A stretch of DNA of 64,000 nt from Patescibacteria group bacterium (lineage in GTDB: Bacteria; Patescibacteriota; Patescibacteriia; UM-FILTER-42-10). The DNA is taken from assembly GCA_041666845.1 (NCBI GenBank), contig JBAYGC010000003.1, positions 25,007-89,006 of the forward strand, read 5' to 3'. Numbering within the stretch: the first letter of the stretch is position 1; every line of letters starts with the position of its first letter. Positions 1 through 64,000 of this stretch are shown here, one piece after another. A model generated the notes under the pieces. The model ran no database searches, had not been told where the DNA came from, and saw only the letters and a program-made list of their open reading frames with translations. The translations under genes were made by a program, and so were the position numbers.

Positions 1-39
1 TACGAGGTTCGTTTCAAACTAAAATAAAATCGTTTGTAT

Positions 40-429
40 TTAATTAATCTCTAATCCCCTTTTCAGATTATCTAAAATTCTAAATATCATTTCAATAAAC
101 TTTGTATCTTTGCTATAATGCTGTGCAATATGTGGATAATATCTTGCATTACGACTTTTGTCTTTCAAACTTTTATAATTCTTATATATTACTGGTTTAC
201 TACTAAAACTACTGGCGATCTCCTTTTCAAATTGCATATAATTACTACAAATCTCTTTTCCAGGTGGCAATTTGGAATATATATAATGAAGTGCTGAATA
301 GAAAGAAATTGTAACAACCCAATCTAATTGGTTTGATCCAATAGTCACCAATGCATTAGCTAGACGTTCATTATGTCTTGCCTGAACAAGATGTTCATCT
401 GGTGTAAATGGATGTAGCTTTGCAACCAT
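40..429 (-). CDS. hypothetical protein; C-terminal R-x6-H (RNARYYPH) suggests a possible HEPN-like fold; in a very AT-rich islet
   Basis: Six-frame ORF of 129 aa. GC content of bases 1-800 (about 27%) is well below the window average of about 40%. No recognisable catalytic family beyond the Rx4-6H-like motif. Confidence 0.3.
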   Translation of the reverse strand: MVAKLHPFTPDEHLVQARHNERLANALVTIGSNQLDWVVTISFYSALHYIYSKLPPGKEICSNYMQFEKEIASSFSSKPVIYKNYKSLKDKSRNARYYPHIAQHYSKDTKFIEMIFRILDNLKRGLEIN

Positions 430-431
430 AT

Positions 432-722
432 TTACGCTGGCTTATATATAGTATAGTTACTTGGAACAATACTCTTAATTGGAAATTTGAATATTGGTGA
501 CAGTTTAAATTTAATATTATAAAGGGGATATTTCTTTATTGTTTTAAACTCTGCAGTGTAAATCTTATCCTCCAATTTTTCATCATAATCATCTATTAAT
601 GTAAATATTTCTATTGTATTAAAATCTATCTTATAATAAATACGAGGTCTTTTTGACCTAACAATATTACCAGAAATCTGGGTATAAAAATCTTTTAGAA
701 TTCTATTATTTTCCTCAGACAT
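432..722 (-). CDS. hypothetical small protein, probably co-transcribed with and upstream of 40..429 (2-bp gap)
   Basis: ORF of 96 aa, K/Y/I-rich, tightly coupled to the downstream ORF; together they form a two-gene module in AT-rich DNA. Confidence 0.3.
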   Translation of the reverse strand: MSEENNRILKDFYTQISGNIVRSKRPRIYYKIDFNTIEIFTLIDDYDEKLEDKIYTAEFKTIKKYPLYNIKFKLSPIFKFPIKSIVPSNYTIYKPA

Positions 723-813
723 AATTACCTCATACTCATTATACCATTAATAACTATCCACTTTATCCACAATCAAGTTATTTGTCAAATCATCCACCCT
801 AACACACATTTAT

Positions 814-1215
814 TTACTTGTTAACTTCCCTCTTCCACAAAACAGGGCCGATGGCGACACCGATAAATATCAAGTAAGCGCTCCACTGCCCGAACACCAC
901 CCCGGTCGTGCCGTTGCCGATCGTCACAACTAGTAGCATCACGACAATCATTAAAGACCAGATGATGCCGTAAGTCAGCGCGTGCCTGGCGGTTTCAATC
1001 GGCATTTTCCGGGAAACCCAGCCGGAGCAGAAAGTCATGGCGACAGCGATTACCAGTCCGACCCACCATGAATTTTCAAACGGCGTTTCCGACTGAGTGA
1101 TCATGGACATGATAAACAGCAGGACATTCACCAGAACATACAGTAATAATCCCCAGCCGAAAATTCTAAGAAATATTTTTCTGCGCATAGATATAGAGTT
1201 TAGTTGATTAATCAC
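814..1215 (-). CDS. hypothetical integral membrane protein (3-4 TM helices); GC-rich (~50%) relative to neighbours
   Basis: ORF of 133 aa with hydrophobic segments (LLLYVLVNVLLFIMSMI, VGLVIAVAMTF, WSLMIVVMLLVV). Its composition differs sharply from flanking DNA. Confidence 0.45.
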   Translation of the reverse strand: MINQLNSISMRRKIFLRIFGWGLLLYVLVNVLLFIMSMITQSETPFENSWWVGLVIAVAMTFCSGWVSRKMPIETARHALTYGIIWSLMIVVMLLVVTIGNGTTGVVFGQWSAYLIFIGVAIGPVLWKREVNK

Positions 1216-1372
1216 CTATTCCCCTATCTATGCTAATCATACGCCTAAATTGCCGAAAAAGAAAAATCTATCCAATTTGCCAAACCAAAAACCCAGCTAT
1301 TGCTGAAGTATCGGGACTCCTTCACCCGTATTCACGGGTTCGGAGTGGTTGCCGTTATTTTAGGGTTGCTGT

Positions 1373-1795
1373 TTATTTCAGTTCTTCCAGATAAGTTTTA
1401 ATAAAATTAGCGGTAGCCGTAATTGTTTCTGCTTTTGCCCCGCGCGGACTTTGTGCCACCCACATGGCAAAATTGTACAGTTCCGTATTATCCACCTTCA
1501 GCCACCTGTTGTTCATAAATAAGAAAGCCATCAATATTGTCATCGCTATTCTTTTATTGCCGTTTCTAAACGGATGATTCTTGATCAGTAAATAAAAAAG
1601 TACCGCCGCTTGCGTATTGATTCCTTTGTATAACGGCCTTTTGTTATATGTCTGAAAAGGCGTCTCCAAACAGCTCTCCAGGATATTGGGAAATCTGGTG
1701 GAAAATGCGGGTATCGGTTCATCATATGCCATCATTTCCTTCGCCAGTCTATAGGCGAGGTACTCTATTTCCATTAATGACAGTGTTTTGGTCAT
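1373..1795 (-). CDS. doc: Doc toxin (Fic/Doc family, death-on-curing type II toxin)
   Basis: Contains the Doc/Fic signature HPFRNGNKR (HxFx[DN][AG]NKR); ~140 aa, typical Doc length. Its ATG overlaps the TGA stop of the upstream HTH gene (ATGA at 1792-1795). Confidence 0.75.
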   Translation of the reverse strand: MTKTLSLMEIEYLAYRLAKEMMAYDEPIPAFSTRFPNILESCLETPFQTYNKRPLYKGINTQAAVLFYLLIKNHPFRNGNKRIAMTILMAFLFMNNRWLKVDNTELYNFAMWVAQSPRGAKAETITATANFIKTYLEELK

Positions 1796-2046
1796 GTGTT
1801 ACCAAGTAATCTTAATGTTTCACCATACTCTTTCACAACCTTCTTTACCGCTTTATTCACAACATCCTTTTCACTATCCTCTAAAGTATCTTTGAATACA
1901 CCCTTGAACTGATTTCTGCTTACCACAAAATTCCGGCCGATTTTTTCGGCCTTTATTTCACCCCTTTTGATCCGATTAAATACAGCTACCCGGCTAATCC
2001 CGAGCATTTCCGCAACTTCAGTAGTAGATAATAAGTCTTTATTCAT
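1792..2046 (-). CDS. HTH (excisionase/MerR-like helix-turn-helix) DNA-binding protein; putative antitoxin of the Doc module
   Basis: N-terminal motif TTEVAEMLGISRVAVFNRIKRGEIKAEKIGRNFVV is typical of HTH_17/excisionase-family binders. 84 aa, translationally coupled to doc. A palindromic operator sits just upstream. Confidence 0.6.
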   Translation of the reverse strand: MNKDLLSTTEVAEMLGISRVAVFNRIKRGEIKAEKIGRNFVVSRNQFKGVFKDTLEDSEKDVVNKAVKKVVKEYGETLRLLGNT

Positions 2047-2062
2047 AATATAATTTATTATT

Positions 2063-2103
2063 GTTAACTTAATAATATAATGTTAACATATGTTAATATT
2101 ATA
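2063..2103 (-). promoter_or_regulatory. putative promoter/operator of the HTH-doc operon: -10 TATAAT (2103->2098), 14-bp perfect palindrome TTAACATATGTTAA (2083-2096) and a second GTTAAC (2063-2068)
   Basis: Seen directly in sequence ~40-60 nt upstream of the HTH start (2046). TA antitoxins typically bind palindromic operators overlapping their own promoter. Confidence 0.45.
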
Positions 2104-2139
2104 GTCAATAGTTATCAATAATCTATACTCCCCCAAACC

Positions 2140-2168
2140 AAAAACCCATCCCGCGGACGCGGGACGGG
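2140..2168 (-). terminator. rho-independent terminator (stem CCCGCGTCCGCGGG + T-run on the minus strand)
   Basis: GC hairpin followed by a T-tract in minus orientation, downstream of rplL. Confidence 0.6.
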
Positions 2169-2189
2169 CATTGGCTTATTTCTTAATAG

Positions 2190-2213
2190 AAAAACACCCC
2201 TCGTAAGGGGCGT
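2190..2213 (-). terminator. rho-independent terminator (stem CCCCTTACGAGGGG + TTTTTCT on the minus strand)
   Basis: Second hairpin with T-tract downstream of rplL; together these form tandem terminators at the end of the rplJL operon. Confidence 0.6.
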
Positions 2214-2269
2214 CTTCCTTAGTTCTAAAAAGAGCAAACAATATAATATTAATTTCCGAGTTTCAGATA

Positions 2270-2366
2270 TTCCCTGAGCGAATCCCGTTCCCCGATCAAG
2301 TCGAGGACAAGTTTTGCGGGATGAGTCGAAGGGTGTAAACACTACAGTCCTTCGACGAGCTCAGGA
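2270..2366 (-). repeat. copy A of a ~90-100 bp palindromic repeat element (core: GTcCTGAGC..TCGAAGGAC..CTTCGA..CTCAGGGaATA), located in the rplL 3'UTR
   Basis: Shares termini and internal inverted repeats with copies at 3459-3544 and 13704-13804 in the same orientation (checked by eye). Confidence 0.6.
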
Positions 2367-2394
2367 CATATTACCTTTTCCCCAGTGACAGTAT

Positions 2395-2838
2395 CTATTT
2401 TAATGTTGCTGTTCCGCCAGCTGCTTCAATCTTCTTCTTGATTTCTTCTGCTTCTTCCTTTGGTACGCCTTCTTTAATAACCTTTGGCGCGCCGTCAACT
2501 AGATCCTTGGCTTCTTTCAAGCCTTTTTCTGTAACTTCTCTTACTACTTTGATTACGTTGATTTTGCTGTCACCGGTTGTGGTCAGTTCCACATCAAATG
2601 AAGATTTCTCTTCTGCTGCTTCGCCGGCTTCGGCTGCTGGCATTGCTCCCATCATCATTGGAGCGGCTGCGGATACGCCGAATTTCTCTTCCAGGATTTT
2701 GACCAGTTCGGCCAGATCCAGAGCAGTCATCTGCTCTACTTCTTCCACGAGTTTTTTAAACTTCGCAGGAACCTCTACTGCTTTTTTCTCTCCTGAAGCT
2801 GCCTCTGCTGGAGCTTCTTTCTTTACTTCTTCTGTCAT
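2395..2838 (-). CDS. rplL: 50S ribosomal protein L7/L12 (with ~20-aa N-terminal K/E/A-rich extension)
   Basis: Motifs [19 protein letters not shown] and the C-terminal domain [38 protein letters not shown] are diagnostic. Confidence 0.9.
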
Positions 2839-2890
2839 TTTTTTATTCCTTAATTAATGGCTTATTAAATAAATTGATTGATTACCATGG

Positions 2891-2918
2891 ATTCCCGCCT
2901 TCGCGGGAATGACATTTT
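2891..2918. repeat. REP-like small hairpin ATTCCCGC-CTTC-GCGGGAAT followed by GACATTT in the rplJ-rplL spacer
   Basis: Perfect 8-bp stem. Related GCGGGAATGAC / GAGAATGAC hairpins occur at 4440-4515 and 32153-32172. Confidence 0.45.
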
Positions 2919-2919
2919 A

Positions 2920-3444
2920 TTATGCTTTTTGCTCTTTAATGGCGTTTAGCGCATAGATGAACCCGCGCATATTGCCCTGCAGAACATTGACGATACCGAC
3001 CAGCGGTGCACGCAGACTACCGACGACCTGTGCCAATAGCTGTTCACGGCTCGGCAGGTTCGCCAGTTCCATTACTTTCGCCTGTTCTATATAACTGCCT
3101 TCCAGTATTCCGCCCAGGATCTGCAAAGTAACATTGTCTTTTTGGAATTTCTTCAGGATTCTGGCTGGAGCGACTTCGTCTTTGAAACCCATTGCAACTG
3201 CAATCTGCCCGTCCAAACCTTTGATATCCATTCCCTCAAGCTTCACTTCATCCAAAGCCCGCTTGATCAGGGTCTTTTTCGCGACATTGCATTCTACTTC
3301 TTCATCGCGGAGCAGTTGGCGCAAGTTTTCGAAACTCTTTACGTTTAAACCGGAATAGTTAATAAAAACAGCGGATTTCATTCCCGAAAGCCTCTCTACC
3401 AGTGTTTTTACTATTTCTTCCTTTTGTACTCGTGTTTTAGGCAT
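2920..3444 (-). CDS. rplJ: 50S ribosomal protein L10
   Basis: 174 aa, adjacent to and upstream of rplL in the conserved order; L10-like sequence (VFINYSGLNV..AKKTLIKRAL). Confidence 0.85.
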   Translation of the reverse strand: MPKTRVQKEEIVKTLVERLSGMKSAVFINYSGLNVKSFENLRQLLRDEEVECNVAKKTLIKRALDEVKLEGMDIKGLDGQIAVAMGFKDEVAPARILKKFQKDNVTLQILGGILEGSYIEQAKVMELANLPSREQLLAQVVGSLRAPLVGIVNVLQGNMRGFIYALNAIKEQKA

Positions 3445-3458
3445 GTTTTTTTCATTAT

Positions 3459-3544
3459 TCCCTGAGTGAAGTACCGCGCAAGCGGTACGTAATCGAAGGG
3501 TCTGGATTTTAATGTCCTTCGACTCACTTCGTTCGCTCAGGAAC
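3459..3544 (-). repeat. copy B of the palindromic repeat element, 15 nt upstream of the rplJ start codon (5'UTR)
   Basis: agttCCTGAGCGaacgaagtGAGTCGAAGGACatt..CCCTTCGAttac..cttcaCTCAGGGAATAATg in minus orientation. Termini are inverted repeats (ttccctgag / ctcaggaac). Confidence 0.6.
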
Positions 3545-3711
3545 TATTCATAATTAAAAAATCTGCGGTAATCACCACAGAAAAACAGCTTGTTTTGTAC
3601 CTCGGTAGGATTTACGGCCATTTTTGTGGCCACCTACTGTCTGTGGCGATATTTAGTTGTAATTCCCAGTTTACACTCTTAAAATAAATCGTCAAGTACC
3701 AATCAGGAAAT

Positions 3712-4395
3712 TTACCCGATTACCGTACCGGAAAACGGCTTTTTCTGCAAAAATCGTTTAAAGTTAGCCAAATTAGTGCCTTTCATCACCACCACCCGGA
3801 TCCCCGCTTTTTCTGCCCTCTTGGCAGCTACGGGATCAAACGGGGCGTTCATTCCCGGTACATATTTACCCCCGATTACTTTTTTGAACTCCTGCCAGGT
3901 CATCACTCCGATTCGCTTAGCGTCTTTGTATTTCCGGGGATCTTTGTCATAAACATGGGAAATATTGGAAAGATTGACCACGGTCTTGGCACCATACTGT
4001 TCCGCCAGAATCACCGCATCCAGATCGGAAGATGAGCCGGGTACATAGCCGGAGCCGATGATTATTTTCTTTTTGGTATTAATTTTCCGGTGGGGATTAT
4101 CTAATACTTTTTCGTAAGCCAGCGTGCCGAAGATTACCCTGATTAGTTCTGCATTCAACTTCGTGGCGGAGATTCCCAGCCAGTCCAGATTATCAGGAGA
4201 TACTTTAGTAACCTTTTCCGCGGCGGCGTTATATTTCCGGCAGACCTTCCCTCCTCCGGCTACAATAACGATCTTGGAATACTTGCTTTGATTTTTAATA
4301 ATCAGCTCACGGAATTTTTTCAGGAATACCCAGTTCACTTCATCAGGAACTATGATTGATCCGCCCAGGGAGATTATGACTGATTTTTTTTTCAT
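3712..4395 (-). CDS. pyrH: UMP kinase, archaeal-type amino-acid-kinase family
   Basis: 227 aa. Motifs VIISLGGSII..IVIVAGGGKVCRKY and GSGYVPGSSSDLDA match the glycine-rich loops of the aspartokinase/UMP-kinase fold. Confidence 0.6.
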   Translation of the reverse strand: MKKKSVIISLGGSIIVPDEVNWVFLKKFRELIIKNQSKYSKIVIVAGGGKVCRKYNAAAEKVTKVSPDNLDWLGISATKLNAELIRVIFGTLAYEKVLDNPHRKINTKKKIIIGSGYVPGSSSDLDAVILAEQYGAKTVVNLSNISHVYDKDPRKYKDAKRIGVMTWQEFKKVIGGKYVPGMNAPFDPVAAKRAEKAGIRVVVMKGTNLANFKRFLQKKPFSGTVIG

Positions 4396-4551
4396 AATTG
4401 TGTTTTTTAATTCATGGCAACTCTAAACAAATTCATCATTATTTACTTGTCATTCCGTACTTGATACGGAATCTAGTTGGAATGTAGATTCCCGGGTCAA
4501 GCCCGAGAATGACATTTTTGGGAAAACCGAATTTGTTTAGAGTAATGTTAA

Positions 4552-5601
4552 TCAATCTAAATATTTTGCTTTATTTTGCAGATGCTCGTCATAGGTCTTG
4601 CTGAATACTGTGGTGCCATCTTCTTTGGTTAAGAAATATAAATAGTCGCTGTCCTCTGGATAAATGGTAGCCACGATCGAATCCATCCCCGGATTGGAAA
4701 TCGGTCCCGGTGGCAGTCCCCGGTTCTCGTAAGTGTTGTATGGATTTTGAATTTCCGTATCGGCAAAAGTCGGTTGCAATGCACTTTTGCCCGTAATGTA
4801 GTTTACCGTCGCATCAGACTCCAGCGGAATTTCGTTTGCCATGCGCGTATAAAATATTCCGGCTGCTATTTTCTTATCCGCGGTCGTGCGCACTTCTTTT
4901 TCCACGATACTGGCTAAAGTAATAATATCATAAATAGTTTTTCCCTGACGTGAAATTTCGTCCCGCATCTCCTGTGTGAGCTTCACATCAAAGTTGTCCA
5001 GCATTTTTTCGATCAGGTGCGCCGGGTCAGAGTTTTTAAAAATACGGTAAGTGTCCGGAAAGAGAAATCCCTCCAGCCCCTGATCCACCGGCTTGCTCGA
5101 AAGGAAGTCGTAGGTTTTGTCCGGAATGATTGAATGTGAATCAACAGTATTCACGACCGTTAAAAATTCATCAATATATTCGCTTTTGGATATTTTTCCG
5201 TCAGCCTCGGCAAAATCCGCCATGTATGTCGCAATCTCGGTACTGGACCAGCCTTCCACAATTGTTACCAGTCGTTCCCTGGACAGTGCGTCGCCGGACA
5301 CCAGCAGATTTGCCAGCTCCATCATGTTCAGATTCTGCGGAATATAATAATCCCCTGCCTTCAACTTGCTTTCATAATGTTTGAGCCAGATATAAGTGCG
5401 GAATATAAAATCATTTCTGCTCAGACCCTCCGTCTCCAGATTAGCACTGATTTTTTTTACACCTTCGCCGGATTCAATGATAAAAAGTTTTGCCTCAGCA
5501 TCGCTGGTTGCTTTGGCATTGATCTGATAATTAAAATAAAACAAGCCGGCCAAGCCGATAAGTATTATGATGCTGATAATAAAGAGTACAATTTTTTTCA
5601 T
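4552..5601 (-). CDS. mltG: endolytic murein transglycosylase MltG (YceG family)
   Basis: N-terminal TM anchor, conserved GLPPGPISNPG block and YceG-like length (349 aa). Confidence 0.8.
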   Translation of the reverse strand: MKKIVLFIISIIILIGLAGLFYFNYQINAKATSDAEAKLFIIESGEGVKKISANLETEGLSRNDFIFRTYIWLKHYESKLKAGDYYIPQNLNMMELANLLVSGDALSRERLVTIVEGWSSTEIATYMADFAEADGKISKSEYIDEFLTVVNTVDSHSIIPDKTYDFLSSKPVDQGLEGFLFPDTYRIFKNSDPAHLIEKMLDNFDVKLTQEMRDEISRQGKTIYDIITLASIVEKEVRTTADKKIAAGIFYTRMANEIPLESDATVNYITGKSALQPTFADTEIQNPYNTYENRGLPPGPISNPGMDSIVATIYPEDSDYLYFLTKEDGTTVFSKTYDEHLQNKAKYLD

Positions 5602-5678
5602 CCCGTTAGAAATTCCTGTATTTAGTAATAAAATATATTCCCGTATCCCACCCGTTAGTAATGATAATTTCTAACGGG
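5602..5678 (-). promoter_or_regulatory. 5' leader of mltG carrying the inverted repeat CCCGTTAGAAATT ... AATTTCTAACGGG (plus an internal CCCGTTAG), ending directly at the ATG
   Basis: Half-sites at 5602-5614, 5651-5658 and 5666-5678; the same architecture is found at asnS (52565-52656). Confidence 0.45.
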
Positions 5679-5729
5679 ATTCATCCGATATTAATTTCTA
5701 GATTAATTATAAATGATATTCTCTAACGT

Positions 5730-6818
5730 TTATAGGTATTTTTCGTTCTCTTTGTTCTTCTGCAATTCTTCTACAATCTTCTTCGCTTCATCCGACCGTT
5801 CTCTGGGGCACACCAGCAGTGCGTCATCCGTATCAATAATCACCATGTCATCCAGACCAATGGTGGCAATAACTTTATCTTTATTTCCGTAGATCATGCA
5901 GTCGGTAGTGTCCATGGGTATTACATTTCCTTTTACTAAATTGTCACCCTGATTGTTTGGTAATAGATCTTTGATCGTATGCCATTTGCCCAGATCGCTC
6001 CAGCCGATTCGATTGGAAACACACATCGCTATTTTTTCTGCCTTGTCGGTGATGGCAGTTTCGATCGACATTTTTTCCAGCGCAGAATATATTTCAGCAA
6101 TCTTCTCTTCCTGTCCACCAAGTTTCAAAAGCTCCACAATCTCCCGGCACGCTTCCAGTATTGCCGGCTGGTATTTTTCAAATAATTTAATAATTGTTGA
6201 GAGTTGCCAGATGTACATGCCGGTGTGGTAGAAGTAACGGCCGGAAGCAATCAGCTCTTTGCAATAATCCAGATCCGGCTTCTCCACCCAGTCCGCAACT
6301 TTAAATATCGCTTCTTCCCCTTTTTCCTGCAGTACGTCTCCGGATTTAATATAACTGTATCCGGTGTCCGGGTAGTTCGGTTTGATCCCCGGCGTCATAA
6401 TGTATTCCGGATTTTCTTTCAGGAAAATTTCCGCGGTCTGAAGCAAAGTTCGGAAAGCTTCCGGGTCGGTGATGTAATCATCAGACGGCAAACTGGCGAC
6501 TACTTCATGATCCGAAAACCGCTCCGCGATCAGAACGCTCTCCAGACAAATCGCCGGTCCAGTATTCTTGCTGGCGGATTCCGGAATAATATTTTTTTCG
6601 GAAACATTCGGCAAATATTTTTTTACCAGATGCTTCACCGATTCATTGACTGAAATAAAAAGATCGTCCTCAATATTTATTAAAGGGGCGATTCTGTCTT
6701 GTGTGTCCTGAATTAAAGCTTTGTCGCTGGCGATTGCCTGAAACTGTTTCGGATTATTTTTTCTGCTGAGAGGCCACAGCCTGGTACCTACTCCGCCGGC
6801 GCGAATAACTATCTTCAT
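5730..6818 (-). CDS. manC: mannose-1-phosphate guanylyltransferase (sugar nucleotidyltransferase, GDP-mannose pyrophosphorylase-like)
   Basis: N-terminal IRAGGVGTRLWPLSR nucleotidyltransferase motif; 362 aa, ManC/CpsB-like. Confidence 0.7.
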   Translation of the reverse strand: MKIVIRAGGVGTRLWPLSRKNNPKQFQAIASDKALIQDTQDRIAPLINIEDDLFISVNESVKHLVKKYLPNVSEKNIIPESASKNTGPAICLESVLIAERFSDHEVVASLPSDDYITDPEAFRTLLQTAEIFLKENPEYIMTPGIKPNYPDTGYSYIKSGDVLQEKGEEAIFKVADWVEKPDLDYCKELIASGRYFYHTGMYIWQLSTIIKLFEKYQPAILEACREIVELLKLGGQEEKIAEIYSALEKMSIETAITDKAEKIAMCVSNRIGWSDLGKWHTIKDLLPNNQGDNLVKGNVIPMDTTDCMIYGNKDKVIATIGLDDMVIIDTDDALLVCPRERSDEAKKIVEELQKNKENEKYL

Positions 6819-6857
6819 GTGATTAGTTTAATTAGCAGTGAATAATTATTATTAATA

Positions 6858-6981
6858 AATTCTAAACCCTAAGCCCTAAATCCTAAATAAATTACAAACG
6901 GTATTGCTTTTCTCGATTTGTAAATTGCGATTTGAAATTTTGGATATTATTTGGAGTTTAGAATTTAGGATTTAGAATTTT
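6858..6981. repeat. imperfect ~30-bp inverted repeats built from degenerate CCCTAA/TCCTAAAT units flanking a nested palindrome (ATTACAAA..TTTGTAAT)
   Basis: aaattctaaaccctaagccctaaatcctaaat at 6858-6889 versus reverse complement of atttggagtttagaatttaggatttagaattt at 6950-6981. Lies in the intergenic region between pcm and manC. Confidence 0.4.
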
Positions 6982-6989
6982 TCAAAACA

Positions 6990-7616
6990 TTATCCTTCTC
7001 TATCAGAGATCAGCGGTACAAACTGGAAACCGGGATAACTTTTGGTTTTGATTTTATCCGGCGCCTGTTTTTCCACCACCACGATATCCTGCACGGCATC
7101 GCCGATCGGAATTACCAGTTTACCACCCACCTTCAATTGGTCAATCAGTGCCTGCGGAATTTCCCGCGCTGCCGCCGCCACGATTATTTTGTCATAAGGC
7201 GCGTATGCCCTCAGACCCTTCGACCCGTCACCGTACGTATGGGTGATATTGATAAATTTATATTTCTTAAGATTCTCTTCCCCGAATTTTTTCAGTTCTT
7301 CAATTCGCTCAATGGCGTACACGTGCCCCTGATCACCGACTATTTCAGCCAGTAGTGCGGTCTGCCAGCCGGACCCGGAACCCACATCCAGTATCCTTTC
7401 TCCTGCTTCCGGCTCCAAAACCTCCAACATAAAAGCCACCGTCATCGGCTGGGAGTTGGTTTGTCCATGCCCGATATGCAAAGGGGCGTTAACCGCCTCC
7501 TTGTCTTTCATGTTTTCCGGCAGAAAATCACGTCTTTTTACCCTATAAAAGGCATTAATTATCTCGGGATTACGCAAATAGCCCTGTCCAATCAGGTCTT
7601 TTACCAGGTTCTCCAT
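6990..7616 (-). CDS. pcm: protein-L-isoaspartate O-methyltransferase
   Basis: SAM-binding motif ILDVGSGSGWQTALLAEIVG and PCMT-like N-terminus (LIGQGYLRNPEI..FYRVKRRDFLP). The ORF extends to 7706, but the ATG at 7616 (MENLVKDL) fits PCMT family N-termini. Confidence 0.8.
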   Translation of the reverse strand: MENLVKDLIGQGYLRNPEIINAFYRVKRRDFLPENMKDKEAVNAPLHIGHGQTNSQPMTVAFMLEVLEPEAGERILDVGSGSGWQTALLAEIVGDQGHVYAIERIEELKKFGEENLKKYKFINITHTYGDGSKGLRAYAPYDKIIVAAAAREIPQALIDQLKVGGKLVIPIGDAVQDIVVVEKQAPDKIKTKSYPGFQFVPLISDREG

Positions 7617-7772
7617 GGTTGTTTTATGCATGAATATCATATTCATATGTATGCTTAGTTTATCATCTTTTCGTGAAAAATAGAAATAAAAGAAAAAGTT
7701 ATCCACAGGTCATCAATATTGGCTAATATATAGTTAAAATTAGCTATATTTATCCAGATCAAATCGATTATG

Positions 7773-7801
7773 TTGACATTTTATATATGTTGTGCCATAA
7801 T
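7773..7801 (+). promoter_or_regulatory. sigma70-like promoter P1 of the giant surface-protein gene (TTGACA-17-CATAAT)
   Basis: TTGACA 7773-7778, 17-nt spacer, CATAAT 7796-7801. Confidence 0.4.
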
Positions 7802-7804
7802 CTA

Positions 7805-7832
7805 TTGACAAATTTTGTAATTGTGCTATATA
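7805..7832 (+). promoter_or_regulatory. sigma70-like promoter P2 (TTGACA-16-TATATA with TG extension)
   Basis: TTGACA 7805-7810; tgcTATATA 7824-7832; about 100 nt upstream of the ATG at 7933. Confidence 0.4.
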
Positions 7833-7932
7833 TAGCATGTTACTAAAAATATAAAACTCTGCCTGGCGACCGCTAGAAGTTACCGGCAGTACTTGAAAAA
7901 TAAATAATCTAATCATTAGCACTAACCACACA

Positions 7933-10900
7933 ATGAACGCTAATCATTACAACTCGAACCCGAAGAAACGGGGGAAGTTTTATCGTGTCGTCAACATTAT
8001 TGTCATGACGGCTTTTTTATTTAATATGACCGCAACTCAGGGGCTTTTAATGCTGTCCCCTGCTCAAGCGCAGGCAACACAGGACAAATATACTCTGTGC
8101 CATGCTACAGGTAGCGATACTAACCCTTGGGTTAGGATTCATGTTCCAGAGTCTGCCTTACCCGCACACCTTGATGGAAATGGCACTCCCCTGGCAGGAC
8201 ATGAAGACGATGTATATTTAGGCTTGGATAATGCCGATCTACTGCAATGTCCCACACCACCAGTAAGCTGTCCGAATGTTTTTGGGGACAATTTTGAGAG
8301 TTATTCAGTAGGCACAATTCCATTACCCTGGTCGCAAAATTATGGGGTAACAATAGAAGATATAAATGGAACGCATGAAAAAATTGCAAAAATGAATTCC
8401 AGTGAAAGTCATGATGAAGAAAGAATGTGGACCACGATTGATACTTCAGGCCGTACTAATCTAAAACTGCGTTATGATCAAAAAACTGATGGTCTTGAAA
8501 GAAATGAGCAGGATGTTTTTACCTTAAAATACAAAATCAACAGTGAATCCAGTTGGAATGTATTGTACCAAACAGATGTTAATGACAGTTGGGATCATAT
8601 GGTCTTCAACTTACCTAATGCAAACCAAATCACTATTAGCTTTGGCCTACTAGGCACAAATGAAAACGATAAGGCGTTTGTTGATAATGTAACCTTATCC
8701 GGCTGTGTTGCAAACGTATGCGGTGACGAAACAGTTGGCGGTGACGAAGAATGCGATGATGGAAATGTAAATGACGGTGACGGATGCAGTGCAACTTGTA
8801 CTATTGAAACCTGCACTGACACAGATAATGATACAATCTGTGACGATATAGATAACTGCCCATCAATACCAAACCCAAGTCAAAACGATGCCGATGCTGA
8901 TGGTGTCGGTGATGCATGTGATATGTGCGCAGGTGCCGATGATGCATTAGATAATGAAGGTGATGGAATACCAAACGGTTGTGATAATTGTCCTTGGGAA
9001 CCAAACTGGGATCAAACAGACACAGATAACGATGGTGTAGGGGACGCGTGTGATGAACCGGTTTGCGGTGATGGCAATTTAGATGAACCACAAGAAGAAT
9101 GCGACGACGGAAATGGTGAAAATGGTGACGGATGTTCCGCACAATGTACATTAACCTATAATATCCAAGGACAGAAATGGAACGATGAAGACAATGACAG
9201 TTATTGGGATGATAATGAAAGTCCTCTTGCAGGAGTAGAGATAACATTAGATGGCGGAAATAGCGGAACAGTATACACAAATGCGAACGGTGAATACGAA
9301 TTTTCCGGTTTGCTTCCAAATAACTACACCGTTTGCGAAGTAGTTCAAGATGGATGGGAACAGTCGCTACCTGGCACGGGTTCAGGAGACTGTTACGAAA
9401 TAACACTGCCCGATGACGGTCAAACCACTTATAATTTTGGCAATCATCAGATAGATAATGTTACAATCGTCGCATATAAAATTGTCTGCACAGAAGAATC
9501 CGACCTACCTAACTGGGGAAATGGCGGAGAGAACATTACTGCGGCAACTGCCCAGAATTGGGTAGACAGCCACGATTCATGTGAATTTGAATCAGATTGG
9601 AATTTCCAATGGCGTGTAGATAGTGGCAACCCATACAATCCAGGCGATAATACTGGTGAATCTGTTGGCACCGATTGGACAACATTTGGTCTTACCGATG
9701 GAAATGGAATGACATCCACTGAAATTGATTTTGATCTCGCAGACAAATTTTGGTTCCGTGAAGTTATGCAGCCAGGATATATTCCTTTCACCTATAACGT
9801 TGCAGGAAATAACAGCAATAATGTTTCAGCCGAATTCTACTGCAGCTCAGATGTCTTAAACTATGACAACTTAGAATGGATTGATAATATGACTCCGGGC
9901 GAAACATATCATTGTGTTGCCTGGAACGTTCAAGCTCAACCGACTAAAGGTGACCTGACAATCTGTAAATACAATGATGTTGACAGCGATGGTGAATATT
10001 CCGACCTGATTGACACTCCTCTGCAATGGGAAATGAATGTTGAAGCTATGTCTGGAGTAGCGGATGGTAGTATTTGGGGTACCGGTACAAACAGCGAGAC
10101 CGGTTGTGTTACGCTTGCTGATATGTGGCTCGGAGAATATCGCGTCACTGAAACAGCTGTAGACGGTTGGTCACCAACCAATCCGGTAAGCGGAGATCAA
10201 TCAATAGAACTTACTGCCGAAAACCCAGATCAGACTGTTCGATTCCTAAACGAGCAGGTTTATGACCTGCATGGTTACAAATGGAATGATTTGGACGGTG
10301 ATAGATATCCTGATTGTAATCCGGTTAAAGGAGCTGAACTGACAACAGCCGCTACTCCCCCGCTGGATTGTGAACCAAGACTTTCAGGTTGGACAATCTT
10401 TATTGATGAAAATGAAAATGGAATTCTGGATGGCGAGGAACAGTCAACTATTACTTCAGATGATCCGGAACACTTAGGCTGGTATTGGTTCGAAGATCTC
10501 CCAGCCGGCGATTATCGTGTCTGTGAAGTACAGCAGTCTGACTGGGCACAAACCTATCCTCAAACCGCTGACGGCTGTCACACAGTAACACTCCCGACAA
10601 TGACCGAAGGTGACACCTGTATTTCAGAATATGCTCTCAATGGAGTAGATAACGCGCCTTCAATCTGTAACTTTGGTAATATTCACGACAAAGGCGATTT
10701 GACAATCGTTAAATACGATGATGATGAGAATCTGATGGCCGAAGTAGAATTCCAAATTGATGGTGAAACATACTGGACTAATGGTAATGGCGAAATCGTA
10801 CTAGAAGATATTTTGACCGGCTATCACATTGTAGAAGAAATGGGCATGGATAATTATACCTTTACATCTGTAACTGGTGATAATTGCACAAACAGCAATC

Positions 10901-13296
10901 CGTCAGCCGCAAATGTTGTGGAAGACGGAACAACCTGCACATTCACCAACACCCGCAATACTGGTGATGTGAGTGGTATGAAATATGAAGATTTGAACGG
11001 TAATGGAATCCGTGATTGCGCAATTCCTGCAAAAAGTCTTGGAATAATTAATGTAAATGATTCCGAAGATCCGGAAGTGTGTGAACCAGCGCTCCCCGGT
11101 TGGACAATCAATCTTGCTTTTAACGCATGTTCTGAAAACAGCTCTGACTACGACTTGAGCAATGATGGAGAACTAGATCTCTCAGACGTTGCTATGATGG
11201 CGCAGTATCTGGAAACACCAAATAATCCGCAGGGCGACATGAATGATGACGGTTTAACGAATCAAGCTGATTTCAATTGTTTTTCCGCCATATACACTGA
11301 CAGTTCTCTGCCGGCTATTGCTGATAAGTCTGACGTGACCGATGAAGATGGTACCTACAGCTTCAAAGGTCTGACCCCTGGATCTTACAACGTCTGGGAA
11401 ACACTAGATAATAATCCTGGCGATGCTCACGGGGGTTGGATTCAAACCAGTACGCCTGTTGTCCATACCGTATTAATCGGCGCCGGTGATGAAATAACCG
11501 GTGAAGACCAAAATTTCGGTAACCAATATGTCGGTTACTGCGGTGATGAGGTTGTGAACAATGGTGAAGAATGTGATTACAATAGTAGTTATGGAGTTCC
11601 TGAAAACTACCATTGTACTCAAGAGTGCCAATTGCAGGAAGATCCTTATTACTTAGTTGATGGTTATAAATATGAAGACTTAGATGGAAATGGCACTTGG
11701 AATGAAGCATATGAACAGCCACTAAACGGCTGGGAAATCTGTTATGCCTATGAACCATTGGACAGAGTAGAAGACATTGCATTCTCATTTGACTCCTTTG
11801 CGCTCGGAATTATGGAAGATACTGATAATTGCGTAATGACCGGCAGTGGCGAAGAATGGCCAGATGGTTATTATCAATTCAAATTCTACAACCCGGGGCA
11901 TGTTACTCTAACTGAAACACCACAGCCGGGATCTGGATATACCCAGACCGAACCTGTAGCCGGAGCACCTTGGGAAATAGAAATGGCGGAAAACCCTGAG
12001 TTACCGCAGTACAACTTCGGCAACCAGCCGGACTTCAGCGTTAATATTGAAAAATCAGCCAGCGTTACTACAATCGGACAAGCTGAGCAATTCGGTTATA
12101 CCATTAACTGGGGATTAACCGGGATAATAACTGCTGATCAAGTTATAATCACTGACACTCTACCCGCTGATGTTTCATTTGTCTCTGCAACAGACAGTGG
12201 AATTTATGACAGTGGTACGCATACCGTAGCTTGGACGCTCAATAATATTGCTCCGGGAACCACCGGTAGCTTCGGTGTAACTGTTCAAGCACTAAGTAAT
12301 GTGACTAACGGCGAGGAATTGTTAAATACCGTAGATATCTTGGGAACCAAATATCTGGAAGCTCCAGCCGAAGCCAGTGCATTAGCAGGTCCGGTACTTA
12401 CCAGAATTGACCGTTCCGACACAGCAAACGCAACTGTAACCGTAGTTGTTCCGGATGTTGCCGCTCCTCTACTGCAGATTACTAAAGATGCCAGCGTGGC
12501 TACGGCTGACGCCGGCGACACTGTAACCTATACTGTAGTCGTAACCAACGTTGGCTCTGCAAAAGCGGTAAATGTCATGGTTGATGATACCCTGCCTGCC
12601 GGAATGACCTTTGTGGACGGTGGCGGAACAACTGTGGCGTTAGTACTTGGTGATATTGAGATCGGGCAGTCCAAAACAACCACTTATGACGTGAAAATAG
12701 CGGATAACGCGACGTCCGGTTCTTATGAGAACTTAGCAGTCGCTTCTGCCGACAATCATGATGATATATCGGACTCCGCGATTGTCGAGGTTGAAAACCC
12801 GGTTGTTCTGGGTGAAACCACTGAAGCGGAATTGGCACTGATCAAAACCGCCGATGTTGAATACACCAACCCGGCCGGAACAGTGGAATACACGCTGACT
12901 GTAACCAATAACGGCACGGAAGACGCCCAAAATGTCGTCCTGACTGACCAATTACCGGACGGATTCGTATTTGAAGGCACAACTGATGTCGTAAAAGTGT
13001 GGAATTTCAGCACAATCGCTGTCGGTGCAGCCGAAACCGTTACCTATAAGGCAACCGTAAACGCTAACACTACAGCAGGAATGTACGAAAACGTGGCATT
13101 AGCCAAAGCGGACAATTCCGACGATGCCGGTGCTTCTGCTATAGTAGAAGTACGTGCCGTATCGGTCTTGGGTGCGCTGGTCGATACCGGTACCACCACC
13201 CGCGACTACCTCCTGTATATCGGCGGCGTGATGCTGGTGATCTCTGGAATCTGGTTTTTTACCAGAGAAAAGAACCTGTCACACCACTCCAAGTAG
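7933..13296 (+). CDS. giant secreted surface protein (1787 aa): signal peptide, Cys-rich repeat, TSP type-3 Ca-binding repeats, SdrD/Cna B-like domains, dockerin-like repeat, DUF11 repeats, C-terminal LVDTG sorting-like signal plus TM plus basic tail
   Basis: Signal peptide ..LLMLSPAQA; C-x-DGN-x-DGDGCS repeat; D-x-D-x-DG-x-x-D-x-C/DNCP repeats; multiple [14 protein letters not shown] SdrD-B-like modules; [16 protein letters not shown] dockerin-like; [29 protein letters not shown]11 repeats; C-terminus [32 protein letters not shown]. Confidence 0.8.
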
Positions 13297-13316
13297 GCTA
13301 GAATCTTCGGACTTTA

Positions 13317-13357
13317 AACACCCCCACACCCATTAATGGGTTTGGGGGTGTTTTGAT
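13317..13357 (+). terminator. rho-independent terminator of the first giant gene
   Basis: aaCACCCCCACACCC-atta-aTGGGTTTGGGGGTGtttt hairpin plus T-run, 20 nt after the stop. Confidence 0.7.
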
Positions 13358-13703
13358 TTACCGGATTAATCTACTTGCCAAAATTAGATGAAATATGGTC
13401 TAGCCTATTGACAAAAAAACTGTAAACTGTAAGATGTAGGAGCTATAAATAGTTCTTTAGGCGTTGCACATTATCATGGAGGAAGAACACGAGCTTATGC
13501 TAGTGTTTGGGGGGAATAGAAAACCAACAAAAGGTTATAAAAAAACCAAAATAAAAGAGTACTAGAAGCATACACCTTTGAAAATCGCTATATTTAGCGA
13601 ATTTGTAACTTGTTGTTGGTTTTTTGTATTCATAAAAAACCTTGCAAATTAGCACATTTAATATGAAATAATTCCCTCTTGATAGGGACTAGAAACAAGA
13701 ATA

Positions 13704-13804
13704 GTTCCTGAGCGCCTGTGGTGAGCACAGTCGAACCAAAGTCGAAGGACAATATAACAAATACTTCGACAGAGTTTATCCCGATGAATATCGGGACTCA
13801 GGGG
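13704..13804 (+). repeat. copy C of the palindromic repeat element, 30 nt upstream of the second giant gene
   Basis: aGTTCCTGAGCGcctgtgGTGAGcacaGTCGAAccaaaGTCGAAGGACaat..aCTTCGAcag..gACTCAGGGGATAATt. Confidence 0.6.
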
Positions 13805-13833
13805 ATAATTAAAAAATAATTTACCAAAATACA

Positions 13834-16800
13834 ATGAAAATTAATCTACTACCTAAGAAGAAAGCGGTATGGAAAATGACCTATAAATCATTCCATATTG
13901 TTGCGTTAATTGCCCTAATATTTAATATGTCTTCAGTTGGGGTATTTTTTACCCCGAATACAGCTCTTGCTGCCGAAAAAACATCGGAAACAGTTGATAA
14001 AACCACCTGTGCGGAAGGTGAAAAATGCGAAGATACCGGCACAATCCTGATCAAAAAATTCCTGGATCTGGATAGGGATGGCGTTCGTGATACCAATGAA
14101 ACATTACTGCCAAACTGGCATTTTACTATTGTAAACGGTGCATATAGTACTGAAGGTGCTACCAACAGTGAAGGTGTGCTGACTCTACTTGATATGCCAA
14201 TTGGTACCTACCAGGTAACTGAAACACTGCAGCCGGGCTGGACTAATACCACACCCCTGACCCAGTCAGCAGTTGTTACGAAGGACAACACAACTATTCT
14301 GCATTTCGGTAATATTGAGCAACATATTGGAAACCTCAGAATCAAGAAATATAACGACTTAAACAGTGATGGCGTCAAACAGACAAACGAACCGTATATG
14401 ACCGGCTGGCATTTTGACGTTACACAAAACGGCCAATTTATTGCTGACGGTAATACCGGAGAAGACGGTGATTGGCTGATTATTGAAAACCTGCCGGTTG
14501 GAATATATACAGTTACAGAAACCCAGCAGGACGGGTGGATAAATACTGATCCGGGCACCAACCCAATCAAGAAAGATGTTAATGTTACAGAAAATACTAT
14601 TACATATCCCACAAATGTGTGGTTCGGTAATGCTGAAATTCCAGGCGAATGCAAATTGGAAATAACAAAATCAGTAAATAAGACCGAAGCAGAGCCTGGC
14701 GATACGCTGGAATACACTTTGTCCTATGAAAACGTCGGAACAGCAGACTGCACCGGTGGTGGAGTACAGCTTTTTGACAATCTGGACAGCAGGCTGACAT
14801 ACAACGGCACTCACTCACAGGATAATACCGATCATGATATAACCTTTGAAGGTAATTTTGACGGAACTGATCCGGTAGCCAATGCACACGTGGTCAGTCC
14901 GGGCGAATCCGGTCATGTCACATTTCAGGCAACTATCACTGAAGATCTGAAGTGCGGTGAAAATAATATTCCGAATAAATACAGAATCTGGAGCAATGAA
15001 ACCGGTGATATCTGGAGCAATGAAGTGAACACAAGCGTTTACAAAGAATGCTACGGATCACTGAAAGTTATCAAGCATGTTGATTTCGGTGAAGCAACAC
15101 CTGATATGTGGGAATTTACAGTTCCGGGATACGGAACCCAGTCCCCTATTGACGGTCAAGATTATGTGATCTTCTCCCAGCTTCCTGAAGGACTATACTC
15201 AGCAACAGAAAGCACAATCCCCGGTTACCATCAGGTATCTTCTACCTGCAACAACGTACAGGTAAACCCGGGCGAACAGGCAGAATGCGTCTTCCACAAT
15301 ACCAAGGATACTTTCTGCAAAATGAATTTCACAAAATCTGTTGATAAAGAAAATGCATTACCAGGCGATGTCGTTACCTATACTCTGAATTATGAAAACA
15401 CCGGCGACGCAGACTGCACCGGTGGTGGCGTGAAAATATATGATGATCTGGATAATAAATTAACCTATGTCGATAATTCTCTTACCGGTAATGAATACAA
15501 CGGTAATGGCGACGGAATATCTCTGTTCGAAGAATTCGACGGCGTTAATCCGCTGGCCAACGCACATGAAGTAATCCCCGGTGAATCGGGTGTCATTACC
15601 TTCCAGGCAACAATTACCGATGATTTGGAATGCGGTGAAACCATCATCCCGAACAAAGCCAAACTCTGGAGTAATGAAACAGGGTATTTCTGGAGTAATG
15701 AAGTAAACACAACTGTCTTCAATCAATGCTACGGATCGTTGAAGGTAATCAAATACGTGGATGAAGGCGATGCAACTCCTGATATGTGGGACTTCACGAT
15801 TGCCGAACACGGGACACTGTCCCCTGCTGAAGGCGATAACTATGTTGTCTTCACACAGATGCCGGAAGGATTCTATGCGGCATCAGAGAGCAATCTGGCG
15901 GGCTACCACCAGGTATCCTCAACCTGCGATAATGTTGAAGTTATCACTGGCCAACAGGCGGTTTGCGAAATCCACAACACAGTTGATCACTATGATATTA
16001 ACGGATACAAATGGAACGATCTGAACGGCAACGGTGAATGGGATCAGAGTGAACCGGGAAAATCCGGTTGGACAATCAATCTGAATACTTTTGAAGGAAC
16101 CCTTCTGGATTCAACCGTTACCTCAGATAATAACGAAGATCTTGGTCACTATGAATTCTCCGATTTACTACCTGGCATCTACCAGGTTTGCGAAGCGCAA
16201 AGTGAAGGCTGGTACCAGACCTATCCGTCCGAAAACAACGGCTGCCATTTTATCTACCTCGGACCAAATGCCGATAATGAAGTAATGTCCTATAACTTCG
16301 GTAACACTGGTTATGGTGAAATTTCCGGAGCAAAATTTGACGATGCCAATGGTAATCACATCTGGGATACCGGCGAACCGGGACTGGAAGACTGGACCAT
16401 AGCGCTCCAATCCAGCTGTTCTGAAGTATTTGCTGACTACGACTTAGAATCTGATTCGGTAATCAACCTGTCAGATGTAAGCCTGTTTGCTGAAAAATAC
16501 GCCCTAGGCAATACACTAGTTGATCTAAACGGTGATGCGGTCGTGAATAACTATGACCTTAACTGCTTCAAAAACGTACTCAGCGCGACCCCGGAAACTA
16601 TGACGGAAAATCCGATCATTACAAAGACAACTGATGCTAGCGGTTATTATCAATTTACCGGTTTGGAAACAGGCGCGTACAATGTATCTGAAGTACAGCA
16701 GACCGGCTGGGCACAAACATTCCCAGAGAGTAACGGAGGCGCTTACGGACCGATTGTTATTACTTCCGGAAAAGTATCAACCGATAATGACTTCGGTAAC

Positions 16801-17691
16801 CGAAGAATCCCGACTAAAGTAAAAGACCCGATCCTGACGATTACCAAAGATGTCAATGTTGCATTCGCCAATCCAGAAGATACTGTTAAATACACCGTGG
16901 TTGTATCCAATATTGGTGAAGCGACAGCTATCAACGTAGTAATGACCGACGTCCTACCAAAAGGATTAACCTATCCGGAAGGCGGCACAACCAAAACTTT
17001 CTCACTGGGTGACATCGAACCGGGTAAATCCGTAACCAAGACTTACGACGCAGTTGTTGGTAAAGACACTAAAAAGGGAAATTATGTAAATACCGCCACT
17101 GCTAAAGCTGATAATCATGATGAAGTATCCGACGACGCTACGTTGGAAGTCAGGATTCCTGAAGTCAAAGGTGAAACCACGCCGGAACTGGAAATTACAA
17201 AAGAAGTAAATGTTGAATTCGCCAATCCCGGTGACGTAATCTCCTACACCATTACTGTAAAGAACGTTGGCGATGGCGAGGCAATCAATGTTATACTGAC
17301 TGACAGACTACCTGAAGGATTCGTCTATGACGGAACAGATGAAGTGGTTAAAGTATGGAACCTGGGCGATATGGCGCCGAATGCTGTAAAAACAATAACT
17401 TACGCGGTAAAAGTACAAAGCAATGTAACTGCCGGTGTCTACGAAAACCTGGCAGTAGTAGGAGCGGATAATGCTGCTGATAAATCAGCAAAAGCAGATG
17501 TGGAAGTAAGATTAATTTCAGTATTAGGCGCTGACTTGCCTGATACCGGAACCTCCACAATTGATTATCTGTACTACCTAATTGGAATAGTCACATTCAT
17601 TCTTGGCTTATGGACAATACAGCGAAAAAATTCCGGGAAATCAATCGGAAAGCAAATAAGCGCAATCCAAACTCTCGCAAGAAAGCGGTAA
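13834..17691 (+). CDS. giant LPXTG-anchored surface protein (1285 aa), paralogous to 7933..13296; contains a ~225-aa internal tandem duplication
   Basis: Signal peptide; SdrD/Cna B-like modules (NGYKWNDLNGNGEWD); dockerin-like DYDLESDSVINLSDVSLF; DUF11 repeats; canonical sorting signal LPDTG (17536-17550) plus hydrophobic segment plus QRKNSGK. Tandem units 14650-15315 and 15316-15987 share CKxxxTKSV..CTGGGV..GESG.TFQATIT..SNETG..WSNEVNT..CYGSLKVIK. Confidence 0.8.
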   Translation: MKINLLPKKKAVWKMTYKSFHIVALIALIFNMSSVGVFFTPNTALAAEKTSETVDKTTCAEGEKCEDTGTILIKKFLDLDRDGVRDTNETLLPNWHFTIVNGAYSTEGATNSEGVLTLLDMPIGTYQVTETLQPGWTNTTPLTQSAVVTKDNTTILHFGNIEQHIGNLRIKKYNDLNSDGVKQTNEPYMTGWHFDVTQNGQFIADGNTGEDGDWLIIENLPVGIYTVTETQQDGWINTDPGTNPIKKDVNVTENTITYPTNVWFGNAEIPGECKLEITKSVNKTEAEPGDTLEYTLSYENVGTADCTGGGVQLFDNLDSRLTYNGTHSQDNTDHDITFEGNFDGTDPVANAHVVSPGESGHVTFQATITEDLKCGENNIPNKYRIWSNETGDIWSNEVNTSVYKECYGSLKVIKHVDFGEATPDMWEFTVPGYGTQSPIDGQDYVIFSQLPEGLYSATESTIPGYHQVSSTCNNVQVNPGEQAECVFHNTKDTFCKMNFTKSVDKENALPGDVVTYTLNYENTGDADCTGGGVKIYDDLDNKLTYVDNSLTGNEYNGNGDGISLFEEFDGVNPLANAHEVIPGESGVITFQATITDDLECGETIIPNKAKLWSNETGYFWSNEVNTTVFNQCYGSLKVIKYVDEGDATPDMWDFTIAEHGTLSPAEGDNYVVFTQMPEGFYAASESNLAGYHQVSSTCDNVEVITGQQAVCEIHNTVDHYDINGYKWNDLNGNGEWDQSEPGKSGWTINLNTFEGTLLDSTVTSDNNEDLGHYEFSDLLPGIYQVCEAQSEGWYQTYPSENNGCHFIYLGPNADNEVMSYNFGNTGYGEISGAKFDDANGNHIWDTGEPGLEDWTIALQSSCSEVFADYDLESDSVINLSDVSLFAEKYALGNTLVDLNGDAVVNNYDLNCFKNVLSATPETMTENPIITKTTDASGYYQFTGLETGAYNVSEVQQTGWAQTFPESNGGAYGPIVITSGKVSTDNDFGNRRIPTKVKDPILTITKDVNVAFANPEDTVKYTVVVSNIGEATAINVVMTDVLPKGLTYPEGGTTKTFSLGDIEPGKSVTKTYDAVVGKDTKKGNYVNTATAKADNHDEVSDDATLEVRIPEVKGETTPELEITKEVNVEFANPGDVISYTITVKNVGDGEAINVILTDRLPEGFVYDGTDEVVKVWNLGDMAPNAVKTITYAVKVQSNVTAGVYENLAVVGADNAADKSAKADVEVRLISVLGADLPDTGTSTIDYLYYLIGIVTFILGLWTIQRKNSGKSIGKQISAIQTLARKR

Positions 17692-18260
17692 GAATTAGTG
17701 CGTTTATTGCGATTGGAGTTGGGGTAGTTATACTAGCTTATCCTTTTATCCCCTCCGTCCGGTTCCTACTGTTCCCGCCAAAAATCAATCCGCAAGTAAT
17801 TGATGATTCAAAAGAACTGGTTTCGGGACTACCGCTGTCAGCAGATAAACAAATCAGCGAAGACTATTCCGGCAATCGGCTAATTATTCCTAAGATAGGA
17901 GTAAATGCCAAGGTAGTCGAAGGCGAAAACGATCAGGCACTGCTTAGGGGCGCGTGGCGCATGCCACAGACCTCCACTCCTGATAAGGGGGGTAATACGG
18001 TCATTACCGGCCATCGTTTCCGTTTCCGGCCACCAAACAACACAACTTTCTATTTACTCGACAAGCTTGAGCAAGGCGACAAAATAGCTGTTGTTTGGGA
18101 AGGAAAAGAGTACTATTACCGGGTAATCGAAACCAAAGTAGTAACCCCGGACCAGGTGGAAGTGATTAACGCCACCAATGACCCGATCCTTACTCTATTT
18201 ACCTGTACTCCCCTGTTTACCTCCCAGAAAAGGCTGGTTGTCATCAGTGAGCTGATCTAA
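17610..18260 (+). CDS. srt: sortase (transpeptidase), membrane-anchored; overlaps the substrate gene by 82 nt
   Basis: N-terminal basic stretch plus TM; conserved His (VITGHRF), active-site TLFTC (TLxTC) motif and downstream Arg (KRLVV). Confidence 0.8.
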   Translation: MDNTAKKFREINRKANKRNPNSRKKAVRISAFIAIGVGVVILAYPFIPSVRFLLFPPKINPQVIDDSKELVSGLPLSADKQISEDYSGNRLIIPKIGVNAKVVEGENDQALLRGAWRMPQTSTPDKGGNTVITGHRFRFRPPNNTTFYLLDKLEQGDKIAVVWEGKEYYYRVIETKVVTPDQVEVINATNDPILTLFTCTPLFTSQKRLVVISELI

Positions 18261-18288
18261 TCTCAGCAAAATATTACCTAAATTACAA

Positions 18289-18320
18289 CAGTCCCGCATC
18301 CGCGGGACTGTTTTGGTTTT
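18289..18320 (+). terminator. rho-independent terminator after sortase (CAGTCCCGC-atc-CGCGGGACTG + TTTTGGTTTT)
   Basis: Perfect 9-bp GC-rich stem with T-run. Confidence 0.7.
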
Positions 18321-18360
18321 AGATCTTATCTCAACCTCAATTAATCGGTTCGGGGGTTGA

Positions 18361-18417
18361 CCCCGTTAGAGGATTTCCTCTAACGGGGTTGACAAATATT
18401 TTATTATATGGTAATAT
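18361..18417 (+). promoter_or_regulatory. perfect 12-bp inverted repeat CCCCGTTAGAGG-ATTT-CCTCTAACGGGG abutting a sigma70-like promoter (-35 TTGACA 18389-18394, 17-nt spacer, -10 TAATAT 18412-18417) of the receiver gene; flanked by direct GGGGTTGAC repeats
   Basis: Seen directly in sequence. The palindrome shares its CCCGTTAG/CTAACGGG half-sites with the mltG and asnS leaders. Confidence 0.5.
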
Positions 18418-18470
18418 TGATTGTTGAATCAAAATAACGTAATATTAAAGTACGTTAATAAATAACTTTA

Positions 18471-18848
18471 ATGTACATGGTCAAAAAAAAGATATTAGTT
18501 ATTGAAGACGAACGGCCGCTTTTAAATGCCCTTTCAGCAAAACTCCAAGTGGAAGGGTTCGAAGTAATTGAAGCGGAAAATGGGGAGTTGGGCCTAAAAC
18601 TAGCTCTGAGTAAACAGCCGGATCTGATTCTCTTAGATATAATTCTGCCGAAGATGGATGGTATAACAGTACTGGAGCATTTGCGAGAAAATACCTGGGG
18701 TAAAACCGCAAAAGTAATTATTCTTTCTAACTTGAATGACTGGAATAATACCAGTTCCGCAGTGAATCTCAATGTTCACGACTATCTGGTAAAGTCAGAC
18801 TGGCAGATAAAAGATGTCATTAAAAAGGTAAAAAGTAAACTTAAGTAA
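18471..18848 (+). CDS. stand-alone response-regulator receiver domain (CheY-like)
   Basis: KILVIEDE..DLILLDIILPKMDG..KVIILSN.. receiver motifs with phospho-acceptor Asp; no output domain (125 aa). Confidence 0.8.
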   Translation: MYMVKKKILVIEDERPLLNALSAKLQVEGFEVIEAENGELGLKLALSKQPDLILLDIILPKMDGITVLEHLRENTWGKTAKVIILSNLNDWNNTSSAVNLNVHDYLVKSDWQIKDVIKKVKSKLK

Positions 18849-18874
18849 TATATTTTTAGATCAAGCTGAACGTA

Positions 18875-20419
18875 ATGAGTAACTTAATTAAAGATTTTGC
18901 AAATAAGGCAAAAAACCGATTAACTTATCAGTCGGCAGTGTCTTTGCGTACCGCAAAAACTTATTTTATACCACATGAAGATAACGGACATAAACCGTAC
19001 ATCATCAGACCGGGAGCGTTACGATTCTACAGTATAGTATTAATCATTACCAAACTGGCGGTAACCGGGTTTATGTATGCTTCTTTCCCTTCGCCAGCAT
19101 ACTTTTCCAGCGCATCCTCGGCAAACATTATTAATCTGACCAACAGTTCACGCGAAGCAAGCGGTCTGAGTGATTTACAGATATCAGAAAAATTAAATAT
19201 TGCCGCCTATCAAAAAGCACAGGATATGGTTAAGAACAACTATTTCAGTCATGAGAGCCCTTCCGGTGCCCAATTTTGGAATTGGGTAATCGGCGCCGGA
19301 TATCAGTACACAACGGCCGGTGAAAACCTGGCGATGGATTTTAATTCCGCAGAAGCGGTTCATAATGCGTTAATGGCCTCCGCAACCCACCGAAAGAATA
19401 TACTTAATGACAAATTTTCGGAGATCGGAGTTTCAATAGTTTCTGGAAAGATTAACGGCAAAGACACAACTATCTTAGTCGAGATGTTTGGTAATCCAAA
19501 AGTGGCGGCAGTTGAACCAGTCGTCGTACCTCCTTCAGTTACCCCGACTACACCAAATGTTAATACTGCTGTTACCAACACGAATACGGCGCCAACTCCC
19601 CCACTCGCGCCCGTATACACCGGGGAGATTGTCAGCAAGATGAGTGATTCTTTGAATATAAAACCCGATGAAACAATTGACTATTGGGTTGATGTCAAGA
19701 ACACCGGCAACACTACTTGGCTTACTTCCGGTAGTAATTTTATCGCATTGAATGTCACCGATCCTGCCGGCAAGGAAAGTCAGTTTGCCAATTCCACCTG
19801 GCTGACAAAATACCGACCAACCAAAATTTCCGATAATATGGCACCCAACGGCATCGCAAGATTTTCCTTTAAATTGACCGCACCGAGCACTACGGGAACT
19901 TACGAAGAATCCTTTCAGTTGGTTGCGGAGAATATTACTTGGATTAACGGCAGTTATTTCAAACTACCCATTACAGTAACCAAGCCAGTTATAATAAACG
20001 CAAACACTGCTGCTCCGGTCAACAAGAATATCAATACTAATCTGAACACTAACACTGCTGCTCCAATAAATCAGAATACTAACGACGCGGTTATTGAGCC
20101 GAATTTTGTCGCTACGACAAACACGAACCTGTCGATCGAGCCTACTGATACGGATGTCACGCCATTTGTTGTTGCTGCCAATAATTCCGAAGAGGCTAAA
20201 GACTTCCTAAGTTTCCTTAATAAATATTCCAATATCATATTCTGGATAGTATTAATACTGGTGTCAATCTCCTTATTGATCAATACAATTGTCAAGATCA
20301 GGATACAGCATGCCAGCACCATCATTCCGAGTCTACTAGTAATCCTCCTGGCGTCCTTAATGCTGTTTATGAGATTCCACTTCATTCAGAATATCGGCAC
20401 ACATCCGATTATTATGTAA
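18875..20419 (+). CDS. membrane protein with CAP (SCP/PR-1, YkwD-like) domain, a beta-sandwich (NBR1-like) domain and Thr/Asn/Pro-rich linkers; C-terminal TM
   Basis: YkwD/CAP block REASGLSDLQISEKLNIAAYQKAQDMVKNNYFSHESPSG..GENLA..HNALMASATHRKNIL..FSEIGVSIV; two hydrophobic helices. Confidence 0.55.
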   Translation: MSNLIKDFANKAKNRLTYQSAVSLRTAKTYFIPHEDNGHKPYIIRPGALRFYSIVLIITKLAVTGFMYASFPSPAYFSSASSANIINLTNSSREASGLSDLQISEKLNIAAYQKAQDMVKNNYFSHESPSGAQFWNWVIGAGYQYTTAGENLAMDFNSAEAVHNALMASATHRKNILNDKFSEIGVSIVSGKINGKDTTILVEMFGNPKVAAVEPVVVPPSVTPTTPNVNTAVTNTNTAPTPPLAPVYTGEIVSKMSDSLNIKPDETIDYWVDVKNTGNTTWLTSGSNFIALNVTDPAGKESQFANSTWLTKYRPTKISDNMAPNGIARFSFKLTAPSTTGTYEESFQLVAENITWINGSYFKLPITVTKPVIINANTAAPVNKNINTNLNTNTAAPINQNTNDAVIEPNFVATTNTNLSIEPTDTDVTPFVVAANNSEEAKDFLSFLNKYSNIIFWIVLILVSISLLINTIVKIRIQHASTIIPSLLVILLASLMLFMRFHFIQNIGTHPIIM

Positions 20420-20589
20420 ACAGATAAGTGCAGATGAAAGTAGACTGCATCTTTACATTACCATTATCTCCCATGAAACAATTAAAGTGGCCGTTTTATT
20501 TATATTATTACGAATTTGATATAAATCAACGATTATTCAAATAATCTGAAGACTTGTTGTTTTAGCTTAATTTTTGCTATAATGCATTT

Positions 20590-21006
20590 ATGAATTTCGT
20601 TAAAATAGTTCTCATTCCACTAAGCATTGCTCTGGTGGTACAATTCTCAAAGACAATCCCGGATACTTTCCGTGGCAAATTTCGATGGAAGAATATTTTG
20701 AATTACGGCGGTATGCCATCGGGCCATGGAGCACTAGTTGCTTCACTATGTACAATGGTCGGTATCGTTATGGGTATTGACACAGTAGAATTCGGAATTG
20801 CATGCGTTATGTCCGTAATCGTCCTAAGGGATTCCGTAGGGCTCCGGAGAATAATCGGTAAACAGGGCGAAGCGATCAATGATTTAAATCAGATAAATAA
20901 AAAAGTTCCTGCTTTGGAGGAACGCGTCGGTCATACTCCGTTTGAAGTAATGATGGGAGTTATGGTCGGAATCGGATTGTCTTTCCTGCTGAATTCTGTT
21001 GTATAA
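20590..21006 (+). CDS. divergent PAP2-family protein (DUF212/YuiD-like acid phosphatase-related membrane protein)
   Basis: GGMPSGHGALV motif characteristic of divergent PAP2; 138 aa, 3-4 TM. Promoter TGcTATAAT ends 7 nt before the ATG, so the mRNA may be leaderless. Confidence 0.55.
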   Translation: MNFVKIVLIPLSIALVVQFSKTIPDTFRGKFRWKNILNYGGMPSGHGALVASLCTMVGIVMGIDTVEFGIACVMSVIVLRDSVGLRRIIGKQGEAINDLNQINKKVPALEERVGHTPFEVMMGVMVGIGLSFLLNSVV

Positions 21007-21020
21007 AGTATTTCGCGGGA

Positions 21021-21314
21021 TTACGAAGAGGTACTGCCTCTTTTTTTGTTTTTCTTAATCTCTGTTTCAATTTCGTGCGCAATCCTATTCCCTATTCCGT
21101 CAATTTTCTGGATACCTACTAACCACCCGCTGGCATAAATATCAATCAGTGATCTGTCCAACATCCTGATTGTTTTTGCTGCTTTATGATACGCCAGACC
21201 ACGGAATTTTTTCTTATCATCGGCAAAGAAAATTTGAGCCTTTCGCTCAAATTTATCGGCGATAACCTGGTTGAATTGTAACGATAAATGCTGATCGATA
21301 TTATTGGCTAACAT
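21021..21314 (-). CDS. small helix-hairpin-helix (HhH) DNA-binding protein
   Basis: GLAYHKAAKTIRML...LVGIQKIDGIGNRIAHEI contains a GIG-type HhH motif. Start chosen at MLANN (21314) to avoid overlap with the upstream membrane ORF. Confidence 0.35.
   Translation of the reverse strand: MLANNIDQHLSLQFNQVIADKFERKAQIFFADDKKKFRGLAYHKAAKTIRMLDRSLIDIYASGWLVGIQKIDGIGNRIAHEIETEIKKNKKRGSTSS
21027..21050 (+). terminator. rho-independent terminator (AGAGGTACTGCCTCT + T7)
   Basis: Hairpin plus T-run 20 nt after the PAP2 stop. Confidence 0.65.
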
Positions 21315-21633
21315 AGATACCGGCAAACAGTAAAATAACAAAAAATACTCCAAGCAGTGTCAGAAATGTCGTAACCATTACTCGGATCGCGTCTTTTACT
21401 CTCTTTTGGACAAACAGATAAATTGGTAATCCGAAAACCAGCACCCCGGATATGGATGCGCTAAATACCAACAGCATTAGCATTAGGCCCGCGGTAAAAA
21501 TCTCTGCCACATTAATCATCATAGAACTCATATTATTCATAATCAGCGCAACGGCAACCACATACAGCGATTCCAATAAGCCCATTAAAATTCCTGACCT
21601 TACCTGACTTGACTCCCCTTTTAATTCAAACAT
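21301..21633 (-). CDS. hypothetical membrane protein (3 TM)
   Basis: Hydrophobic ORF of 110 aa. Confidence 0.4.
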   Translation of the reverse strand: MFELKGESSQVRSGILMGLLESLYVVAVALIMNNMSSMMINVAEIFTAGLMLMLLVFSASISGVLVFGLPIYLFVQKRVKDAIRVMVTTFLTLLGVFFVILLFAGIYVSQ

Positions 21634-21644
21634 ATTTTTATAGT

Positions 21645-21980
21645 TTAATTATTGATATTTGAAAATTGATCAGCGTTCATTTCTTCCCAATCATCTAAAA
21701 TATCATTCCATTTATATGCAAATATTGTATCCACAGTTTCAGTATCTGAATATTGTAATTCCTCCGACACGCCGGAACCGATCCGTTTTGATGCCAGTAC
21801 TTTACGGCCGGTCACGAGAGGTTTTTTTTCTCTTTCCAGTTTAATCTTGCCAAGCGGGCCGTTAAAGATTATCCGTTCCACAGAACCCACACCTTCCATT
21901 ATATCCTCCGTTACGTGTTCTTCCACATCAAATTCTTCCTTTGCATATACTATTAAACTGTCCCATTTTTCCTGATTCAT
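21645..21980 (-). CDS. hypothetical acidic protein
   Basis: ORF of 111 aa with consistent codon usage; no recognisable motif. Confidence 0.35.
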   Translation of the reverse strand: MNQEKWDSLIVYAKEEFDVEEHVTEDIMEGVGSVERIIFNGPLGKIKLEREKKPLVTGRKVLASKRIGSGVSEELQYSDTETVDTIFAYKWNDILDDWEEMNADQFSNINN

Positions 21981-22087
21981 AGGGTTATTTCTTATTAAAT
22001 GACACCTATCAGTATTGTAGCAGAATTATGATAATTTAAAAACCCGTGTTTCATGTGGATATTTTGATCCCCTATTCAGTAAACATG

Positions 22088-22209
22088 GATTGCAAGGAAA
22101 GAGGTATAGACCCGAAACCAAAAACAACCAGCATGCAAACAAAAAACCGATATTCTATCGGCTTAATGGGGTCCCCAAAAATCGCAAAGCGGTTTTTGGG
22201 GAAAGCAAT
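22088..22209 (+). repeat. tRNA-associated repeat (family RptA), partial copy 1, with hairpins CCGATATtctATCGG and CCCCAAAAAtcgcaaagcggTTTTTGGGG
   Basis: ~85% identical to 22270-22390 of copy 2 and to the 31.6-kb and 32.0-kb copies. Confidence 0.55.
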
Positions 22210-22224
22210 ATTTTGAAAATATTA

Positions 22225-22390
22225 CCGAGCAAATCAGGAGCGCATCCTGAGCAAAGGCGAAGGATAGCACGGATTTGCGAGGAAAGGGGCACAGACCCGC
22301 AACCAAAAAATTGTTTCAGAAATGAAAAAACCGAGTTATACTCGGTTTCATCGGGCCCCCAAAAATCGCAAAGCGGTTTTTGGGGAAAGC
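22225..22390 (+). repeat. tRNA-associated repeat RptA, copy 2 (full length, begins CCGAGCAAATCAGGAGCGCA)
   Basis: Shared blocks CCGAGCAAATCAGG.GC.CA, GGATTTGC, GGGGCCCCCAAAAA.CGCA.AGCGGTTTTTGGGGAAAG. Confidence 0.55.
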
Positions 22391-22547
22391 GGGATATTCG
22401 TGAAAGGTGAAATCCTGAATAATAATTCAGGATGGAACCTGAAACGAATAATCACGCGTGGTCGGGGTGGCGGGACTTGCCCGCCAAAGGCGGGTCCGCC
22501 TCTGGCGGAAACCCTTTATAACTAATGGAAATTTGAAATGTTTTGAT

Positions 22548-22623
22548 TGGTCGGGGTGATCAGACTTGAACTGACGACCTCATCGTCCCGAACGATGCGC
22601 GCTACCAACTGCGCCACACCCCG
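22548..22623 (-). tRNA. tRNA-Pro (anticodon CGG), CCA encoded
   Basis: Cloverleaf folded by hand: acceptor CGGGGTG/CACCCCG, D-arm GCGC-AGTTGGTA-GCGC, anticodon stem CATCG/CGATG with loop TTCGGGA, T-arm GGTCG..TTCAAGT..; 76 nt. Confidence 0.85.
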
Positions 22624-22658
22624 ATTATTAACAAAAACTTTTTTCGCCTAAGATGTAG

Positions 22659-22717
22659 CCAACTGCCCGTCCGCCACGGCTATCGCCGCAGGCGTGCCGG
22701 GCGGGCGCCACACCCCG
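22659..22717 (-). other. partial duplicate of tRNA-Pro nt 1-12 + 40-nt insert + CAGTTGG (D-loop) located ~35 nt upstream of the intact tRNA-Pro
   Basis: Minus-strand reading: CGGGGTGTGGCG-[cccgcccggcacgcctgcggcgatagccgtggcggacggg]-CAGTTGG. Same architecture as 55080-55139 next to tRNA-Lys. Confidence 0.5.
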
Positions 22718-22755
22718 TTATAGTTCATATATCTTACAGAATTTCACCAAATTAA

Positions 22756-23487
22756 TCAATTACCTCCGAATCTCCTATTACGCCGGCTATATTCCTCAAT
22801 CGCATCATCAATATCTTCTTCAGTAAATTCCGGCCACGTCTTGTTAATAAACATTAATTCACTATACGCGGATTGCCAAGTCAGAAATCCGGAAAGCCGA
22901 TACTCACCTGACGTTCTGATAATTAAATCCGGATCGGGCAGGTCTGATGAGAATAAATTTTTACTAATCAATTCCTCTGTAATTTGAGCTGGTTTCACTT
23001 TTTGCTTCACAATTTTCTTCACCGCTTCAGTTATCTCCGACCTGCCACCGTAGTTCAATGCAATATTTAAGATTCCACGCTTATTATTCTTTGTCAGATT
23101 TTCTGCTTTGTTGATTGCCTTCTTAATCTCTAAAGAAAGACCTTTTTCAATTCCAATCACTCTAATTTGTATACCTTTGGCATGTAGGCTTTTTGTCTCA
23201 TTTGAAAGCGCGTGTTTAAGGAGGCGCATTAGATATGCTACTTCTTTTTTTGTGCGATTCCAATTCTCTGTAGAAAAAGCATAAATTGTAAGAATATTCA
23301 CACCACGATCAAGACACCACTCTCCTACTTTCATTGCGATATCATATCCCCGCTTATGTCCTGCGAAGGTCGGCAACCCTTTCTTTTTAGACCACCTCCG
23401 ATTACCATCCATAATTATACCAATATGTTTTGGTATTATTCTTGTTTCATCGCCGGTTTTTAACGATTTTTTGGCCATATAAATCAA
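22756..23487 (-). CDS. uppS: undecaprenyl diphosphate synthase (isoprenyl transferase)
   Basis: HIGIIMDGNRRWSKKKG, ..LTIYAFSTENWNR.., ..RTSGEYRLSGFL.. UppS signature blocks. Confidence 0.85.
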   Translation of the reverse strand: MIYMAKKSLKTGDETRIIPKHIGIIMDGNRRWSKKKGLPTFAGHKRGYDIAMKVGEWCLDRGVNILTIYAFSTENWNRTKKEVAYLMRLLKHALSNETKSLHAKGIQIRVIGIEKGLSLEIKKAINKAENLTKNNKRGILNIALNYGGRSEITEAVKKIVKQKVKPAQITEELISKNLFSSDLPDPDLIIRTSGEYRLSGFLTWQSAYSELMFINKTWPEFTEEDIDDAIEEYSRRNRRFGGN

Positions 23488-23568
23488 AAACCCATTATTA
23501 TTTAGAATTATTTGCTTCTATATTCTAATATTTTTAGCAACTTTCGTCAATTGTACATAGTGATAGTT

Positions 23569-24135
23569 CTATTCGGAAAACTCGACTGTCTGATATGTAA
23601 AAATATCGGTATCTTTTTTCCAGGCATCAGTCGGAAGACCGGCTTTATGGCACAAACTAGAAAGAAACTCTTCCTTATCGTTGATTTCCTTCCAGACACT
23701 GGGTAAGAAAGTAGCGCTGAAGCCGTTCTTTTTCAGTACGATTCCATCTTTACCTAAATTGATTTTAGCCAACAGATCCTGATAATCATAATAAGAAAGT
23801 GGTTGCGGAACAGCAAGAATTGAAATATCTATTTGCGTTTTTTTCAGTTCATCTTCCGCAAGCGCTGGAAATCTCAAATCACGAAACGCCGCGGCATATG
23901 CCTTATCAATAATCTCCTCATACAGTGGTAACTCCGGCTCCAGACTGCCGATACAACCGCGCAAAACGCCATTTTGAGTAAGTGTGACAAAAGCCGCGCG
24001 CTTTCGCATTAAGTTTTCTGAAATTACCGTGGACACATTAATTGTCAATTTGTCATGATTCGCGAAATAGAATTCGATAGTGTCCCGGGCTAATCTAAGT
24101 AAAAACTTTTTTTCTTCACGAGTATATTTCTCCAT
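23569..24135 (-). CDS. AMMECR1-domain protein
   Basis: AAFVTL..NGVLRGCIGSLEP motif of the AMMECR1 family; start set to MEKYT (ORF extends to 24195). Confidence 0.65.
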   Translation of the reverse strand: MEKYTREEKKFLLRLARDTIEFYFANHDKLTINVSTVISENLMRKRAAFVTLTQNGVLRGCIGSLEPELPLYEEIIDKAYAAAFRDLRFPALAEDELKKTQIDISILAVPQPLSYYDYQDLLAKINLGKDGIVLKKNGFSATFLPSVWKEINDKEEFLSSLCHKAGLPTDAWKKDTDIFTYQTVEFSE

Positions 24136-24139
24136 ATTT

Positions 24140-25219
24140 CTATTGCCAAACCCCCTCAATATTATAACCACACTCGGAACATTTGCCCTGAACAATTTCC
24201 ATGTTTGTCACCGCATGCCAGTCTCTTGTGATGTTCACATGATTGCATTTCGGACAATATGTGCTCTGATGTTCACTGTCCGCAACATTACCGGTATAAA
24301 CATATTTCAAACCCGCACTTTTTCCTGCACGGTAAGCCCGCAATAATGAATCCGGCGGGGTTGGTGGTTTCTGATTCATTTTATAGTTGGGGGAAAAAGC
24401 TGTCACATGCCATGGAATGGAGTTACTGACATCGGCAATGAATTTTGCTATTGAATTTAGCTCCTCGTCTGAATCGTTTTCTTCAGGGATAATTAATGTG
24501 GTTATCTCAAGCCAAATACCCATATCATGTGCTCTTTTGATGGTCCTCAATACCGGATCCAAATGTGCCTTGCATGTTTTTCGGTAAAAATCATCATTGA
24601 AAGATTTTAAATCTATATTCATCGCATCAAGGTAGGGGTGAATTTTATTCATCGCCTCTTCCGACTCATAACCGTTAGAAACAAAAACATTCTTAATCCC
24701 CTCGGTATGAGCCAGTTTTGAAGTATCATACAAGTATTCAAAAAAAATCACCGGTTCGTTATAGGTATAGGCAATAGATGGAATTTTATGCTGCAAACAA
24801 TATTCTACAATTTTATGCGGAGGCAGATCTTGTCCATAATCAACCAGTTTTCCCAAGCGCAACATTCTTTCATCTTTGTCTTTTATTTTTTTCTGAACCT
24901 CTTTTGCCGATTGTGATAGATCCCAGTTCTGGCAAAAATCACAGGCAAAATTGCAACCGACCGTTCCTATTGAAAATATTTCTGTTCCCGGCAGAAAATG
25001 AAAAAGCGGTTTTTTCTCAACTGGATCAACATTTACTGCGGAAGCTTTACCATAAACCATCAGATATAAATCACCCTGGTAATTCATACGCACACCGCAA
25101 ATTCCCGTCCTGCCGTCAACAATCCGGCAGTAATGAGCACAGGCAGTACATTCTACCTGATTCTGGGGTAGTTTTGTGTAAAGCTTGGCTTTGCTTAATA
25201 CTATTTTATTTCTATGCAT
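24140..25219 (-). CDS. radical SAM enzyme (AmmeMemoRadiSam-system type)
   Basis: CNFACDFCQNW (Cx3Cx2C) radical-SAM cluster motif and an N-terminal Cys-rich segment (CTACAHYCRI..GICGVR). Adjacent to the AMMECR1 gene, as in the described AmmeMemoRadiSam trio. Start set to MHRNK (ORF extends to 25279). Confidence 0.65.
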   Translation of the reverse strand: MHRNKIVLSKAKLYTKLPQNQVECTACAHYCRIVDGRTGICGVRMNYQGDLYLMVYGKASAVNVDPVEKKPLFHFLPGTEIFSIGTVGCNFACDFCQNWDLSQSAKEVQKKIKDKDERMLRLGKLVDYGQDLPPHKIVEYCLQHKIPSIAYTYNEPVIFFEYLYDTSKLAHTEGIKNVFVSNGYESEEAMNKIHPYLDAMNIDLKSFNDDFYRKTCKAHLDPVLRTIKRAHDMGIWLEITTLIIPEENDSDEELNSIAKFIADVSNSIPWHVTAFSPNYKMNQKPPTPPDSLLRAYRAGKSAGLKYVYTGNVADSEHQSTYCPKCNHVNITRDWHAVTNMEIVQGKCSECGYNIEGVWQ

Positions 25220-25275
25220 ATTATTTGTCACTAAAACTATGATTCCATTGTATTTGTTAATTGAACATACCAAAA

Positions 25276-26244
25276 TCAAAATGTATGATAGCGGGCATTT
25301 ATTTCATCAAATACTGACTTGGAAACATCTTGAATTACTTTTTCCATCTCATTCACATCAGTCCCCTTAGTCATAACACAAAGAAGATATGGATGATTCG
25401 GATAATAGATTATCCCACAATCATGTAGCTGTTGGTCTTTATTATCCTGCTCCGATCTGATTCCGAATTTATTTGCAATAATCAAATCCGTAGGAAGATC
25501 ATTGGCGATCCCAGAATCATAATTTGCTCTGGCCAAAAGAGCAAGCGCTTTTTCAGAATATTCCCTGTTCAAATATGAAGCGTTGTATAAAACCCTGAAC
25601 AATGATGAATACTGTTTAACTGTTATATAGTCATCAGCCAAATTTTCTTCGGGATATGGGATATCCATGACGTCATGCATTAAACGTATTTCATCAAAAT
25701 CAACAACATTTGATAATAAATCAAATGCGTAATTCTCTGAATTGATGATCATTTTTTCTATCAGCGCCTCAACCGTTTCACCGGCTTCTGAACCCTCCGG
25801 TACTAATACCAGCGAAAGAAATGTCGGATCTGTTTCTGCTTTTTTATACAGCGCAATCATCATCGGAACTTTTAATAGACTGGCTGGAGCAAAAAGAGTA
25901 TCCTGATTCACGCCATACCAGGGACCGTTATTCAGATTCCGATAATAGACAGAAATATCATGTATTGATTCTGTTTCTAATTTAACTTTTGTCATATTAG
26001 TGACAGTATTTTCCAAAGAAATAATTTCTTTATTCTGTAACCCATCTTCCGATTCGCATTCTAAAAGCGGGCTGATATACTGATATCCGCTCTGCCTGAT
26101 CTCCTGCGATTCCTTATTCTTGCCAAAAAATAAATATGAAATGCTAAAACCAATCACCCCACCGATCAATAGGAATACAAAAAGAGTAATAAAAACCTTT
26201 TTAGTGTTGATTTCCCTATATTCTTTGTTGGCAATTTCATTCAT
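25276..26244 (-). CDS. membrane-anchored serine-hydrolase (class A beta-lactamase/transpeptidase-like fold)
   Basis: SxxK (ASLLK), SxN-like (SEN) and K[TS]G-like (TKGT) motifs in the right order; N-terminal TM. Confidence 0.4.
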   Translation of the reverse strand: MNEIANKEYREINTKKVFITLFVFLLIGGVIGFSISYLFFGKNKESQEIRQSGYQYISPLLECESEDGLQNKEIISLENTVTNMTKVKLETESIHDISVYYRNLNNGPWYGVNQDTLFAPASLLKVPMMIALYKKAETDPTFLSLVLVPEGSEAGETVEALIEKMIINSENYAFDLLSNVVDFDEIRLMHDVMDIPYPEENLADDYITVKQYSSLFRVLYNASYLNREYSEKALALLARANYDSGIANDLPTDLIIANKFGIRSEQDNKDQQLHDCGIIYYPNHPYLLCVMTKGTDVNEMEKVIQDVSKSVFDEINARYHTF

Positions 26245-26341
26245 ATTTTCCTATTTCTATTATATTATACTGTTTTGTCAAAATAACGTCCAATCAAAAA
26301 CCCCTCGCATTTGAGGGGTCTTTATGATAATTACAATGAAA

Positions 26342-27430
26342 TTATAACGTATGGCTCATACACACAGCATAATCATTCGTCTGACTCCAAGCTGACTGGG
26401 GAATTATTGCATGGATACAACCCGGGCCGAATTTAATTTCCTTCTGTATTTCTACTTCAGAATATCCGCCATAAACTCTGCCATATGCCAAAACCAGCGA
26501 CCACGTTGCATCAATCCCCTTTCCGATACTAGTTAAATAATCCCCGACCCATTCCATCTGATTCCGTTCCTGCGAAAGTGTACCCACAGTTCTCCTGATA
26601 TTATATCGGTAACGGGAAGCGTTTAAGAGATAGCGGTATTCACCACCCTGATACCCGGACTCAATTGCCCGGTCAACATCAGTTTCGTCGGTAACTAGTT
26701 TGATAGAAATATCGGAATTATAATTACTTTCAGAAACAATTAAATTATCCAGATATAGTTTTCCTTCACTGATTTCCATTGCACTATTATATTCAGGAAC
26801 GGTAAATTCAATATATTTATTTGTCCAATCAGTTATCTCAAATTCATAACCGGAGTCTAGTTTTGATGCCGTATATTCATCTGAACCAAGACGGGCGATC
26901 TGACCGATCAAATCATCCGGGCCGTTACCAAGGCCTGTTCCATACAGTCTTACGGTATCGCCCGGCATCACATAGGTCTTATCTACAGATGTAAATCTGG
27001 CAGTTGTATTAACAGTGCTTGATTTATATACCACACTTTCTATTCTATCCAATGAAGCAACATAATCAAGATAACCAGATAGATTAGACCCCTTATATTT
27101 GATCCAAAACTGATAATCTGTTCCCTCGCTAAGTCCTATCATATCCCTACAATATTTTGTATCAGAAATTTTTTCATCTCCCCCTAATGAAAGTATAACA
27201 ATATAATCATCTGATAATAGATCACCATGACTAGTTTGAAATTGAGGATACGATGCATCTAGATCTTCAACAACATCTGCAATTGTCCAACATAATCTGA
27301 TTGAATTACTAGTCGTTTCATCCGTGTAGATATTAGTGACAAACTGTTCTGCCGCATTTGCCCGAGGAACAAAAAATAATAAACTAAAAAACACAATTAC
27401 CCCGATTGAGATAAGTAATTTACCTTTCAT
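26342..27430 (-). CDS. secreted hypothetical protein (signal peptide)
   Basis: N-terminal MKGKLLISIGVIVFFSLLFFVPRANA signal; followed by terminator CCCCTCaaatgcGAGGGG+T5 at ~26300-26330. Confidence 0.4.
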   Translation of the reverse strand: MKGKLLISIGVIVFFSLLFFVPRANAAEQFVTNIYTDETTSNSIRLCWTIADVVEDLDASYPQFQTSHGDLLSDDYIVILSLGGDEKISDTKYCRDMIGLSEGTDYQFWIKYKGSNLSGYLDYVASLDRIESVVYKSSTVNTTARFTSVDKTYVMPGDTVRLYGTGLGNGPDDLIGQIARLGSDEYTASKLDSGYEFEITDWTNKYIEFTVPEYNSAMEISEGKLYLDNLIVSESNYNSDISIKLVTDETDVDRAIESGYQGGEYRYLLNASRYRYNIRRTVGTLSQERNQMEWVGDYLTSIGKGIDATWSLVLAYGRVYGGYSEVEIQKEIKFGPGCIHAIIPQSAWSQTNDYAVCMSHTL

Positions 27431-27502
27431 AAGCTACTTTGTTTAATATTTAAACTAATAATCTACCTACAAATCATATCATATTTAAACAGCAACCCAA
27501 AA

Positions 27503-28009
27503 CTAACTGCTTAACTGCCCTTCCAGTATATGAACAGCGGGTGCCGGGTTACCGTCATCTGGTTCCAATGTCAATATAAAATAATCATGGTCCGTTAAAT
27601 CCTGATCTGCACTGAATGTATTCTGATACACATCATTTTCTTTAATCACTTTGCCGGTACTAATAAAGTTCTGGGGCGCATTAATAACGATCCAGCCCTC
27701 ATAATAATCAGTTCCTTCCGGGTCGGGGAGATTCTCAAAGGTTGCCGACAAATTGTATTCACCATTTTCAAAGTTTGCTTTTGCTTCACCAAAACCCGTT
27801 CCCCCACTGATATCAGTGAGTAATCCTGTAAATTTATAAAGCATTTCAACTGCAGTATTTGTATATACATGTTGGACAGTATCAGTATTTGCATTTGAAA
27901 CATTTAATATTGATTCTTCTTTCGGATCATTGCTAATAAATACCCAAGTCAATCCGCTTATAATAATTACCGTGATTGCTACAATAAATATTTTTATGTT
28001 TGAATGCAT
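27503..28009 (-). CDS. secreted/membrane-anchored hypothetical protein
   Basis: N-terminal hydrophobic anchor; 168 aa. Confidence 0.35.
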   Translation of the reverse strand: MHSNIKIFIVAITVIIISGLTWVFISNDPKEESILNVSNANTDTVQHVYTNTAVEMLYKFTGLLTDISGGTGFGEAKANFENGEYNLSATFENLPDPEGTDYYEGWIVINAPQNFISTGKVIKENDVYQNTFSADQDLTDHDYFILTLEPDDGNPAPAVHILEGQLSS

Positions 28010-28037
28010 CTATCGCAAAATTAATAGTTATTATTTG

Positions 28038-29120
28038 CTAAAACCACTTCTTTCTTTTAAAGTAAGCAACCATAGATACGGCAGTAATAATGATGACGAT
28101 CCACACCCCGTGATAACCGTAATGCCAATTAAGCTCCGGCAAATTGCGGAAATTCATGCCGTAAACACCCACTAAAAAAGTTAGCGGGATAAATATAGTG
28201 GAAATGACAGTTAGCACCTTCATAATCGCATTCATCCGGTTGCTGATGCTTGATAAATATATATCAACCATGCCGGACAATACATCGCGATAGGATTCAA
28301 TCGCTTCAATCGCCTGAATAGTATGATCATAAATATCACGGATATAAGGGCGGGTGGTACTTTTTATCAAAGATATTTCCTCACGTTCAAAACGGTTAAC
28401 TACGTCACGGAGTGGCCAGAGCGACCTACGGAGCAACATTGAGTCCTGCTTAATCTTATTCAATTTGTGCAGAGTCTCAGACGTCGGATTTGAAAGTAAT
28501 TCTTCTTCTATTGTTTCAATTCTATTCCCCAATTCTTCCAAAACCGTAAAATAATTGTCGACAATCGCATCCAATAGTTCATATATCAGATAATCACAAC
28601 CCGTTGATCTGATTCTCTTTCCGCCTTCTTTTATATTATTTCTGATAAAACCAAAAACGTCGCCCTCTGTTTCTTGAAATGTCGCCACCAATTCATTTTT
28701 GAATACGAAACTCACCTGCTCAGCATGAATCTCTTTATTGGAATCAAGAATAAACATTTTTACTACAATAAAAATTGTTTCATCATTCAATTCATATTTC
28801 GGGCGCTGGCGGGTATGTAAAACATCCTGAACCAGTAAATGATTCAGTTCAAATTCCTGGCCGATTTTGTTTATTTTTTGTACATCACGCAATCCAGTTA
28901 CATTAATCCAATTGCAGTATTTACTTTTAATAGAAGTATCAAGTTTTTCCAAATCCTCAACATATTCTTGAAAATAGTTTTCCTCATTATAAGAAATCAA
29001 CTCGACCTTAGTTTGAGTTGTTTCCTCATGCGGATGCGCAATCAAAACCCCCTCCGCGTGATCTGACTTTTTTATTGATCTCTGAAAAAATTTGGTTGGC
29101 GATATTTGTGATAATTTCAT
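28038..29120 (-). CDS. corA: magnesium/cobalt transporter CorA
   Basis: C-terminal two TM helices with the YGMNF (GMN) signature; 360 aa. Confidence 0.85.
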   Translation of the reverse strand: MKLSQISPTKFFQRSIKKSDHAEGVLIAHPHEETTQTKVELISYNEENYFQEYVEDLEKLDTSIKSKYCNWINVTGLRDVQKINKIGQEFELNHLLVQDVLHTRQRPKYELNDETIFIVVKMFILDSNKEIHAEQVSFVFKNELVATFQETEGDVFGFIRNNIKEGGKRIRSTGCDYLIYELLDAIVDNYFTVLEELGNRIETIEEELLSNPTSETLHKLNKIKQDSMLLRRSLWPLRDVVNRFEREEISLIKSTTRPYIRDIYDHTIQAIEAIESYRDVLSGMVDIYLSSISNRMNAIMKVLTVISTIFIPLTFLVGVYGMNFRNLPELNWHYGYHGVWIVIIITAVSMVAYFKRKKWF

Positions 29121-29280
29121 AAAACAATATTATTATTTACTATTATTTCACTATATATCTATTATACACCATTAATCGCATACTAAAAAACGAGATTTAC
29201 CTTGCTTTAAACCATTAAAAACCGAAAAACTAGGAAGTATTAACATTCCGGATAAGGAATAATCCTTGGTTCAAAATTAA

Positions 29281-31182
29281 TTATGTATTATAGGGGATTA
29301 TTGGTGGCTCGTATATTCTAGGAACCTTCTGCTTTAAATCACAATATTCGTTCACAAAGCCGTCACAGTCATCGTCGTATGGGGTGATGCATAATTCTCT
29401 GGCACCCGGGTTTACAGAACTCAAAGTATCGTCACAATCCGGTCCTAAAGTACAATCTGATCCATAACCGTCTAAATCATTGTCAACACAATGTTTTTCA
29501 TCAATCTGCCAATCACAATCATCGTCTAAATTATTATCTAATTCCGCAGCTCCCGGATAAACGTTAGCAGGATTTATGTAGTTACAGCTTAATGGCGCGA
29601 TTTTCCCTATGTTTATATCGTGATTTTCATCTATATCCACCCGCTTAAAATAAATATTACCCATCGAAACATAAGCAATAATGTCGAAGCCATCGCTGAT
29701 GTGCAACATTTCAGTGGCATACATATATGGGTCGGCAAGATCGATATTTCTCGATGCGGACCAACTTCCAGATTCAAGATCAGTCGTGTAGCTATATTTG
29801 ATCGAATCAACAGTCTGGTCTGGGCCGGAAGTCCAAACTAAATAGTAATAGTCATCTTTTTTGAAAATATGAGCCGACTCTGCCTTACCTCTGCCACCGG
29901 TAACACTTATCGGACCTAAATCTGTCCAGTCAATTAAATTACTTGATTTAGCTAAACCGATAACCATTTGATAAGTAAACGGGGTTGGCACAGTAGAATA
30001 AACCATATAGTAATATCCGTCATCATCCTTGAATACAAAGGGGTCTCTACATTGGTGACGCCAATCCCCTGATTCACCCCAGGCTGTCCAACTCAGATTA
30101 CAATCCCAGACACAACCATCACCAGTTGAATCATCACAATTATTGATCGGGTATCTGGTCCAAGTATTCAGATCTGAGGATGTCGCAATGCCGATTCTTT
30201 CCTTGTGCTCAGCCGGATCCGGAAGCGCATCAGTCACTCCGGTATAGAACATATAATACTTGTTGTCTTGATTATTATAAACAACTGATGGCGCCCAGAC
30301 ATGCTGATTATCCCAACCACCGCTAGTGGCAATGTTCAAAATCCCGGTTGCACTATTCCAATAATTCAGATTATTTCCTGATGCTTTTTGATAACCAAAG
30401 TCCATTGAATTAGCAGCGCAGGTTTGCCATAACGCACAACCAATCTCAGGGAATCTTATGTAATAACTATGTAAATAATTAGTCATACTATCATAATAAA
30501 TGGCAAAATCTTGAGCAAGATAACTTGGCGGGTTAAGCAAAAATGAGTTGTATGTCGAACAATATTCACCATTTAAAGAATTATAAAATTCTTTAGTATC
30601 ATTACAGTCCTGGCCAGGATCTGAATTATAACTTACAGGTAAACTGCCATTGGTACAAAGCTCAGAAGAGATATTAGTAGAAAAACCATCACCGTCCAAT
30701 TCGGAATAACCGATCATACTATACCAAGCAGAACTATCATAGTCATTACAGTCGTCGCCAATTTCTGCTGAATATCCAGAAGGCAAATCTTCACCAGAAC
30801 AAATATTTGTTAATAACTCAGTTGAAGAATAGTGACTGTCGCTATCTCTGTCCGGAAAACCAATCAAGATTCTCCAGATTTCTGGGTTAGCATCATCACA
30901 ATCATTACCATCATATAAACAACCATTGATTATGCCGCTATAAGGATATTCCCCGCGACCATCTCCATCCAGATCATCACACAAGACTGAAACTGACAAT
31001 TGCTCATTTAATATATTATTATCAGAAATACAGATATTAACTGCAGGGGTAGTCACATTTATTTCTGGATTTACAATTGCCAAAGCAAAGCCAGCAAAAT
31101 AAAAAATCGCCAACATCAAGGCGACAAAAACTGAAGTCCTCATCCATAAATTAATATAGTTTATATCTTTATATTTATTCAT
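29281..31182 (-). CDS. secreted protein with MopE-like Cys/Asp metal-binding motifs flanking a 5-bladed beta-propeller glycoside-hydrolase-like domain (GH43/GH32 clan-like)
   Basis: Signal/TM; repeats D-C-D-D-x-N-P-x-x-W / DGDG-x-G; WAPSVVY..YYMFYTGV, RDPFVFKDDDGYYYMVYST blocks reminiscent of GH-J/F propellers. Confidence 0.4.
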   Translation of the reverse strand: MNKYKDINYINLWMRTSVFVALMLAIFYFAGFALAIVNPEINVTTPAVNICISDNNILNEQLSVSVLCDDLDGDGRGEYPYSGIINGCLYDGNDCDDANPEIWRILIGFPDRDSDSHYSSTELLTNICSGEDLPSGYSAEIGDDCNDYDSSAWYSMIGYSELDGDGFSTNISSELCTNGSLPVSYNSDPGQDCNDTKEFYNSLNGEYCSTYNSFLLNPPSYLAQDFAIYYDSMTNYLHSYYIRFPEIGCALWQTCAANSMDFGYQKASGNNLNYWNSATGILNIATSGGWDNQHVWAPSVVYNNQDNKYYMFYTGVTDALPDPAEHKERIGIATSSDLNTWTRYPINNCDDSTGDGCVWDCNLSWTAWGESGDWRHQCRDPFVFKDDDGYYYMVYSTVPTPFTYQMVIGLAKSSNLIDWTDLGPISVTGGRGKAESAHIFKKDDYYYLVWTSGPDQTVDSIKYSYTTDLESGSWSASRNIDLADPYMYATEMLHISDGFDIIAYVSMGNIYFKRVDIDENHDINIGKIAPLSCNYINPANVYPGAAELDNNLDDDCDWQIDEKHCVDNDLDGYGSDCTLGPDCDDTLSSVNPGARELCITPYDDDCDGFVNEYCDLKQKVPRIYEPPIIPYNT

Positions 31183-31248
31183 GTTAATAAACTGGCCAGA
31201 TTATTTTAATCAACATTATTTTTGAACCAGCACATTTTACAAATGCTC

Positions 31249-31322
31249 TGGCGGGGGTGGAAGGTATCGAACCCTCGTCTCAGGTTTTGGAGACCTACAT
31301 TCTACCATTGAACTACACCCCC
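31249..31322 (-). tRNA. tRNA-Trp (anticodon CCA)
   Basis: GGGGGTG-TA-GTTC-AATGGTA-GAAT-G-TAGGT-CTCCAAA-ACCTG-AGAC-GAGGG-TTCGATA-CCTTC-CACCCCC-G-CCA; 74 nt. Confidence 0.85.
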
Positions 31323-31419
31323 ATTAGCCAAATTTTATTTTCTCTAAGTAACTGGGAAATGAAGTAATTCGGATTCTACCATTGCCACCGCCTTCGGCGG
31401 AAACGACACCCCCAACATT

Positions 31420-31551
31420 CTATTTGGTTTCCTTATGGACAGTATGTTTTTTGCACCATTTGCAATGCTTCTTGATCTCAAGTCTTTCCTTAAGAGTTTT
31501 TTTGTTCTTTTTGGAATGATAATTAATGCGCTTGCATTCTGTACATTCCAT
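31420..31551 (-). CDS. rpmG: 50S ribosomal protein L33 (43 aa)
   Basis: Translates to [43 protein letters not shown]; matches the L33 consensus (ECTECK..NY...KN.....LEL.KYC..C.KHT.HKE.K). Below the ORF-track length cut-off. Confidence 0.8.
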
Positions 31552-31619
31552 TTTTATTAGATTATCTTGTGACATCTGTATTTTCTAATATGATTAATTA
31601 ATTTATATATGAAGATCTA

Positions 31620-31736
31620 CCGAGCAAATCAGGAGCGCACCCAGGCAGTTGCGAAGCAAATGCATCGGGGAGCACAGATTTGCAAAGAATAATGGGGCCC
31701 CCAAAAAACGCACAGCGGTTTTTGGGGAAAGGGGCA
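31620..31736 (+). repeat. tRNA-associated repeat RptA, copy 3 (between tRNA-Thr(UGU) and the rpmG promoter)
   Basis: CCGAGCAAATCAGGAGCGCACCCAGGCAGTTGCgaaGCAAaTGCatcggggagcacagatttgcaaag..GGGGCCCCCAAAAAAcgcacagcggTTTTTGGGGAAAGGGGCA. Confidence 0.55.
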
Positions 31737-31801
31737 CAAATGCGGAAGGCGGAGTGAATGCAAATTTTGCATGCACGTAGCCTGAAGCATTTGATGACCC
31801 G

Positions 31802-31876
31802 TGGAGCCGAGAAGAGGATTCGAACCCCCGACCTGCTGTTTACAAAACAGCTGCTCTACCACTGAGCTATCTCGGC
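31802..31876 (-). tRNA. tRNA-Thr (anticodon UGU)
   Basis: GCCGAGA-TA-GCTC-AGTGGTA-GAGC-A-GCTGT-TTTGTAA-ACAGC-..TTCGAAT..-TCTCGGC-T-CCA; 75 nt. Confidence 0.8.
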
Positions 31877-31924
31877 ATCATTGGCGGGCAAAACAGATGC
31901 TCTGCCAGCTGAACTAGGTGGTCA

Positions 31925-32010
31925 TGGTGGGCCGGGAGGGATTCGAACCCCCGAAGGCTAAAGCCAACAGATTTACAGTCTGTCCCGTTTGACCGCTTCG
32001 GTACCGACCC
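31925..32010 (-). tRNA. tRNA-Tyr (anticodon GUA), long variable arm
   Basis: 86 nt; anticodon stem ACAGA/TCTGT with loop CTGTAAA; variable arm TTGGCTTTAGCCTTC; T-loop TTCGAAT; acceptor GGGTCGG/CCGGCCC. Confidence 0.8.
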
Positions 32011-32034
32011 ATGCATAGTTTTAACGAACCCAAA

Positions 32035-32151
32035 CCGAGCAAATCAGGGGCACACCCGGGCAGTTGCGAAGCAACTGCATCGGGGAGCACGGATTTCAAA
32101 ACAATAATGGAGCCCCCAAAAATCGCACAGCGGTTTTTGGGGAAAGGGGCA
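32035..32151 (+). repeat. tRNA-associated repeat RptA, copy 4 (between tRNA-Thr(GGU) and tRNA-Tyr); contains perfect hairpin GCAGTTGC-gaa-GCAACTGC (32061-32079)
   Basis: CCGAGCAAATCAGGGGCACACCCGGGCAGTTGCGAAGCAACTGCATCGGGGAGCACGGATTTCAAAACAATAATGGAGCCCCCAAAAATCGCACAGCGGTTTTTGGGGAAAGGGGCA. Confidence 0.55.
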
Positions 32152-32174
32152 TCCCGCTGAGCGGGAATGACCCG

Positions 32175-32250
32175 TGGAGCCCACCATCGGATTTGAACCG
32201 ATGACCTTTCCCTTACCATGGGAGTGCTCTACCAGCTGAGCTAGGTGGGC
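32175..32250 (-). tRNA. tRNA-Thr (anticodon GGU)
   Basis: GCCCACC-TA-GCTC-AGCTGGTA-GAGC-A-CTCCC-ATGGTAA-GGGAA-AGGTC-ATCGG-TTCAAAT-CCGAT-GGTGGGC-T-CCA; 76 nt. Confidence 0.85.
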
Positions 32251-32258
32251 ATGATATT

Positions 32259-33047
32259 TTAAATATGCATTTCCGAAATCTGCTTTTCCATCTCAGCCAG
32301 TTTCTGATTCTCGGGATTTACTCGTTTAAGCGTTCTAAAAGTCTCCTGAGCAGTGTATTTGTCTTTAGAGAGTATACTGATTTCAATCAAATAGTCAAGA
32401 TACTTGGGATTATTGGGATCCAGTTTGACCGCCTTTTTCACATACATTTTTGCTTTCTCCAAATCCCCTATTTCTTTATATACCATACCCAGGTCATGAT
32501 GCGTCAGACTGTTTTTTTCATCTAGCTTCAGCGCGTGTTGCAGAGCTTCAATCGCATGCTCATAATCCTTCTGCCCAGTATAAGTCTTACCCAGATTATC
32601 ATACGCAGAAATATTCATATGATCCATGCTGATTACCTGGATAAATTTCTTTTCAGCCTGGGCATATTCCTCTTCTTTGATCAATTTTTCTCCTTCTGAC
32701 ATCAGTACCAGCACTTTTTGCTGGTTAGTCGCCGATTTGTCGCTTTTTGACTGAGATTTTTCCTGATAATTTTTTTCCAGCTCGAGTGCTTTACGGTAGA
32801 TAAACCGGAAGAAACTACCTATGATTTTGATTAACGGTCTTACCACAATCATTATTTTATCGCGCAGCCACTCAAATTTTCTGCGCAACCGCATTTCAAT
32901 GATATCATCCTTCTTTTGATCCAATCGCTCCTGTGGAACAGTATCCACGTCAATCGTCGCCAGAATAGAGAACTTCTTAAAAATAATCACCAATAACACT
33001 ACTGAACTTACTACCACGAGAACAAGTGCTGTAATGTCTAAAATCAT
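32259..33047 (-). CDS. membrane-anchored tetratricopeptide-repeat (TPR) protein
   Basis: N-terminal TM; C-terminal TPR-like repeats (YDNLGKTYTGQKDYEHAIEALQHALKLDEKNSLTHHDLGMVYKEIGDLEKAKMYVKKAVKLDPNN). Confidence 0.55.
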   Translation of the reverse strand: MILDITALVLVVVSSVVLLVIIFKKFSILATIDVDTVPQERLDQKKDDIIEMRLRRKFEWLRDKIMIVVRPLIKIIGSFFRFIYRKALELEKNYQEKSQSKSDKSATNQQKVLVLMSEGEKLIKEEEYAQAEKKFIQVISMDHMNISAYDNLGKTYTGQKDYEHAIEALQHALKLDEKNSLTHHDLGMVYKEIGDLEKAKMYVKKAVKLDPNNPKYLDYLIEISILSKDKYTAQETFRTLKRVNPENQKLAEMEKQISEMHI

Positions 33048-33064
33048 TCTGGTTTAGTGACTTT

Positions 33065-33862
33065 TTAAATCGAGTACCTAATGAATTTCTCTATTACTAT
33101 CTCCTCGCCTGATTTAGCGCTTTCTTTTATCAAATCTTCAATCGTCTTCTTTTCATCTTGAAAAAAATGTTGTTTTAACAGGCACACTTCTGAATAATAC
33201 TTGTTCATTTTTCCTTCAACAATCTTTGCCATAACATTCTCAGGTTTATTTTCACCGGCAAGTTGTTCTTTGTAGATTTCCATCTCTTTTTGTTTCTCAT
33301 CTTCGGGAACATCGTTCGGAGAAAGATAAGGAGGATTCATTGCCGCAACCTGCATTGCGATACTGTGAGCTAGTTGTTCATCACCACTGGATAGAACAAT
33401 AATACTGGCAACCTTTTTGTTGATATGTAAGTAGCTATCTATTACATTACCTTCAATAATCTCAAATTTACCAAGCTGTAAATTCTCACCGACTTTAACG
33501 ATCAGGTTGTTTCTAATTTCATCCATCGCCCAGGATTCAAAGGAAGCTAAATCTGTGGTTAACAATTTTTTCGCCAGTGCATCAGCAGCAGCAATAAAGT
33601 CAGCATTGCGGGCTACAAAATCCGTCTCACAATACAGTTCAACAACGGCTATTTTATTTCCTTCGCGGGAAAATGCGATAACACCTTCTTTGGCCTCCCT
33701 GTCCTGTTTTTTTATCGATATCTTATCACCTTTTTTTCTTAGAAGTTCTATTGCCTTCTCCATATCCCCTTCCGCTTCTTTCAGCACTTCCTTTGCATCC
33801 ATAATTCCGGCACCGGTTTTTTCTCTTAGTTCTTTAATAAGTTCTAATGTTACTTCTGCCAT
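33065..33862 (-). CDS. tsf: translation elongation factor Ts
   Basis: N-terminal UBA-like ELREKTGAGIMDAKEVLKEAEGDMEKAIELLRKKG signature. Confidence 0.9.
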   Translation of the reverse strand: MAEVTLELIKELREKTGAGIMDAKEVLKEAEGDMEKAIELLRKKGDKISIKKQDREAKEGVIAFSREGNKIAVVELYCETDFVARNADFIAAADALAKKLLTTDLASFESWAMDEIRNNLIVKVGENLQLGKFEIIEGNVIDSYLHINKKVASIIVLSSGDEQLAHSIAMQVAAMNPPYLSPNDVPEDEKQKEMEIYKEQLAGENKPENVMAKIVEGKMNKYYSEVCLLKQHFFQDEKKTIEDLIKESAKSGEEIVIEKFIRYSI

Positions 33863-33893
33863 TATTTTGATTATTCAATATTAATTTCATTTA

Positions 33894-34634
33894 CTATTTC
33901 TTCGCCACAGGAATTGGCTTTGATGCTTTTTCCGCTACCGCGCCTTTTTCTCTCATCGTTTTACCCTCTGCGACTGCTTCGGCAATTAGACTGGTAATCA
34001 GTTCGATTGACTTGGTCGCATCGTCATTTCCCGGTATCGGATATTTGATGATGGAAGGATTAGTATTCGTATCGGTAATCGCGATTAAAGGAATTTTTTT
34101 CTTGATTGATTCTTTTACCGCTGTTTTCTCATCTTTAATATCTATAACATACACTGCTGACGGCAAAACATTCATATTCTTCATTCCTCCGACTAATTTC
34201 TCCAGTTTTTCAATTTCTTTGGTAAAATCCAGTTTCTCTTTCTTTGTGTATTTATCCAATTCACCTGATGCAGCCTGCCCTTCAAGCTTGATCAGTCTTT
34301 TTTGCAATTTGGAAACGTTGGCAAAGTTGGTAAACAAACCACCCAACCACCGCTCAGTAATAAAAGGCATGCCAACCGCTTGGGCATGTCTCTTTACAAT
34401 TTCTTTGGCCTGGCGTTTTGTTCCGACAAACAGGATGCTACCACCCTTCATAACTGTGTTGCGGACATACTCCCGAGCAATATTCAGGTGCTCAAGTGTC
34501 TTTTCCAGGTTAATAATATGCACCCCGTTTCGGACCGTGAAAATGTACGGTTCCATCTTGGGATGCCGACGCGACTTCTGATGCCCAAAATGGACACCAT
34601 TCTTGAGTAATTCAAGTACTTCTACCTCTTTCAT
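33894..34634 (-). CDS. rpsB: 30S ribosomal protein S2
   Basis: VHFGHQKSRRHPKM..IFTVRNGVHIINLEKT.. S2 signature. ORF extends to 34736, but the conserved N-terminus begins at MKEVEVLELLKNGVHFGH (ATG 34634). Confidence 0.85.
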   Translation of the reverse strand: MKEVEVLELLKNGVHFGHQKSRRHPKMEPYIFTVRNGVHIINLEKTLEHLNIAREYVRNTVMKGGSILFVGTKRQAKEIVKRHAQAVGMPFITERWLGGLFTNFANVSKLQKRLIKLEGQAASGELDKYTKKEKLDFTKEIEKLEKLVGGMKNMNVLPSAVYVIDIKDEKTAVKESIKKKIPLIAITDTNTNPSIIKYPIPGNDDATKSIELITSLIAEAVAEGKTMREKGAVAEKASKPIPVAKK

Positions 34635-34922
34635 CGTATTTGCCTTTCTTTCCTCTACTCTTCCATATTCTAGGCCTATAAATCCGTCCTGCGTATGCCT
34701 GACGGACAAGGGTAGGCTTAGGGCTAAAACGGCCAAATTCAGCTGTTTTAGGCCAAAAAGAGTATGTGAGATTACTTATTAATAAAGCGTAACAATAATA
34801 GCCTAAAAGCCCAAATAAAGCAAGTCATAGCACTTTTATAAAGCAAATGACCCGATATTTGCATAATATCAGGGTTTCTGGTAGGATAAAGCCGAGTTTA
34901 AGTAAATATCTATTAAAAAACA

Positions 34923-35204
34923 ATGAAAAAAGAAGGTCATCCGAAATACTATCCTGACGCAACTGTGACATGCGCATGTGGTAATACATTCACCGCCGGT
35001 TCAACCGTAAAGGAAATTAAGGTGGAAATTTGTGCTTCCTGCCATCCGTTTTATACCGGAAAGCAGAAGTTTATCGATACTGCGCGCAGAGTTGACCGTT
35101 TCAAACGTATTCAGGAAAAATCTGACGCTTTGAAAGCAAAAGCGCCCAAGAAAAAAGTTAAGGCAAAGAAAAAAAATACAGCGGAAAAACGGGATAAAAA
35201 ATAA
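34923..35204 (+). CDS. rpmE: 50S ribosomal protein L31 (with Lys-rich C-terminal tail)
   Basis: [10 protein letters not shown]..Cx[16 protein letters not shown]31 zinc-ribbon signature. Confidence 0.85.
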
Positions 35205-35268
35205 CTACTTTAACTTGCTCCCTATTTATTATTATTAAGAATAGGGAGCATTTTATTTAAAATTTAAA

Positions 35269-36339
35269 ATGGAAGAAAAAATCAAACAACTTACCGACCG
35301 TTTCGACGAATTAGAGCGGACCTTACAGGATCCGAATCTTGCTAATGACAATAATAAGTTGCAGTCGGTTGCCAAGGAATATAATGATTTAAAAGATACA
35401 ATTATCTTAACCAGAAAACTGAAGGAACTGCAAAAAGCTTACGAGGAAAACGAGGAGTTGATTAAAAATAACGACGAGCCGGAACTACTGCAGATCGCCG
35501 AAGAAGAGCGTTTGGAATTAAAGAAACAACTTGATGAAATAGAAAAGGAGCTTTCACTGGCGCTGCTGCCGAAAGATCCGATGGACGAAAAAGATATTAT
35601 TGTGGAAATCAGAGCCGGCGCCGGCGGTGATGAAGCTGCGCTGTTTGCCGGTGATCTATTCAGAATGTATTCGCGCTATGCTGAGAGAAAAGGATTCAAA
35701 ACACAGCTGATGAACGCCAACCGCAATGAAATCGGCGGGTTTAAGGAAATTGTATTTGAAATTATCGGTTCGCACGTTTACAGCGACCTGAAATATGAAA
35801 GCGGCGTACATCGAGTGCAGCGCATACCGGATACTGAAAAGAACGGTCGGGTACACACCTCAACCGCCACAGTCGCAATCCTGCCTGAGGCGGAAGATGT
35901 TGATATCGAAATCAAACCGGAAGATTTGCGCATCGATGTTTACCGATCATCCGGTAACGGCGGTCAGAGCGTTAACACTACCGATTCCGCAGTCCGCATC
36001 ACGCACATTCCTACCGACACAGTAGTTACCTGTCAGGATGAAAAATCGCAGATCAAAAATAAGGACAAGGCAATGAAAGTCTTAAGAGCCCGTTTGTTAA
36101 AAGTGAAAGAAGATGCGGAAAGCAAAAAACGCGGCGATGCAAGGCGGTCGCAAATCGGTAGCGGTGACCGGGCGGAAAAAATAAGAACATATAATATCCC
36201 CCAGGATCGGATTACCGACCACCGCATCAAACAGAGCTGGCATGAGATCAACTCCATACTTGACGGCGACATTGCTGAAATAATCGAAAGTTTGAGAAAC
36301 GAAGATCATAAAAGACTGCTGGAACATGCAAATAATTAA
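35269..36339 (+). CDS. prfA: peptide chain release factor 1
   Basis: GGQ motif ([24 protein letters not shown]) and RF1-type recognition loop ([17 protein letters not shown], PxT position). Confidence 0.85.
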
Positions 36340-37156
36340 CTGGCAAAGAGAAGCTACTCAAGAATTAGTAAATCATTCCATTACTTCTGCCACGCTTGAT
36401 GCAGAAGTTTTGTTATCATTTGTATTAAAAAAGCCTAAAGAATATATTTTAAGCCATCCGGAAATCATTCTGACACAAAAACAGCAGACGACTTTGGACA
36501 AGTTAATCAAAAGAAGAACCGAATTAGAACCGGTTGCCTATCTGACGAATAATAAAGAATTTTACGGTTTAGATTTTTATGTGGATAAAAATGTATTAAT
36601 CCCCCGCCCGGAGACAGAACTACTGGTAGAAACAGTACTAAAAGAAATAAAAAATGATTTAACAATTACAATAGCGGATATTGGGACCGGATCCGGCTGT
36701 ATCGCCATCGCTATCGCAAAAAATCTTCCGCAAGCAAAAATAATCGCTGTAGATATTTCAAACCCCGCGCTGACTGTAGCCAAGAAAAACGCAAAAAAAT
36801 ACGGCGTGAAGAAACAAATCCGCTTTGTGTGCGGAGATTTATTAAAAAAACTGAACGATCCGGTAGATATTATTATCGCAAATCTTCCATACGTACCAAA
36901 AAACGAAGCAAAAAAAGAAATATCTTTTGAGCCAAAAGAAGCTTTGTTCGGCGAAAATGACGGAATGGAGTTTTTGGAAAAAATAATCACACAGTCAAAA
37001 ACCAAGCTAAATGAAAACGGTGTGATACTACTTGAAATTCACCCGCCTCAAGCGGATAAAATAAGTTCATTTGCCAGGAATACATTTCCAGATGCAGATA
37101 TTATTATACTAAAAGATCTGGCCAATAAAGAAAGGATCCTATCAATTAAATTGTAG
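36326..37156 (+). CDS. prmC: release-factor glutamine N5-methyltransferase PrmC/HemK
   Basis: SAM motif [12 protein letters not shown] and NLPY (NPPY-type) catalytic motif; follows prfA as usual. Confidence 0.8.
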
Positions 37157-37186
37157 AATCCTTTCGCCTATTTTCTTTACAAATAT

Positions 37187-38455
37187 TTATTCGGTAGTAT
37201 ATTCCTGCGTGCTGGGAATAATGTGAATCCAGGTACTACCCCGACCCAGATCAATCTCCTGACCATTTGAGTCAAAATATCTTGTTTTAGTCGTCCGGTC
37301 GGGCTTCTTCCAAGTACCCTCAATCACTTCCCCGTGGCGGGCAACCAGCGCACGTCCTTCGCCCTGTATATCAAAAGTTAATCTGCCTTTTTCACCGATT
37401 GAAACCACCGGCGGAATCTCCACTACAATAACATTCTTTGCACGGATTTGTTGATCAGTGTTCCGGTCTTTATGTGCCACCCCTGCATTAAAACGCAAAT
37501 ACTCATCAGTCTCCCGATCATATTGATATTCCACTTCATAATTATATCCTGAAAAACGGATAATAACTTTTTTTGCGTCAACCGGACGGTCTGCAAGTTC
37601 CGGATCACTACTATAGATACCTAATTCAAATTGTGGCTGCTCTGTTTCAAGTCCTAAATCCCTTAATGCGTATCCCAATAATTCTTTTGAAGTGTACAGG
37701 TTATGCGGAGCCGACTGGGTGTTGTCCCGCCAAAAATATTGACCCTTCCGTAATGCATCCAAATCTCTGAGTCCTAAGCCTTGGATTGCTCCCAGAGCCT
37801 CCGGACTACCACCAGCATGTGTATAGAGCCCGTTGTATTCTGATATCCATTCCAAATAATACGGCCGTGCGGAACGCACCGGTCCTATTTTATCCGGCAG
37901 TTCTTTCGGATCAAACACAACTAAAAATCGGGTAGAGAAACCTTCTACCAGCGCTTCGTAAACAACCTGCGCCTTGGAAAGCCCGGACTGCGGACGAACG
38001 GAAGGGAGATTTTCAATCATCACCCCGACCGGCAGTAAAGAAGAATCTTCGTTAGCTACTATTCTTCCGTCGATTAATCTTGCTTTAGTTAAAGACGCCT
38101 CTTCCGTGCTTTTATTGGTATTCACAACACTGGAATTAGCGTCACCAGATGTAAAAATATCTTTGACTTCACCCGCCATGGCACTGATTAAAATCCAGCT
38201 GACAACCGCTCCGACTAACAGAAACATTCCGATAACTAACACGGGTTTTTTACTGAATAAATTCTTTAACGGATTATTACTGTTTGTATTCTTTTTTTCA
38301 GCAGTTTTGTCTTCTCTTCCAGAATCGTCAGCTTTTTTCTCAACCTCTTTTTTACTTTCAACTTTTACGTCATTTTTCTTGTCTACATCTTCCGGAATAT
38401 TCTGTTGCTTCTCCTGATCGTTATTTTTTTTATTTTTCTTTTTTGTCTTACTCAT
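37187..38455 (-). CDS. DUF3048 (YerB-like) extracytoplasmic protein with Lys/Glu-rich N-terminal tail and TM anchor
   Basis: VMIENLPSVRPQSGLSKAQVVYEALVEGFSTRFLVVF..GPVRSARPYYLEWISEYNGLYTHAGGSPEAL block; paralog of 39113..40180. Confidence 0.5.
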   Translation of the reverse strand: MSKTKKKNKKNNDQEKQQNIPEDVDKKNDVKVESKKEVEKKADDSGREDKTAEKKNTNSNNPLKNLFSKKPVLVIGMFLLVGAVVSWILISAMAGEVKDIFTSGDANSSVVNTNKSTEEASLTKARLIDGRIVANEDSSLLPVGVMIENLPSVRPQSGLSKAQVVYEALVEGFSTRFLVVFDPKELPDKIGPVRSARPYYLEWISEYNGLYTHAGGSPEALGAIQGLGLRDLDALRKGQYFWRDNTQSAPHNLYTSKELLGYALRDLGLETEQPQFELGIYSSDPELADRPVDAKKVIIRFSGYNYEVEYQYDRETDEYLRFNAGVAHKDRNTDQQIRAKNVIVVEIPPVVSIGEKGRLTFDIQGEGRALVARHGEVIEGTWKKPDRTTKTRYFDSNGQEIDLGRGSTWIHIIPSTQEYTTE

Positions 38456-38544
38456 TTTTTATTATGATAAATATTACAGAACGCTAGCTAAGCATAATAG
38501 AACTTAAGGTCTGAAGCAATTTCCTTAGCTTGCAAAGTTTATGA

Positions 38545-39096
38545 TTACAGAGGCAACATGTCACCCTGATGATAACATATAAACTGCTGTGGCAGTCCTA
38601 ATCCAACTAGAATTGGGCAATCATTTTTCCCGCTGGCTGCATTTCCTTCAAGGTATGAAATTAAATAATAGCCTTTGAGCGCACTACCTGATGGATAAGA
38701 TATGGAAGTATAACCGTAACATAAAAGCGGGGTCATTCTATATAGTGGATCGTTTGGAGTTGTTGCCATAATCCCTGTTTGCGTCAATGGAGATAAAAAA
38801 ACGTCCTTACTGCCACCCTCCAAACAACTGAGATCCCAATTGAATCCGTATATATTTGTTATATCCTCTTCCCCATAGCCCGTTGCCGTAGAATTATCCG
38901 GATATCTGCCATACCGATCATAATATATCTCTAAAGCATTTGCTATTTGCGAAAGATCAGCTTTACGTTTCACATTTCTGGCATCGGTTCGCGCGCTATT
39001 CAAAGCAACCACCGCGATTGTTGCCAGCAGACCGATTATGGCAATGACAACCAACAGCTCAATTAATGTGAAGCCATTGGGGTGTTTTGATTTCAT
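38545..39096 (-). CDS. type IV pilin-like protein (prepilin N-terminal cleavage/methylation domain)
   Basis: MKSKHPNG|FTLIELLVVIAIIGLLATIAV class III signal peptide (start chosen at 39096; ORF extends to 39126). Confidence 0.75.
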   Translation of the reverse strand: MKSKHPNGFTLIELLVVIAIIGLLATIAVVALNSARTDARNVKRKADLSQIANALEIYYDRYGRYPDNSTATGYGEEDITNIYGFNWDLSCLEGGSKDVFLSPLTQTGIMATTPNDPLYRMTPLLCYGYTSISYPSGSALKGYYLISYLEGNAASGKNDCPILVGLGLPQQFICYHQGDMLPL

Positions 39097-39112
39097 CAAA
39101 GTAGAATAAAAT

Positions 39113-40180
39113 TTAGTTATATTCAACTGTTCGATCCGTCGGTACTATCTGAATCCAAGTTGGACCCGGATTCAGTTCAATTTCCTTACCGTCGGATGTA
39201 TTATAAAACCTTGTCCTTCCCGCCTGATCTTTTTTCTCCCAAGTCGCATTAATCATTTCACCGTCCTGGAACAACAGAGCTCCCCCCTCCCCGATTGTAT
39301 CCATCGCCAGTCTTGAAGAGTCCGCCATACTCGTTTTAACATATTGGACAATAACATTTTTGGCAAACAACTGATTACCCGTAACATAGTCGGTATGCGG
39401 TTCATCTCCATCTTCTCTCAGGTAACGATTATTCTCGAAATCATACTGATAACTGACTTTATAACTGAACGTTGAATAATCGATGGTAATTTTTTTGGTT
39501 TCATTTACTCTCTGCGATGCCGTCTTTTCTTTCTTAAACAACCACGGCTCATAATCCCCATCCCCGGTAATCCCCTTGTCTCTCAGCGCGAAAGCCAGGA
39601 GTTCTGAAGACGTAAACAGCGTATGTTCACTGGCTGTTGATCGGGAAGGATCACGCCAAAAATACGCGTGTTGTCCGCCGATTTGATCCAGATTGGTAAT
39701 GTTATCAATCTTCGGTATCAGCCTAATCGCATCCGGACTACCCCCTGCATGCGCGTAAAGCGGATTGTATTCAGCCACCCAATCCAAATAGTAGGGGCGG
39801 GCGCTTCTAACAGGTCCAATCTCTTTTATTTCATCATATGTCGCATATATTGCCAGGAATCGGGTGATACCGCCTTCTGCTAATGCTTCATATACCACGC
39901 CTGCTTTATCCAATCCTGACTGCGGACGGACTGTAGCAAGGTTCTCCACCATTACAGCAATTGGATAATGATTTTCCTCCCCCTTTGTGACCGGCACACC
40001 ATCCAGAACGCGTGGAGCCTGTTTCCCGGTGGCGTTTGAATTTATTTCTATGTTCTGATCCATTGAACCGCCACTAAAAACAAAATAACTGATCATTACA
40101 ACAAAACCTACTACCACGACAACCAGTAAAGTAATTTTAGTGGACTTTTTGTTAAAAAACTTCTTTATTTTTTCAGACAT
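39113..40180 (-). CDS. DUF3048 (YerB-like) extracytoplasmic protein, paralog
   Basis: VMVENLATVRPQSGLDKAGVVYEALAEGGITRFLAIY..GPVRSARPYYLDWVAEYNPLYAHAGGSPDAI. Start set to MSEKIKKFF (40180); the upstream extension (to 40297) overlaps rplY. Confidence 0.5.
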   Translation of the reverse strand: MSEKIKKFFNKKSTKITLLVVVVVGFVVMISYFVFSGGSMDQNIEINSNATGKQAPRVLDGVPVTKGEENHYPIAVMVENLATVRPQSGLDKAGVVYEALAEGGITRFLAIYATYDEIKEIGPVRSARPYYLDWVAEYNPLYAHAGGSPDAIRLIPKIDNITNLDQIGGQHAYFWRDPSRSTASEHTLFTSSELLAFALRDKGITGDGDYEPWLFKKEKTASQRVNETKKITIDYSTFSYKVSYQYDFENNRYLREDGDEPHTDYVTGNQLFAKNVIVQYVKTSMADSSRLAMDTIGEGGALLFQDGEMINATWEKKDQAGRTRFYNTSDGKEIELNPGPTWIQIVPTDRTVEYN

Positions 40181-40205
40181 ATTTTTATTTCCAGGATAAG
40201 ATGGT

Positions 40206-40907
40206 TTATTTATCTTTGGTTTCTGCTTTCTTTTCCTTGCCCTTTTCCGCTTCAGTACCTTCAGCTTCAGCACCTTCAGCTTTAACTTCCTCCGCACCTT
40301 CCGGTACCTTGACGGTTATTTCTTCATTCAGTGCTTCCAGTTCCGCATCGGTCCTTGGCGCCTCTACCAATACGACTGCTTCATCTGGCTTGTCCATAAT
40401 TGTTACGTTTTCTGGAACATTCAAGTCTTTGACGTGAATAACAGTTTCAAAATCGGTAATTTTCGATATATCAACTTCTAATTCATGGATTAAGTCGCTT
40501 GGCAAACACTGGATCTCTAAATGATCAATGCTCTTAACCAATACCCCACCCATTTCTTTTACTGCCGGTGATTCGCCGATGAATTTAATATGCACTTCCG
40601 CGGTTACCTTCTCTTTCATATTGATTTGCCTGAAATCAACGTGAATCGGCAGATCCGTTTCTGGATCAAACTGGACATCCTGCACGAGAACCTTAATCGT
40701 GCTCCCATCATCAACCTTAAGATCAACCAATGTGCTACTACCAGCTTCTTCAAATACTTTTTTAAACGTCAAAAAATCAAGCTCTAATGATTGAGTTTCA
40801 ATACTGGGTCCATATACAACCGCCGGAATAATTTTTTGCTCGCGCAGTTTTTTTACGTCTTTCCCCGTTAGTGTTCTTTTTTTTGCATTTAGAATCAAGG
40901 TGTCCAT
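40206..40907 (-). CDS. rplY: 50S ribosomal protein L25 / general stress protein Ctc (with acidic-Lys C-terminal tail)
   Basis: L25-type N-terminal beta-barrel (LNAKKRTLTGKDVKKLREQKIIPAVVYG) plus a Ctc-type second domain. Confidence 0.75.
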   Translation of the reverse strand: MDTLILNAKKRTLTGKDVKKLREQKIIPAVVYGPSIETQSLELDFLTFKKVFEEAGSSTLVDLKVDDGSTIKVLVQDVQFDPETDLPIHVDFRQINMKEKVTAEVHIKFIGESPAVKEMGGVLVKSIDHLEIQCLPSDLIHELEVDISKITDFETVIHVKDLNVPENVTIMDKPDEAVVLVEAPRTDAELEALNEEITVKVPEGAEEVKAEGAEAEGTEAEKGKEKKAETKDK

Positions 40908-40941
40908 CTTATTCCTTTCGTGATTATGATTACATTATTAT

Positions 40942-41289
40942 TTATTCAGCTTTTTGAATGTGTTCAAGTAATTGACCACTTGAAAGCTCCAAATGAAGAT
41001 CAAGCACATCATTGGATGTTACTTCATCACCATCTTTAAATTTCAAAACGTCATCACTAGTTAGATCTGTAATTAATCCTACCGAACTGATGCCGATTGC
41101 CCCATTCAAAACAAGGGCAACAATCGAACTGTTGCAGCTTTTGCATTTGATATGAACCAAATGCGCATCCTCGCGTTCATCCAGTATTCTCGCCGACAGC
41201 GGGTTATACTGGGTGTTGCACAGAGGACAATACGATATTAGTTTAATCCCCTCTCCCTGGAGATAAGGATCATTGGGTGATTTCATCAT
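40942..41289 (-). CDS. hypothetical zinc-ribbon protein (CPLC...CKSC)
   Basis: Two CxxC pairs; 115 aa. Confidence 0.4.
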   Translation of the reverse strand: MMKSPNDPYLQGEGIKLISYCPLCNTQYNPLSARILDEREDAHLVHIKCKSCNSSIVALVLNGAIGISSVGLITDLTSDDVLKFKDGDEVTSNDVLDLHLELSSGQLLEHIQKAE

Positions 41290-41393
41290 TCTGTATTTTT
41301 TATGTATTCCGATTATATCACAAATTTTGTGATAAAGTCAACCCCGTTTTAGACGGGGTATAAGGGTGTTTGGTATCACTTTTAGTGAAGTAA

Positions 41394-41885
41394 TTATCCC
41401 AAGATTTGGAGGACTTCAGCAAATGGCATAATCATACCGTCAACAAGGGGTTGCAACCCCTTGTTGCATGGCAAATTGTGCTTCTCTCTATTATATTGGA
41501 TGTACTCTATAGTATTCATCATTTGCTCATCACTTTCTATGGGCGTATAGCTATATTTCTGTGCCCAAAGGTGAAATTCTTCCTTGTAACCATGCTTGTG
41601 TTTATAGAGCTGGGCTGATTTTCCTTTAAACTTCCTAATAATATTGTCTTTCTCTAACTCAGTACATAACAAAATCATATGGACATGATCGCGACAAATA
41701 TTATAGGCAATCACTCGCAGTTCTTCTTCGTGTACCATGTGAGCAATATATCTAGTTATCTCAACCTCATCATCATTATTCAATACCACCGGCTCACCTC
41801 TCTTTACACCAAATTGAACCATCCTTTCGCTCACTCGGCTATTATGAGTTACCCAGGTTATGTGATAAGGCAATAAATCTTCCAT
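41394..41885 (-). CDS. tnpA: IS200/IS605-family Y1 (HuH) transposase TnpA / RAYT-like
   Basis: YHITWVTHNSR N-terminus, HuH motif DHVHMILL, C-terminal FKGKSAQLY..HGY..EFHLWAQKYSYT..IEYIQYN matching the TnpA catalytic-Tyr region; 163 aa. Confidence 0.75.
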   Translation of the reverse strand: MEDLLPYHITWVTHNSRVSERMVQFGVKRGEPVVLNNDDEVEITRYIAHMVHEEELRVIAYNICRDHVHMILLCTELEKDNIIRKFKGKSAQLYKHKHGYKEEFHLWAQKYSYTPIESDEQMMNTIEYIQYNREKHNLPCNKGLQPLVDGMIMPFAEVLQILG

Positions 41886-41949
41886 CTCTTTGTTTTTGAT
41901 AAAACTTCTCGATAATCATACAGTCAACAAGGGGTTGCAACCCCTTGTT
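41429..41949 (-). mobile_element. minimal IS200/IS605-like element (tnpA only) bounded by 37-bp direct repeats, each containing the perfect hairpin CAACAAGGGGTTGCAACCCCTTGTTG; abuts the 3' end of tRNA-Glu
   Basis: ataatcatacCgtcaacaaggggttgcaaccccttgtt (41429-41465) versus ataatcatacAgtcaacaaggggttgcaaccccttgtt (41913-41949). Confidence 0.65.
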
Positions 41950-41953
41950 ACTC

Positions 41954-42028
41954 TGGTACCGCCTAGGGGAATCGAACCCCTGTTGCCAGGATGAGAACCT
42001 GGCGTCCTAACCACTAGACGAAGGCGGC
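41954..42028 (-). tRNA. tRNA-Glu (anticodon CUC)
   Basis: GCCGCCT-TC-GTCT-AGTGGTT-AGGAC-G-CCAGG-TTCTCAT-CCTGG-CAAC-AGGGG-TTCGATT-CCCCT-AGGCGGT-A-CCA; 75 nt. Confidence 0.85.
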
Positions 42029-42078
42029 ACAAAAGGCAGGGAGTAGTTTAACACACCCTGCCTTATAATTTCAAGTTT

Positions 42079-43086
42079 TTACAATTTCTTTCCCACTCTT
42101 TCAGCCATATCAACGAGACGGCTGGTGTATCCCCATTCATTGTCATACCAGGTTACTACTTTAACCAAATCACCGGCCACTACTTTAGTCAGGCTCAAAT
42201 CAACAATTGTAGAATGTGTATTACCAATAAAATCGGTTGATACCAGCGGTTCTTCAGTCACTCCCAAGATTCCCTTATACTGTTCCGTCTCCGATGCTGC
42301 TTTCAAGGCATTATTAACTTCTTCTTCAGTCACCTCTTTTTTTAACAGGATTGTTAAATCAGAAAGTGAAACGTCCATGGTTGGGACACGAACTGCGTAG
42401 CCGTCAAAAATACCTTTCAGATCCGGGATTGTGTTTCCCGTTGCCTTCGCGGCGCCGGTCGTTGTGGGTACAATATTTTCCGCAGCGGAACGTGCCCGAC
42501 GCAGATCTTTGTGCGGAGCATCAACCAGATTCTGATCAGCGGTATAGGAATGAATAGTCGTCAACATCGCCTTTTTAATCCCGAACACTCTGTGCAGCAC
42601 TTCCATAACCGGCGCAACTGAATTTGTCGTACACGATGCATTGTCAATTACGCAATCTTTTGTCGGGTCGTAGTCTCCGTCATTGACACCAATCACACAG
42701 CTTTTTACTCCATCCCCTTTTCCCGGAGCGGAAAGAATCACCTGTTTCGCACCGGCCTTGATATGCAGTTCGGCCTCTTCTTCCTTTCGAAATCTTCCCG
42801 TGCATTCCAAAACAATATCCACACCTAAATCTTTCCAAGGCAATTTAGATGGATCCTTTTCTTCATAAACTTTATAGTGCTTACCATCAACCGTAATTCC
42901 ATCTGCATCACCCTTTACCTTTCTATCATATGTACGATAAACCGTATCATGTTTTAAAAGATGAGCTAGTGTCTCATTATCGGCAAGATCGTTGATTGCA
43001 ACGACTTCTACCCCTTTTCTTTCCAGTGCTATTTTAAAAGCTGCACGGCCGATCCGGCCAAAACCATTAATAGCTATTTTAATCAT
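42079..43086 (-). CDS. gap: glyceraldehyde-3-phosphate dehydrogenase
   Basis: NGFGRIGR Rossmann motif and active-site SCTTNS. Confidence 0.9.
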   Translation of the reverse strand: MIKIAINGFGRIGRAAFKIALERKGVEVVAINDLADNETLAHLLKHDTVYRTYDRKVKGDADGITVDGKHYKVYEEKDPSKLPWKDLGVDIVLECTGRFRKEEEAELHIKAGAKQVILSAPGKGDGVKSCVIGVNDGDYDPTKDCVIDNASCTTNSVAPVMEVLHRVFGIKKAMLTTIHSYTADQNLVDAPHKDLRRARSAAENIVPTTTGAAKATGNTIPDLKGIFDGYAVRVPTMDVSLSDLTILLKKEVTEEEVNNALKAASETEQYKGILGVTEEPLVSTDFIGNTHSTIVDLSLTKVVAGDLVKVVTWYDNEWGYTSRLVDMAERVGKKL

Positions 43087-43096
43087 TTTTTATATA

Positions 43097-43891
43097 TTAA
43101 GAATTAAGCTTGGAATTAATAAACTTTTTTGCCAGGTTATAAATCATCCCGATGAATACTTCCGGTTTAAGACTGGAGCCACCGACTAGCACACCGTGAA
43201 TATTTTCATTATCAACAAAATCAGTAATGTTTTTATCATCAACACTGCCTCCATATAGAATCCTGATTTTTTCATCAATTGTTTTTTGCGGATATATATC
43301 TTTCAGCGTGTATTTGATCAATCCAATTGCGGAATGTGCTTCATTTGGATCAATCGCTTCTCCCCTGCCGATTACCCATACTGGTTCATAGGCGATGATC
43401 AGCTGGTTGAAACAGTCAATACCCTTTAAGGCGTTGGCAATTTCATTCATAATCACAATGTCTCTTTTGCCATCCTGGCGCTCTTCATATTTCTCACCGA
43501 CGCAGATAATCGGAACCAAACCGTACTGTAGTGCTAGCTTTACTTTCTTATTGATTTCAACATCGGTTTCGCATAAATGAATGCGTCGTTCGGAATGTCC
43601 CAAAATTACGTAATGACACCCCATATCTTTCAGCATACGCACCGATACTTCTCCGGTATAAGAACCGTCCTCCTTCCAGAACATATTTTGTGATCCCAAA
43701 GATATGCTGGTTTTTGCAATCACTCTCTGTACTCTTTCCATTGCCGGATATGAAGGACAAATACCAATTTCAACCGGCAAACCTTCTGGTGGCAGACCGG
43801 CAACAACTTTTTTGGCAATTGTTTCCGACTCATAAGGAGTCAGATTCATCTTCCAGTTACCAATAACGAAAGGAAAGTTTAGTTCAGGCAT
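43097..43891 (-). CDS. tpiA: triosephosphate isomerase
   Basis: GNWKMN, ILGHSERR, and the IAYEPVWVIG.G active-site blocks. Confidence 0.9.
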   Translation of the reverse strand: MPELNFPFVIGNWKMNLTPYESETIAKKVVAGLPPEGLPVEIGICPSYPAMERVQRVIAKTSISLGSQNMFWKEDGSYTGEVSVRMLKDMGCHYVILGHSERRIHLCETDVEINKKVKLALQYGLVPIICVGEKYEERQDGKRDIVIMNEIANALKGIDCFNQLIIAYEPVWVIGRGEAIDPNEAHSAIGLIKYTLKDIYPQKTIDEKIRILYGGSVDDKNITDFVDNENIHGVLVGGSSLKPEVFIGMIYNLAKKFINSKLNS

Positions 43892-43970
43892 ATGTATAAA
43901 AAATAATAATTGATATTAGCTCTTAGCCGAACGTTAAGTTCAGCATACAATAATGGTTACCTTTTGTAAA

Positions 43971-44900
43971 TTAATTTGACCATTCGAAATTATCAAATGC
44001 CCAGGTCGTTAATGCTTTGACTTCCTCAAATCTGGTATCGCTGGAATAGCTTCCTAGCACCACGACAATCACTTCGTTCCCATTTTCATTTTCTGCCTGT
44101 GCCACCATACAGTATCCGGCATCATACGTGAATCCGGTTTTTGCACCTTTAATATTCAGATAACTGTCGAGCAAAACATTCTGAGAAATTTGCTTATGGA
44201 ATTCTTTATTATCAAGTGTTATAAAAGAATGTTCCTTGCGGGTTGTCGCATCACTGATTTTCGGCTGAGCAAAAGCCACCTTGCCCAATTTTGCCAGGTC
44301 AGCAACTGTTGAAACATTTTCCGGATTTAAACCCGTAGGTTCTACATACTTGGTATTCCCCATTCCCAGACTAGCGGCTTTTTTATTCATTTCCGAAACA
44401 AATTCTTCTCCGCTCATCCCAGTTGCATGGACCAACGCCTGCGTCGCATTATTAGCTGATCCGACTAAACTTGCGTAAAACAGATCTTCCACAGTCATAT
44501 GGTCATTGCTTTTTACCTGCACCCGAGATCCTTCCAGGCCGTTTTCGCCAACACCAATCTGACCGACCTGATCAAACCCGGGGTTATGCTCCAAAAAAAC
44601 AAGCGCAGTCATTAGTTTGGTAACGCTGGCAATTGAGTGCTGGCGGTTCGGTTCCTTCTGAAATAATATTTTTCCGGTATCCTTGTCCATTACCAATGCC
44701 GAACTGGAGGTAAGATAAATGCCGGAGCTGTCGGAAATTTTTTCCGGAAGCAGATCAGCGGGTACTGCTGACTCCTGGACATTTAGCTGTACAGTATTAT
44801 TTTCATTTAATGAAGGCACTAACTCGCCGTTCGCACCTTGAATTATCGGTGGAAACAGCTGTCCAAAAAAAACAATTCCAATTATCAGATAGTAAACCAT
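43971..44900 (-). CDS. D-alanyl-D-alanine carboxypeptidase (peptidase S11, PBP5/6-like)
   Basis: SxxK (SIASVTK), SxN (SANN), KTG (GAKTGFT) motifs; N-terminal TM. Confidence 0.75.
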   Translation of the reverse strand: MVYYLIIGIVFFGQLFPPIIQGANGELVPSLNENNTVQLNVQESAVPADLLPEKISDSSGIYLTSSSALVMDKDTGKILFQKEPNRQHSIASVTKLMTALVFLEHNPGFDQVGQIGVGENGLEGSRVQVKSNDHMTVEDLFYASLVGSANNATQALVHATGMSGEEFVSEMNKKAASLGMGNTKYVEPTGLNPENVSTVADLAKLGKVAFAQPKISDATTRKEHSFITLDNKEFHKQISQNVLLDSYLNIKGAKTGFTYDAGYCMVAQAENENGNEVIVVVLGSYSSDTRFEEVKALTTWAFDNFEWSN

Positions 44901-44902
44901 AC

Positions 44903-45481
44903 TTATGCCTGTTCTTCTTTTACCTTTTCAACACTCTCTTCCTCATCATCTTCATGCAATAGCGCTTCCAGATTGTTATCGCTGTTTAACTTTTCATAAT
45001 CCGGCAATTCTTTTACATCATTTATCCCCAAGAATCTCATGAAATCAAAAGTAATCCGATAGTATGTCAGCTTGTCCTTGCTATTCTCTTCACCTTCGAT
45101 CAAACCCTTGATCAATAAATTGCGCAAAATCAAACTGCAATTAACTCCACGGATCATTTCCAGTTCCCCCTTGGTAACCGGCGCCCGGTAAGCGATGATG
45201 GTTAACGTTTCAAGCGACGGCTTGGTTAACTCGCCCGTTTGTTCGTCTTTCAGGTATTCTCGTACAACACCGGCATTATCGGGACTTGATACCAGCTCAA
45301 ATTTACTGCCATCACGCATCAGAGCAATTCCCTGCTTCCCTCCGTTATATTTTGCCATCAGCTCATGCAATGCTTCTTCAACATCTTTTTTTTCTTTTTT
45401 TACAATTTCTGCCAGTTTGTTGGCAGTGAGCGGTTTGTTCGCAATGAATAATAGGCTCTCAATCTCCGAAGATAGTGACAT
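44903..45481 (-). CDS. scpB: segregation and condensation protein B
   Basis: Tandem winged-helix pattern (ESLLFIANKPLT.. / ETLTIIAYRAPVTKGELEMIRGVN). Confidence 0.75.
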   Translation of the reverse strand: MSLSSEIESLLFIANKPLTANKLAEIVKKEKKDVEEALHELMAKYNGGKQGIALMRDGSKFELVSSPDNAGVVREYLKDEQTGELTKPSLETLTIIAYRAPVTKGELEMIRGVNCSLILRNLLIKGLIEGEENSKDKLTYYRITFDFMRFLGINDVKELPDYEKLNSDNNLEALLHEDDEEESVEKVKEEQA

Positions 45482-45498
45482 TCTATTAATATTAATAT

Positions 45499-46215
45499 TT
45501 ATATGTCTTCTAAATTATTATTTTGTTCAATATATATTTCCTCAAACACACTTTCCTGCATAACAACCACTGAACGCTGTTTTACTAATTCAAGTAACGC
45601 TAAAAAAGTAACAATCACTTCTGTTTTATTCTTCGACTGAGTTAGCAAATTTTTAAAACTCAACCTGGCTTCCGTAGAAATCGCGGTTTTGATTTGAGAA
45701 ATTTTTTCCTGGATGGAAACAGTTCTTTTAATCATTTCCTGTGGCAGTTTCACAATCGGCTCTATTCTTTCCAGCACTTCTTTAAAATAATCGCGTAGAT
45801 CTTTTGCGCTAATGCCTTGCGGAGGATTAAAAATCGGTTCAACTGTACGGACGCGGGAAGACTCTCTGAAATATGAGAATTTCTTTTTGCCGATCATTTT
45901 CTGGATATGTTTCGAAGCATCATAATATATCCGGTAGATTTTCAACTGCTTTTCCAAATCACCGGCTTCTTCTTCACCGTCTAATTGCAGTGACGGTAAT
46001 AATAACTTCGATTTGATCAGCAACAGCTTGGCAGCCACCACTAAAAAATCAGCCAGATCACCCGGTGGCAGATCCTGTACTTGTTCAATATATGCCAGAT
46101 ATTGTTCCGCAATATTGGCCAGTGATACTTCCGTTATGTCCAGCTCCTCTTTTTCGATCAATTGCAATAAAAGCGGTAACGGCCCCTGAAATTGTTCTAA
46201 TTCTATTTTATACAT
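45499..46215 (-). CDS. scpA: segregation and condensation protein A
   Basis: N-terminal FQGPLPLLLQLIEKEELDITEVSLANIAEQYLAYI ScpA signature; upstream of scpB. Confidence 0.8.
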   Translation of the reverse strand: MYKIELEQFQGPLPLLLQLIEKEELDITEVSLANIAEQYLAYIEQVQDLPPGDLADFLVVAAKLLLIKSKLLLPSLQLDGEEEAGDLEKQLKIYRIYYDASKHIQKMIGKKKFSYFRESSRVRTVEPIFNPPQGISAKDLRDYFKEVLERIEPIVKLPQEMIKRTVSIQEKISQIKTAISTEARLSFKNLLTQSKNKTEVIVTFLALLELVKQRSVVVMQESVFEEIYIEQNNNLEDI

Positions 46216-46267
46216 TTCTGAATTTACTAAATAAAAAACCCGAAGTACGATTCTTCAAACCTGTGAA

Positions 46268-46843
46268 TCATCTTTTCTTTTTGGTTTTGCCTTTTTTAGG
46301 AGCCTTTTTTGCCACTCTTTTTTTCTTGGCTTTCTTTTTGTTTTTAGACTGCTTCGGTTTTATAATGATATCGGACATGAATCTTTTGGCAAAAATTCCC
46401 TGAATCGGATCAACCATTTTTACATAATCTTTCACTTTCATCGCAATCGATTCTTTGAAAGAACCGGACCCCAATAAAACTCTAGTGGATTTATTCAGCG
46501 ATTTATCCATTACTACTTTTGTTTTATGGATAAAACCAAACGGGGTGATTGCTCCCGGTTTTACCTTGAATACTTTCTGCATCACATTTTCTTTGGCAAT
46601 TGTGATCTTTTTTGCATTCAATATTTTTTTCAGTTTGGTAAGATCCAGACGGTAATGCGCTGGCAGAACAACTAGGTAATATTCTTTTTCTGTTTTCACC
46701 AGCAATGTCTTGGCAATTTCACTTAATTTCAGTTTTAGCGTATTAGCCAAGTCAAAAGCAGTATAAACTTTTTTGTGTTCTATGATTTCGTATTTTGTCT
46801 TATTCTCATCCAGAGATCCAAGCAACTTTTTTGAAATTGGCAT
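46268..46843 (-). CDS. YbaK/ProX-type aminoacyl-tRNA deacylase domain protein with Lys-rich C-terminal tail
   Basis: YbaK-like core (..HKKVYTAFDLANTL....AKTLLVK......VVLPA..RLDLTKL) plus a KKKAKKKRVAKKAPKKGKTKKKR tail. Confidence 0.5.
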   Translation of the reverse strand: MPISKKLLGSLDENKTKYEIIEHKKVYTAFDLANTLKLKLSEIAKTLLVKTEKEYYLVVLPAHYRLDLTKLKKILNAKKITIAKENVMQKVFKVKPGAITPFGFIHKTKVVMDKSLNKSTRVLLGSGSFKESIAMKVKDYVKMVDPIQGIFAKRFMSDIIIKPKQSKNKKKAKKKRVAKKAPKKGKTKKKR

Positions 46844-46861
46844 ATTATTAATTTGTTATTA

Positions 46862-47170
46862 TTATTTTTCTTCTACCAGATTAATCTCAATTTCAATCCC
46901 CTTCTGATGTTCAGCAATCCAATTATAGATGAAGGCCATAACAAATCCAGAAACCATCCCCATTACGTACGACATTAAGATAAATCCAAAGAATCCTGCG
47001 ACACCAAAGATCATCCAGGACGAACCGGAATCGATATAACCGAACCCACCGGAAAATAGTAGCATCATTCCAAAATAAGGTACGCTCACAACGATAGAAA
47101 GTGCAACTGTTATCAAGCTGGTCATTCTAGCCAGGGACCAGGGATTAATTTTAGATACTTCGTATTTCAT
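46862..47170 (-). CDS. hypothetical membrane protein (3 TM)
   Basis: 102-aa hydrophobic ORF. Confidence 0.4.
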   Translation of the reverse strand: MKYEVSKINPWSLARMTSLITVALSIVVSVPYFGMMLLFSGGFGYIDSGSSWMIFGVAGFFGFILMSYVMGMVSGFVMAFIYNWIAEHQKGIEIEINLVEEK

Positions 47171-47181
47171 TTGATTTTGGA

Positions 47182-47775
47182 TTATGAATTGTTTCTGTTG
47201 ACTACCCTCTTTTGCATAAATACGGTCAGTGAGGTAAATATTACCACCAAAACACCCAAAATTATGTAGATCGCACTATTCGGGAACTGATAACTGATTA
47301 CGACCATGATTTCGATTAACAAATGGAATAGCATCCAGAACGCAAACACCATATAACCGTACGTAACGACAAACCAATTGGGCTGCCTCTTTTTCACGTT
47401 AAACATATAATACATCAGGAATGTCAGCAGAAATACCGGGATAATGAAGGCGGAATGAATTAACAATTTGTACATGATATAATCCGCTTTCTGGGTTGTC
47501 GGATAGTAAATCTTTGCTTGAGAAAGCCCGGAACGTTCATAGGACAAACTTGCATTATAATAATTCGTGCCGGTTGTACCACTTGAATATTCAGAGACAA
47601 TCGGGTTGGCAGCTTTATTTAAGTCAAAGATTATTCGCTCGCCAAGCAGAATAATTACGATTGCCATAATAATCGTAAATACAACACCTAGGGCAGAAAC
47701 TGATTTTTGCTTTTTCTGCTTAATGTTTGCCGCTTTTGGCTTTGCGGTTTCTTTTAAAATATCTTTTGGAGTCAT
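47182..47775 (-). CDS. hypothetical membrane protein (4-5 TM)
   Basis: 197-aa hydrophobic ORF. Confidence 0.4.
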   Translation of the reverse strand: MTPKDILKETAKPKAANIKQKKQKSVSALGVVFTIIMAIVIILLGERIIFDLNKAANPIVSEYSSGTTGTNYYNASLSYERSGLSQAKIYYPTTQKADYIMYKLLIHSAFIIPVFLLTFLMYYMFNVKKRQPNWFVVTYGYMVFAFWMLFHLLIEIMVVISYQFPNSAIYIILGVLVVIFTSLTVFMQKRVVNRNNS

Positions 47776-47795
47776 ATATTCCCCCGTATGATTAG

Positions 47796-49544
47796 TTAAT
47801 TTTTAAATTTTGATTGATTGTTCAATAAGAATAAAATTAAAAACGTCAGGACTAGACCAATGGCAGTCACAATATAAAATACCACTTTTCGTCCGCTGTC
47901 TTCAGTGCCCGGCGCGTTAACCGGATCATTATTGTCCGCATTTCTGAAAAAAAGATCTTCCGTCATTGCATCATATGCCATTGTACTGCTTAGTTTGGTA
48001 AGGAAATATTTATCCGCGGAAGGATTAATCCAGTAATTACCCTGGTCATTCAAAGCCAGAGCTTCTATTTCTGACTTTTTAATCCAACCCGCGTAGTCCG
48101 TATTAAAGTTTGGCAATTCTTTTTTACTGCTGTCTATAACATAAAGGATAATCGACGCTGTATTGCTGTAATATTGGTCATAAGCCAGATAATCACTGCC
48201 TGCGTAAACTAAATAGTCACCAGATACCTCGTCTGCTAATGATGAATCAAAATGCGCAAGGAACATTGTGCTATTTTCCACTGCTAACGCTTCTCCGGCG
48301 TTCATTTTATTGTAATTATCATTAATCAAATCAACAGAATTGGCAACATTATAGATCGCGAACTCATCAACAATAGAATCAATCGAACGGTTGTCGTATT
48401 CCCCGGAACCGATATATAGATTATCTCCGGAAAAATTACTGATACCAAATTGCTTGGTGCTTTCTGCGGTAAGCGGTACAGATGATCCGTTTAAGTAGAA
48501 AGATGGAAGCTTGTCCTTTTGCCAGGTTAAGGCGACTTGTTGCCAGCTATTTACATCCAGAGCAAAGTTGCCGGAAATCCAGGTATCAGTCGTATAATCC
48601 GCATCATTATATGTTGAAAGAGTATAGTGGTATCCGTCAGCTGTAATATTGGAGTTCAGATCAAAACGGAAAAGAAGGCTATTGCTGTCACCACCCCTAA
48701 CTGTTGCGATGTTTACTGTCTTAGTTTCTTCAGCAGACCAATTTGGTTTGATCCAAGCTTCCAATGTTCCGCCGTTACTGCTGATCGCATTATCTGCGGT
48801 CATAGTTAACTTATCTTCATTTTCTAATAGTACCCCTTCGTTGACAACACCGGCAGTATATTCAACACCGACATTATTTTCCGGACTACTGGTTACTGAA
48901 GAAATCTTCATTGGATAAACTAAATTCTCTGTCTCAAAAGAAATGGCGACCGGCACAGCATGACCGGTTTTCAATTGCTGAATAACACTGTCCGACTGCA
49001 GGCTTTTGGTATCAATCTTCATTGCCACAAAATACCACCCGTTATCAATATAACTGTTCAATATGTAGCTGGCCGATTCCGGGTAGCTATAACCGTTATC
49101 ATTCAGCCATGTCGTAAGTGCATCCTTGTCTGTTGCTGAAATTGTAGTTACTTCATAATACTCAATCTGTTGTGTGTCGATAATCGTCACCTGCTTCTCA
49201 GCATCTGTTCCGCTTAAAGGCATCCCGCCGGACATCATATTATCATCATATCCGTAGTAAATCTGGGTCAGCTGATCCAATGACGTAAACAACTCGTCTG
49301 ATCCTTTAGTAATCGTCGGTTTGGACGGTGTCGGAATTACCCAACCAAAATTGTCCGCATCGCCCTGAAAGGTAATAGACACCACCATTGTTTCCACCCC
49401 ACCGTCATAAAAAATAACTGCTTTTTGGGCAGTTTCTTGAACCCAATAATCAGGCTGTGGCATTACCATACCGTCAGCTGTCGAAAGCTGTGGCAGGAAT
49501 AAGGATAATACGACCAATACATTGAAAATCTTTTTTAGAAACAT
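47796..49544 (-). CDS. secreted protein with concanavalin/LamG-like lectin domain and C-terminal TM anchor
   Basis: Signal peptide; AISSNGGTLEAWIKPNW...LNGSSV resembles LamG-like jelly-roll; C-terminal hydrophobic helix. Confidence 0.35.
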   Translation of the reverse strand: MFLKKIFNVLVVLSLFLPQLSTADGMVMPQPDYWVQETAQKAVIFYDGGVETMVVSITFQGDADNFGWVIPTPSKPTITKGSDELFTSLDQLTQIYYGYDDNMMSGGMPLSGTDAEKQVTIIDTQQIEYYEVTTISATDKDALTTWLNDNGYSYPESASYILNSYIDNGWYFVAMKIDTKSLQSDSVIQQLKTGHAVPVAISFETENLVYPMKISSVTSSPENNVGVEYTAGVVNEGVLLENEDKLTMTADNAISSNGGTLEAWIKPNWSAEETKTVNIATVRGGDSNSLLFRFDLNSNITADGYHYTLSTYNDADYTTDTWISGNFALDVNSWQQVALTWQKDKLPSFYLNGSSVPLTAESTKQFGISNFSGDNLYIGSGEYDNRSIDSIVDEFAIYNVANSVDLINDNYNKMNAGEALAVENSTMFLAHFDSSLADEVSGDYLVYAGSDYLAYDQYYSNTASIILYVIDSSKKELPNFNTDYAGWIKKSEIEALALNDQGNYWINPSADKYFLTKLSSTMAYDAMTEDLFFRNADNNDPVNAPGTEDSGRKVVFYIVTAIGLVLTFLILFLLNNQSKFKN

Positions 49545-49558
49545 ATTTTTGAAATAAA

Positions 49559-49867
49559 TTATTTTTTATTCTTAAATGGCAAAGACTGCTGTTCACCTAA
49601 AAGCTTCATAGTTTCTTTCTTGCCTTTTCTGGTCAGCTGCACTTCTTCAATAAACCATTTCTTCGGCGTTCTCCTACCGTAGCCGATTAACAGACCCTTA
49701 TCAATCAGACGTTCAATGCTTTTTGTCACTATCCCCTGCCGGTCAATTGTCTTGGGGGCGTTTTTTTTCTTTTCATAAAACTTCAAGAGATGTTTGCGCT
49801 TACTTCTCCCCTTGATATTGAGCAAGCTTAGAAGTATATACCTTTGAAGTTGAGATACTCTCATCAA
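49559..49867 (-). CDS. hypothetical basic protein (possible winged-helix)
   Basis: 102 aa, K/R-rich. Confidence 0.3.
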   Translation of the reverse strand: MMRVSQLQRYILLSLLNIKGRSKRKHLLKFYEKKKNAPKTIDRQGIVTKSIERLIDKGLLIGYGRRTPKKWFIEEVQLTRKGKKETMKLLGEQQSLPFKNKK

Positions 49868-51268
49868 TCACTTTTTTAAATTCAATTTAATATGCAGGTC
49901 ATCCAACTGCTGTTCACTGACCGCTGATGGTGAGTTCATGAGCAGGTCACGATTATCACCTGTTTTCGGAAATGCTACTACCTCCCGGACATTGGTCCGG
50001 TTAAGTAGAATCATCAACAGCCGGTCAATACCCGGAGCAATTCCGCCGTGTGGAGGTACACCGTACTGAAAAGCTTCTAATAGATGCCCGAATTGTTCGT
50101 GAGCTTCTGCATTGGAAATTCCAACTAATTCCAGAATTTTTTCCTGTATTTTATGGTCATAAATCCTCAAACTGCCACCGCCGACTTCATATCCGTTTAG
50201 AACCAAATCATGCTGCCAGGAACGCGCTTTCAGCGGTTCATACTCCAGTAATGGTAAATCTTCTGTCCGCGGTGCGGTAAAAATATGATGAAACGGTACA
50301 TGCTTTCCGTCTTTCAGCTCCGGTTCAAAATACGGCCAGTCGACAATAAAGCAAAACGCCAGCTCGTTTGGATCATTTTTATTTGTTCTAATGTCCGGCT
50401 TATCGTTTCCGTATTTTTCCATTGCTTCTTTATAAGTAATGCGCGGCCATGGAGAAAAGGTAATCTTTTTTTCCGGAAACAATTCCGTAACCAGCTTAGT
50501 AAACATTCTTTCCGTCAGATTCAGTATCTCATCCTGACTCATAAAAGACATTTCCATATCCAGCTGGTAAAACTGGTCTGGGGCGCGGTCGGAACGTGAA
50601 TCTTCATCACGAAAACACGGAGCAATTTGGAAATACTTTTCAAATCCGGCCACCATTAGTAATTGCTTGTATTGTTGTGGCGATTGCGGTAGAGCGTAAA
50701 ACTTGCCCGGATACACTCTGGAAGGAACCAGATAATCCCTAGCACCTTCAGGAGTAGATTTACCCATAATCGGCGTTTCTATTTCGATAAACCCTTCTGT
50801 ATGCAAGAAATCCCTGATATATTTATTGAATTTGGAACGCATAATCACCATCTTTTTGTTTGAATCTCTGCGCAGATCCAAGTATCGGTATTTATAACGA
50901 ATTTCCTCCGCCACTTCCTCTTTATCATTTTCCACTATTTCAAACGGAGGGGTCTTTGATTCGGTAAGAATATTTAATTCCAACGCTTCTATCTCAACTT
51001 TGCCGGTCGGCATATTTTTGTTGACCAGTTTCTCCGGTCGCTCATTAACCTGTCCGATTATTTCCACCACAAATTCCGGTCGAAGCTCTTTCGCCTTATC
51101 CACTAATTCATCATTGCCCGGCAGAAAAACCACCTGTACGATTCCTGATACGTCGCGCAAATCAACAAAGACCATTTTACCCATGCGGCGCGCCGATTGA
51201 ACCCAGCCGTTAAGTTTTACTTTCTTGCCGATATGACCAGCAGTTTCCACGGTTAAAATGCGTTTCAT
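49868..51268 (-). CDS. aspS: aspartyl-tRNA synthetase, short archaeal/eukaryal-type (no GAD insertion domain)
   Basis: N-terminal OB fold; class II motif 2 FRDEDSRSDRAPDQFYQLDME (FRDEDLRADRQPEFTQ-like) and motif 3 GGGSLRIY..HGGIAPGIDRLLM; only 466 aa. Confidence 0.75.
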   Translation of the reverse strand: MKRILTVETAGHIGKKVKLNGWVQSARRMGKMVFVDLRDVSGIVQVVFLPGNDELVDKAKELRPEFVVEIIGQVNERPEKLVNKNMPTGKVEIEALELNILTESKTPPFEIVENDKEEVAEEIRYKYRYLDLRRDSNKKMVIMRSKFNKYIRDFLHTEGFIEIETPIMGKSTPEGARDYLVPSRVYPGKFYALPQSPQQYKQLLMVAGFEKYFQIAPCFRDEDSRSDRAPDQFYQLDMEMSFMSQDEILNLTERMFTKLVTELFPEKKITFSPWPRITYKEAMEKYGNDKPDIRTNKNDPNELAFCFIVDWPYFEPELKDGKHVPFHHIFTAPRTEDLPLLEYEPLKARSWQHDLVLNGYEVGGGSLRIYDHKIQEKILELVGISNAEAHEQFGHLLEAFQYGVPPHGGIAPGIDRLLMILLNRTNVREVVAFPKTGDNRDLLMNSPSAVSEQQLDDLHIKLNLKK

Positions 51269-51271
51269 ATG

Positions 51272-52564
51272 CTATGGTTTTAATCTATTTAATAATCTCG
51301 GAAAAGGAATAGTTTCACGAACATGGTCCAGTCCGCAGATCCAGGCGACAGTCCGTTCCAGACCGATGCCGAAACCGGCGTGCGGTACGGAACCGAAGCG
51401 GCGCAGATCTACATACCATTCGAAATCTTTTTGAGACAGTTTATGTTCCTTTATTCTTTGTTCCAACAATTCGAGATCCCAGATTCTTTCCGACCCGCCG
51501 ATAATCTCACCGTACCCTTCAGGAGCCAACATATCGTCACACAATACTACATTTGGATCTTCCGGATCCGGTTGCATATAAAAAGCTTTGATCTTGGTCG
51601 GATAATGAGTGACAAACACCGGCATATCAAATTGTTTCATCAGCATCGTTTCATCATCCGCTCCCAAGTCCTCCCCCGCTTTGATGTCTGAACCCAATTC
51701 CTGCAATTTTTTCACCACCTCCGAATAACGCATCCGGGGGAAAGGCGCTTTAACTTTTTCCAGGAATTTTGTATCTCTCTCCAAAAGTGCCAGTTCAGTT
51801 TGCATGGATTTTAGAATATTGGATACCACGTAGGAAACCAATTTTTCCTGTACATTCAAATTTTCTTCGTGTTGCATAAAAGCGACCTCGGCATCCAACA
51901 TCCAGAATTCCATCATGTGCCTCCGGGTTTTGGATTTTTCCGCGCGGAATGTCGGTCCAAAATCATAAACCTTTCCCAGCGACATCGCCATCGCTTCCAA
52001 ATAAAGCTGACCGGATTGAGAAAGATATGCCGTCTCTTCAAAATACTGGGTTGAAAACAGAGTAGTAGTCCCTTCACATGCGGTAGGCGTCAGAATCGGG
52101 CTGTCGGTCAGGGTAAATCCTTCATTTCTGAAAAATTCCCGCATCAACCAGATTATTTCATTACGCACCTTCATGATTGCTACCTGCCTTTCGGATCTCA
52201 GCCACAGATGGCGATTATCCAGAAGAAAATCAACCCCGTGTTCTTTCTTGGAAATTGGGTATTCCAGAGCCACTTGCAGTACCTTAATGTCTTTCACCTG
52301 CATTTCGTAGCCGTATGGTGAACGTTTATCTTCATTAACCACCCCGGTAACCACCACACTTGATTCCATTGTCAGCTTTTCACAGGCTACCCAAGCTTCT
52401 TCCGAAACCTCATTTTTACTGATAACCGCCTGAATCCGGCCGGTTCCGTCTCTTAACTGCAAAAAGAATATCTTGCCGGATGAGCGAAAATTAAAAACCC
52501 AGGACTGTAGTTGCACGTCCTGACCCAGATACTTTGAAACTTCCGATATACTGATTTTTTTCAT
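51272..52564 (-). CDS. asnS: asparaginyl-tRNA synthetase
   Basis: Motif 2 [24 protein letters not shown] (AsnRS-specific FRAE.S.T.RH) and motif 3 [16 protein letters not shown]. Start at ATG 52564 (MKKISIS); the ORF-track start at 52585 corresponds to a GTG. Confidence 0.85.
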
Positions 52565-52656
52565 CCCGTTAGAAATTATTGCCACAATATTTCTGAAATT
52601 TTTCCCCTTTTCTCCCCTTAAATATATCCCGTTTTTGCTTTTTAATTTCTAACGGG
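52565..52656 (-). promoter_or_regulatory. 5' leader of asnS with inverted repeat CCCGTTAGAAATT (52644-52656, minus orientation) ... AATTTCTAACGGG (52565-52577) ending at the ATG
   Basis: Identical half-sites and geometry to the mltG leader (5602-5678). Confidence 0.45.
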
Positions 52657-52758
52657 ATCCATAATTCAGCCCCTACTATAGCATTTTTATTGGACAATTG
52701 CAAACATCTTAATAACAAAATACGGGCCGATCATCCCGTATTGTAGAATCCTGATGAT

Positions 52759-53343
52759 TTACGAATTATTACTCCTTTTTACCACCCTATTTCCTACCAA
52801 AACAACTATTAAAGCGCCCAAGAAATCGTAGGTCAAATCTGATGATGTATCATACCTTGCCCCCACTCTCTGCATTTCAAATATTAAATCTCCAAAATAT
52901 TCTGTTAATTCATACAACACTGTCACAAGTACTGCCACAGAAACAACATAGGTTTGAAAATGGAAATTCGACAGATTAATTATTCTCCTTTCTCTCAGAA
53001 TTATAAAGATGTTGTAAACCAATACTGCGACCGCCAATGAACCAAAAAAATGCGCTAAATCATCCCACCAGGCAAATTTTGTATATAGATACATGAAATT
53101 ACCGACAGCGTCTAACCACACACTCGAAGCAATTACAAAAATTACAAACCACGGCAAGGTAGTCTGGTACTTTTTCTTAATATAATTGTTTACAACCAGA
53201 TATGCACCGCCGGCAATAATTGCGGTAAGCGACAATGCGATTCTACGATCAAAAGCATCATAGTCAATAATTAATTCAATGCCGACTAAAATAACAATAC
53301 TTAAGAGTAAAATATTAACCAGTACTTTGTTACTTGATTTCAT
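52759..53343 (-). CDS. hypothetical membrane protein (5 TM)
   Basis: 194-aa hydrophobic ORF. Confidence 0.4.
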   Translation of the reverse strand: MKSSNKVLVNILLLSIVILVGIELIIDYDAFDRRIALSLTAIIAGGAYLVVNNYIKKKYQTTLPWFVIFVIASSVWLDAVGNFMYLYTKFAWWDDLAHFFGSLAVAVLVYNIFIILRERRIINLSNFHFQTYVVSVAVLVTVLYELTEYFGDLIFEMQRVGARYDTSSDLTYDFLGALIVVLVGNRVVKRSNNS

Positions 53344-53352
53344 ATTGTGTTA

Positions 53353-54009
53353 TTAGTCAATCTGCTCTTGGAGTAAATCAATCCCCTGCTGCACACTATT
53401 CTTTGCCTTTGCTTTTATAGTATTTTTTGTAGACTCAAAACTGTCCTGTGATGTTTTCTTTGCCTGTTCAATAATCGCCTTCGCTTCATCCGGGATACTG
53501 TTTGATATCTGACCAAATGTAATCTGGTGTTTTACTCTATTCTCCTCCAACAAGCGGTATATACTTTCCAGATCCTTGCCCTTTGCCTTTGCTTTTTCAA
53601 TATAAGTGTTTGCTTTTACCATCTGCTCATTAAACCGGTCAGTCGTTTCACCGATGACTTCTGTTTTTTGCTTTTGGGCCAGTACCTCTATTTCTTCCAA
53701 TCTGCGGTTGGCCAGCATAATCCGGTATTCCGCTTTTTTTACCACATCAATCATAAACCATCCGCGTGCTGTTTCCCACCATGTTTTCAGAAAATACAGC
53801 GGGCTGGAAGGAACCCATTTAAGATCCGGCAGGTCAATTTCCACATTTACAATCGTTACATCATTATTGGCAATATTAGTATTGGTAATGGTCTCGGGGA
53901 CAGTAATCACTTCCTCATTAGTATTATCAGACACAGGACGCAACATTGGCTCTGCCAGTACTGAAACAGGCACCAATAGAATAATTAATGATATTATTAT
54001 TATTTTCAT
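53353..54009 (-). CDS. secreted hypothetical coiled-coil protein
   Basis: Signal peptide; K/E/A-rich heptad-like C-terminal half. Confidence 0.35.
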   Translation of the reverse strand: MKIIIISLIILLVPVSVLAEPMLRPVSDNTNEEVITVPETITNTNIANNDVTIVNVEIDLPDLKWVPSSPLYFLKTWWETARGWFMIDVVKKAEYRIMLANRRLEEIEVLAQKQKTEVIGETTDRFNEQMVKANTYIEKAKAKGKDLESIYRLLEENRVKHQITFGQISNSIPDEAKAIIEQAKKTSQDSFESTKNTIKAKAKNSVQQGIDLLQEQID

Positions 54010-54062
54010 ATACTTTTCAGCATTAACTGAATTAAGTATATCAGATATATGTGAAAATAAAA

Positions 54063-54090
54063 AAACCGCCGGATATGGCGGTTTTAATGG
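54063..54090 (-). terminator. rho-independent terminator (AAAAACCGCCggatatGGCGGTTTT), bidirectional-looking
   Basis: Hairpin flanked by A- and T-runs, downstream of 54109..54462. Confidence 0.6.
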
Positions 54091-54108
54091 TTGAATAGTA
54101 ATGTCCCC

Positions 54109-54462
54109 TTACAATTTACTCTCAATTCTTGTTACAGCTTCATTTATTTGATCAGCCATTTGTGGATCAATAATATCTTGTATTGCCTCGAATAATTCTT
54201 TGAATGCGTCTATCTTCCCCCGATCAAACTCCTTTCCTTCATCAATTCCACGCTCACACATATTCAGATAATGTAATAAATTCCTTAAGTTACCATCAAA
54301 AGACTGACTCTCTGGATCCTCTGAAGTCAGAATTGTTATTGCATCATCAATATCATTATTAGGACTGTCCGATCCAACACGATTATCATATTCTCCATCA
54401 GGATCTAATTCTTGAGATTCCATTCCTTCTCCTGGTTGTGACATTTCTCGTTCACCTGCCAT
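54109..54462 (-). CDS. small highly acidic protein (paralog 1)
   Basis: 117 aa, about 30% D/E; pattern DIDDAI..LT.E.....L..L..C..GI..GKEFD..KIDAFKELFEAIQDIIDPQMADQINEAVTRIESK shared with 54594..54905. Confidence 0.45.
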   Translation of the reverse strand: MAGEREMSQPGEGMESQELDPDGEYDNRVGSDSPNNDIDDAITILTSEDPESQSFDGNLRNLLHYLNMCERGIDEGKEFDRGKIDAFKELFEAIQDIIDPQMADQINEAVTRIESKL

Positions 54463-54556
54463 AAAATTTGTAGTTAATTTTTATATAAACCAACTTGATA
54501 AGATTTTATCATAAATTCACTGATTTGTCAATTTAGTTAGTACGATTAAAAATAAA

Positions 54557-54585
54557 AGCCGCCAAATATGGCGGCCTTTTCTAAT
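54557..54585 (-). terminator. rho-independent terminator (AAAAGCCGCCaaatatGGCGGCCTTTTCT), paralogous to 54063-54090
   Basis: Same stem-loop consensus CCGCC-(g/a)(g/a)ATAT-GGCGG. Confidence 0.6.
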
Positions 54586-54593
54586 AAATTTTT

Positions 54594-54905
54594 CTATTCT
54601 CCGATATTCATTTTACTGTCTATTCTTCCTAGTATTTCATCAAATGCTCCGAGTGTTTCCGCGTCCAAATCATCCCTCACTTCATCCAAAGCTTGTCTGA
54701 ATTCACTTAGTTTTTCCGGATCGAGCTCGTTTCCACCCGAAATCTGAGCATCGCATATCTGCAAACAACTGACTGCTTCATCATAATTACCCTCGTCCGT
54801 TAAAGCCTCAATTGCCCTGTCAATATCTCTGTTTGGATCAGATACTTCGAATTGCACATCATCCATTTGCCCATCCAAATCTGGCATTGTTGGTTCACCC
54901 ATCAT
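54594..54905 (-). CDS. small highly acidic protein (paralog 2)
   Basis: DIDRAIEALTDEGNYDEAVSCLQICDAQISGGNELDPEKLSEFRQALDEVRDDLDAETLGAFDEILGRIDSK. Start set to MMGEPT (54905), because the ORF-track extension to 55013 runs through tRNA-Lys. Confidence 0.45.
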   Translation of the reverse strand: MMGEPTMPDLDGQMDDVQFEVSDPNRDIDRAIEALTDEGNYDEAVSCLQICDAQISGGNELDPEKLSEFRQALDEVRDDLDAETLGAFDEILGRIDSKMNIGE

Positions 54906-54952
54906 AATTTTATGATCAATGATTAATACTGTCGATGCACGAATATACAATG

Positions 54953-55028
54953 TGGTGCGCCGTGAGGGATTCGGACCCCCGACCATCAGCTTAAAAGGCT
55001 GCTGCTCTACCAACTGAGCTAACGGCGC
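54953..55028 (-). tRNA. tRNA-Lys (anticodon UUU), CCA encoded
   Basis: GCGCCGT-TA-GCTC-AGTTGGTA-GAGC-A-GCAGC-CTTTTAA-GCTGA-..GGGGG-TCCGAAT-CCCTC-ACGGCGC-A-CCA; 76 nt. Confidence 0.85.
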
Positions 55029-55079
55029 ATGTTCTTATTTAATCAGATTTTTAATGAATTTAATCCGTCAGCGGAATCA

Positions 55080-55139
55080 CCAACTGCCTGTCCGCCATAG
55101 CATCACTGTAAGCGATGCGTAGGAGGAAGCTAACGGCGC
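55080..55139 (-). other. partial duplicate of tRNA-Lys nt 1-12 + 41-nt insert + CAGTTGG, ~50 nt upstream of intact tRNA-Lys
   Basis: Minus-strand reading: GCGCCGTTAGCT-[tcctcctacgcatcgcttacagtgatgctatggcggacagg]-CAGTTGGTG. The insert ends ..TGGCGGACAGG, as in the tRNA-Pro copy (..TGGCGGACGGG). Confidence 0.5.
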
Positions 55140-55284
55140 ATGAATAACTACCTGATATTAGCAAAAAGCGCTTTAAAAAGCAAGGCTTATGGGGTAGGTT
55201 AACAAAAAGTGGAAAAAATGTAGAAAAAGAGGCTTGTTTATGGCAGGTTATAGTGATAAGATGATATAGCTAAATCAAATAAAT

Positions 55285-56700
55285 ATGGCTAAACAAAACA
55301 CAGAATTAACCGAAAAAATACCCCCTCAAAACCTTGAGGCGGAAAAGGCAGTATTAGGCTCCATGCTGATCGACAAAGATGCAATTATTAAGATTGCCGA
55401 CATTATTAACCCGGATGATTTCTATCAGGACAGCCATCGCCTCATATTTGAAACCATGCTGGAACTCTATAACCAGCGCGAACCAATCGATATATTAAAC
55501 CTTGCCAACCGGCTTAACGAACGAAAGCTCCTGGAATCAATCGGTGGTAGAGCAAGTCTGATGAATCTGGCAAATGCCGTACCGACTGCCAGTAATGTGG
55601 TAAATTATGCCAACATTGTACAAAAAAAAGCCACATTAAGAAGGTTGATCCAAACCGCCTCTGAAATAACCAGCATGGGCTATCAGGAAACGGAAGATGT
55701 CAGCCATGTTTTGGATAAAGCCGAGCAGTCTTTATTCAAAGTATCACAAAAACATTTGCGCACTAATTTCGTTCCGATCCGCAGCGCCTTAACCGAAGCA
55801 TTTGACCGGATTGACGAACTGCACCGGGAAGGCGGAAAGTTAAGAGGAGTGCCGACCGGGTTTACCCAATTGGATAATAAGCTGGCCGGACTACAGAAAT
55901 CTGATTTGATAATTATTGCCGCCAGACCGAGCGTCGGTAAGACTTCCCTAGCGCTGGATATTGCTAGACAGGTTGCCACAAAAGCAAAAGTTGCCGTCGG
56001 CGTATTCAGCTTGGAAATGAGTAAAGAACAGTTGGTAGACCGCATGCTCTGCGCCGAAGCCAATGTTGATTTATGGAAAATGCGCACCGGTAATCTTTCT
56101 GACCGCGAAGAAGATGACGACTTTCCCCGCATCGGCAATGCAATGGGTATTCTTTCGGAAGCGCCGATTTTCATAGATGACTCGGCGACCGCCAATGTAA
56201 TGGAAATCCGAACTAAGGCCCGCCGCCTGCAATCAGAACATAATCTGGGATTACTGGTAATCGACTATTTACAGCTGATGGAGGGTACGTCAAAAACAGA
56301 AAACAGAGTTCAGGAAATATCGGAAATAACCCGTGCGCTCAAAGCAATTGCCCGCGAACTGAATATCCCGGTTATTGCGCTATCACAGCTTTCCCGTGCG
56401 GCAGAAATGCAGTCCGGCGCATCAATCCCCCGCCTTGCTCATCTCAGAGAGTCCGGATCAATCGAACAGGACGCGGATGTGGTTATGTTTATTTACCGCG
56501 AGGTCATGGATAAAAATTCCGGCGTAGATGTGGAAGAAGACCGTAAGAATATTGCACAGGTAATTATCGCTAAACATCGTAACGGCCCGACCGGCGTGAT
56601 TGAGCTGTATTTTGAGGAAGAAAAAGCCAGCTTCAGAAATCTGGATAAAACATTTGATAAAAATGAAGCATTACCCGAAGAAGAAAAAGCACCTTTTTAA
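55285..56700 (+). CDS. dnaB: replicative DNA helicase DnaB
   Basis: Walker A (ARPSVGKTSLAL), Walker B (LLVIDYLQLM), DnaB N-terminal domain; 471 aa, no intein. Confidence 0.9.
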   Translation: MAKQNTELTEKIPPQNLEAEKAVLGSMLIDKDAIIKIADIINPDDFYQDSHRLIFETMLELYNQREPIDILNLANRLNERKLLESIGGRASLMNLANAVPTASNVVNYANIVQKKATLRRLIQTASEITSMGYQETEDVSHVLDKAEQSLFKVSQKHLRTNFVPIRSALTEAFDRIDELHREGGKLRGVPTGFTQLDNKLAGLQKSDLIIIAARPSVGKTSLALDIARQVATKAKVAVGVFSLEMSKEQLVDRMLCAEANVDLWKMRTGNLSDREEDDDFPRIGNAMGILSEAPIFIDDSATANVMEIRTKARRLQSEHNLGLLVIDYLQLMEGTSKTENRVQEISEITRALKAIARELNIPVIALSQLSRAAEMQSGASIPRLAHLRESGSIEQDADVVMFIYREVMDKNSGVDVEEDRKNIAQVIIAKHRNGPTGVIELYFEEEKASFRNLDKTFDKNEALPEEEKAPF

Positions 56701-56703
56701 TCA

Positions 56704-57021
56704 TTGATTCAAAATAAAATGTCCATGTTCAACAAATTAAAAGAAGTAAAAGATCTGCGTGACCAGGCCAAACAACTGCAGAACCAGCTGTCTGAAGAAT
56801 CAGTAATGACGTCAGCTGAAAACGGAAAAATAAACTTAGTGATGGACGGCAATCAGACTGTCGTTAGTCTAGATATAAATCCGGAGTTATTGACACCTGA
56901 TAAAAAAGAGACGCTGGAAAAAGGTCTGCGTAATGCTTTCAACGATGCGGTTAAAAAAATACAACGGGTAATCGCACAAAAAATGCAGGCCGGAAATTTT
57001 AAAATGCCGAATTTAGGATAG
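56704..57021 (+). CDS. ybaB: nucleoid-associated protein YbaB/EbfC
   Basis: 105 aa, MFNKLKEVKDLRDQAKQLQNQL.. typical YbaB start; lies between dnaB and recR. Confidence 0.75.
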   Translation: MIQNKMSMFNKLKEVKDLRDQAKQLQNQLSEESVMTSAENGKINLVMDGNQTVVSLDINPELLTPDKKETLEKGLRNAFNDAVKKIQRVIAQKMQAGNFKMPNLG

Positions 57022-57025
57022 CACT

Positions 57026-57628
57026 ATGGGAACCCTGCCACCGTCAATCCAAAACCTAATCGCTGAATTTAATAAACTGCCGGGTATCGGCCCTAAGACC
57101 TCCGAACGGTTTATTTTTCATTTGCTGAAAAGACCAAAGAGTGATTTGGAACAGATGGCAAACAGCTTGAGAGATCTGAAAGATAAAATAGCAATCTGCT
57201 CAATCTGTTATGATTTTACAGAAAAATCCCCGTGCAGTATTTGTTCCAGTTCGCAAAGAGATAAAACAACAATCTGCGTTGTTGCCGAAAGTCCCGATCT
57301 GATGGCAATTGAAAAGTCAGGTACTTATAAAGGTTTATATCATGTTCTGGGCGGAGTGATCAATCAGATTGAAGGCATCGGACCGGATCAATTAAAAATC
57401 AATGAACTAGTGGATAGAATTAAAAAAGACGGCATTAAAGAAATAATTCTGGCCACCGACCCTGACATGGAAGGTGAATCGACCGCCTTATATTTAATCC
57501 GGGTATTGAAACCTCTGGGAATAAAAATCACCAGAATCGGTAAAGGCTTGCCGATGGGTAGCAATATTGAATACGCCGATGAAGTAACCCTGGCCAATGC
57601 AATGGAAGGAAGAGGCGAAGTAAAATAA
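57026..57628 (+). CDS. recR: recombination protein RecR
   Basis: HhH (LPGIGPKTSERF), C4 zinc finger (CSICYDFTEKSPCSIC), Toprim domain. Confidence 0.9.
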   Translation: MGTLPPSIQNLIAEFNKLPGIGPKTSERFIFHLLKRPKSDLEQMANSLRDLKDKIAICSICYDFTEKSPCSICSSSQRDKTTICVVAESPDLMAIEKSGTYKGLYHVLGGVINQIEGIGPDQLKINELVDRIKKDGIKEIILATDPDMEGESTALYLIRVLKPLGIKITRIGKGLPMGSNIEYADEVTLANAMEGRGEVK

Positions 57629-57644
57629 ATATACAAAACAAAAA

Positions 57645-57668
57645 AGCGCTTATAAGCGCTTTTTTAAT
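57645..57668. terminator. bidirectional rho-independent terminator (AAAAAAGCGCTTATAAGCGCTTTTTT) between convergent recR and rplU
   Basis: Perfect 8-bp palindromic stem flanked by A6 and T6. Confidence 0.75.
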
Positions 57669-57674
57669 TTATTA

Positions 57675-57992
57675 TTATCCGGTAATTTTCTGAATTTGTA
57701 ATTTAGTATACCATTGACGATGACCCTTAGTTCTGTGATAACGGGTCTTGGATTTATATTTTACTACCATTACCTTCTTTGCCTGCTTTTCTTCCAGCAC
57801 TTTACACACAACTTGAGCTCCTTTGACATTCGGGGTTCCTAATGATATTTTCTTGCCCGTATCATCGGAAACAAGCAATACATCCTTAAGTGTCACTTCA
57901 TCCCCTTCTTTTTTACCAAGTTTTTCGACTTTAAGAACGTCGTTTTCCTTTACTTTATACTGTTTTCCCCCGGTTTTGATTACTGCGATCAT
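57675..57992 (-). CDS. rplU: 50S ribosomal protein L21
   Basis: MIAVIKTGGKQYKVKENDVLKVEKL... L21 signature; 105 aa. Confidence 0.85.
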   Translation of the reverse strand: MIAVIKTGGKQYKVKENDVLKVEKLGKKEGDEVTLKDVLLVSDDTGKKISLGTPNVKGAQVVCKVLEEKQAKKVMVVKYKSKTRYHRTKGHRQWYTKLQIQKITG

Positions 57993-58047
57993 AAATTTAT
58001 TCTTTAATTAAAAATCCTCATAAGTGTAAGCTTTCCGATAGCTTCTG

Positions 58048-59154
58048 TCAAGACGCCCTTGAGCTCCTCTTTTTATAGATAATCACCAAAGATAAGCCCA
58101 AAATAACCATTGCCATAACCAGTACAATCAGTGAAATCAGCTTTCCTTTTGTCGATAAAAACAGGGACGTAGCCCCAAAAGCACCGGTCACTATATACAA
58201 GAAGATCACTGCCTGTCTATGTGAAAGACCGATGTCCAGAAGTCGGAAATGCAGATGTCTTTTGTCCCCCCAGAATGGTGAATGCTTTTCTTTAAAAACT
58301 CTTCTGAAAATTACCCAGGCCACATCCAAAAGTGGAACACCCATGATCAAAAGTGCGGTAGCAATTTTTGCTCCACTAATGATTGCTAAGACGCCTAATA
58401 CAAACCCGATAAACGTAGAACCGCCCTCCCCCAAGAATATGCGCGCGGGATGAAAACTGTAAATTAGAAAACCAGCTAACGCACCGGCAAAAATAATTGA
58501 AAGCAATGCTGTCTCCGGCTGGGCAACATTACTCGTGAGACTGAGTGCAAATATTACAACCGCGCCGATCGTCCCAATCCCCGGTACCAATCCGTCCAGT
58601 CCGTCTAAAAATTTTGTAGTATAAACCATAACCATTATCCAAATGAATGCGATCAGATCCGCCCAAAGCGTAATTGAATAAGGAGTATTACCGATTCTGA
58701 AAACTTCCAGCCTAATCGTATCAAGTTGCAGTGTACCACCAAATGGACTGGAAATATACGGGATACCGACACCAACCGCGATGATTACCAGCCCTGCCAA
58801 CGCCGGCCAGATCAACTGTAGATGCGGTTTTAACCTGTATTTATCATCCAAATATCCCCCGATCATTAACAAAGTTCCGGCTACCAGAATTCCAATGATA
58901 TGTTTCTGCAACATATAACCACCCAGCATTTGATCCGTAAATAAAGTATAATAAAGCAGGACAACCGCAAAACCGATGAAGACAGCAAGCCCACCTAATA
59001 GAGGCACGGGAGTTTTTTGAATTTTTCTCTCGGGATCTGTTTCGGGATTATCCAATATATTGTTTTTGACAGCAAACTTTCTAACCAGTGGAGTAATTAA
59101 TACCACGGCCAGGAAAGACAGAATAAATGGGATAATATATGAAGTGTAATTCAT
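58048..59154 (-). CDS. glycosyltransferase family 4 polyprenyl-phosphate N-acetylhexosamine-1-phosphate transferase (MraY/WecA superfamily; WecA/TagO-like)
   Basis: 10-11 TM; DDKYRLKP, DGLDGL, FLGEGGSTFIGF and RHLHFRLLDIGLSH blocks resemble WecA (MGDAGSTLIG / HIHHRLL) more than MraY (HHHYEL). Confidence 0.6.
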   Translation of the reverse strand: MNYTSYIIPFILSFLAVVLITPLVRKFAVKNNILDNPETDPERKIQKTPVPLLGGLAVFIGFAVVLLYYTLFTDQMLGGYMLQKHIIGILVAGTLLMIGGYLDDKYRLKPHLQLIWPALAGLVIIAVGVGIPYISSPFGGTLQLDTIRLEVFRIGNTPYSITLWADLIAFIWIMVMVYTTKFLDGLDGLVPGIGTIGAVVIFALSLTSNVAQPETALLSIIFAGALAGFLIYSFHPARIFLGEGGSTFIGFVLGVLAIISGAKIATALLIMGVPLLDVAWVIFRRVFKEKHSPFWGDKRHLHFRLLDIGLSHRQAVIFLYIVTGAFGATSLFLSTKGKLISLIVLVMAMVILGLSLVIIYKKRSSRAS

Positions 59155-59558
59155 CGTTTATTTTTTCCCATATAACTTTCTAAGATCAGTATTGCTGCCT
59201 GCCGGTCAATATTTCCCTTCGGTTTCCTTCTGCCCGGGATATCCCTCAATAAACGCTCGGCAAATTGGCTGGTTAAACGTTCATCCTCCAACACGACAGG
59301 AATCTTAATTCTGCCTCCTAATGTATCCGCAAATCTTTTTATTTTTTCGGACTGCGCATTTTCCTCTCCGCGCATATTAACCGGAAAACCGACAATGACT
59401 TTTTCAATACTTTCTTTTTCTATAAAATCACAAATCTTCTGAATAATATTGGCAGAATTATCCATTGTATCACCTGGGAAAATATAATCCTGCTTTTCAT
59501 CAGAAGTAGCAATACCTATCCTTTTATCTCCATAATCAATTCCCAAGAGTTTTCCCAT
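59151..59558 (-). CDS. ruvX: Holliday-junction resolvase-like RNase YqgF/RuvX
   Basis: MGKLLGIDYGDKRIGIATSD RNase-H-fold N-terminus (start chosen at 59558; ORF extends to 59585). Confidence 0.75.
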   Translation of the reverse strand: MGKLLGIDYGDKRIGIATSDEKQDYIFPGDTMDNSANIIQKICDFIEKESIEKVIVGFPVNMRGEENAQSEKIKRFADTLGGRIKIPVVLEDERLTSQFAERLLRDIPGRRKPKGNIDRQAAILILESYMGKNKR

Positions 59559-59560
59559 AT

Positions 59561-60331
59561 TTATTCCTCGGTTATTATTGTGCATCCGTTTTTGGTAACC
59601 ACGACTGTATGTTCAAAATGGGCGGAAAGACTCTTATCAACCGTGCTGATTGTCCATTGGTCATCCTCGGTTTGTACCAATTCATCACCCACGTTGACCA
59701 TCGGTTCTATTGCGATCGTCATCCCTTCTTCCAGTTCAATACCGGTTTTTGGTTTACCGTAATTAGGAATTCTGGGATCCTCATGTATTTCCTTACCCAC
59801 ACCATGGCCGACTAACTGCTTTACAACTGAGAATCCTTCATTCTCAACATACAGCTCTATAGCTGATCCGATATCACCGACCCTAGCCCCGCTTTTAACT
59901 TTGGCAATTCCTTTCCGCAACGCCTTTGCCGTAACATCCAACAACCTCTGTTTATCATCAGAAATCTCACCCACTCCGACCGTAACCGCCGTATCAGTAC
60001 AGAGCCCTTTATAAAACATCCCGATATCCAACCCAATAATATCTCCTTCTTTCAGGATCATATTCTTACTAGGGATTCCGTGTACCACCTCATTATTGAC
60101 TGAAGTACAGAGTGTCGCAGGATACGGATTGTCTTCATCGCCTTCCACTGTATAATTCAAAAAGGCCGGTACACCGCCGGCAGCACGAATCAGTTTTTCC
60201 GCTAAACTGTCCAGTTCAAAAGTAGAAATACCTGGCTTTGCGGCGTTGGCAACTTGATTTAATATGCCTGCCAGAAGTTTCCCACATTCTTTCATGATTG
60301 CTATTTCTTCCGGAGTTTTGATGATTATCAT
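59561..60331 (-). CDS. map: methionine aminopeptidase type I
   Basis: Metal ligands in DIIGLDIG..., HGVGKEIHEDP, and pita-bread fold length (256 aa). Confidence 0.85.
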   Translation of the reverse strand: MIIIKTPEEIAIMKECGKLLAGILNQVANAAKPGISTFELDSLAEKLIRAAGGVPAFLNYTVEGDEDNPYPATLCTSVNNEVVHGIPSKNMILKEGDIIGLDIGMFYKGLCTDTAVTVGVGEISDDKQRLLDVTAKALRKGIAKVKSGARVGDIGSAIELYVENEGFSVVKQLVGHGVGKEIHEDPRIPNYGKPKTGIELEEGMTIAIEPMVNVGDELVQTEDDQWTISTVDKSLSAHFEHTVVVTKNGCTIITEE

Positions 60332-60996
60332 TGTTTTGCGAATTCACTGTTATTTAATTTGGAAACAATTTCATCTGCCACATCTTTGATCCGCTGCTCA
60401 CCGTTAATCCTAATCAGCACGCCTTGATTCAGATACATGTCCAACACCGGCTCCGTATCGTGATGATATATTGCTAGCCTTTCTTTAATTACCGGCTCCG
60501 TATCATCCTCCCGATGAATCAACTGCCTGCCACATTTATCACAGACACCTTCTTTCTTCGGAGGATTATATTTAACGTGATATGTCATCCCGCATGAACA
60601 GATTCTCCGTCCAGTGATCCTTCTGACTGCTTCTTCATCCGAAATAGCAATTTCTAATGCAACATCAATTTTTACAATTTCATTAAGAAACTTCGCTTGT
60701 ACAATATTGCGTGGGTACCCATCGAAAACAAAACCGGCTCGGGCATCAAGCTCCATAAGTCGTTCCGCTACCAGTTTATTGGTAATATCATCCGGCACAA
60801 GTCTTCCATTCTTAATGAATTGCTCTACAATCTTCCCCAAGTCTGTCCTCTTCTGAATATGCTGGCGGTAAATATTACCGGTGGAGATCCAAGGTAGATG
60901 AAGATCTTCAGCGATTATTTCTGCCTGAGTTCCCTTACCTGAACCCTGGGGGCCGAAAACCACCACTCTTTTTATCAAATTATTTGATATTATCAT
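60328..60996 (-). CDS. adk: adenylate kinase (zinc-lid type)
   Basis: P-loop GPQGSGKGTQA; lid CSCGMTYHV..CDKCG CxxC-x-CxxC. Confidence 0.9.
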   Translation of the reverse strand: MIISNNLIKRVVVFGPQGSGKGTQAEIIAEDLHLPWISTGNIYRQHIQKRTDLGKIVEQFIKNGRLVPDDITNKLVAERLMELDARAGFVFDGYPRNIVQAKFLNEIVKIDVALEIAISDEEAVRRITGRRICSCGMTYHVKYNPPKKEGVCDKCGRQLIHREDDTEPVIKERLAIYHHDTEPVLDMYLNQGVLIRINGEQRIKDVADEIVSKLNNSEFAKQ

Positions 60997-61078
60997 ATAT
61001 TCATTATAGAATCTCTTCTCAAAAAAGAAAACCCGAGGTTATTCCTCGGTACTGTCCTTAGATCAGAATATTTGTTTA

Positions 61079-62383
61079 TTAAAACCCTTCATAATCACGC
61101 ATTACGAGTTTTGACTCAATCTGTTTAACAGTTTCCAATACAACACTTACCACGATTAACAAACTAGTTCCGCCAAGCACCAATGATTTAATTCCGGTAG
61201 CAGCCTGGATAATAAAAGGTAAAACGGCAATCGCGCCAAGAAATAAAGCTCCGGTTAACAGAATACGGTTCGACACATATCCCAGATATTCAGTAGTTGG
61301 TTTTCCCGGTCTGATCCCAGGGACAAACCCTCCCTGTTTCTGCAGATTTTCCGATATCTGATCAGGATGAAAAATCACTGCTGTATAAAAATATGTAAAC
61401 GCCACTACAAAAGTAAAATACGTAATTCCGTAGAAAAGCTGGTTATTAAATATGTTAACAACCCACTGCGCAAAATTTGCAATCCAAGCGGTATCTGATC
61501 CGATAAAATATTGAGCGATAATCGGCGGAATCAAAACGATGGAAATTGCAAAGATAATTGGAATAACTCCGGCCTGATTAACACGTAACGGGAGATGGGT
61601 GCTAACCCCACCATATACCTTATTACCCCTGATTCTTCTTGCATAAGAAACCGGGATATTTCTTTGCCCCTCAGTAATAATAACCACTCCGGTAATGGTA
61701 ATGATTCCGATGACAATAAATGCTAAGTATGTAAATATCTGACTTGGATCAAACACGGCAAAAGTCTGCTGGATTGATCTGGGCAGGGCGGCAACGATAC
61801 CGGCAAAGATTAAGACTGATATTCCGTTCCCGATACCCTTTTCGGTAATCAATTCTCCCAGCCACATTAACATTATACTTCCGGCCGTAATCATAATTAT
61901 TGCCGATGCCCACTGGAAAGACGTTAAATTGCCGATTATTCCCTGCGCAGTGGCGCCTACGGCCGACCCTCCGGTTCTTTGTAGAATAGTAATAGTGCTA
62001 TAAGCCTGCAATGCGGCTAAAGGCACTGCCAGCAGTCTTTGGTATTGATTAATTTTCGCCTGACCCGCTTCACCATCTTTCTGGATTTCCTGCAAGCGCG
62101 GAATGATCATTACCAATAATTGGAAAATAATGGAAGCCGTAATATAAGGCCCCAATCCAAGCATGACCACTGAAAAGTTTTCCAGCGCTCCGCCGGAAAA
62201 CATATTCAAAAGACCCAGTACCTGATTGGAACTGAAAAAATTCTTTAGGTTTTCAACATCAACTCCCGGGACTGGAACATGTGCCGCAATTCTGAAAACC
62301 AAGAGCAGACCTAAAACATATAGGATCTTATTCCGGATATCTTTCACCTTCCATAATTGGAGCACTTTTTCAAATGCGGACAT
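61079..62383 (-). CDS. secY: preprotein translocase subunit SecY
   Basis: 10 TM; conserved ..KIRNKILYVLGLLLVFRI.. and ..GIRPG..T..YL... blocks. Confidence 0.9.
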   Translation of the reverse strand: MSAFEKVLQLWKVKDIRNKILYVLGLLLVFRIAAHVPVPGVDVENLKNFFSSNQVLGLLNMFSGGALENFSVVMLGLGPYITASIIFQLLVMIIPRLQEIQKDGEAGQAKINQYQRLLAVPLAALQAYSTITILQRTGGSAVGATAQGIIGNLTSFQWASAIIMITAGSIMLMWLGELITEKGIGNGISVLIFAGIVAALPRSIQQTFAVFDPSQIFTYLAFIVIGIITITGVVIITEGQRNIPVSYARRIRGNKVYGGVSTHLPLRVNQAGVIPIIFAISIVLIPPIIAQYFIGSDTAWIANFAQWVVNIFNNQLFYGITYFTFVVAFTYFYTAVIFHPDQISENLQKQGGFVPGIRPGKPTTEYLGYVSNRILLTGALFLGAIAVLPFIIQAATGIKSLVLGGTSLLIVVSVVLETVKQIESKLVMRDYEGF

Positions 62384-62386
62384 GCC

Positions 62387-62899
62387 TTATTTTCCTTTTT
62401 CTTTTTTTTCTTTTCTTTCCTGCTCTATTTTTTGTTGATGAGAAGGTTGGCGCTCAATAACGATTACATTACCTCCTGCTTTTTTTATAGCATCTTCTGC
62501 TGTTTTAGAAAAGCGGTGGGCAGAGACCGTTACTTTCTTTTTGATTGATCCGTTACTCAGAATTTTAATGCCAGGATAGATTTCCGGAACCAGCTTAGCC
62601 TTCAAGATCTTAGCGGGTGTAATATTTGCACCCTCCTCAAAAGTGGCATTCAACTGGCCCAAATTTACAATATGCATTTGTAGTTTAAAACTCTTGAATC
62701 CTCTGGTTTTGGCAACCTGTCTGATAAATGAAGGTGCTTTTTTACCATGATGGACCGCTTTGCGTCTGCCACCTGAACGGGAACGCTGTCCTTTCAATCC
62801 CCTTCCGCCATAAGTACCACCCTTACCGGAATCACCGCGAGCGATTCTTTTCCGTTTCTGTTTATTAGAGTTCTTTAATTGTGAGAGTTGTAATGTCAT
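62387..62899 (-). CDS. rplO: 50S ribosomal protein L15 (with C-terminal K/E-rich extension)
   Basis: KRIARGDSGKGGTYGGRGLKGQRSRSGG glycine-rich L15 signature. Confidence 0.85.
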   Translation of the reverse strand: MTLQLSQLKNSNKQKRKRIARGDSGKGGTYGGRGLKGQRSRSGGRRKAVHHGKKAPSFIRQVAKTRGFKSFKLQMHIVNLGQLNATFEEGANITPAKILKAKLVPEIYPGIKILSNGSIKKKVTVSAHRFSKTAEDAIKKAGGNVIVIERQPSHQQKIEQERKEKKEKGK

Positions 62900-62905
62900 A
62901 ATTGA

Positions 62906-63418
62906 TTATGATTTTTTTAATTGTTCTATTTCCTCTTTCGTTCTCATTTTCTTCAAAGCCTGAATAGTAGCACGAACATTACTTATCTTGTTTTTAGAAG
63001 CAAGCATTTTACTGACAACGTTTTTAATACCGGACAATTCCAGTACCGCTCGAACCGGTCCGCCGGCAATAATTCCCCTACCTTGTGTTGCCGGTTTTAG
63101 TAAAACCTGCGCGCCACAATTTTTTTCCAGCACCACATGAGGAATCGAGTCTTTAACAATTTTTACAGTGAATAAATCTTTCTTGGCCAAGGTAATCGCT
63201 TTGTTTACAGCCGTTGCAACATCCGCGCCTTTACTGACGCCCATTCCCACCTTACCCTTACGATCCCCGACAACGACACAAGCTCTAAAACGCATACGTT
63301 TTCCGCCGGCCTGAACCCTAGTTACGCGAGTAATCTCGATAACTTTCTGGTCAAATTCATCCTTTTCTCTTTCTTCCCTTTTTGGAAATCTTTTTGATGT
63401 ATTTTGTGGCATTGACAT
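62906..63418 (-). CDS. rpsE: 30S ribosomal protein S5
   Basis: S5 dsRBD and C-terminal domain (..RVTRVQAGGKRMRFRACVVVGD..GMGVSKGADVATAVNKA..). Confidence 0.85.
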   Translation of the reverse strand: MSMPQNTSKRFPKREEREKDEFDQKVIEITRVTRVQAGGKRMRFRACVVVGDRKGKVGMGVSKGADVATAVNKAITLAKKDLFTVKIVKDSIPHVVLEKNCGAQVLLKPATQGRGIIAGGPVRAVLELSGIKNVVSKMLASKNKISNVRATIQALKKMRTKEEIEQLKKS

Positions 63419-63426
63419 GTATATTG

Positions 63427-63807
63427 TTAGAATTTAAGTCCGCCTTCTCGGGCGCCTTCCGCTACCGCTTTAACTCTGCCGTGATATCTGACTCCAGCTC
63501 TGTCAAAAACAACTTCCGTTACTTTCTTTGCAACCGCCTGCTGAGCAATCAGTTTACCGACTTCGCGAGCAACATCAACTTTCTTTCCGGACTGTTTCGC
63601 TTTTGGCAGTTTTAAATCATTGGTGCTGGTAATTGTATTACCGGCCTTATCATCAATAACCTGAACATAAATATGTTTAAGACTCCGATGCACGGCTAAA
63701 CGTGGTCGTTCCGCGTTGCCTTGAATCTTAGCGCGTGTACGAGCCTTTCTTCTTTTCCTTGTTATTCTTTTTTGGATCAGTATGTTTTTCATGATTCTTC
63801 CAAACAA
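63427..63807 (-). CDS. rplR: 50S ribosomal protein L18
   Basis: ..RLAVHRSLKHIYVQVIDD..GN..LAAGKLIAQ..AVAKKVTEVVFDRAG..YHGRVKA.AEGAREGGLKF. Confidence 0.85.
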   Translation of the reverse strand: MFGRIMKNILIQKRITRKRRKARTRAKIQGNAERPRLAVHRSLKHIYVQVIDDKAGNTITSTNDLKLPKAKQSGKKVDVAREVGKLIAQQAVAKKVTEVVFDRAGVRYHGRVKAVAEGAREGGLKF

Positions 63808-63823
63808 TTAATATTTCTAAATA

Positions 63824-64000
63824 TTATTTCTCTGAGCTTTTAACAACTTTGCCAGCTTTTCGGCGTATCTTCTCATCCATATATTTCATTCCCTTACCCT
63901 TGTATGGTTCAGGTACTTTAATATGTCTTATTTCAGCGGCTGTCTGGCCGACTTTCTGTTTATCAATACCGGATATGGTCAGTACGTTTTTTTCAATTTT
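63824..64000 (-). CDS. rplF: 50S ribosomal protein L6, C-terminal fragment (gene runs off the window)
   Basis: Reverse translation gives ..[47 protein letters not shown], the L6 C-terminal consensus; upstream of rplR in the spc order. Confidence 0.7.

Follow-up and report, generated by a model that had tools for sequence, protein, structure and literature searches.

HEPN/MNT pairs are considered the most abundant type of toxin-antitoxin (TA) system, and the accepted mode of neutralisation is AMPylation by the MNT partner. A pair of small genes in the DNA analysed here has the gene order of the type VII HepT/MntA system of Shewanella (SO_3166/SO_3165; structures 5yep, 7aer and 6m6v), and the models of its two proteins resemble the two subunits at the level of the fold, moderately so in the case of the partner. 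The motifs differ: RX4HXY is missing from the 129-aa protein, and GSX10DXD from its 96-aa partner. In class II HEPN/MNT pairs (PF05168 with PF01909; Yao et al. 2020, PMC7641770), two small genes are likewise arranged with the partner at the 5' side and the HEPN gene at the 3' side. The PF05168/AF0298-type HEPN protein of that class also has no RX4HXY and carries a conserved Tyr beside a conserved Arg, corresponding to R96-Y97 here. However, the class II partner retains GSX10DXD, which is absent here and family-wide, and neither the 96-aa nor the 129-aa protein alone reaches any Pfam model. The best structural match of the 129-aa protein is AF_0298 (2hsb), of the HEPN-T family described by Anantharaman et al. 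in 2013 (PMC3710099). There, too, the motif retains its Arg but has no His, and a second conserved His is located upstream, as in the wider family of the 129-aa protein; it has been proposed as part of an alternative active site. The 129-aa protein itself has a Tyr at the second-His position and is paired with a non-canonical partner.

Two further systems are close to this locus. Like Phd/Doc of phage P1, it encodes a Doc protein with the H-x-F-x-[DN]-[AG]-N-K-R motif, preceded by a small, translationally coupled antitoxin gene and a palindromic operator at the promoter (here predicted), but the candidate antitoxin is of the HTH_17 (excisionase/MerR) type and not Phd/YefM. With defence islands and integron-like cassette arrays it shares fixed flanks, exchangeable cargo and short hairpin repeats that bound the cassettes, and, as in integron-like arrays, the exact stretch between two copies of the repeat is subject to a strain-level indel. 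In contrast to such arrays, no integrase or recombinase is annotated in the surrounding 10 kb, the repeats do not correspond to attC sites, and only a handful of cassettes is involved.

Organization and Composition of the Region

The window, i.e., the whole 64-kb stretch of DNA analysed, belongs to a Patescibacteria genome. A variable region of ~6 kb lies downstream of rplJL, and bases 1-2103 of the window make up its rplL-proximal portion. The region is read, with a probability of about 0.6, as carrying two independent TA-type cassettes and one small membrane gene. Five ORFs are present, all on the minus strand (40-429, 432-722, 814-1215, 1373-1795 and 1792-2046). They are considered real genes because their dN/dS values lie between 0.06 and 0.17 across the whole set.

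The overall GC content of the window is 40.8%. A preliminary description of this DNA had proposed a compositional mosaic, with ~27% GC in bases 1-800 and ~50% in 814-1215. The mosaic holds, at measured values of 28.2% and 47.5%. The first of these is the lowest in the 64 kb, and 400-nt segments at or below 28% GC are found in bases 1-800 only. Codon usage, suggested there as a check and determined as GC3 over 67 ORFs (mean 0.40, sd 0.073), gives outliers in both directions: the 129-aa and 96-aa genes have a GC3 of 0.20 each, ~2.8 sd under the mean, and the membrane gene has the highest value of all ORFs, 0.62. The Doc gene (0.475) is no outlier, and the HTH gene (0.365) is less than 1 sd from the mean. 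The two small ORFs of the AT-rich part, described as the content of this block, do not form a complete unit, as the block is cut by the window edge and continues for ~1.1 kb beyond base 1, including a third gene of 336 aa.

The 129-aa Protein of the AT-Rich Pair

The AT-rich pair comprises the following features:

40-429, minus strand: predicted 129-aa HEPN-fold protein of the AF0298/PF05168 type, downstream gene of the pair (AF2 with Foldseek, family profile)
432-722, minus strand: upstream gene, coding for the 96-aa partner, which lacks GSX10DXD and has a predicted MNT-like alpha/beta fold (AF2 with Foldseek)
723-813, minus strand: predicted promoter of the pair (promoter scan) and left break point of the AT-rich slot (homology with L102)

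The AF2 model of the 129-aa protein (pLDDT 88) displays a four-helix up-down HEPN fold. Its top Foldseek match is 2hsb, the HEPN protein AF_0298 (TM 0.67-0.68, prob 1.0), followed by HepT toxins. Searched with the protein itself, Pfam, NCBIfam, PADLOC and PHROGs gave nothing above noise, and tblastn against plasmids gave no match. A profile search retrieved 1,502 relatives of ~120 aa each, counted as clusters at the 50% identity level, from soil, peat, sediment and groundwater metagenomes. The Pfam HEPN model PF05168 is matched by 15 of 70 family members (best 3e-6), and hhalign of the family against four PF05168 HEPN proteins of the PDB yields E=1e-3 at a probability of 22%, with R96-Y97 falling on the invariant RYP.

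The conserved motif of the family, S-x-N-A-R96-Y97-x-P, is located in the last core helix. Among the 70 sequences, Y97 is invariant and R96 nearly so, and A-R-Y is conserved in 60; H13 and H48 are likewise invariant or near-invariant. The conserved A-R-Y is in agreement with the description of AF0298-type HEPN proteins (PMC3710099) and with class II HEPN (PMC7641770). An R-x6-H had prompted the preliminary description to suggest a HEPN-type RNase. The suggestion is borne out at the level of fold and superfamily, by the 2hsb match and the hhalign register, but not in its motif: R93-x6-H100 is present only in the 129-aa protein and its 71% orthologue, R93 being Glu in P0003 and P0004 and H100 being Ala in P0005. 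RX4HXY matches as a regular expression in 3/70 members, none of them in register. Fold models and profile alignments thus place the 129-aa protein, as a prediction, within the HEPN superfamily, as the AF0298/PF05168 type. A J-domain (6rzy, E=0.03-0.06), the sole match of PDB searches with profiles of HEPN-like proteins, was dropped as a chance likeness to the helix II-III pattern, because the match is not significant and the segment is missing from the 129-aa protein.

A His-x-x-Arg is also conserved in the family, with the H64 column conserved at 90% or more and H58-x-x-R61 invariant in A11. HEPN proteins of the wider family are probably RNases that would act through an alternative site made of this His-x-x-Arg and the Arg-Tyr motif. 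The 129-aa protein and its L007 orthologue (L007 and L102 are two related genomes) have Tyr64 and Phe67 at these positions. Since His and Arg are replaced, the catalytic competence of this copy is doubtful, despite the purifying selection on its gene (dN/dS 0.11).

The 96-aa Partner and the Pairing

The AF2 model of the 96-aa protein (pLDDT 89) has as its top Foldseek matches 1no5 (HI0073 MNT) and 5yep/7aer (MntA), at TM 0.54-0.57, prob 0.98-1.0 and E=5e-3 to 2e-2, with ferredoxin-like and other alpha/beta folds close behind. The model lacks the helix after strand 1, which in MNTs carries the GS loop. GSX10DXD was found in register in none of eight close homologues, the broader family giving six scattered regular-expression matches in 74 sequences, and no acidic residue is invariant in the partner family. 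Sequence searches with 27 partner-family members returned no match in Pfam, NCBIfam or the PDB, and PADLOC and PHROGs returned nothing above noise for the 96-aa protein. The partner profile aligned with four MNTs of the PDB without significance (hhalign, prob 0.3%), and a viral structure library gave only weak matches to the model. The strands R-I-Y-Y...I-E-I-F had suggested a RelE/ParE-type toxin, an assignment that was given up in view of the fold matches.

The association of the two genes is strict. They are 2 nt apart here, and a partner gene precedes the HEPN-like gene in 8/8 close loci. In a metagenome scan for the broader family, seeded with a 10-sequence alignment, all 74 loci have an adjacent upstream ORF, and 73 of these ORFs match the partner profile after one iteration. 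The spacing in both sets consists of small gaps or overlaps, and the pair is distributed patchily across genomes of 21-53% GC. The promoter predicted for the pair comprises TTGACA (788-783), a 17-nt spacer and TAAAGT (765-760), with GAGG before the ATG. The orthologous region of L007 has an identical -35 element and spacing, with TAAAAT.

The earlier proposal of a two-gene, TA-like module is upheld by this strict pairing, and the AT-rich pair appears, from sequence comparison, to be such a module of a large, unnamed family. MntA-style AMPylation of the HEPN protein by the 96-aa partner is not expected, because the GS loop and the DxD carboxylates are missing. The partner would most likely control the HEPN protein by direct binding, in the fashion of type II systems. 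A broader proposal can be made only tentatively, the odds being against it: the pair may represent a large HEPN-based two-gene family undescribed so far, in which an MNT-fold partner without NTase chemistry exerts a control different from type VII AMPylation; in this Patescibacteria lineage, both the module and the genes around it would be swapped as cassettes at conserved hairpin repeats, with no local recombinase.

The HTH-Doc Cassette and Its Promoter

The second cassette and the gene next to it are composed of:

814-1215, minus strand: gene of a small membrane protein, 133 aa long if started at GTG and 124 aa long if started at the ATG at 1188
1373-1795, minus strand: Doc (Fic-fold) toxin, 140 aa (Pfam Fic, TIGR01550, motif)
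1792-2046, minus strand: 84-aa antitoxin candidate with HTH_17 of the excisionase/MerR type (Pfam HTH_17, TIGR01764)
2047-2122, minus strand: predicted HTH-Doc promoter and putative operator (repeat and promoter scans)

The toxin had been described as a bona fide Doc, and the curated models agree: it scores 41.5 bits with Pfam Fic PF02661 (cutoff 24, 2.4e-10) and 51.1 bits with TIGR01550 DOC_P1 (cutoff 38.65, 1.4e-13), and its translation contains H74-P-F-R-N-G-N-K-R82, which fits the Doc motif. In the PDB it matches 9vzc, a death-on-curing family protein, with the catalytic motifs aligned, and NCBI annotates it as a type II TA toxin of the death-on-curing family. RhuM/Fic/Doc proteins contain, in their C-terminal domains, the closest plasmid-borne kin of the Doc domain, and PDC-S23, a candidate system of PADLOC, is also among its nearest relatives. 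The dN/dS of Doc is 0.06-0.10.

The upstream gene scores 33.4 bits with Pfam HTH_17 (cutoff 27, 5.4e-8) and 1.7e-7 with TIGR01764. Its product has an N-terminal HTH_17 domain followed by a charged C-terminal tail of ~40 aa, and no Phd/YefM match was found at E<=1 in Pfam and NCBIfam. The ATGA at 1792-1795, in which the HTH stop overlaps the Doc start, confirms the coupling described before, and the same HTH-Doc pairing is present in L007 and L102. Family scores, motif and gene coupling together argue for an ordinary type II toxin-antitoxin pair. By family, Doc would be a Fic-fold kinase that blocks translation via phosphorylation of EF-Tu. From the architecture of the HTH_17 protein, its C-terminal tail would neutralise Doc, and the operon would be repressed by its HTH at the palindrome of TTAAC repeats that overlaps the promoter.

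This promoter is predicted to consist of a -35 TTGACT (2108-2103) and a -10 TGT-TAACAT (2085-2080). A perfect palindrome, TTAACATATGTTAA, is located at 2083-2096 within a 66-nt imperfect palindrome (2057-2122), and four (G)TTAAC motifs are present; a putative palindromic operator lies upstream of the coupled genes. In L007, where the background identity is ~76%, the -35 hexamer is conserved together with AAGTTAACAATAA and the TTAAC motifs, all of which are also present in L102. The conserved form of the promoter is TTGAC(T/A)-N17-TGT-TAAC(A/C)T. The preliminary description had placed a TATAAT promoter over the perfect palindrome. The palindrome stands, but the TATAAT adjoins it without overlap and is not kept in the orthologous L007 locus.

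The membrane protein has four hydrophobic stretches, as judged by eye, and no family match above cutoff in Pfam, NCBIfam, PADLOC or PHROGs. Its gene is absent from L007 and located beside HTH-Doc in L102, with which it is co-inherited there, with 89.5% aa and 86% nt identity and a dN/dS of 0.075. A GC-rich foreign insert was considered for it and rejected, because its synteny extends to L102 and its rate of divergence is that of core genes.

Repeats of the rplL 3' Flank

Three repeat and terminator features surround the HTH-Doc cassette:

1280-1373, minus strand: second copy of the sequence flanking rplL on its 3' side, adjoining the Doc stop codon (repeat matches)
2133-2242, minus strand: two predicted intrinsic terminators after rplL (terminator scan)
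2260-2392, minus strand: Y-shaped hairpin repeat element, CCTGAGC...GCTCAGG (repeat scan, fold energy)

The rplL terminators are located at 2197-2209 and at 2144-2169, the latter with its tail at 2133-2148. The first is orthologous to the post-rplL terminator of L007. The hairpin element is inserted between the rplL stop and the rplL terminator, and a second copy lies at 3450-3552. The fold energies of the two copies are -43.5 and -35.6 kcal/mol (z-scores -2.2 and -5.0), and bases 1-2400, the element included, contain no Rfam match.

Three parts make up the duplicated flank: an 18-nt sequence at 1356-1373, which is a relic of the rplL end, the hairpin element (CCACTCCGA...GAAGGAGTCCCG), and a terminator whose tail, TGGGTTTTTGGTTTGG, lies at 1280-1295. 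The 18-mer has two matches in the 64 kb, the relic and the true rplL end (2396-2413), at 0.01 expected, and the 16-mer terminator tail is found at 1280-1295 and 2133-2148 only. L102 has an rplL end that matches the relic at 100% identity, and in that genome the hairpin element comes after both rplL and Doc. HTH-Doc thus appears to be bracketed by a duplicated rplL 3' flank.

The Locus in Related Genomes

The region had been described as a variable locus, and this is supported by the comparison with other genomes. Among 80 other species, none has a gene of the region at a distance of up to 8 kb from rplL. In the same slot of the sister genome L102, AT-rich genes of 347 and 234 aa replace the 96-, 129- and 336-aa genes. 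The break points lie at gene boundaries with shared flanks, one at the start of a 61-aa gene and the other at the membrane-gene stop, where the homology with L102 breaks off precisely. No Pfam, PADLOC, PHROG or PDB match was obtained for the genes that occupy the slot in L102 and L007. L007 contains both the pair and HTH-Doc, in a different order. In the precomputed Pfam annotation of called genes, no recombinase, integrase or transposase is present within 10 kb.

These comparisons point to a long-lived cassette hotspot and not to a recent island. Cassettes would have been inserted, moved and replaced beside short hairpin and terminator repeats.

Alternative Explanations

The AT-rich pair might not be a TA system. 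A domesticated, non-catalytic complex, such as an adaptor joined to a HEPN protein that binds a ligand or RNA, in a regulatory or sensor role, is rather unlikely, yet several observations fit it. HEPN domains turn into substrate-binding or regulatory domains once their catalytic residues are lost (PMC3710099), and the 129-aa protein has neither the canonical Rx4-6H nor the His-x-x-Arg of its family. Its Tyr64/Phe67 are common to the L007 orthologue and maintained under purifying selection, and the partner is devoid of any NTase motif. On the other hand, the strict two-gene architecture (8/8 and 74/74 loci), the patchy distribution and the position in a variable slot beside another TA pair are all characteristic of selfish TA or defence modules, and R96, Y97, H13 and H48 are still invariant or nearly so. 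It is improbable, further, that the AT-rich block is a single three-gene defence system in which the 336-aa protein is the effector and the pair its regulator. All three genes are at ~25% GC and fill one slot between the membrane-gene stop and the 61-aa-gene start. The 336-aa protein contains YEIRSSIAHGN (R-x4-H-G-N), and a 30-residue local similarity to the 347-aa slot protein of L102 falls at the same R-x4-H motif, although weakly (E=0.1). However, the downstream genes all differ in seven other distinct pair loci, L007 has no gene related to the 336-aa protein, and this protein has no match in Pfam, PADLOC, PHROG or the PDB, so that its HEPN nature is putative.

That the region is a recently acquired genomic island, whose mosaic marks fresh horizontal transfers, is very improbable and largely refuted for the pair, Doc, HTH and membrane genes. 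The GC3 outliers in both directions, the missing genes near rplL in the 80 other species and the different cargo of the sister-genome slot would be in agreement with it. Against it, the nucleotide identity to L007 is 74-75% for the pair and 76-78% for HTH-Doc, compared with 72-79% for the flanking core genes, and the pair has a GC3 near 0.2 in both lineages, though dS exceeds 1. In the comparison with L102, synteny is preserved for HTH-Doc and the membrane gene, with an identity like that of core genes, and the composition of Doc and HTH is ordinary. The proposal of acquired modules therefore does not hold as a recent event, and the reading as two independent TA-type cassettes and a membrane gene in a long-lived hotspot is preferred.

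Significance

Patescibacteria have small genomes and few annotated defence systems. The locus provides a clean three-genome case of cassette turnover at fixed break points in this group. If the tentative proposal for the AT-rich pair is true, a large sister family that lost the catalytic residues and kept the fold would represent a second way to control HEPN proteins, and it would add one more unannotated family to the catalogues of TA and defence systems.

Layout and Composition of the Islet

The genes of the islet and of the adjacent rplJL operon are listed below in order of transcription.

2920-3444, minus strand: rplJ, first in transcription order
2395-2838, minus strand: rplL, after rplJ
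1792-2046, minus strand: HTH gene, after rplL
1373-1795, minus strand: Doc gene, after the HTH gene
814-1215, minus strand: small membrane protein gene, after Doc
432-722, minus strand: 96-aa partner gene, after the membrane gene
40-429, minus strand: 129-aa HEPN-like gene, last of these genes

The GC content of bases 1-800 is 28.2%, compared with 40.8% for the window, and a scan of the whole window found 400-nt windows at or below 28% GC only within these bases. The third-position GC (GC3) of the 67 ORFs of the window averages 0.40 (sd 0.073). Both the 96-aa and the 129-aa genes have a GC3 of 0.20, while the membrane gene has the highest value of the window, 0.62, which bears out the compositional mosaic reported in the preliminary description. 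Doc was not marked as an outlier (0.475), and the HTH gene (0.365) lies less than one sd from the mean. Other features described before were also found in the sequence: the ATGA overlap, the palindrome TTAACATATGTTAA at 2083-2096 and both rplL terminators.

The window was matched to a 265-kb contig from a Patescibacteria MAG, JBAZSK010000002.1 of GCA_041662505.1, which is also present as JGI Ga0376277_0000340. The JGI copy of the contig, L001, extends past window base 1. The reverse complement of its bases 10429-1 corresponds to window bases 1-10429 at 99.98% identity. The two copies differ at 2 of 10,429 bases, one of which changes residue 16 of rplL (Gly versus Glu; rplL is located at 2395-2838 in the window and 7592-8035 in L001). 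In L001, the low-GC block continues for ~1.1 kb past base 1 and contains a third gene, of 336 aa. Beyond it lie genes of 61 aa and 305 aa and one for a flavodoxin, with normal or high GC.

The rplJL operon itself is bracketed by copies of a Y-shaped hairpin repeat (CCTGAGC...TCGAAGG...CCTTCGA...GCTCAGG), at 2260-2392 and 3450-3552, with a partial copy at ~13699-13742. One separates the rplL stop codon from the terminator of that gene, and the other is located between the L10 leader (RF00557, 3547-3664, minus strand; 57.9 bits in Rfam, gathering score 44) and the rplJ start codon, so that ~100 nt of inserted repeat separate leader and start. They fold with energies of -43.5 and -35.6 kcal/mol, corresponding to z-scores of -2.2 and -5.0, and the repeat has no Rfam match. 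The locus of the related genome L007 carries ends related to this repeat.

The 129-aa HEPN-Like Protein

The 129-aa protein has no match in Pfam, NCBIfam or PADLOC. A word-based search identified four relatives, and the profile built from them detected 1,502 proteins (E ≤ 1e-3) in a database of 1.84 billion representatives, nearly all of them 115-135 aa long. The AlphaFold model is all-helical (pLDDT 88). Its best structural match in the PDB is AF_0298, a HEPN protein (2hsb; TM 0.67, probability 1.0), followed by HepT toxins. The Pfam HEPN family PF05168 is matched by 15 of 70 family members, and a profile-profile comparison with four PDB proteins of PF05168 (E = 1e-3 over 86 columns) places R96-Y97 on their invariant R-Y-P. 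The earlier guess of a HEPN protein thus stands as far as the fold is concerned, but the motif that prompted it, R93-x6-H100, is not conserved among the homologues.

The conserved motif of the family is S-x-N-A-R-Y-x-P, with [AS]RY present in 60 of the 70 members. Such a motif agrees with the HEPN-T family of the AF0298 type, which lacks the motif His and conserves another, upstream His (PMC3710099), as well as the class II HEPN proteins of Yao et al., in which RX4H is absent and the Tyr is kept (PMC7641770). The broader family has this upstream His without exception, as H-x-x-R, and it aligns with the conserved His of the PDB PF05168 proteins. At this position, Tyr64/Phe67 is found in the window protein as well as in the L007 orthologue, and the window copy may have undergone catalytic decay. 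The H-x-x-R is also partly lost in other family members of the Patescibacteria type.

The sole PDB sequence match of two alignments of the family (profiles A2 and A11) was the J-domain 6rzy (E = 0.03-0.06). It covers the segment ...HP..H...Y..L.D...R.Y. of the HEPN-like profile and was judged a chance resemblance.

The 96-aa Partner and the Two-Gene Module

For the 96-aa protein, one close homologue was found, and a profile that also took in the products of genes just upstream of HEPN-like genes yielded eight members of the partner family. The model has an alpha-beta-beta-alpha-beta topology (pLDDT 89). Its best PDB matches, at TM 0.54-0.57, are HI0073 (1no5) and MntA (5yep, 7aer), both of them MNT subunits from HEPN/MNT systems; the scores of other small alpha/beta folds are only a little lower. 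The partner differs from a canonical MNT, as neither GSX10DXD nor any invariant acidic residue was found in the family, and the model shows a tight hairpin where MNTs have a helix after the GS loop. Searches of Pfam, NCBIfam and PDB sequences with 27 partner members were empty, and hhalign of the family against four PDB MNTs was not significant. Given the missing motif and these sequence results, the MNT relationship stays a lead at the level of the modelled fold, strengthened only because the neighbouring gene is a HEPN.

The partner gene is located directly upstream of the HEPN-like gene in all eight distinct close loci, with a spacing from a 6-nt gap to a 29-nt overlap; the exception is locus L020, where start-codon calling leaves the called genes ~170 nt apart. 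Of 80 loci from metagenomes that carry the broader family, 74 have room upstream, and each of these has an adjacent upstream ORF on the same strand, of 91-212 aa in 73 loci and 381 aa in the other (L106). The window-type partner profile matches 53 of the 74 ORFs directly and 73 after one iteration. As the genes 3' of the pair vary between loci, the module consists of two genes. The contigs that carry the pair have a GC content of 21-53%, and in most loci the GC of the pair is at or below that of the host. The pair represents a new variation on the HEPN/MNT theme and comes from a large unnamed family; its mechanism is inferred.

The HTH-Doc Cassette

Doc scores above the cutoffs of Pfam Fic and TIGR01550 and carries the motif H74-P-F-R-N-G-N-K-R82, and its sequence aligns with that of a death-on-curing protein of solved structure. 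Among plasmid sequences, it is closest to the C-terminal domains of RhuM/Fic/Doc proteins, and its top PADLOC match is the candidate PDC-S23. In the protein encoded upstream, residues 5-45 form an HTH_17 (excisionase-type) domain, and a charged tail follows. Upstream of the cassette, alignment with the orthologous region of a related genome revealed conservation of TTGAC(T/A), a 17-nt spacer and TGT-TAAC(A/C)T, together with four (G)TTAAC motifs and AAGTTAACAATAA. The TATAAT hexamer previously proposed as the promoter is absent from these conserved features. Such a layout is standard for an autoregulated type II toxin-antitoxin operon, in which Doc would be toxic and the HTH protein would neutralise it. 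The HTH-Doc pair belongs to an already known kind of system.

Traces of Cassette Movement

Three elements directly follow the Doc stop: a relic of an rplL end, a hairpin element and a terminator. The relic, the 18-nt AACAGCAACCCTAAAATA at 1356-1373, has 100% identity with the 3' end of rplL in the sister genome L102 and matches the window's own rplL end at 16 of 18 nt; it has only two matches in the 64 kb (0.01 expected). The hairpin element, CCACTCCGA...GAAGGAGTCCCG, is present in L102 after both rplL and Doc. The 16-nt tail of the terminator, TGGGTTTTTGGTTTGG, has its sole other copy on the upstream side of the HTH promoter. The rplL 3' flank has thus been duplicated, with a copy on either side of HTH-Doc.

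In L007, the cassette borders are marked by a 24-nt perfect palindrome, AGGCGCGATTCGCGAATCGCGCCT, within a ~105-bp repeat, at 12264, 14359 and 17225. The 64-kb window contains no copy of it, and L001 contains one (14223-14247), 3.8 kb beyond the window edge; it is kept between genomes that are only ~75% identical. Exactly the 2.87 kb that separates copies 2 and 3 of the repeat is missing from a JGI strain variant. No recombinase is annotated within 10 kb of the locus.

Between rplL and HTH-Doc, L102 also contains (4892-5008) a 117-nt copy, at 84% identity, of L001 13218-13334, comprising the 3' end of the flavodoxin gene and its ATTCCCGC...GCGGGAAT hairpin. This second gene-end relic suggests recombination at terminator hairpins.

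The Locus in Related Genomes

The genes for PCMT, NTP-transferase, YceG, AA-kinase, rplJ and rplL are common to three related genomes. The core genes of L007 are 72-79% identical in nucleotides to those of the window genome. Its pair directly follows rplL (74-75% identity, GC3 0.21-0.23), HTH-Doc is found 3 kb further on (76-78%), and the membrane gene and the 336-aa gene are absent from the locus. In L102 (a 1.18-Mb contig; core identity 76-91%), rplL, HTH-Doc and the membrane gene keep the arrangement of the window. Unrelated 347-aa and 234-aa genes (27% GC) occupy the slot that runs from the membrane-gene stop to the start of the 61-aa gene, and homology ends exactly at that stop and that start. 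None of 80 species-level loci has islet genes within 8 kb of rplL. In most of these related loci, a convergent gene of ~700 aa follows rplL. rpoBC does not follow rplJL in the window; synteny is lost at this point in the window genome, L007 and L102.

AT-rich cargo proteins of 336 aa (L001 10489-11499), 347 aa (L102 6432-7475) and 197 aa (L007 11527-12120) are encoded beside the pair or within the slot it occupies. They are mutually unrelated, and no database matches were found for them. All three contain [RK]-x4-H-G (IRSSIAHGN, IKVIISHGN and FRCDGVHGW, respectively), a motif that could mark HEPN-type nuclease domains.

The gene order of L007, the cargo of L102 and the 0/80 count support the proposal that this locus is a hotspot. 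Every islet gene has a dN/dS of 0.06-0.17. Recent acquisition is not supported, since L007 and the window genome have diverged to a dS above 1 and the GC3 of the pair is still ~0.2; the modules of the islet are long-standing residents of a variable locus rather than recent imports.

Follow-up and report, generated by a model that had tools for sequence, protein, structure and literature searches.

Short palindromic repeats of bacterial genomes are usually dismissed as lineage-specific clutter. The known REP and REPIN families are lineage-specific and mostly inherited vertically; some E. coli REPs have been proposed to benefit the transcripts that carry them, and the E. coli BIMEs bind IHF and gyrase. 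A REPIN is a doublet of REP units which together form a hairpin (PMC3337134). The window analysed here, a whole stretch of 64,000 nucleotides from a CPR bacterium (Patescibacteria), holds three copies of a palindrome with this kind of layout. They belong to a large and unnamed family of palindromic repeats that is gained and lost between close relatives in many phyla.

Results

The three copies lie where the preliminary description had placed them, at 2263-2373 on the minus strand (copy A), 3451-3549 on the minus strand (copy B) and 13699-13812 on the plus strand (copy C), the outer A/T pairs being counted. They share the boxes CCTGAGC, GTCGAAGGAC, CTTCGA and CTCAGG, and all have the same orientation relative to their host genes, lying in sense within predicted transcripts. 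Copy A, a complete doublet, is situated 28 nt past the stop codon in the 3' UTR of rplL and is followed by two intrinsic terminators, whose reported tandem arrangement (2209-2197 and 2169-2144) was borne out. Copy B occupies the 5' UTR of rplJ between the attenuator hairpin of the L10 leader and the ATG (3444), ending 15 nt before it, while copy C is found 30 nt upstream of the ATG (13834) of a gene for a 1285-aa DUF11/SdrD-type surface protein; both distances agree with those given before. The copies are not an assembly artefact, since an ENA assembly made independently (L122) contains an identical copy B. The source contig has three copies in about 80.5 kb, all inside 11.5 kb.

The pattern TCGAAG-N5-35-CTTCGA was matched three times against 0.06 expected, CCTGAG-N70-100-CTCAGG twice against 0.04 (copy B is too short for this spacing), and the strict unit motifs four times against 0.025. 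A covariance model built mostly on copies from other organisms gave matches in the 64 kb solely at the three copies, with E = 2e-5 for copy A and 0.01 and 0.02 for the other two, the next best having E = 0.5. Two candidate further copies, at 30445 and 61935, match the 3' end motif yet are not copies. Copies A, B and C fold back far better than shuffled sequence on both strands (z from -3.6 to -5.4); the predicted RNA stem-loops of the window copies have energies of -36 to -43 kcal/mol, and the long hairpins of window and family copies together range from -31 to -53 kcal/mol. No U-run follows the window copies, AAUAAU or AAUAUC being present instead, so they do not qualify as intrinsic (Rho-independent) terminators.

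It had been supposed that copy B coincides with the position of an L10 autoregulatory leader. This is wrong, since a separate ribosomal protein L10 leader, which is not part of the repeat, is present upstream of it at 3547-3664 on the minus strand (RF00557; score 57.9 bits, gathering score 44); it ends in a terminator-like hairpin (3581-3562), and a promoter-like site lies at 3695-3668. This leader is intact; copy B stands downstream of it and does not replace it. The two share one 5' UTR, but the repeat at 3451-3549 has no RF00557 match, sub-threshold matches included, and is positioned past the leader's terminator-like hairpin.

The repeat is an inverted doublet of a hairpin unit of about 19 nt, NN-CUGAG-(loop)-CGAAG-N'N', in which two units are separated by a variable spacer and both are enclosed by a lineage-specific outer stem. 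The dinucleotides flanking the arms are complementary in 90 of 106 copies (shuffle mean 18, maximum 31), and in 76 of the 91 arms outside the selection by the search pattern. In 54 minimal copies the pair 61-80 is UA 24 times, CG 19 times, GC eight times and other in three, and the pair 62-79 is GC in 31, CG in 16, AU in four and other in three; the competing pairs of the long hairpin are formed in just 17-24 of the same 54. Double changes were seen at all seven of the seven pairs of the outer stem. Compensatory changes maintain both the unit stem and the outer stem. [quoted passage not shown] The 54 minimal copies are hairpin-forming doublets, and each window copy is likewise composed of a 5' unit and a reverse-complement 3' unit; the unit itself, as its flanking pairs indicate, is an imperfect palindrome. 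Spacers vary in length and sequence, from 8 to 25 nt in the minimal copies, where they differ even among copies of one genome, and those of the window copies (13-15 nt) are mutually unrelated. Isolated units fold weakly, with -3.4 to -7.3 kcal/mol as RNA and -1.7 to -4.1 as DNA, and the long hairpin is far more stable, which implies that the unit fold would need a protein or a transient single-stranded state. A Y-R covariation within the unit (the variant CCGAGC...GTCGAGG in L125, L130 and L066) has too few examples to be counted, and orientation together with wobble-pair asymmetry is uninformative as a test of RNA versus DNA because the compensations are symmetric.

The window copies carry additional hairpin modules nested within the loops of their units. 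The 5' unit of copy A (2348-2366, minus strand) is the minimal hairpin TC-CTGAG-CTCGT-CGAAG-GA, which has the strict unit motif and the flanking pairs that covary across the family. Its 3' unit (2272-2333, minus strand; CC-CTGAG...CGAAG-GG on the plus strand), also with the strict motif, has a 45-nt module nested in the loop (2280-2324, minus strand), a hairpin ATCCCG...CGGGAT broken by a degenerate reversed unit, GTTCCCCGATCAAGTCGAGGAC on the plus strand. An uninterrupted form of this module, ATCCCGCAAATGCGGGAT, was found at 2491-2529 of a close relative (L128). The orthologue of copy A in this relative lies at about 1395-1520 (units 1408-1470 and 1485-1514); it shares the spacer of copy A and differs in its nested modules. 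In copy B the 5' unit TC-CTGAG-C GAACGAAGTGA GT-CGAAG-GA (3515-3542, minus strand) matches the strict motif, and the 3' unit CC-CTTCG...CTCAG-GG (3460-3500, minus strand) carries the hairpin module GTACCGC-TTGC-GCGGTAC (3471-3488), one stem pair of which is A-U, U.G or C-G across the window, L124 and L128. The 5' unit of copy C (13706-13749, plus strand), with the strict motif as well, contains the nested module CTGTG-GTGAG-CACAG...TCGAACCA, and a near-identical module is present in the rplJ copy of L128; the 3' unit TA-CTTCG...CTCAG-GG (13762-13803, plus strand), whose flanking pairs are imperfect, bears the hairpin module TCCCGAT-GAAT-ATCGGGA (13779-13796). Copies in this CPR lineage swap or lose modules.

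Comparison with empty sites in related genomes, which had also been proposed, gave clean presence and absence. The relative L128 is 97.7% identical to the window in L10 and 98% in L12, and at window position 1205/1206 it has a minimal doublet as a 61-nt insert (2682-2742 by alignment), the flanks GGTGAT and TAAACTC being alignable. A second empty site, at 1350/1351, corresponds to 147 nt of L128 including a doublet at 2414-2529; this site lies in the duplicate of the rplL 3' end, by which an HTH-Fic cassette is bracketed, and at least one additional L128 copy arose from segmental duplication, not transposition. The 5' UTR of rplJ has no copy in L123, one in the window and in L128, and two in tandem in L124; L123 has no element after rplL either, and a paralogue about 89% identical to the L124 copy is situated at an unrelated locus (L132). 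The same is observed in the katG-fbp spacer of Mucilaginibacter, which is filled in L033 and L101 and empty in L141, the difference being about 103 nt. At window 1205/1206 and in Mucilaginibacter the doublet was gained or lost as a whole, and neither of these clean junctions has a direct repeat, so the flanking target-site duplication of a classical MITE is not seen. The matches GAATA/AATAT next to the copies were considered as such a duplication and rejected; these A/T-rich matches are part of the element, where they belong to the outer stem, since the L128 paralogue, which stands at another locus, has conserved them. Palindromes can vanish by replication slippage, and absence is thus no proof of excision.

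The exact 23-base box pattern was found in at least 120 genome loci, and 113 of 136 copies have the 3' CTCAG box as well, a feature outside the search pattern. Full doublets are spread over at least 11 phylum-level groups, isolates included, with the boxes found in Patescibacteria, Pseudomonadota, Bacteroidota, Chloroflexota, Planctomycetota, Actinomycetota and other groups. Some genomes contribute several loci, with five in Allosphingosinicella and eight in one Phycisphaerae MAG among the matches listed. All copies with checked flanking genes are intergenic, the three of the window among them; for the rest, stop-to-stop ORF calls in high-GC loci are unreliable. The copies are found beside gyrB, gpmA, katG, msrA and many other genes, and their orientation relative to the flanking genes is unbiased (++ 20, +- 17, -+ 15, -- 14); antisense copies are present in CPR too (L132, after msrA, and L114). 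Most family members are plain hairpins without a conserved junction, the distance from box to box ranges from 2 to more than 30 nt, and some Mucilaginibacter copies carry a T6 run of their own. In all CPR copies the boxes are perfectly conserved and the spacers and loops differ; this invariance could also reflect a function at the level of the host.

The preliminary description called the element novel, which holds only in so far as no name for it turned up among Rfam families, annotations or papers. The window copies have no match in Rfam 15 (hammerhead, twister, pistol, hatchet and HDV-like families included) at gathering score or at E <= 10, nor do 18 family loci have one; the hammerhead core and the integron attC site (R''/R' boxes), compared by eye, do not match either. 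The repeat copies in Sphingomonas replicons are unannotated, and searches of the literature by sequence string and by topic, whose incomplete coverage makes this weak evidence, returned no name for the family. A phage vector was considered and rejected, with no blastn match in phage genomes and four pattern matches in 2.9 million viral contigs.

When the ORFs up to 1 kb from the 120 loci listed were clustered all against all, no neighbour gene recurred, nor did a transposase that would indicate a parent IS; an IS30-like gene adjoins one copy (L130), which we take as chance. A tblastn search with E. coli RayT over the window and the family loci, about 1.1 Mb in all, gave only E > 1; distant RAYT groups could escape such a search. 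The weak match in L040 is not a RAYT, and the gene between the two copies of L041 is gpmA. Similar repeats of the 'VILSEAKDL type' reportedly accompany small GIY-YIG genes; a motif scan found no GIY-YIG ORF in the window or at the 120 loci listed, and this link was dropped.

Discussion

The reading that best accounts for these results, to which we assign a probability of roughly 60%, is that the copies are non-autonomous REPIN-like repeat DNA that is co-transcribed as stable stem-loops. The earlier proposal of a MITE-like mobile palindrome is kept in part: the family is dispersed, multi-copy and palindromic, with clean presence and absence in relatives, but it shows no target-site duplication, no parent IS was found near the loci listed and its form is the inverted doublet of the REPIN type. 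Spread and reshuffling of the copies would take place as DNA, by way of single-stranded intermediates whose units each fold up individually, and the folded unit might be recognised by a trans-acting enzyme, modelled on a Y1/HUH RAYT-like transposase, whose gene lies elsewhere or no longer exists. Further change probably comes from segmental duplication or recombination between copies. Copies may persist at harmless positions, such as past the L10 attenuator, ahead of the terminators of rplL and within a surface-protein gene's leader. Once transcribed, a copy would form a very stable stem-loop that may incidentally protect or slow the mRNA, without being a dedicated regulator. Counting against the REPIN-like reading are the failure to find a transposase in the window and the family loci, the low density of copies here and the conservation of the unit across phyla, as well as the segmental duplication in L128, the weak fold of the isolated unit and the invariant CPR boxes.

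It is unlikely, in our opinion, that the element is instead a general cis-acting RNA stem-loop kept by the host to stabilise mRNA, to halt RNase or offer it a processing site, or to modulate translation. Such a role would fit the three sense copies inside predicted transcripts, their very stable folds, the invariant CPR boxes with varying spacers and the A-U, U.G and C-G series in the module stem, and the Mucilaginibacter copies with a T6 run do resemble portable terminators. However, the orientation of the family relative to genes is random, with antisense copies even in CPR, L123 does without the rplJ copy and L124 has two, the strands do not differ in how well they fold, the window copies lack a U-run, and covariation favours the weak unit hairpins over the long RNA helix. 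The narrower suggestion of the preliminary description, that a shared regulatory RNA couples the expression of rplJ/rplL with that of the giant adhesin-like gene, was not supported and has very little chance of being right. Three UTR copies of one orientation within 11.5 kb, two of them just upstream of start codons, seem to invite it, but the same orientation at three independent sites has a chance probability of 0.25, the rplJ copy is missing or doubled in relatives, antisense copies occur in CPR, the family stands beside unrelated genes without orientation bias, and rplJ is already regulated by its intact L10 leader.

Random orientation, intergenic position, two-fold symmetry and two conserved pairs of boxes would all suit a DNA architectural site, a palindrome or cruciform bound by a nucleoid protein, gyrase or a recombinase and acting on local topology or recombination and not on mobility; boxes shared across phyla would then fit a conserved host protein. 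We find this improbable, as box spacing of 2 to more than 30 nt is awkward for a dimer on duplex DNA, covariation within the arms requires intrastrand pairing and occupancy differs between near-identical genomes; we also know of no candidate binding protein. The multi-branch predicted folds with conserved boxes, and the CUGA...GA motifs that could make tandem G.A pairs, might suggest a structured non-coding RNA gene or a self-cleaving ribozyme. This is hardly credible in view of the Rfam result, negative for all known ribozyme classes, of the plain hairpins that make up most of the family, of the strand symmetry of the element, and of the fact that the branches of the window copies are variable nested insertions.

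The compensatory evolution of a thermodynamically weak unit hairpin points to recognition by a protein. It is possible, although we would sooner doubt it than assert it, that the unit hairpin serves as the module by which a system working across phyla recognises its substrate for mobilisation or processing, be it through a new ssDNA transposase, a new ssDNA nuclease or a conserved host factor that binds hairpins. If so, the family would constitute a REPIN-like replicator of pan-bacterial range, unlike the lineage-restricted REP-RAYT systems, with an unusual capacity for nesting modules within its loops and for exaptation, such as into a helix of the L10 leader in Kerfeldbacteria or into a portable terminator in Mucilaginibacter. 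If a partner enzyme is found, the family would provide a tractable and very widespread system for movement of the REPIN type, and it would account for recurrent spurious ORFs as well as for hairpins left unannotated in thousands of genomes. For annotation, the structures beside rplJ, rplL and the adhesin gene are best treated as repeat elements and not as riboswitch-like regulators.

Among the known systems, Correia/NEMIS, ERIC/IRU, RUP, BOX and the Rickettsia RPE resemble the family in being dispersed elements of 60-130 bp that are often co-transcribed in UTRs as stable stem-loops and vary in presence between strains, but their sequences are unrelated, they are restricted to a genus or family, and Correia and RUP make target duplications of TA or other sequences. 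With the 'peel and paste' elements of the IS200/IS605 type and their PATE and MITE derivatives the family shares small imperfect end hairpins, in place of terminal inverted repeats recognised by a DDE enzyme, and insertion without target-site duplication; it differs in that no tnpA or tnpB is nearby, the two end hairpins are mutually reverse-complementary, and two clean junctions do not establish a conserved target tetranucleotide. The REPINs of the REP-RAYT system (Bertels & Rainey 2011; PMC3116915, PMC3337134) likewise consist of two short, imperfectly palindromic, inverted units with a variable spacer. Like them the family is multi-copy and, at the loci checked, extragenic, its entire doublets are gained or lost without target duplication, and some copies with T-runs look co-opted as terminators. 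Unlike REPINs, it showed no RAYT in the 1.1 Mb searched, and it has a low density of copies in the CPR contig and hairpin modules nested within the loops of its units. The unit itself, with a stem of seven positions, two G/A juxtapositions and a loop of 5-6 nt, is not the GC-rich core of a REP and does not have the GTAG head. In place of lineage-specific REPs inherited vertically together with a RAYT, the same two boxes have been kept across at least 11 phylum-level groups, and even in a CPR bacterium with its streamlined genome the copies turn over between genomes that are nearly identical.

Results

With their outer A/T pairs included, the three copies extend over 2263-2373 (minus strand; copy A), 3451-3549 (minus strand; copy B) and 13699-13812 (plus strand; copy C), and inspection of the sequence bore out the placing of all three in the preliminary description. 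In transcript sense they read (A)GTTCCTGAGCG or GTCCTGAGC, then GTCGAAGGAC, a 13-15-nt spacer, (C)CTTCGA and CTCAGGG(A/G)ATA. The inner inverted repeat TCGAAG-N5-35-CTTCGA was observed three times in the window against 0.06 expected, and the outer CCTGAG-N70-100-CTCAGG twice against 0.04. On either strand, all three copies fold much more strongly than their shuffled counterparts (z -3.6 to -5.4), and their transcripts should form stem-loops with energies between -36 and -43 kcal/mol. None of them is followed by a U-run, and Rfam gave no match to them even at E <= 10. Searches for the boxes under relaxed criteria, and a covariance model with filters off, revealed no fourth copy in the 64 kb, and there was none in the 7 and 9.4 kb scanned past the window ends on the same 265-kb Patescibacteria contig (JGI 3300037810). 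Copy B is identical in an independent ENA assembly, which rules out an assembly artefact.

Copy A follows the rplL stop codon and precedes two intrinsic terminators that are distinct from it. A boxA-like motif, TTGCTCTTTTTAGAA (2223-2237, minus strand), between this copy and the terminators is conserved in two relatives (L123, L128), also at sites that lack the element. Copy B had been placed where an L10 autoregulatory leader would be expected, but the genuine leader is separate (RF00557, 3547-3664, minus strand; Rfam, 57.9 bits). This leader is preceded by a promoter-like site (3695-3668, minus strand) and ends in a terminator-like hairpin with T6 (3581-3562, minus strand). Copy B sits between this attenuator and the rplJ ATG and is therefore not the L10 leader. 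Copy C is within the leader of the second of two adjacent DUF11/SdrD-type giant genes, and only this gene has the repeat in its leader. The two surface proteins (1787 aa, 7933-13296, and 1285 aa, 13834-17691; both plus strand) together contain DUF11/CLIPPER, SdrD_B, SpaA and CARDB-type repeats.

The rplJ-rplL pair is separated from rplKA and rpoBC and preceded by an amino-acid-kinase gene, an arrangement conserved in relatives. Its spacer carries a different hairpin, TGTCATTCCCGCGAAGGCGGGAATCC (2886-2916, minus strand), of a type that is often dispersed as a repeat in other bacteria; weak Rfam matches to FtrB and RAGATH-12 are merely this hairpin. The S10-spc ribosomal operons, just past the far end of the window, hold zero copies of the repeat. 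Seven tRNA genes are present in the window, four clustered at 31.2-32.3 kb (31252-32250, minus strand) and the others at 22551, 41957 and 54956.

At least 120 stretches in the genome collection contain the exact pattern common to the three copies, CCTGAGC-N0-30-GTCGAAGGAC-N8-25-CTTCGA. Among the matches listed, from isolates and MAGs, are Sphingomonadales, other Alpha-, Beta- and Gammaproteobacteria, Bacteroidota, Chloroflexota, Planctomycetota, Actinomycetota, Acidobacteriota, Armatimonadota, Gemmatimonadota, Cyanobacteriota and one Uhrbacteria MAG. A 3' CTCAG box is present in 113 of 136 copies, though the pattern did not demand it. The outer stems are lineage-specific. At least 11 phylum-level groups have full doublets, and units in direct tandem as singlets are also present (L075, L025, L109). 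The family was not found in phage genomes and is nearly absent from viral contigs. The family loci searched gave no Rfam match, copies on Sphingomonas replicons carry no annotation, and our literature search found no paper naming the repeat. Clustering of the ORFs near 120 loci revealed no recurrent neighboring gene. One copy, in a Flavobacterium anhuiense spacer (L003, 5000-5600), lies in a dense array of repeats of other types, among them a 300-nt tandem duplication and hairpins of the form AAACCCGACAGGTTTTAAAAACCTGTCGGGTTT.

The pairs flanking each unit and those of the outer stem covary. When minimal copies are tabulated block by block, the dinucleotide just 5' of CTTCGA changes together with the one just 3' of CTCAG (TG/CA, CC/GG, CG/CG, GG/CC, CA/TG, TC/GA and TA/TA, for example), and both dinucleotides are on one arm. 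Of 106 copies, 90 show Watson-Crick pairing at both flank pairs (shuffle mean 18, maximum 31), and the complementarity is also found in 76 of 91 arms unconstrained by the search pattern. In an alignment of 54 sequences, pair 61-80 is UA in 24, CG in 19, GC in 8 and other in 3, and pair 62-79 is GC in 31, CG in 16, AU in 4 and other in 3, while the rival pairs of a simple long hairpin are formed in just 17-24 of the 54. The covariation within one arm indicates that each arm is a hairpin unit, NN-C-U-G-A-G-[C nn G U]-C-G-A-A-G-N'N', whose facing G/A and A/G could, in our own inference, be tandem sheared pairs. The outer stem shows compensatory changes at 7 of 7 pairs. The whole element is an inverted doublet of such units with a spacer and an outer stem.

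Relatives share the gene order around rplJ-rplL (PCMT, NTP-transferase, YceG, AA-kinase, rplJ, rplL). Ahead of rplJ there is no element in L123 (L10 80% identical), one in the window, one in L128 and two in L124 (78%), where the pair is arranged in tandem and the 5' units are identical. After rplL, too, L123 lacks the element. L128 comes from almost the same organism (L10 97.7%, L12 98% identical), and despite these near-identical proteins its rplJ copy has a spacer and modules unlike those of the window. Comparison with empty sites, envisaged earlier, gave two clean ones in the window, where L128 has two further doublets: 1206/1205 (61-nt insert in L128) and 1351/1350 (147-nt insert). The larger insert sits in a duplicated rplL-3'-end segment bracketing an HTH-Fic cassette, which indicates that this L128 copy arose by segmental duplication. 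In the window, ACAGCAACCCTAAAATAA just after the stop codon of the Fic-like gene (1355-1372, minus strand) copies the rplL 3' end AACAGCAACATTAAAATAG (2395-2413, minus strand), which suggests that the HTH_17-Fic cassette (1373-2046) entered the rplL 3' UTR and that the flank was duplicated; in L128 an element is present in each of the two duplicates. L132 has a paralogue of the L124 copy, about 89% identical to it with loops included, at a different locus, after msrA and antisense.

The CPR subfamily is modular, with extra hairpins nested within unit loops in the window, L124, L128 and L130-L132. Copy A matches a minimal 68-nt paralogue (L128, 2673-2740) except for a 45-nt module, a hairpin which is uninterrupted at L128 2491-2529 but into which, in the window, a degenerate reversed unit is set. 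In the L128 orthologue of this rplL copy it is the opposite arm that has a module, of 47 nt, and the 5' module of copy C is found again in the rplJ copy of L128. In Kerfeldbacteria (L125, 9858-9897) a variant unit CCGAGC...GTCGAGG, that is TCCCGAGC...GTCGAGGGG with C-G in place of U-A, forms one helix inside the L10 leader, which may be exaptation or insertion into a leader loop. At L130 an IS30-like transposase gene (HTH_38 and rve; 564-1529, minus strand) lies 156 nt from a doublet (297-408) that also holds a nested variant unit, a single case and probably a coincidence.

Presence and absence were also seen in Mucilaginibacter. The katG-fbp spacer has a copy in M. gossypiicola (L033) and M. 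rubeus CGMCC 1.15913 (L101), while in M. rubeus CP071882 (L141, KatG 96% identical) exactly about 103 nt are missing there and both flanks align with the filled sites; no target-site duplication was found at this junction. A third strain, Mucisp86 (L140), has a different hairpin with a T-run at the same spot, which shows the site to be an insertion hotspot. Mucilaginibacter copies (L033 3893-3980, L101, L001) have their own T6 run, follow fbp on the strand of that gene and look like portable intrinsic terminators.

Discussion

These results fit a non-autonomous REPIN-like repeat, copies of which would spread, recombine and vanish as DNA, with insertions in UTRs tolerated. The MITE-like mobile palindrome suggested in the preliminary description is supported in part: the repeat seems to be mobile, yet strictly speaking it is no MITE. 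Computed folds are weak for lone units and of much greater stability for the long hairpin; selection to keep the unit stem therefore implies a protein-bound or transient single-stranded state. Such a state would fit a model in which the two end hairpins are gripped by a dimeric Y1 transposase. The approximately 1.1 Mb examined yielded no RAYT (the Y1/HUH-type transposase of known REPIN systems), no GIY-YIG gene and no other gene that recurs.

It is possible that the stem-loop is selected by the host for a function as RNA, to which the invariant boxes, the sense orientation of all window copies and the T-runs on the Mucilaginibacter copies point. However, the orientation of copies relative to flanking ORFs is random family-wide (++ 20, +- 17, -+ 15, -- 14), antisense copies occur in CPR, the element is dispensable at orthologous sites, and covariation favours the weak unit fold. 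The proposed coupling of ribosomal and adhesin gene expression found no support, and the repeat is not a gene-specific regulator.

Three things are unusual about this REPIN-like repeat: its unit is shared across phyla, its modules are nested, and no transposase has been identified for it. Conservation of the unit across phyla is atypical for REP-RAYT systems (PMC5581495). The doublet architecture is that of REPINs as defined in PMC3337134.

Follow-up and report, generated by a model that had tools for sequence, protein, structure and literature searches.

Our analysis indicates that the inverted repeats ahead of mltG, asnS and a receiver gene in the window (the whole 64-kb stretch of patescibacterial DNA analyzed) are very probably insertions of one non-autonomous, palindromic, MITE-like family of transposable elements, and a MITE-like family with these ends has apparently not been described so far. 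Insertion, target duplication, presence/absence polymorphism, a common family anatomy and a wide distribution are all directly evident in the comparisons described below. A sequence-only reading of this DNA had pointed to an inverted repeat shared by the three genes, and the repeat is real: the 8-mer CCCGTTAG has 8 exact matches on both strands of the window, where 0.96 are expected, a count that not one of 100 shuffles reached, and seven of the eight matches make up three inverted-repeat units lying where that reading had placed them. The remaining match, at 40864 within the L25/Ctc coding sequence, is taken as chance, since about one chance match is expected in the window. The three copies measure 79, 94 and 28 bp, all are intergenic, and all three sites are polymorphic for presence or absence among relatives. 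The spacing between half-sites is 10, 12, 61 or 76 nt. The mltG and asnS genes both lie on the minus strand, each with a proximal arm that adjoins ATGAAAAAAAT; their start junctions share 24 identical nt, and alignment shows the interiors of the two copies to be homologous. The genome is AT-rich and contains many further intergenic inverted repeats; it lacks Shine-Dalgarno sequences, and its leaders are very short.

At asnS, a 94-bp copy (copy 2; 52564..52657, minus strand) is defined by the perfect 16-bp inverted repeat ATCCCGTTAGAAATTA (arms 52563-52578 and 52643-52658, gap 64 nt) and by alignment of filled with empty sites. The element is missing in three of four relatives that keep the promoter. 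The AsnS proteins of these three (L130, L132 and L134) are 87-96% identical to that of the window, and their clean empty site reads GAATT ATGGAAAAAATCAG, where the filled site of the window and of L129 reads GAATT ATGGA-T[CCCG..CGGG]A-TGGA/TGAA AAAAATCAG. The same comparison places the distal target duplication at 52658..52661 (TCCA on the plus strand, TGGA on the minus). The gene-proximal duplication (52560..52563), located by comparison with L129, reads TGAA on the minus strand and derives from an ancestral TGGA, still found in L129, by one substitution after insertion. The element ends in an A that doubles as the first base of the asnS start codon (ATG, 52564..52562), and this ATG at 52564 is the true start because the orthologues are all 430 aa long. 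The old ATG (52662..52660), made up from the distal duplication and T52662, now opens an upstream open reading frame (uORF), MDPVRN-stop. From the position of the asnS promoter (TTGCAA, 17 nt, TGcTATAGT; 52675..52704, minus strand), which is conserved in all five relatives, it follows that the whole of copy 2 lies in the 5'UTR; the leader of the empty-site relatives is only ~8 nt. A terminator-like hairpin is present upstream of this promoter, at 52742-52719.

Ahead of mltG, the 79-bp copy 1 (5601..5679, minus strand) carries the perfect 15-bp inverted repeat ATCCCGTTAGAAATT, with arms at 5600-5614 and 5666-5680 and a gap of 51 nt, and reads T-CCCGTTAGAAATT...AATTTCTAACGGG-A on the minus strand. 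The present start codon (ATG, 5601..5599) takes its A from the terminal A of the element and its TG from the gene-proximal 4-bp target duplication (5597..5600; TTCA on the plus strand, TGAA on the minus), which is identified from the sequence and from orthologue L006, where the element is absent and the empty site reads ...AAGG ATGAAG.... The window segment TAATCTAGAAATTAATATCGGATGAAT, upstream of copy 1, aligns with L005 and L006 in their start regions; this alignment locates the distal duplication (5680..5683), which together with T5684 forms the old mltG ATG (5684..5682, minus strand), now the start of the uORF MNPVRNYHY-stop. L005 corresponds at this locus to the window sequence minus a deletion between AGAAATT repeats, with a right-end remnant still in place, and L003 has a decayed copy. 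The extra half-site that had been claimed for mltG does exist (5651..5658 on the plus strand, by exact match search and alignment) and reads CTAACGGG on the minus strand, 12 nt past the left end of the copy. Degenerate counterparts (AACGGG or AGCGGG) occur in copy 2 and in the L003 and L129 copies, and the half-site belongs to an interior common to a subfamily, with no standing as a separate operator.

Copy 3, at the receiver gene, is the minimal form: a 28-bp element (18361..18388) reading C-CCCGTTAGAGG-ATTT-CCTCTAACGGG-G, in which two 13-bp ends enclose a 2-nt center, within the perfect inverted repeat ACCCCGTTAGAGGA / TCCTCTAACGGGGT (18360-18389). Its sequence shows a TTGA target duplication on the left (18357..18360) and on the right (18389..18392), the right one being the first four bases of the -35 box TTGACA (18389-18394). 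From TTGACA to TGgTAATAT there are 17 nt, and the -10 element TAATAT is at 18412-18417. It had been reported that the palindrome touches the -35 box and has GTTGAC on either side, and both observations hold. The copy has a counterpart with two substitutions in L257 and is absent in L255, L259 and L260, of which L255 and L259 have clean empty sites; the promoter is conserved in every relative, with the element or without it. A short copy in a Saccharibacteria MAG (L169) is nearly identical to copy 3 and likewise flanked by GTTGAC.

Scans of metagenomes and genomes recovered >200 members of the family, with the consensus 5'-Y-CCCGTTAGA-NNN ... NNN-TCTAACGGG-R-3'. The inverted repeat at the ends measures exactly 13 bp, the interior varies from 2 to ~120 nt, and members span 26-135 bp. 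The ends pair in 76-94% of cases at -1 and +8 to +11 and at background level from +12 on; at the covarying positions -1, +9, +10 and +11 the pairs are Watson-Crick in 76-92%, against 37-51% in shuffles. Of the 78 elements flanked by an exact 4-nt duplication, 75 have paired Y:R bases at their termini. For 21 of the 78, no match extends to the base outside the duplication on either side, favoring a length of 4 bp over one of 5 or 6 bp. The duplicated tetranucleotides are of the palindromic type YNNR, mostly TNNA (TTCA, TAAA, TTTA, TGAA, TTGA, TCAA and TGGA), and TTAA is rare (1/78). About half of the scanned elements have no exact duplication, which could reflect decay, nesting or chance matches. 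Interiors are unrelated across subfamilies, nested and tandem copies occur, and a single locus outside the window can hold up to 4-5 copies (L047, L127), compared with three within the 64 kb studied here. The family occurs in many phyla of uncultivated bacteria, with named hosts in the Patescibacteria, Omnitrophota, Nitrospirota, Desulfobacterota and Planctomycetota. The elements have the attributes of MITEs, being shorter than ~500 bp without coding capacity of their own, sharing terminal repeats across the family, duplicating their target as judged from filled versus empty sites, and occurring as dispersed, polymorphic copies. Neither the gathering threshold nor a cutoff of E<=1 gave a match to any Rfam family, chance eukaryotic hits excepted. 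An AT-rich genome with many other intergenic inverted repeats might be expected to yield low-complexity repeats or generic terminator-like hairpins of no common origin, but we give this explanation no credence: the observed count was reached in no shuffle, the mltG and asnS copies share the identical junction and homologous interiors noted above, and hundreds of members elsewhere have the same ends and obey the same duplication rule. A chance origin is refuted by the shuffles, the duplications and the covariation of the ends.

Members of the family are concentrated at start codons: 48 of 230 elements (21%; ATG 28, GTG 20) adjoin an ORF start, compared with 1.9% of random positions, and the old start codon is kept in 37 of the 48. 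Of the intragenic copies, 23/24 are multiples of 3 and stop-free, with examples inside Pfam domains of GyrA, LipA and MurD. These inserts can be as small as 36 nt, duplication included, and only their ends are conserved when translated (PVR...SNG or PLE...LTG).

A simple scheme accounts for the three sites in the window. The element landed at A-TGAA-A in the mltG start, at A-TGGA-A in the asnS start and at G-TTGA-CA in the receiver-gene -35 box, the middle block being the duplicated target in each case, and its terminal purine followed by the duplicated tetranucleotide once more gives a junction reading ATGAA, ATGGA or GTTGACA. Because the duplication comes after the terminal purine at the gene-proximal junction, the start codon or -35 box is rebuilt, and the genes stay intact because this purine and the duplicated TGAA or TGGA re-create an ATG. 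The old ATG is left stranded upstream, where it opens a 6- or 9-codon uORF extending into the left arm, and the arms pair in the mRNA as a 15-16 bp stem that holds the AU of the genuine AUG. For asnS and mltG to be translated, we infer, ribosomes have to translate the uORF or melt the stem in some other way. The stem over the start codon is a by-product of insertion and not a conserved device. Stems are perfect in the window copies and decayed in those of L003 and L257, a difference that could stem from activity in the recent past, from gene conversion or from a degree of selection.

The sequence-only reading had favored a dedicated DNA- or RNA-binding regulator and a regulon linking cell wall, translation and signaling. 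It had named absence from orthologous leaders as an outcome that would speak against this, and the motif is in fact absent from most of them; likewise, its occurrences by or within unrelated genes number in the hundreds and span several phyla, which leaves the regulon without support. In its most specific form, this view would make CCCGTTAG and CTAACGGG the half-site operators of a dimeric transcription factor. Strong over-representation of the 8-mer would agree with such a role, as would the position of the receiver palindrome next to the -35 box, a typical place for an activator or repressor. Yet the sites are missing from orthologous asnS and receiver-gene promoters that are themselves conserved, the half-site spacing is inconstant, the location is the 5'UTR for asnS but a point ahead of the -35 box for the receiver gene, and identical units with target duplications occur by unrelated genes, in coding sequences and across phyla. 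We regard the operator explanation, which is largely refuted, as extremely improbable. The empty and filled sites and the 4-bp duplications instead bear out a mobile palindrome family, which the earlier reading had held in reserve.

It had also been suggested that pairing within the leader occludes the start. The structural part of this idea stands, in that the 15-16 bp stem does include the AU of AUG, but there is no conserved device. An exapted transposon could in principle serve as a cis-regulatory RNA leader whose arms hide the start and whose stem is opened by pairing of the left arm with the internal half-site or by uORF translation, giving ermC-like or thermosensor-like control of mltG and asnS. 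The predicted hairpins over the AU are very stable (-24.1 kcal/mol, z = -3.0 for copy 1; -28.6 kcal/mol, z = -5.3 for copy 2), and structure at the AUG should matter where leaders are very short and Shine-Dalgarno sequences are lacking. Furthermore, the old AUG, at the 5' end, starts a uORF whose frame crosses the left arm, the left-arm, internal and right-arm half-sites of mltG permit two alternative pairings, and stems that are perfect in the window are decayed in relatives. Orthologues, however, show no conservation: most orthologous asnS leaders lack the element, interiors are unrelated and Rfam has no match. The asnS uORF has 6 codons in the window but ~22 in L129, the asnS copy has only a degenerate internal half-site, the receiver copy lies upstream of its promoter and cannot act in that mRNA, and L005 seems to have lost the hairpin by deletion, suggesting that it is dispensable or costly. 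On balance, control by such a leader is unlikely.

How the MITE-like family moves is a related matter. Neither a transposase or autonomous element with these ends nor a transposase between distant end pairs was found among 1048 ORFs of ~250 loci (~1.7 Mb), and the elements would be moved in trans by an enzyme that recognizes the 13-bp ends. An element of 28 bp is too short for the bending that classical double-strand cut-and-paste demands, and this counts against the transposon explanation; the short forms may be products of in situ deletion, or mobility may proceed via a single-strand hairpin. A more speculative extension, which we consider rather doubtful, is that this is an undescribed cross-phylum, ultra-small palindromic family with 13-bp ends and forms down to 26-28 bp, whose mobility relies on a hairpin intermediate or on an enzyme encoded by the host or a phage and not on a classical IS transposase. 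In streamlined bacteria (Patescibacteria, Omnitrophota), it would preferentially colonize start codons (with ATG/GTG rebuilt) and essential genes, within their reading frames, and the uORF and start-codon hairpin would create translational control de novo in near-leaderless genomes without Shine-Dalgarno sequences.

These results remove a false regulon, as mltG, asnS and the receiver gene share only a transposon that landed ahead of each, and they show that mobile DNA persists even in highly reduced genomes whose intergenic spaces are tiny. Because TNNA is duplicated and the element ends in a purine, it can occupy a start codon or -35 box without destroying it. Gene calling is confounded by such insertions, through wrong starts, N-terminal extensions (MNPVRN...) and ATG-to-GTG changes, and unexplained peptide inserts in proteins of metagenome-assembled genomes arise from these elements. 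That five phyla share the same 13-bp end suggests horizontal transfer between bacteria that live together, often as symbionts. The mobilizing enzyme would be worth finding.

Among known systems, the piggyBac and IS1380 elements resemble this family in its T-N-N-A 4-bp duplication and short ends starting with CCC. The canonical 13-bp end of piggyBac, CCCTAGAAAGATA, is similar to CCCCGTTAGAAAT of this family. In PMC10813416, terminal repeats of piggyBac elements are reported to begin with CCCTC, CCCTT or CCCAT and the duplication to be TTAA, with variants TAAA and TCAA; IS1380 transposases serve there as the prokaryotic outgroup. In the present family, by contrast, TTAA is rare, as noted above, and no piggyBac or IS1380-type transposase was seen near any copy, so that the kinship suggested by the end motif and TNNA duplication is best treated as a lead. 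REP/BIME sequences with RAYT and palindromes derived from IS200/IS605 are likewise very short, hairpin-forming repeats, and single-strand hairpin mobility in their manner would suit a 28-bp element. Such elements make no target duplication, have a fixed tetra- or pentanucleotide neighbor and are extragenic. Here, in contrast, the duplication varies beside identical arms (TGAA, TGGA, TTGA).

The Rickettsia palindromic elements (RPE; Ogata et al. 2000) are described in PMC10969869 as palindromic selfish DNA inserted in frame in unrelated, often essential genes and translated into peptide inserts, ~100-150 bp long, restricted to Rickettsia and encoding conserved peptides. In-frame, stop-free insertion into protein genes is also seen in the present family (gyrA, lipA, murD), though not in the window copies; its hosts are Patescibacteria, Omnitrophota and others, and the comparison is with the description of RPEs, without a claim of membership. 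Close parallels in form are bacterial MITEs, e.g., Correia/CREE of Neisseria, ERIC, RUP and Nezha (PMC10969869). Like them, the elements are small and non-coding, with terminal repeats, a short duplication and many copies polymorphic between relatives; they insert beside genes, with which they are transcribed as hairpins, and they can supply new promoter or start signals or leave existing ones intact. The family differs from these MITEs in its ends (Y-CCCGTTAGA), in sizes down to 26-29 bp, in having no parent IS found, in the occurrence of its 13-bp end in several phyla rather than one genus, and in lying very often in start codons, where ATG or GTG is rebuilt from the terminal purine and the duplication.

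The inverted repeat shared by mltG, asnS and the CheY-like receiver gene is neither an operator set nor a conserved RNA leader. It is inserted DNA, with 13-bp ends and a 4-bp duplication, that is polymorphic among relatives and is found with a start codon or -35 box rebuilt at its border. The 8-mer CCCGTTAG matches the window eight times, both strands counted, where 0.96 matches are expected; no more than seven were seen in any of 100 dinucleotide-preserving shuffles, and seven of the eight fall in three units. At mltG (4552..5601, minus strand), the arms of the inverted repeat, ATCCCGTTAGAAATT, pair perfectly over 15 bp (5600-5614 and 5666-5680). The asnS unit, whose gene is also on the minus strand, is a perfect 16-bp inverted repeat (52563-52578 and 52643-52658); the length of 430 aa common to all AsnS orthologues identifies ATG 52564 as the true start. 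At the receiver gene, a perfect palindrome (14 bp; 18360-18389) adjoins a near-consensus promoter (TTGACA, 17 nt, TGgTAATAT). Counts, arms and coordinates therefore bear out in every detail the shared repeat described by the sequence-only reading, including an extra half-site at mltG (5651-5658). The eighth match (40864-40871), a solitary 8-mer within the L25/Ctc coding sequence (codons ...RTLTGK...), has neither partner arm nor duplication and is taken as the roughly one match expected by chance.

Orthologous sites with and without the element show the insertion. In three empty relatives (AsnS 96%, 93%, and 87% identical in L130, L132, and L134), the asnS promoter is retained and the gene reads ...TGCTATAGTAGGGnCTGAATT ATGGAAAAAATCAG, with a leader of ~8 nt. 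The window and a filled relative (L129, 96%) instead read ...GAATT ATGGA TCCCGTTAG...CTAACGGGA TGGA (or TGAA) AAAAATCAG. Judged from this alignment (A1), which is decisive, the asnS site is a clean insertion with TGGA duplicated. The mltG site is empty in L006 (MltG 75% identical), which reads ...TAATCTAGAAAAATATTAAGG ATGAAG. The window segment 5' of the mltG element, TAATCTAGAAATTAATATCGG ATGAAT, is homologous to this start region, which identifies the ATG lying 6 nt ahead of the element as the old start codon. In L005 (81%), the mltG leader (1975-2003), TAATCTAGATATTTATAACGGGATGAAAAAAAT, equals the window sequence minus the stretch between two AGAAATT/GGAATT repeats, so that the right-end remnant alone remains; this site looks less like one never occupied than like a solo remnant from which the hairpin was deleted. 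In L003 (86%), the copy, TCCGTTAG...CTAACAGG, has decayed and is further rearranged. At the receiver gene, one relative (L257, 84%) is filled, with two substitutions in the element, and three are without it (L255, 88%; L259 and L260, 82%); the promoter is kept in all of them. Across the three genes, the motif is missing from most orthologous leaders, the very absence that the sequence-only reading had named as telling against a regulon built on these half-sites, and the regulon has to be given up.

Scans for related elements returned at least 120 loci from metagenomes (CCCGTTAG-N50-80-CTAACGGG) and at least 120 from genomes (short form, N4-34), although with 16 specified bases thousands of chance matches are expected in such databases and raw counts prove nothing. 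What is informative is that the matches share traits the search pattern did not demand. Among the matches listed, A occupies position 9 in 192 of the 212 elements, and the inverted repeat extends for exactly 13 bp: at -1, +9, +10, and +11, Watson-Crick pairs make up 92%, 88%, 87%, and 76%, against 51%, 45%, 50%, and 37% when shuffled, and at +12 they are down to background (27%). Positions 10-12 are filled by 19 different triplets in the same matches. Where the listed elements have an exact 4-nt direct repeat, the core-adjoining bases pair in 75 of 78 (C:G, ~75%; T:A, ~23%). A duplication of 5 bp with an extra complementary base, or of 6 bp, is rejected in favor of 4 bp plus Y/R termini, because the bases outside the repeat mismatch on both sides in 21 of these 78. 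In the best model of the family, the element is Y-CCCGTTAGA...TCTAACGGG-R and duplicates a 4-bp target of palindromic type. The duplications are of TNNA form (TTCA, TAAA, TTTA, TGAA, TTGA, TCAA, and TGGA), with a second class, CNNG (CGAG, CTTG, and CAAG), in the genome set and a weak outer preference, R-TNNA-Y. Different subfamilies have unrelated interiors; the family also includes nested, tandem, and half elements and forms of 26-29 bp.

All three window copies obey this family rule exactly: mltG (5601-5679) with TGAA, asnS (52564-52657) with TGGA, its proximal copy later changed by one substitution, and the receiver gene (18361-18388) with TTGA. The mltG and asnS copies and those of L003 and L129 have a common interior (left end, A-rich stretch, (T)AACGGGATAT, variable part, right end), which accounts for the extra half-site at mltG. 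Among the matches listed, all hallmarks are found in many lineages of Patescibacteria (Saccharibacteria, Paceibacterota, and Uhr-, Jorgensen-, Giovannoni-, Komeili-, Falkow-, and Sungiibacteria) and in many Omnitrophota, and also in Nitrospirota and Nitrospinota, in Desulfobacterota including Syntrophaceae, and in Planctomycetota. A saccharibacterial copy (L169) is nearly identical to the receiver-gene copy, down to its GTTGAC flanks.

Another feature of the family is its position at start codons. Among the matches listed, 48 of 230 elements (21%) lie directly 5' of an ORF start (ATG, 28; GTG, 20); the controls give 1.9% for random positions and 5.6% for RTNNA sites as a whole. In 37 of these 48, the old start codon still stands 6 nt ahead of the left end, and in one contig (L047) elements adjoin the starts of rpmE, prmC, and gmk. 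The terminal purine together with the duplicated tetranucleotide explains how such sites are tolerated: insertion in A-TGAA-A or A-TGGA-A rebuilds ATGAA or ATGGA on the gene-proximal side, and insertion in G-TTGA-CA rebuilds TTGACA. Because the gene-proximal junction is rebuilt, the gene or promoter survives. A C..G-ended element at an ATGAA start leaves GTGAA at that junction; conversion of ATG to GTG by such elements is seen in 20 of the 48 start-abutting copies listed (e.g., L015, L022, and L026). The start-codon bias may come from a preference for such targets, or from selection that in very compact genomes leaves only insertions at tolerated sites.

Copies also lie inside genes. The insert total (core + 2 + 4) is divisible by 3 in 77 of 159 listed elements (48%), and of the 24 listed elements flanked on each side by 40 or more codons of open frame, 23 are multiples of 3 and stop-free. 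Such copies translate as xPVR...SNGx or xPLE...LTGx. In gyrA (L037), the insert occupies 267-290 of a protein matching Pfam DNA_topoisoIV at 45-509; in lipA (L027), it lies within the Radical_SAM match; and in murD (L043), it falls within the Mur_ligase_C match and adds 12 aa, NPVRNQKSSNGV. In-frame, stop-free inserts were also seen in the murG N-terminus, a ferredoxin, and other ORFs, and in-frame family members lie at 4162-4227 in L037, 11313-11393 in L027, 9739-9768 and 8377-8451 in L043, and 2008-2073 and 3141-3209 in L080.

As to expression, the window has a GC content of 40.8% and its genes lack a Shine-Dalgarno sequence. Several have a -10 box just 6-9 nt from the ATG, and a TATAAT-like box precedes several ATGs by 6-7 nt (e.g., starts 20590 and 60996), a layout that suggests leaderless or near-leaderless mRNAs. 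The asnS gene appears to be transcribed from the conserved promoter at 52704-52675, so the entire element would lie within the 5'UTR. The pairing of leaders that the sequence-only reading had entertained is supported by RNA folding (mltG, -24.1 kcal/mol, z = -3.0; asnS, -28.6 kcal/mol, z = -5.3): at both genes a long predicted stem takes in the AU of the start codon. The old AUG, ~8 nt from the 5' end at asnS, opens a uORF there (MDPVRN*), and at mltG the uORF is MNPVRNYHY*; both extend through the left arm. Ribosomes on the uORF would melt the stem and so free the real AUG, which is plausible as a model; uORF length is not conserved (~22 codons in L129). A simple promoter scan found no outward promoter on the gene strand inside the asnS and mltG copies, and Rfam yielded no relevant family in a gathering scan of the whole window or E-value scans of both leaders.

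Several other repeats and features lie nearby. The pyrH leader holds an unrelated perfect 15-bp inverted repeat, ACTCTAAACAAATTC / GAATTTGTTTAGAGT (4420-4434 / 4529-4543), enclosing 94 nt with two internal hairpins; L003 shares it and adds a nested hairpin, L005 has a different sequence and L006 is without it. Most likely this repeat, too, is a palindromic element of the insertion type. A GC-rich palindrome, AAACACCCCCACACCCATTAATGGGTTTGGGGGTGTTT (13316-13353), lies 3' of a 1787-aa surface-protein gene, and a related one, CCCACCCCCACACTTCTAGAAGTGTGGGGGTGGG, stands in place of the receiver-gene element in L255 (~1110-1150); the two may belong to a family of terminators or to some other family of repeats. 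Between PCMT-like and manC-like genes is a long imperfect inverted repeat (6839-6985; 47-nt arms, 74% complementary) composed of TTAGGG/TTTAGG-like heptamer runs (ttaggatttagggcttagggtttagaat). The ribosomal protein L10 leader (3547-3664; Rfam RF00557, 57.9 bits) precedes rplJ-rplL, as expected, and the window has seven tRNA genes.

Several other mechanisms were set aside. As to translational bypassing or an intron, the old and new ATGs are 83 and 98 nt apart, neither distance being divisible by 3, and each uORF runs into a stop codon; given the clean empty sites, DNA insertion suffices. An element of the IS200/IS605 type, which brings its own cleavage pentamer, is rejected because identical arms stand here beside different flanks (TGAA, TGGA, and TTGA), that at asnS being the native target. 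A serine or tyrosine recombinase att site or an integron attC is unlikely: the core GTTAGA/TCTAAC fits the attC R'/R'' consensus, but in the opposite order, and the units are too short. Insertion as a transposon remains the preferred reading, and we infer movement in trans by an end-recognizing enzyme. End pairs 300-6000 bp apart enclose housekeeping genes alone, with no autonomous copy among them; clustering of the 1048 ORFs of the element loci revealed no transposase family, and no cognate parent IS was seen in ~1.7 Mb of such loci. The 26-29 bp forms, too short for a normal double-strand synapse, are either in situ deletion products or signs of a hairpin-based mechanism.

Taken as regulation, the finding is ordinary, because a transposon accounts for it. 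Its interest lies in mobile DNA: a mini-element of streamlined genomes that spans phyla, rebuilds start codons, and inserts in frame is worth following up. As literature strings, CCCGTTAG, CTAACGGG, and their RNA forms retrieved primers and unrelated sequences alone, and the literature searched, whose coverage is incomplete, contained no description of such a family (MITE with CPR, Omnitrophota, or Parcubacteria). An identified parent IS apart, the element is in every structural respect a MITE; with filled and empty sites and 4-bp duplications in hand, the mobile palindrome family that the sequence-only reading had kept as its alternative is the account that stands. Its 13-bp CCC... ends and TNNA duplication are reminiscent of the piggyBac/IS1380 superfamily: in that group the ends are reported to be of CCCTT type and the duplication to be TTAA, with TAAA and TCAA as variants, IS1380 being the prokaryotic relative (PMC10813416). 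Unlike the piggyBac target, TTAA is rare among the duplications of this family. We claim no membership in the Rickettsia palindromic elements, but the intragenic copies described here act alike, in-frame insertion into genes being the behavior reported for those elements (PMC10969869).
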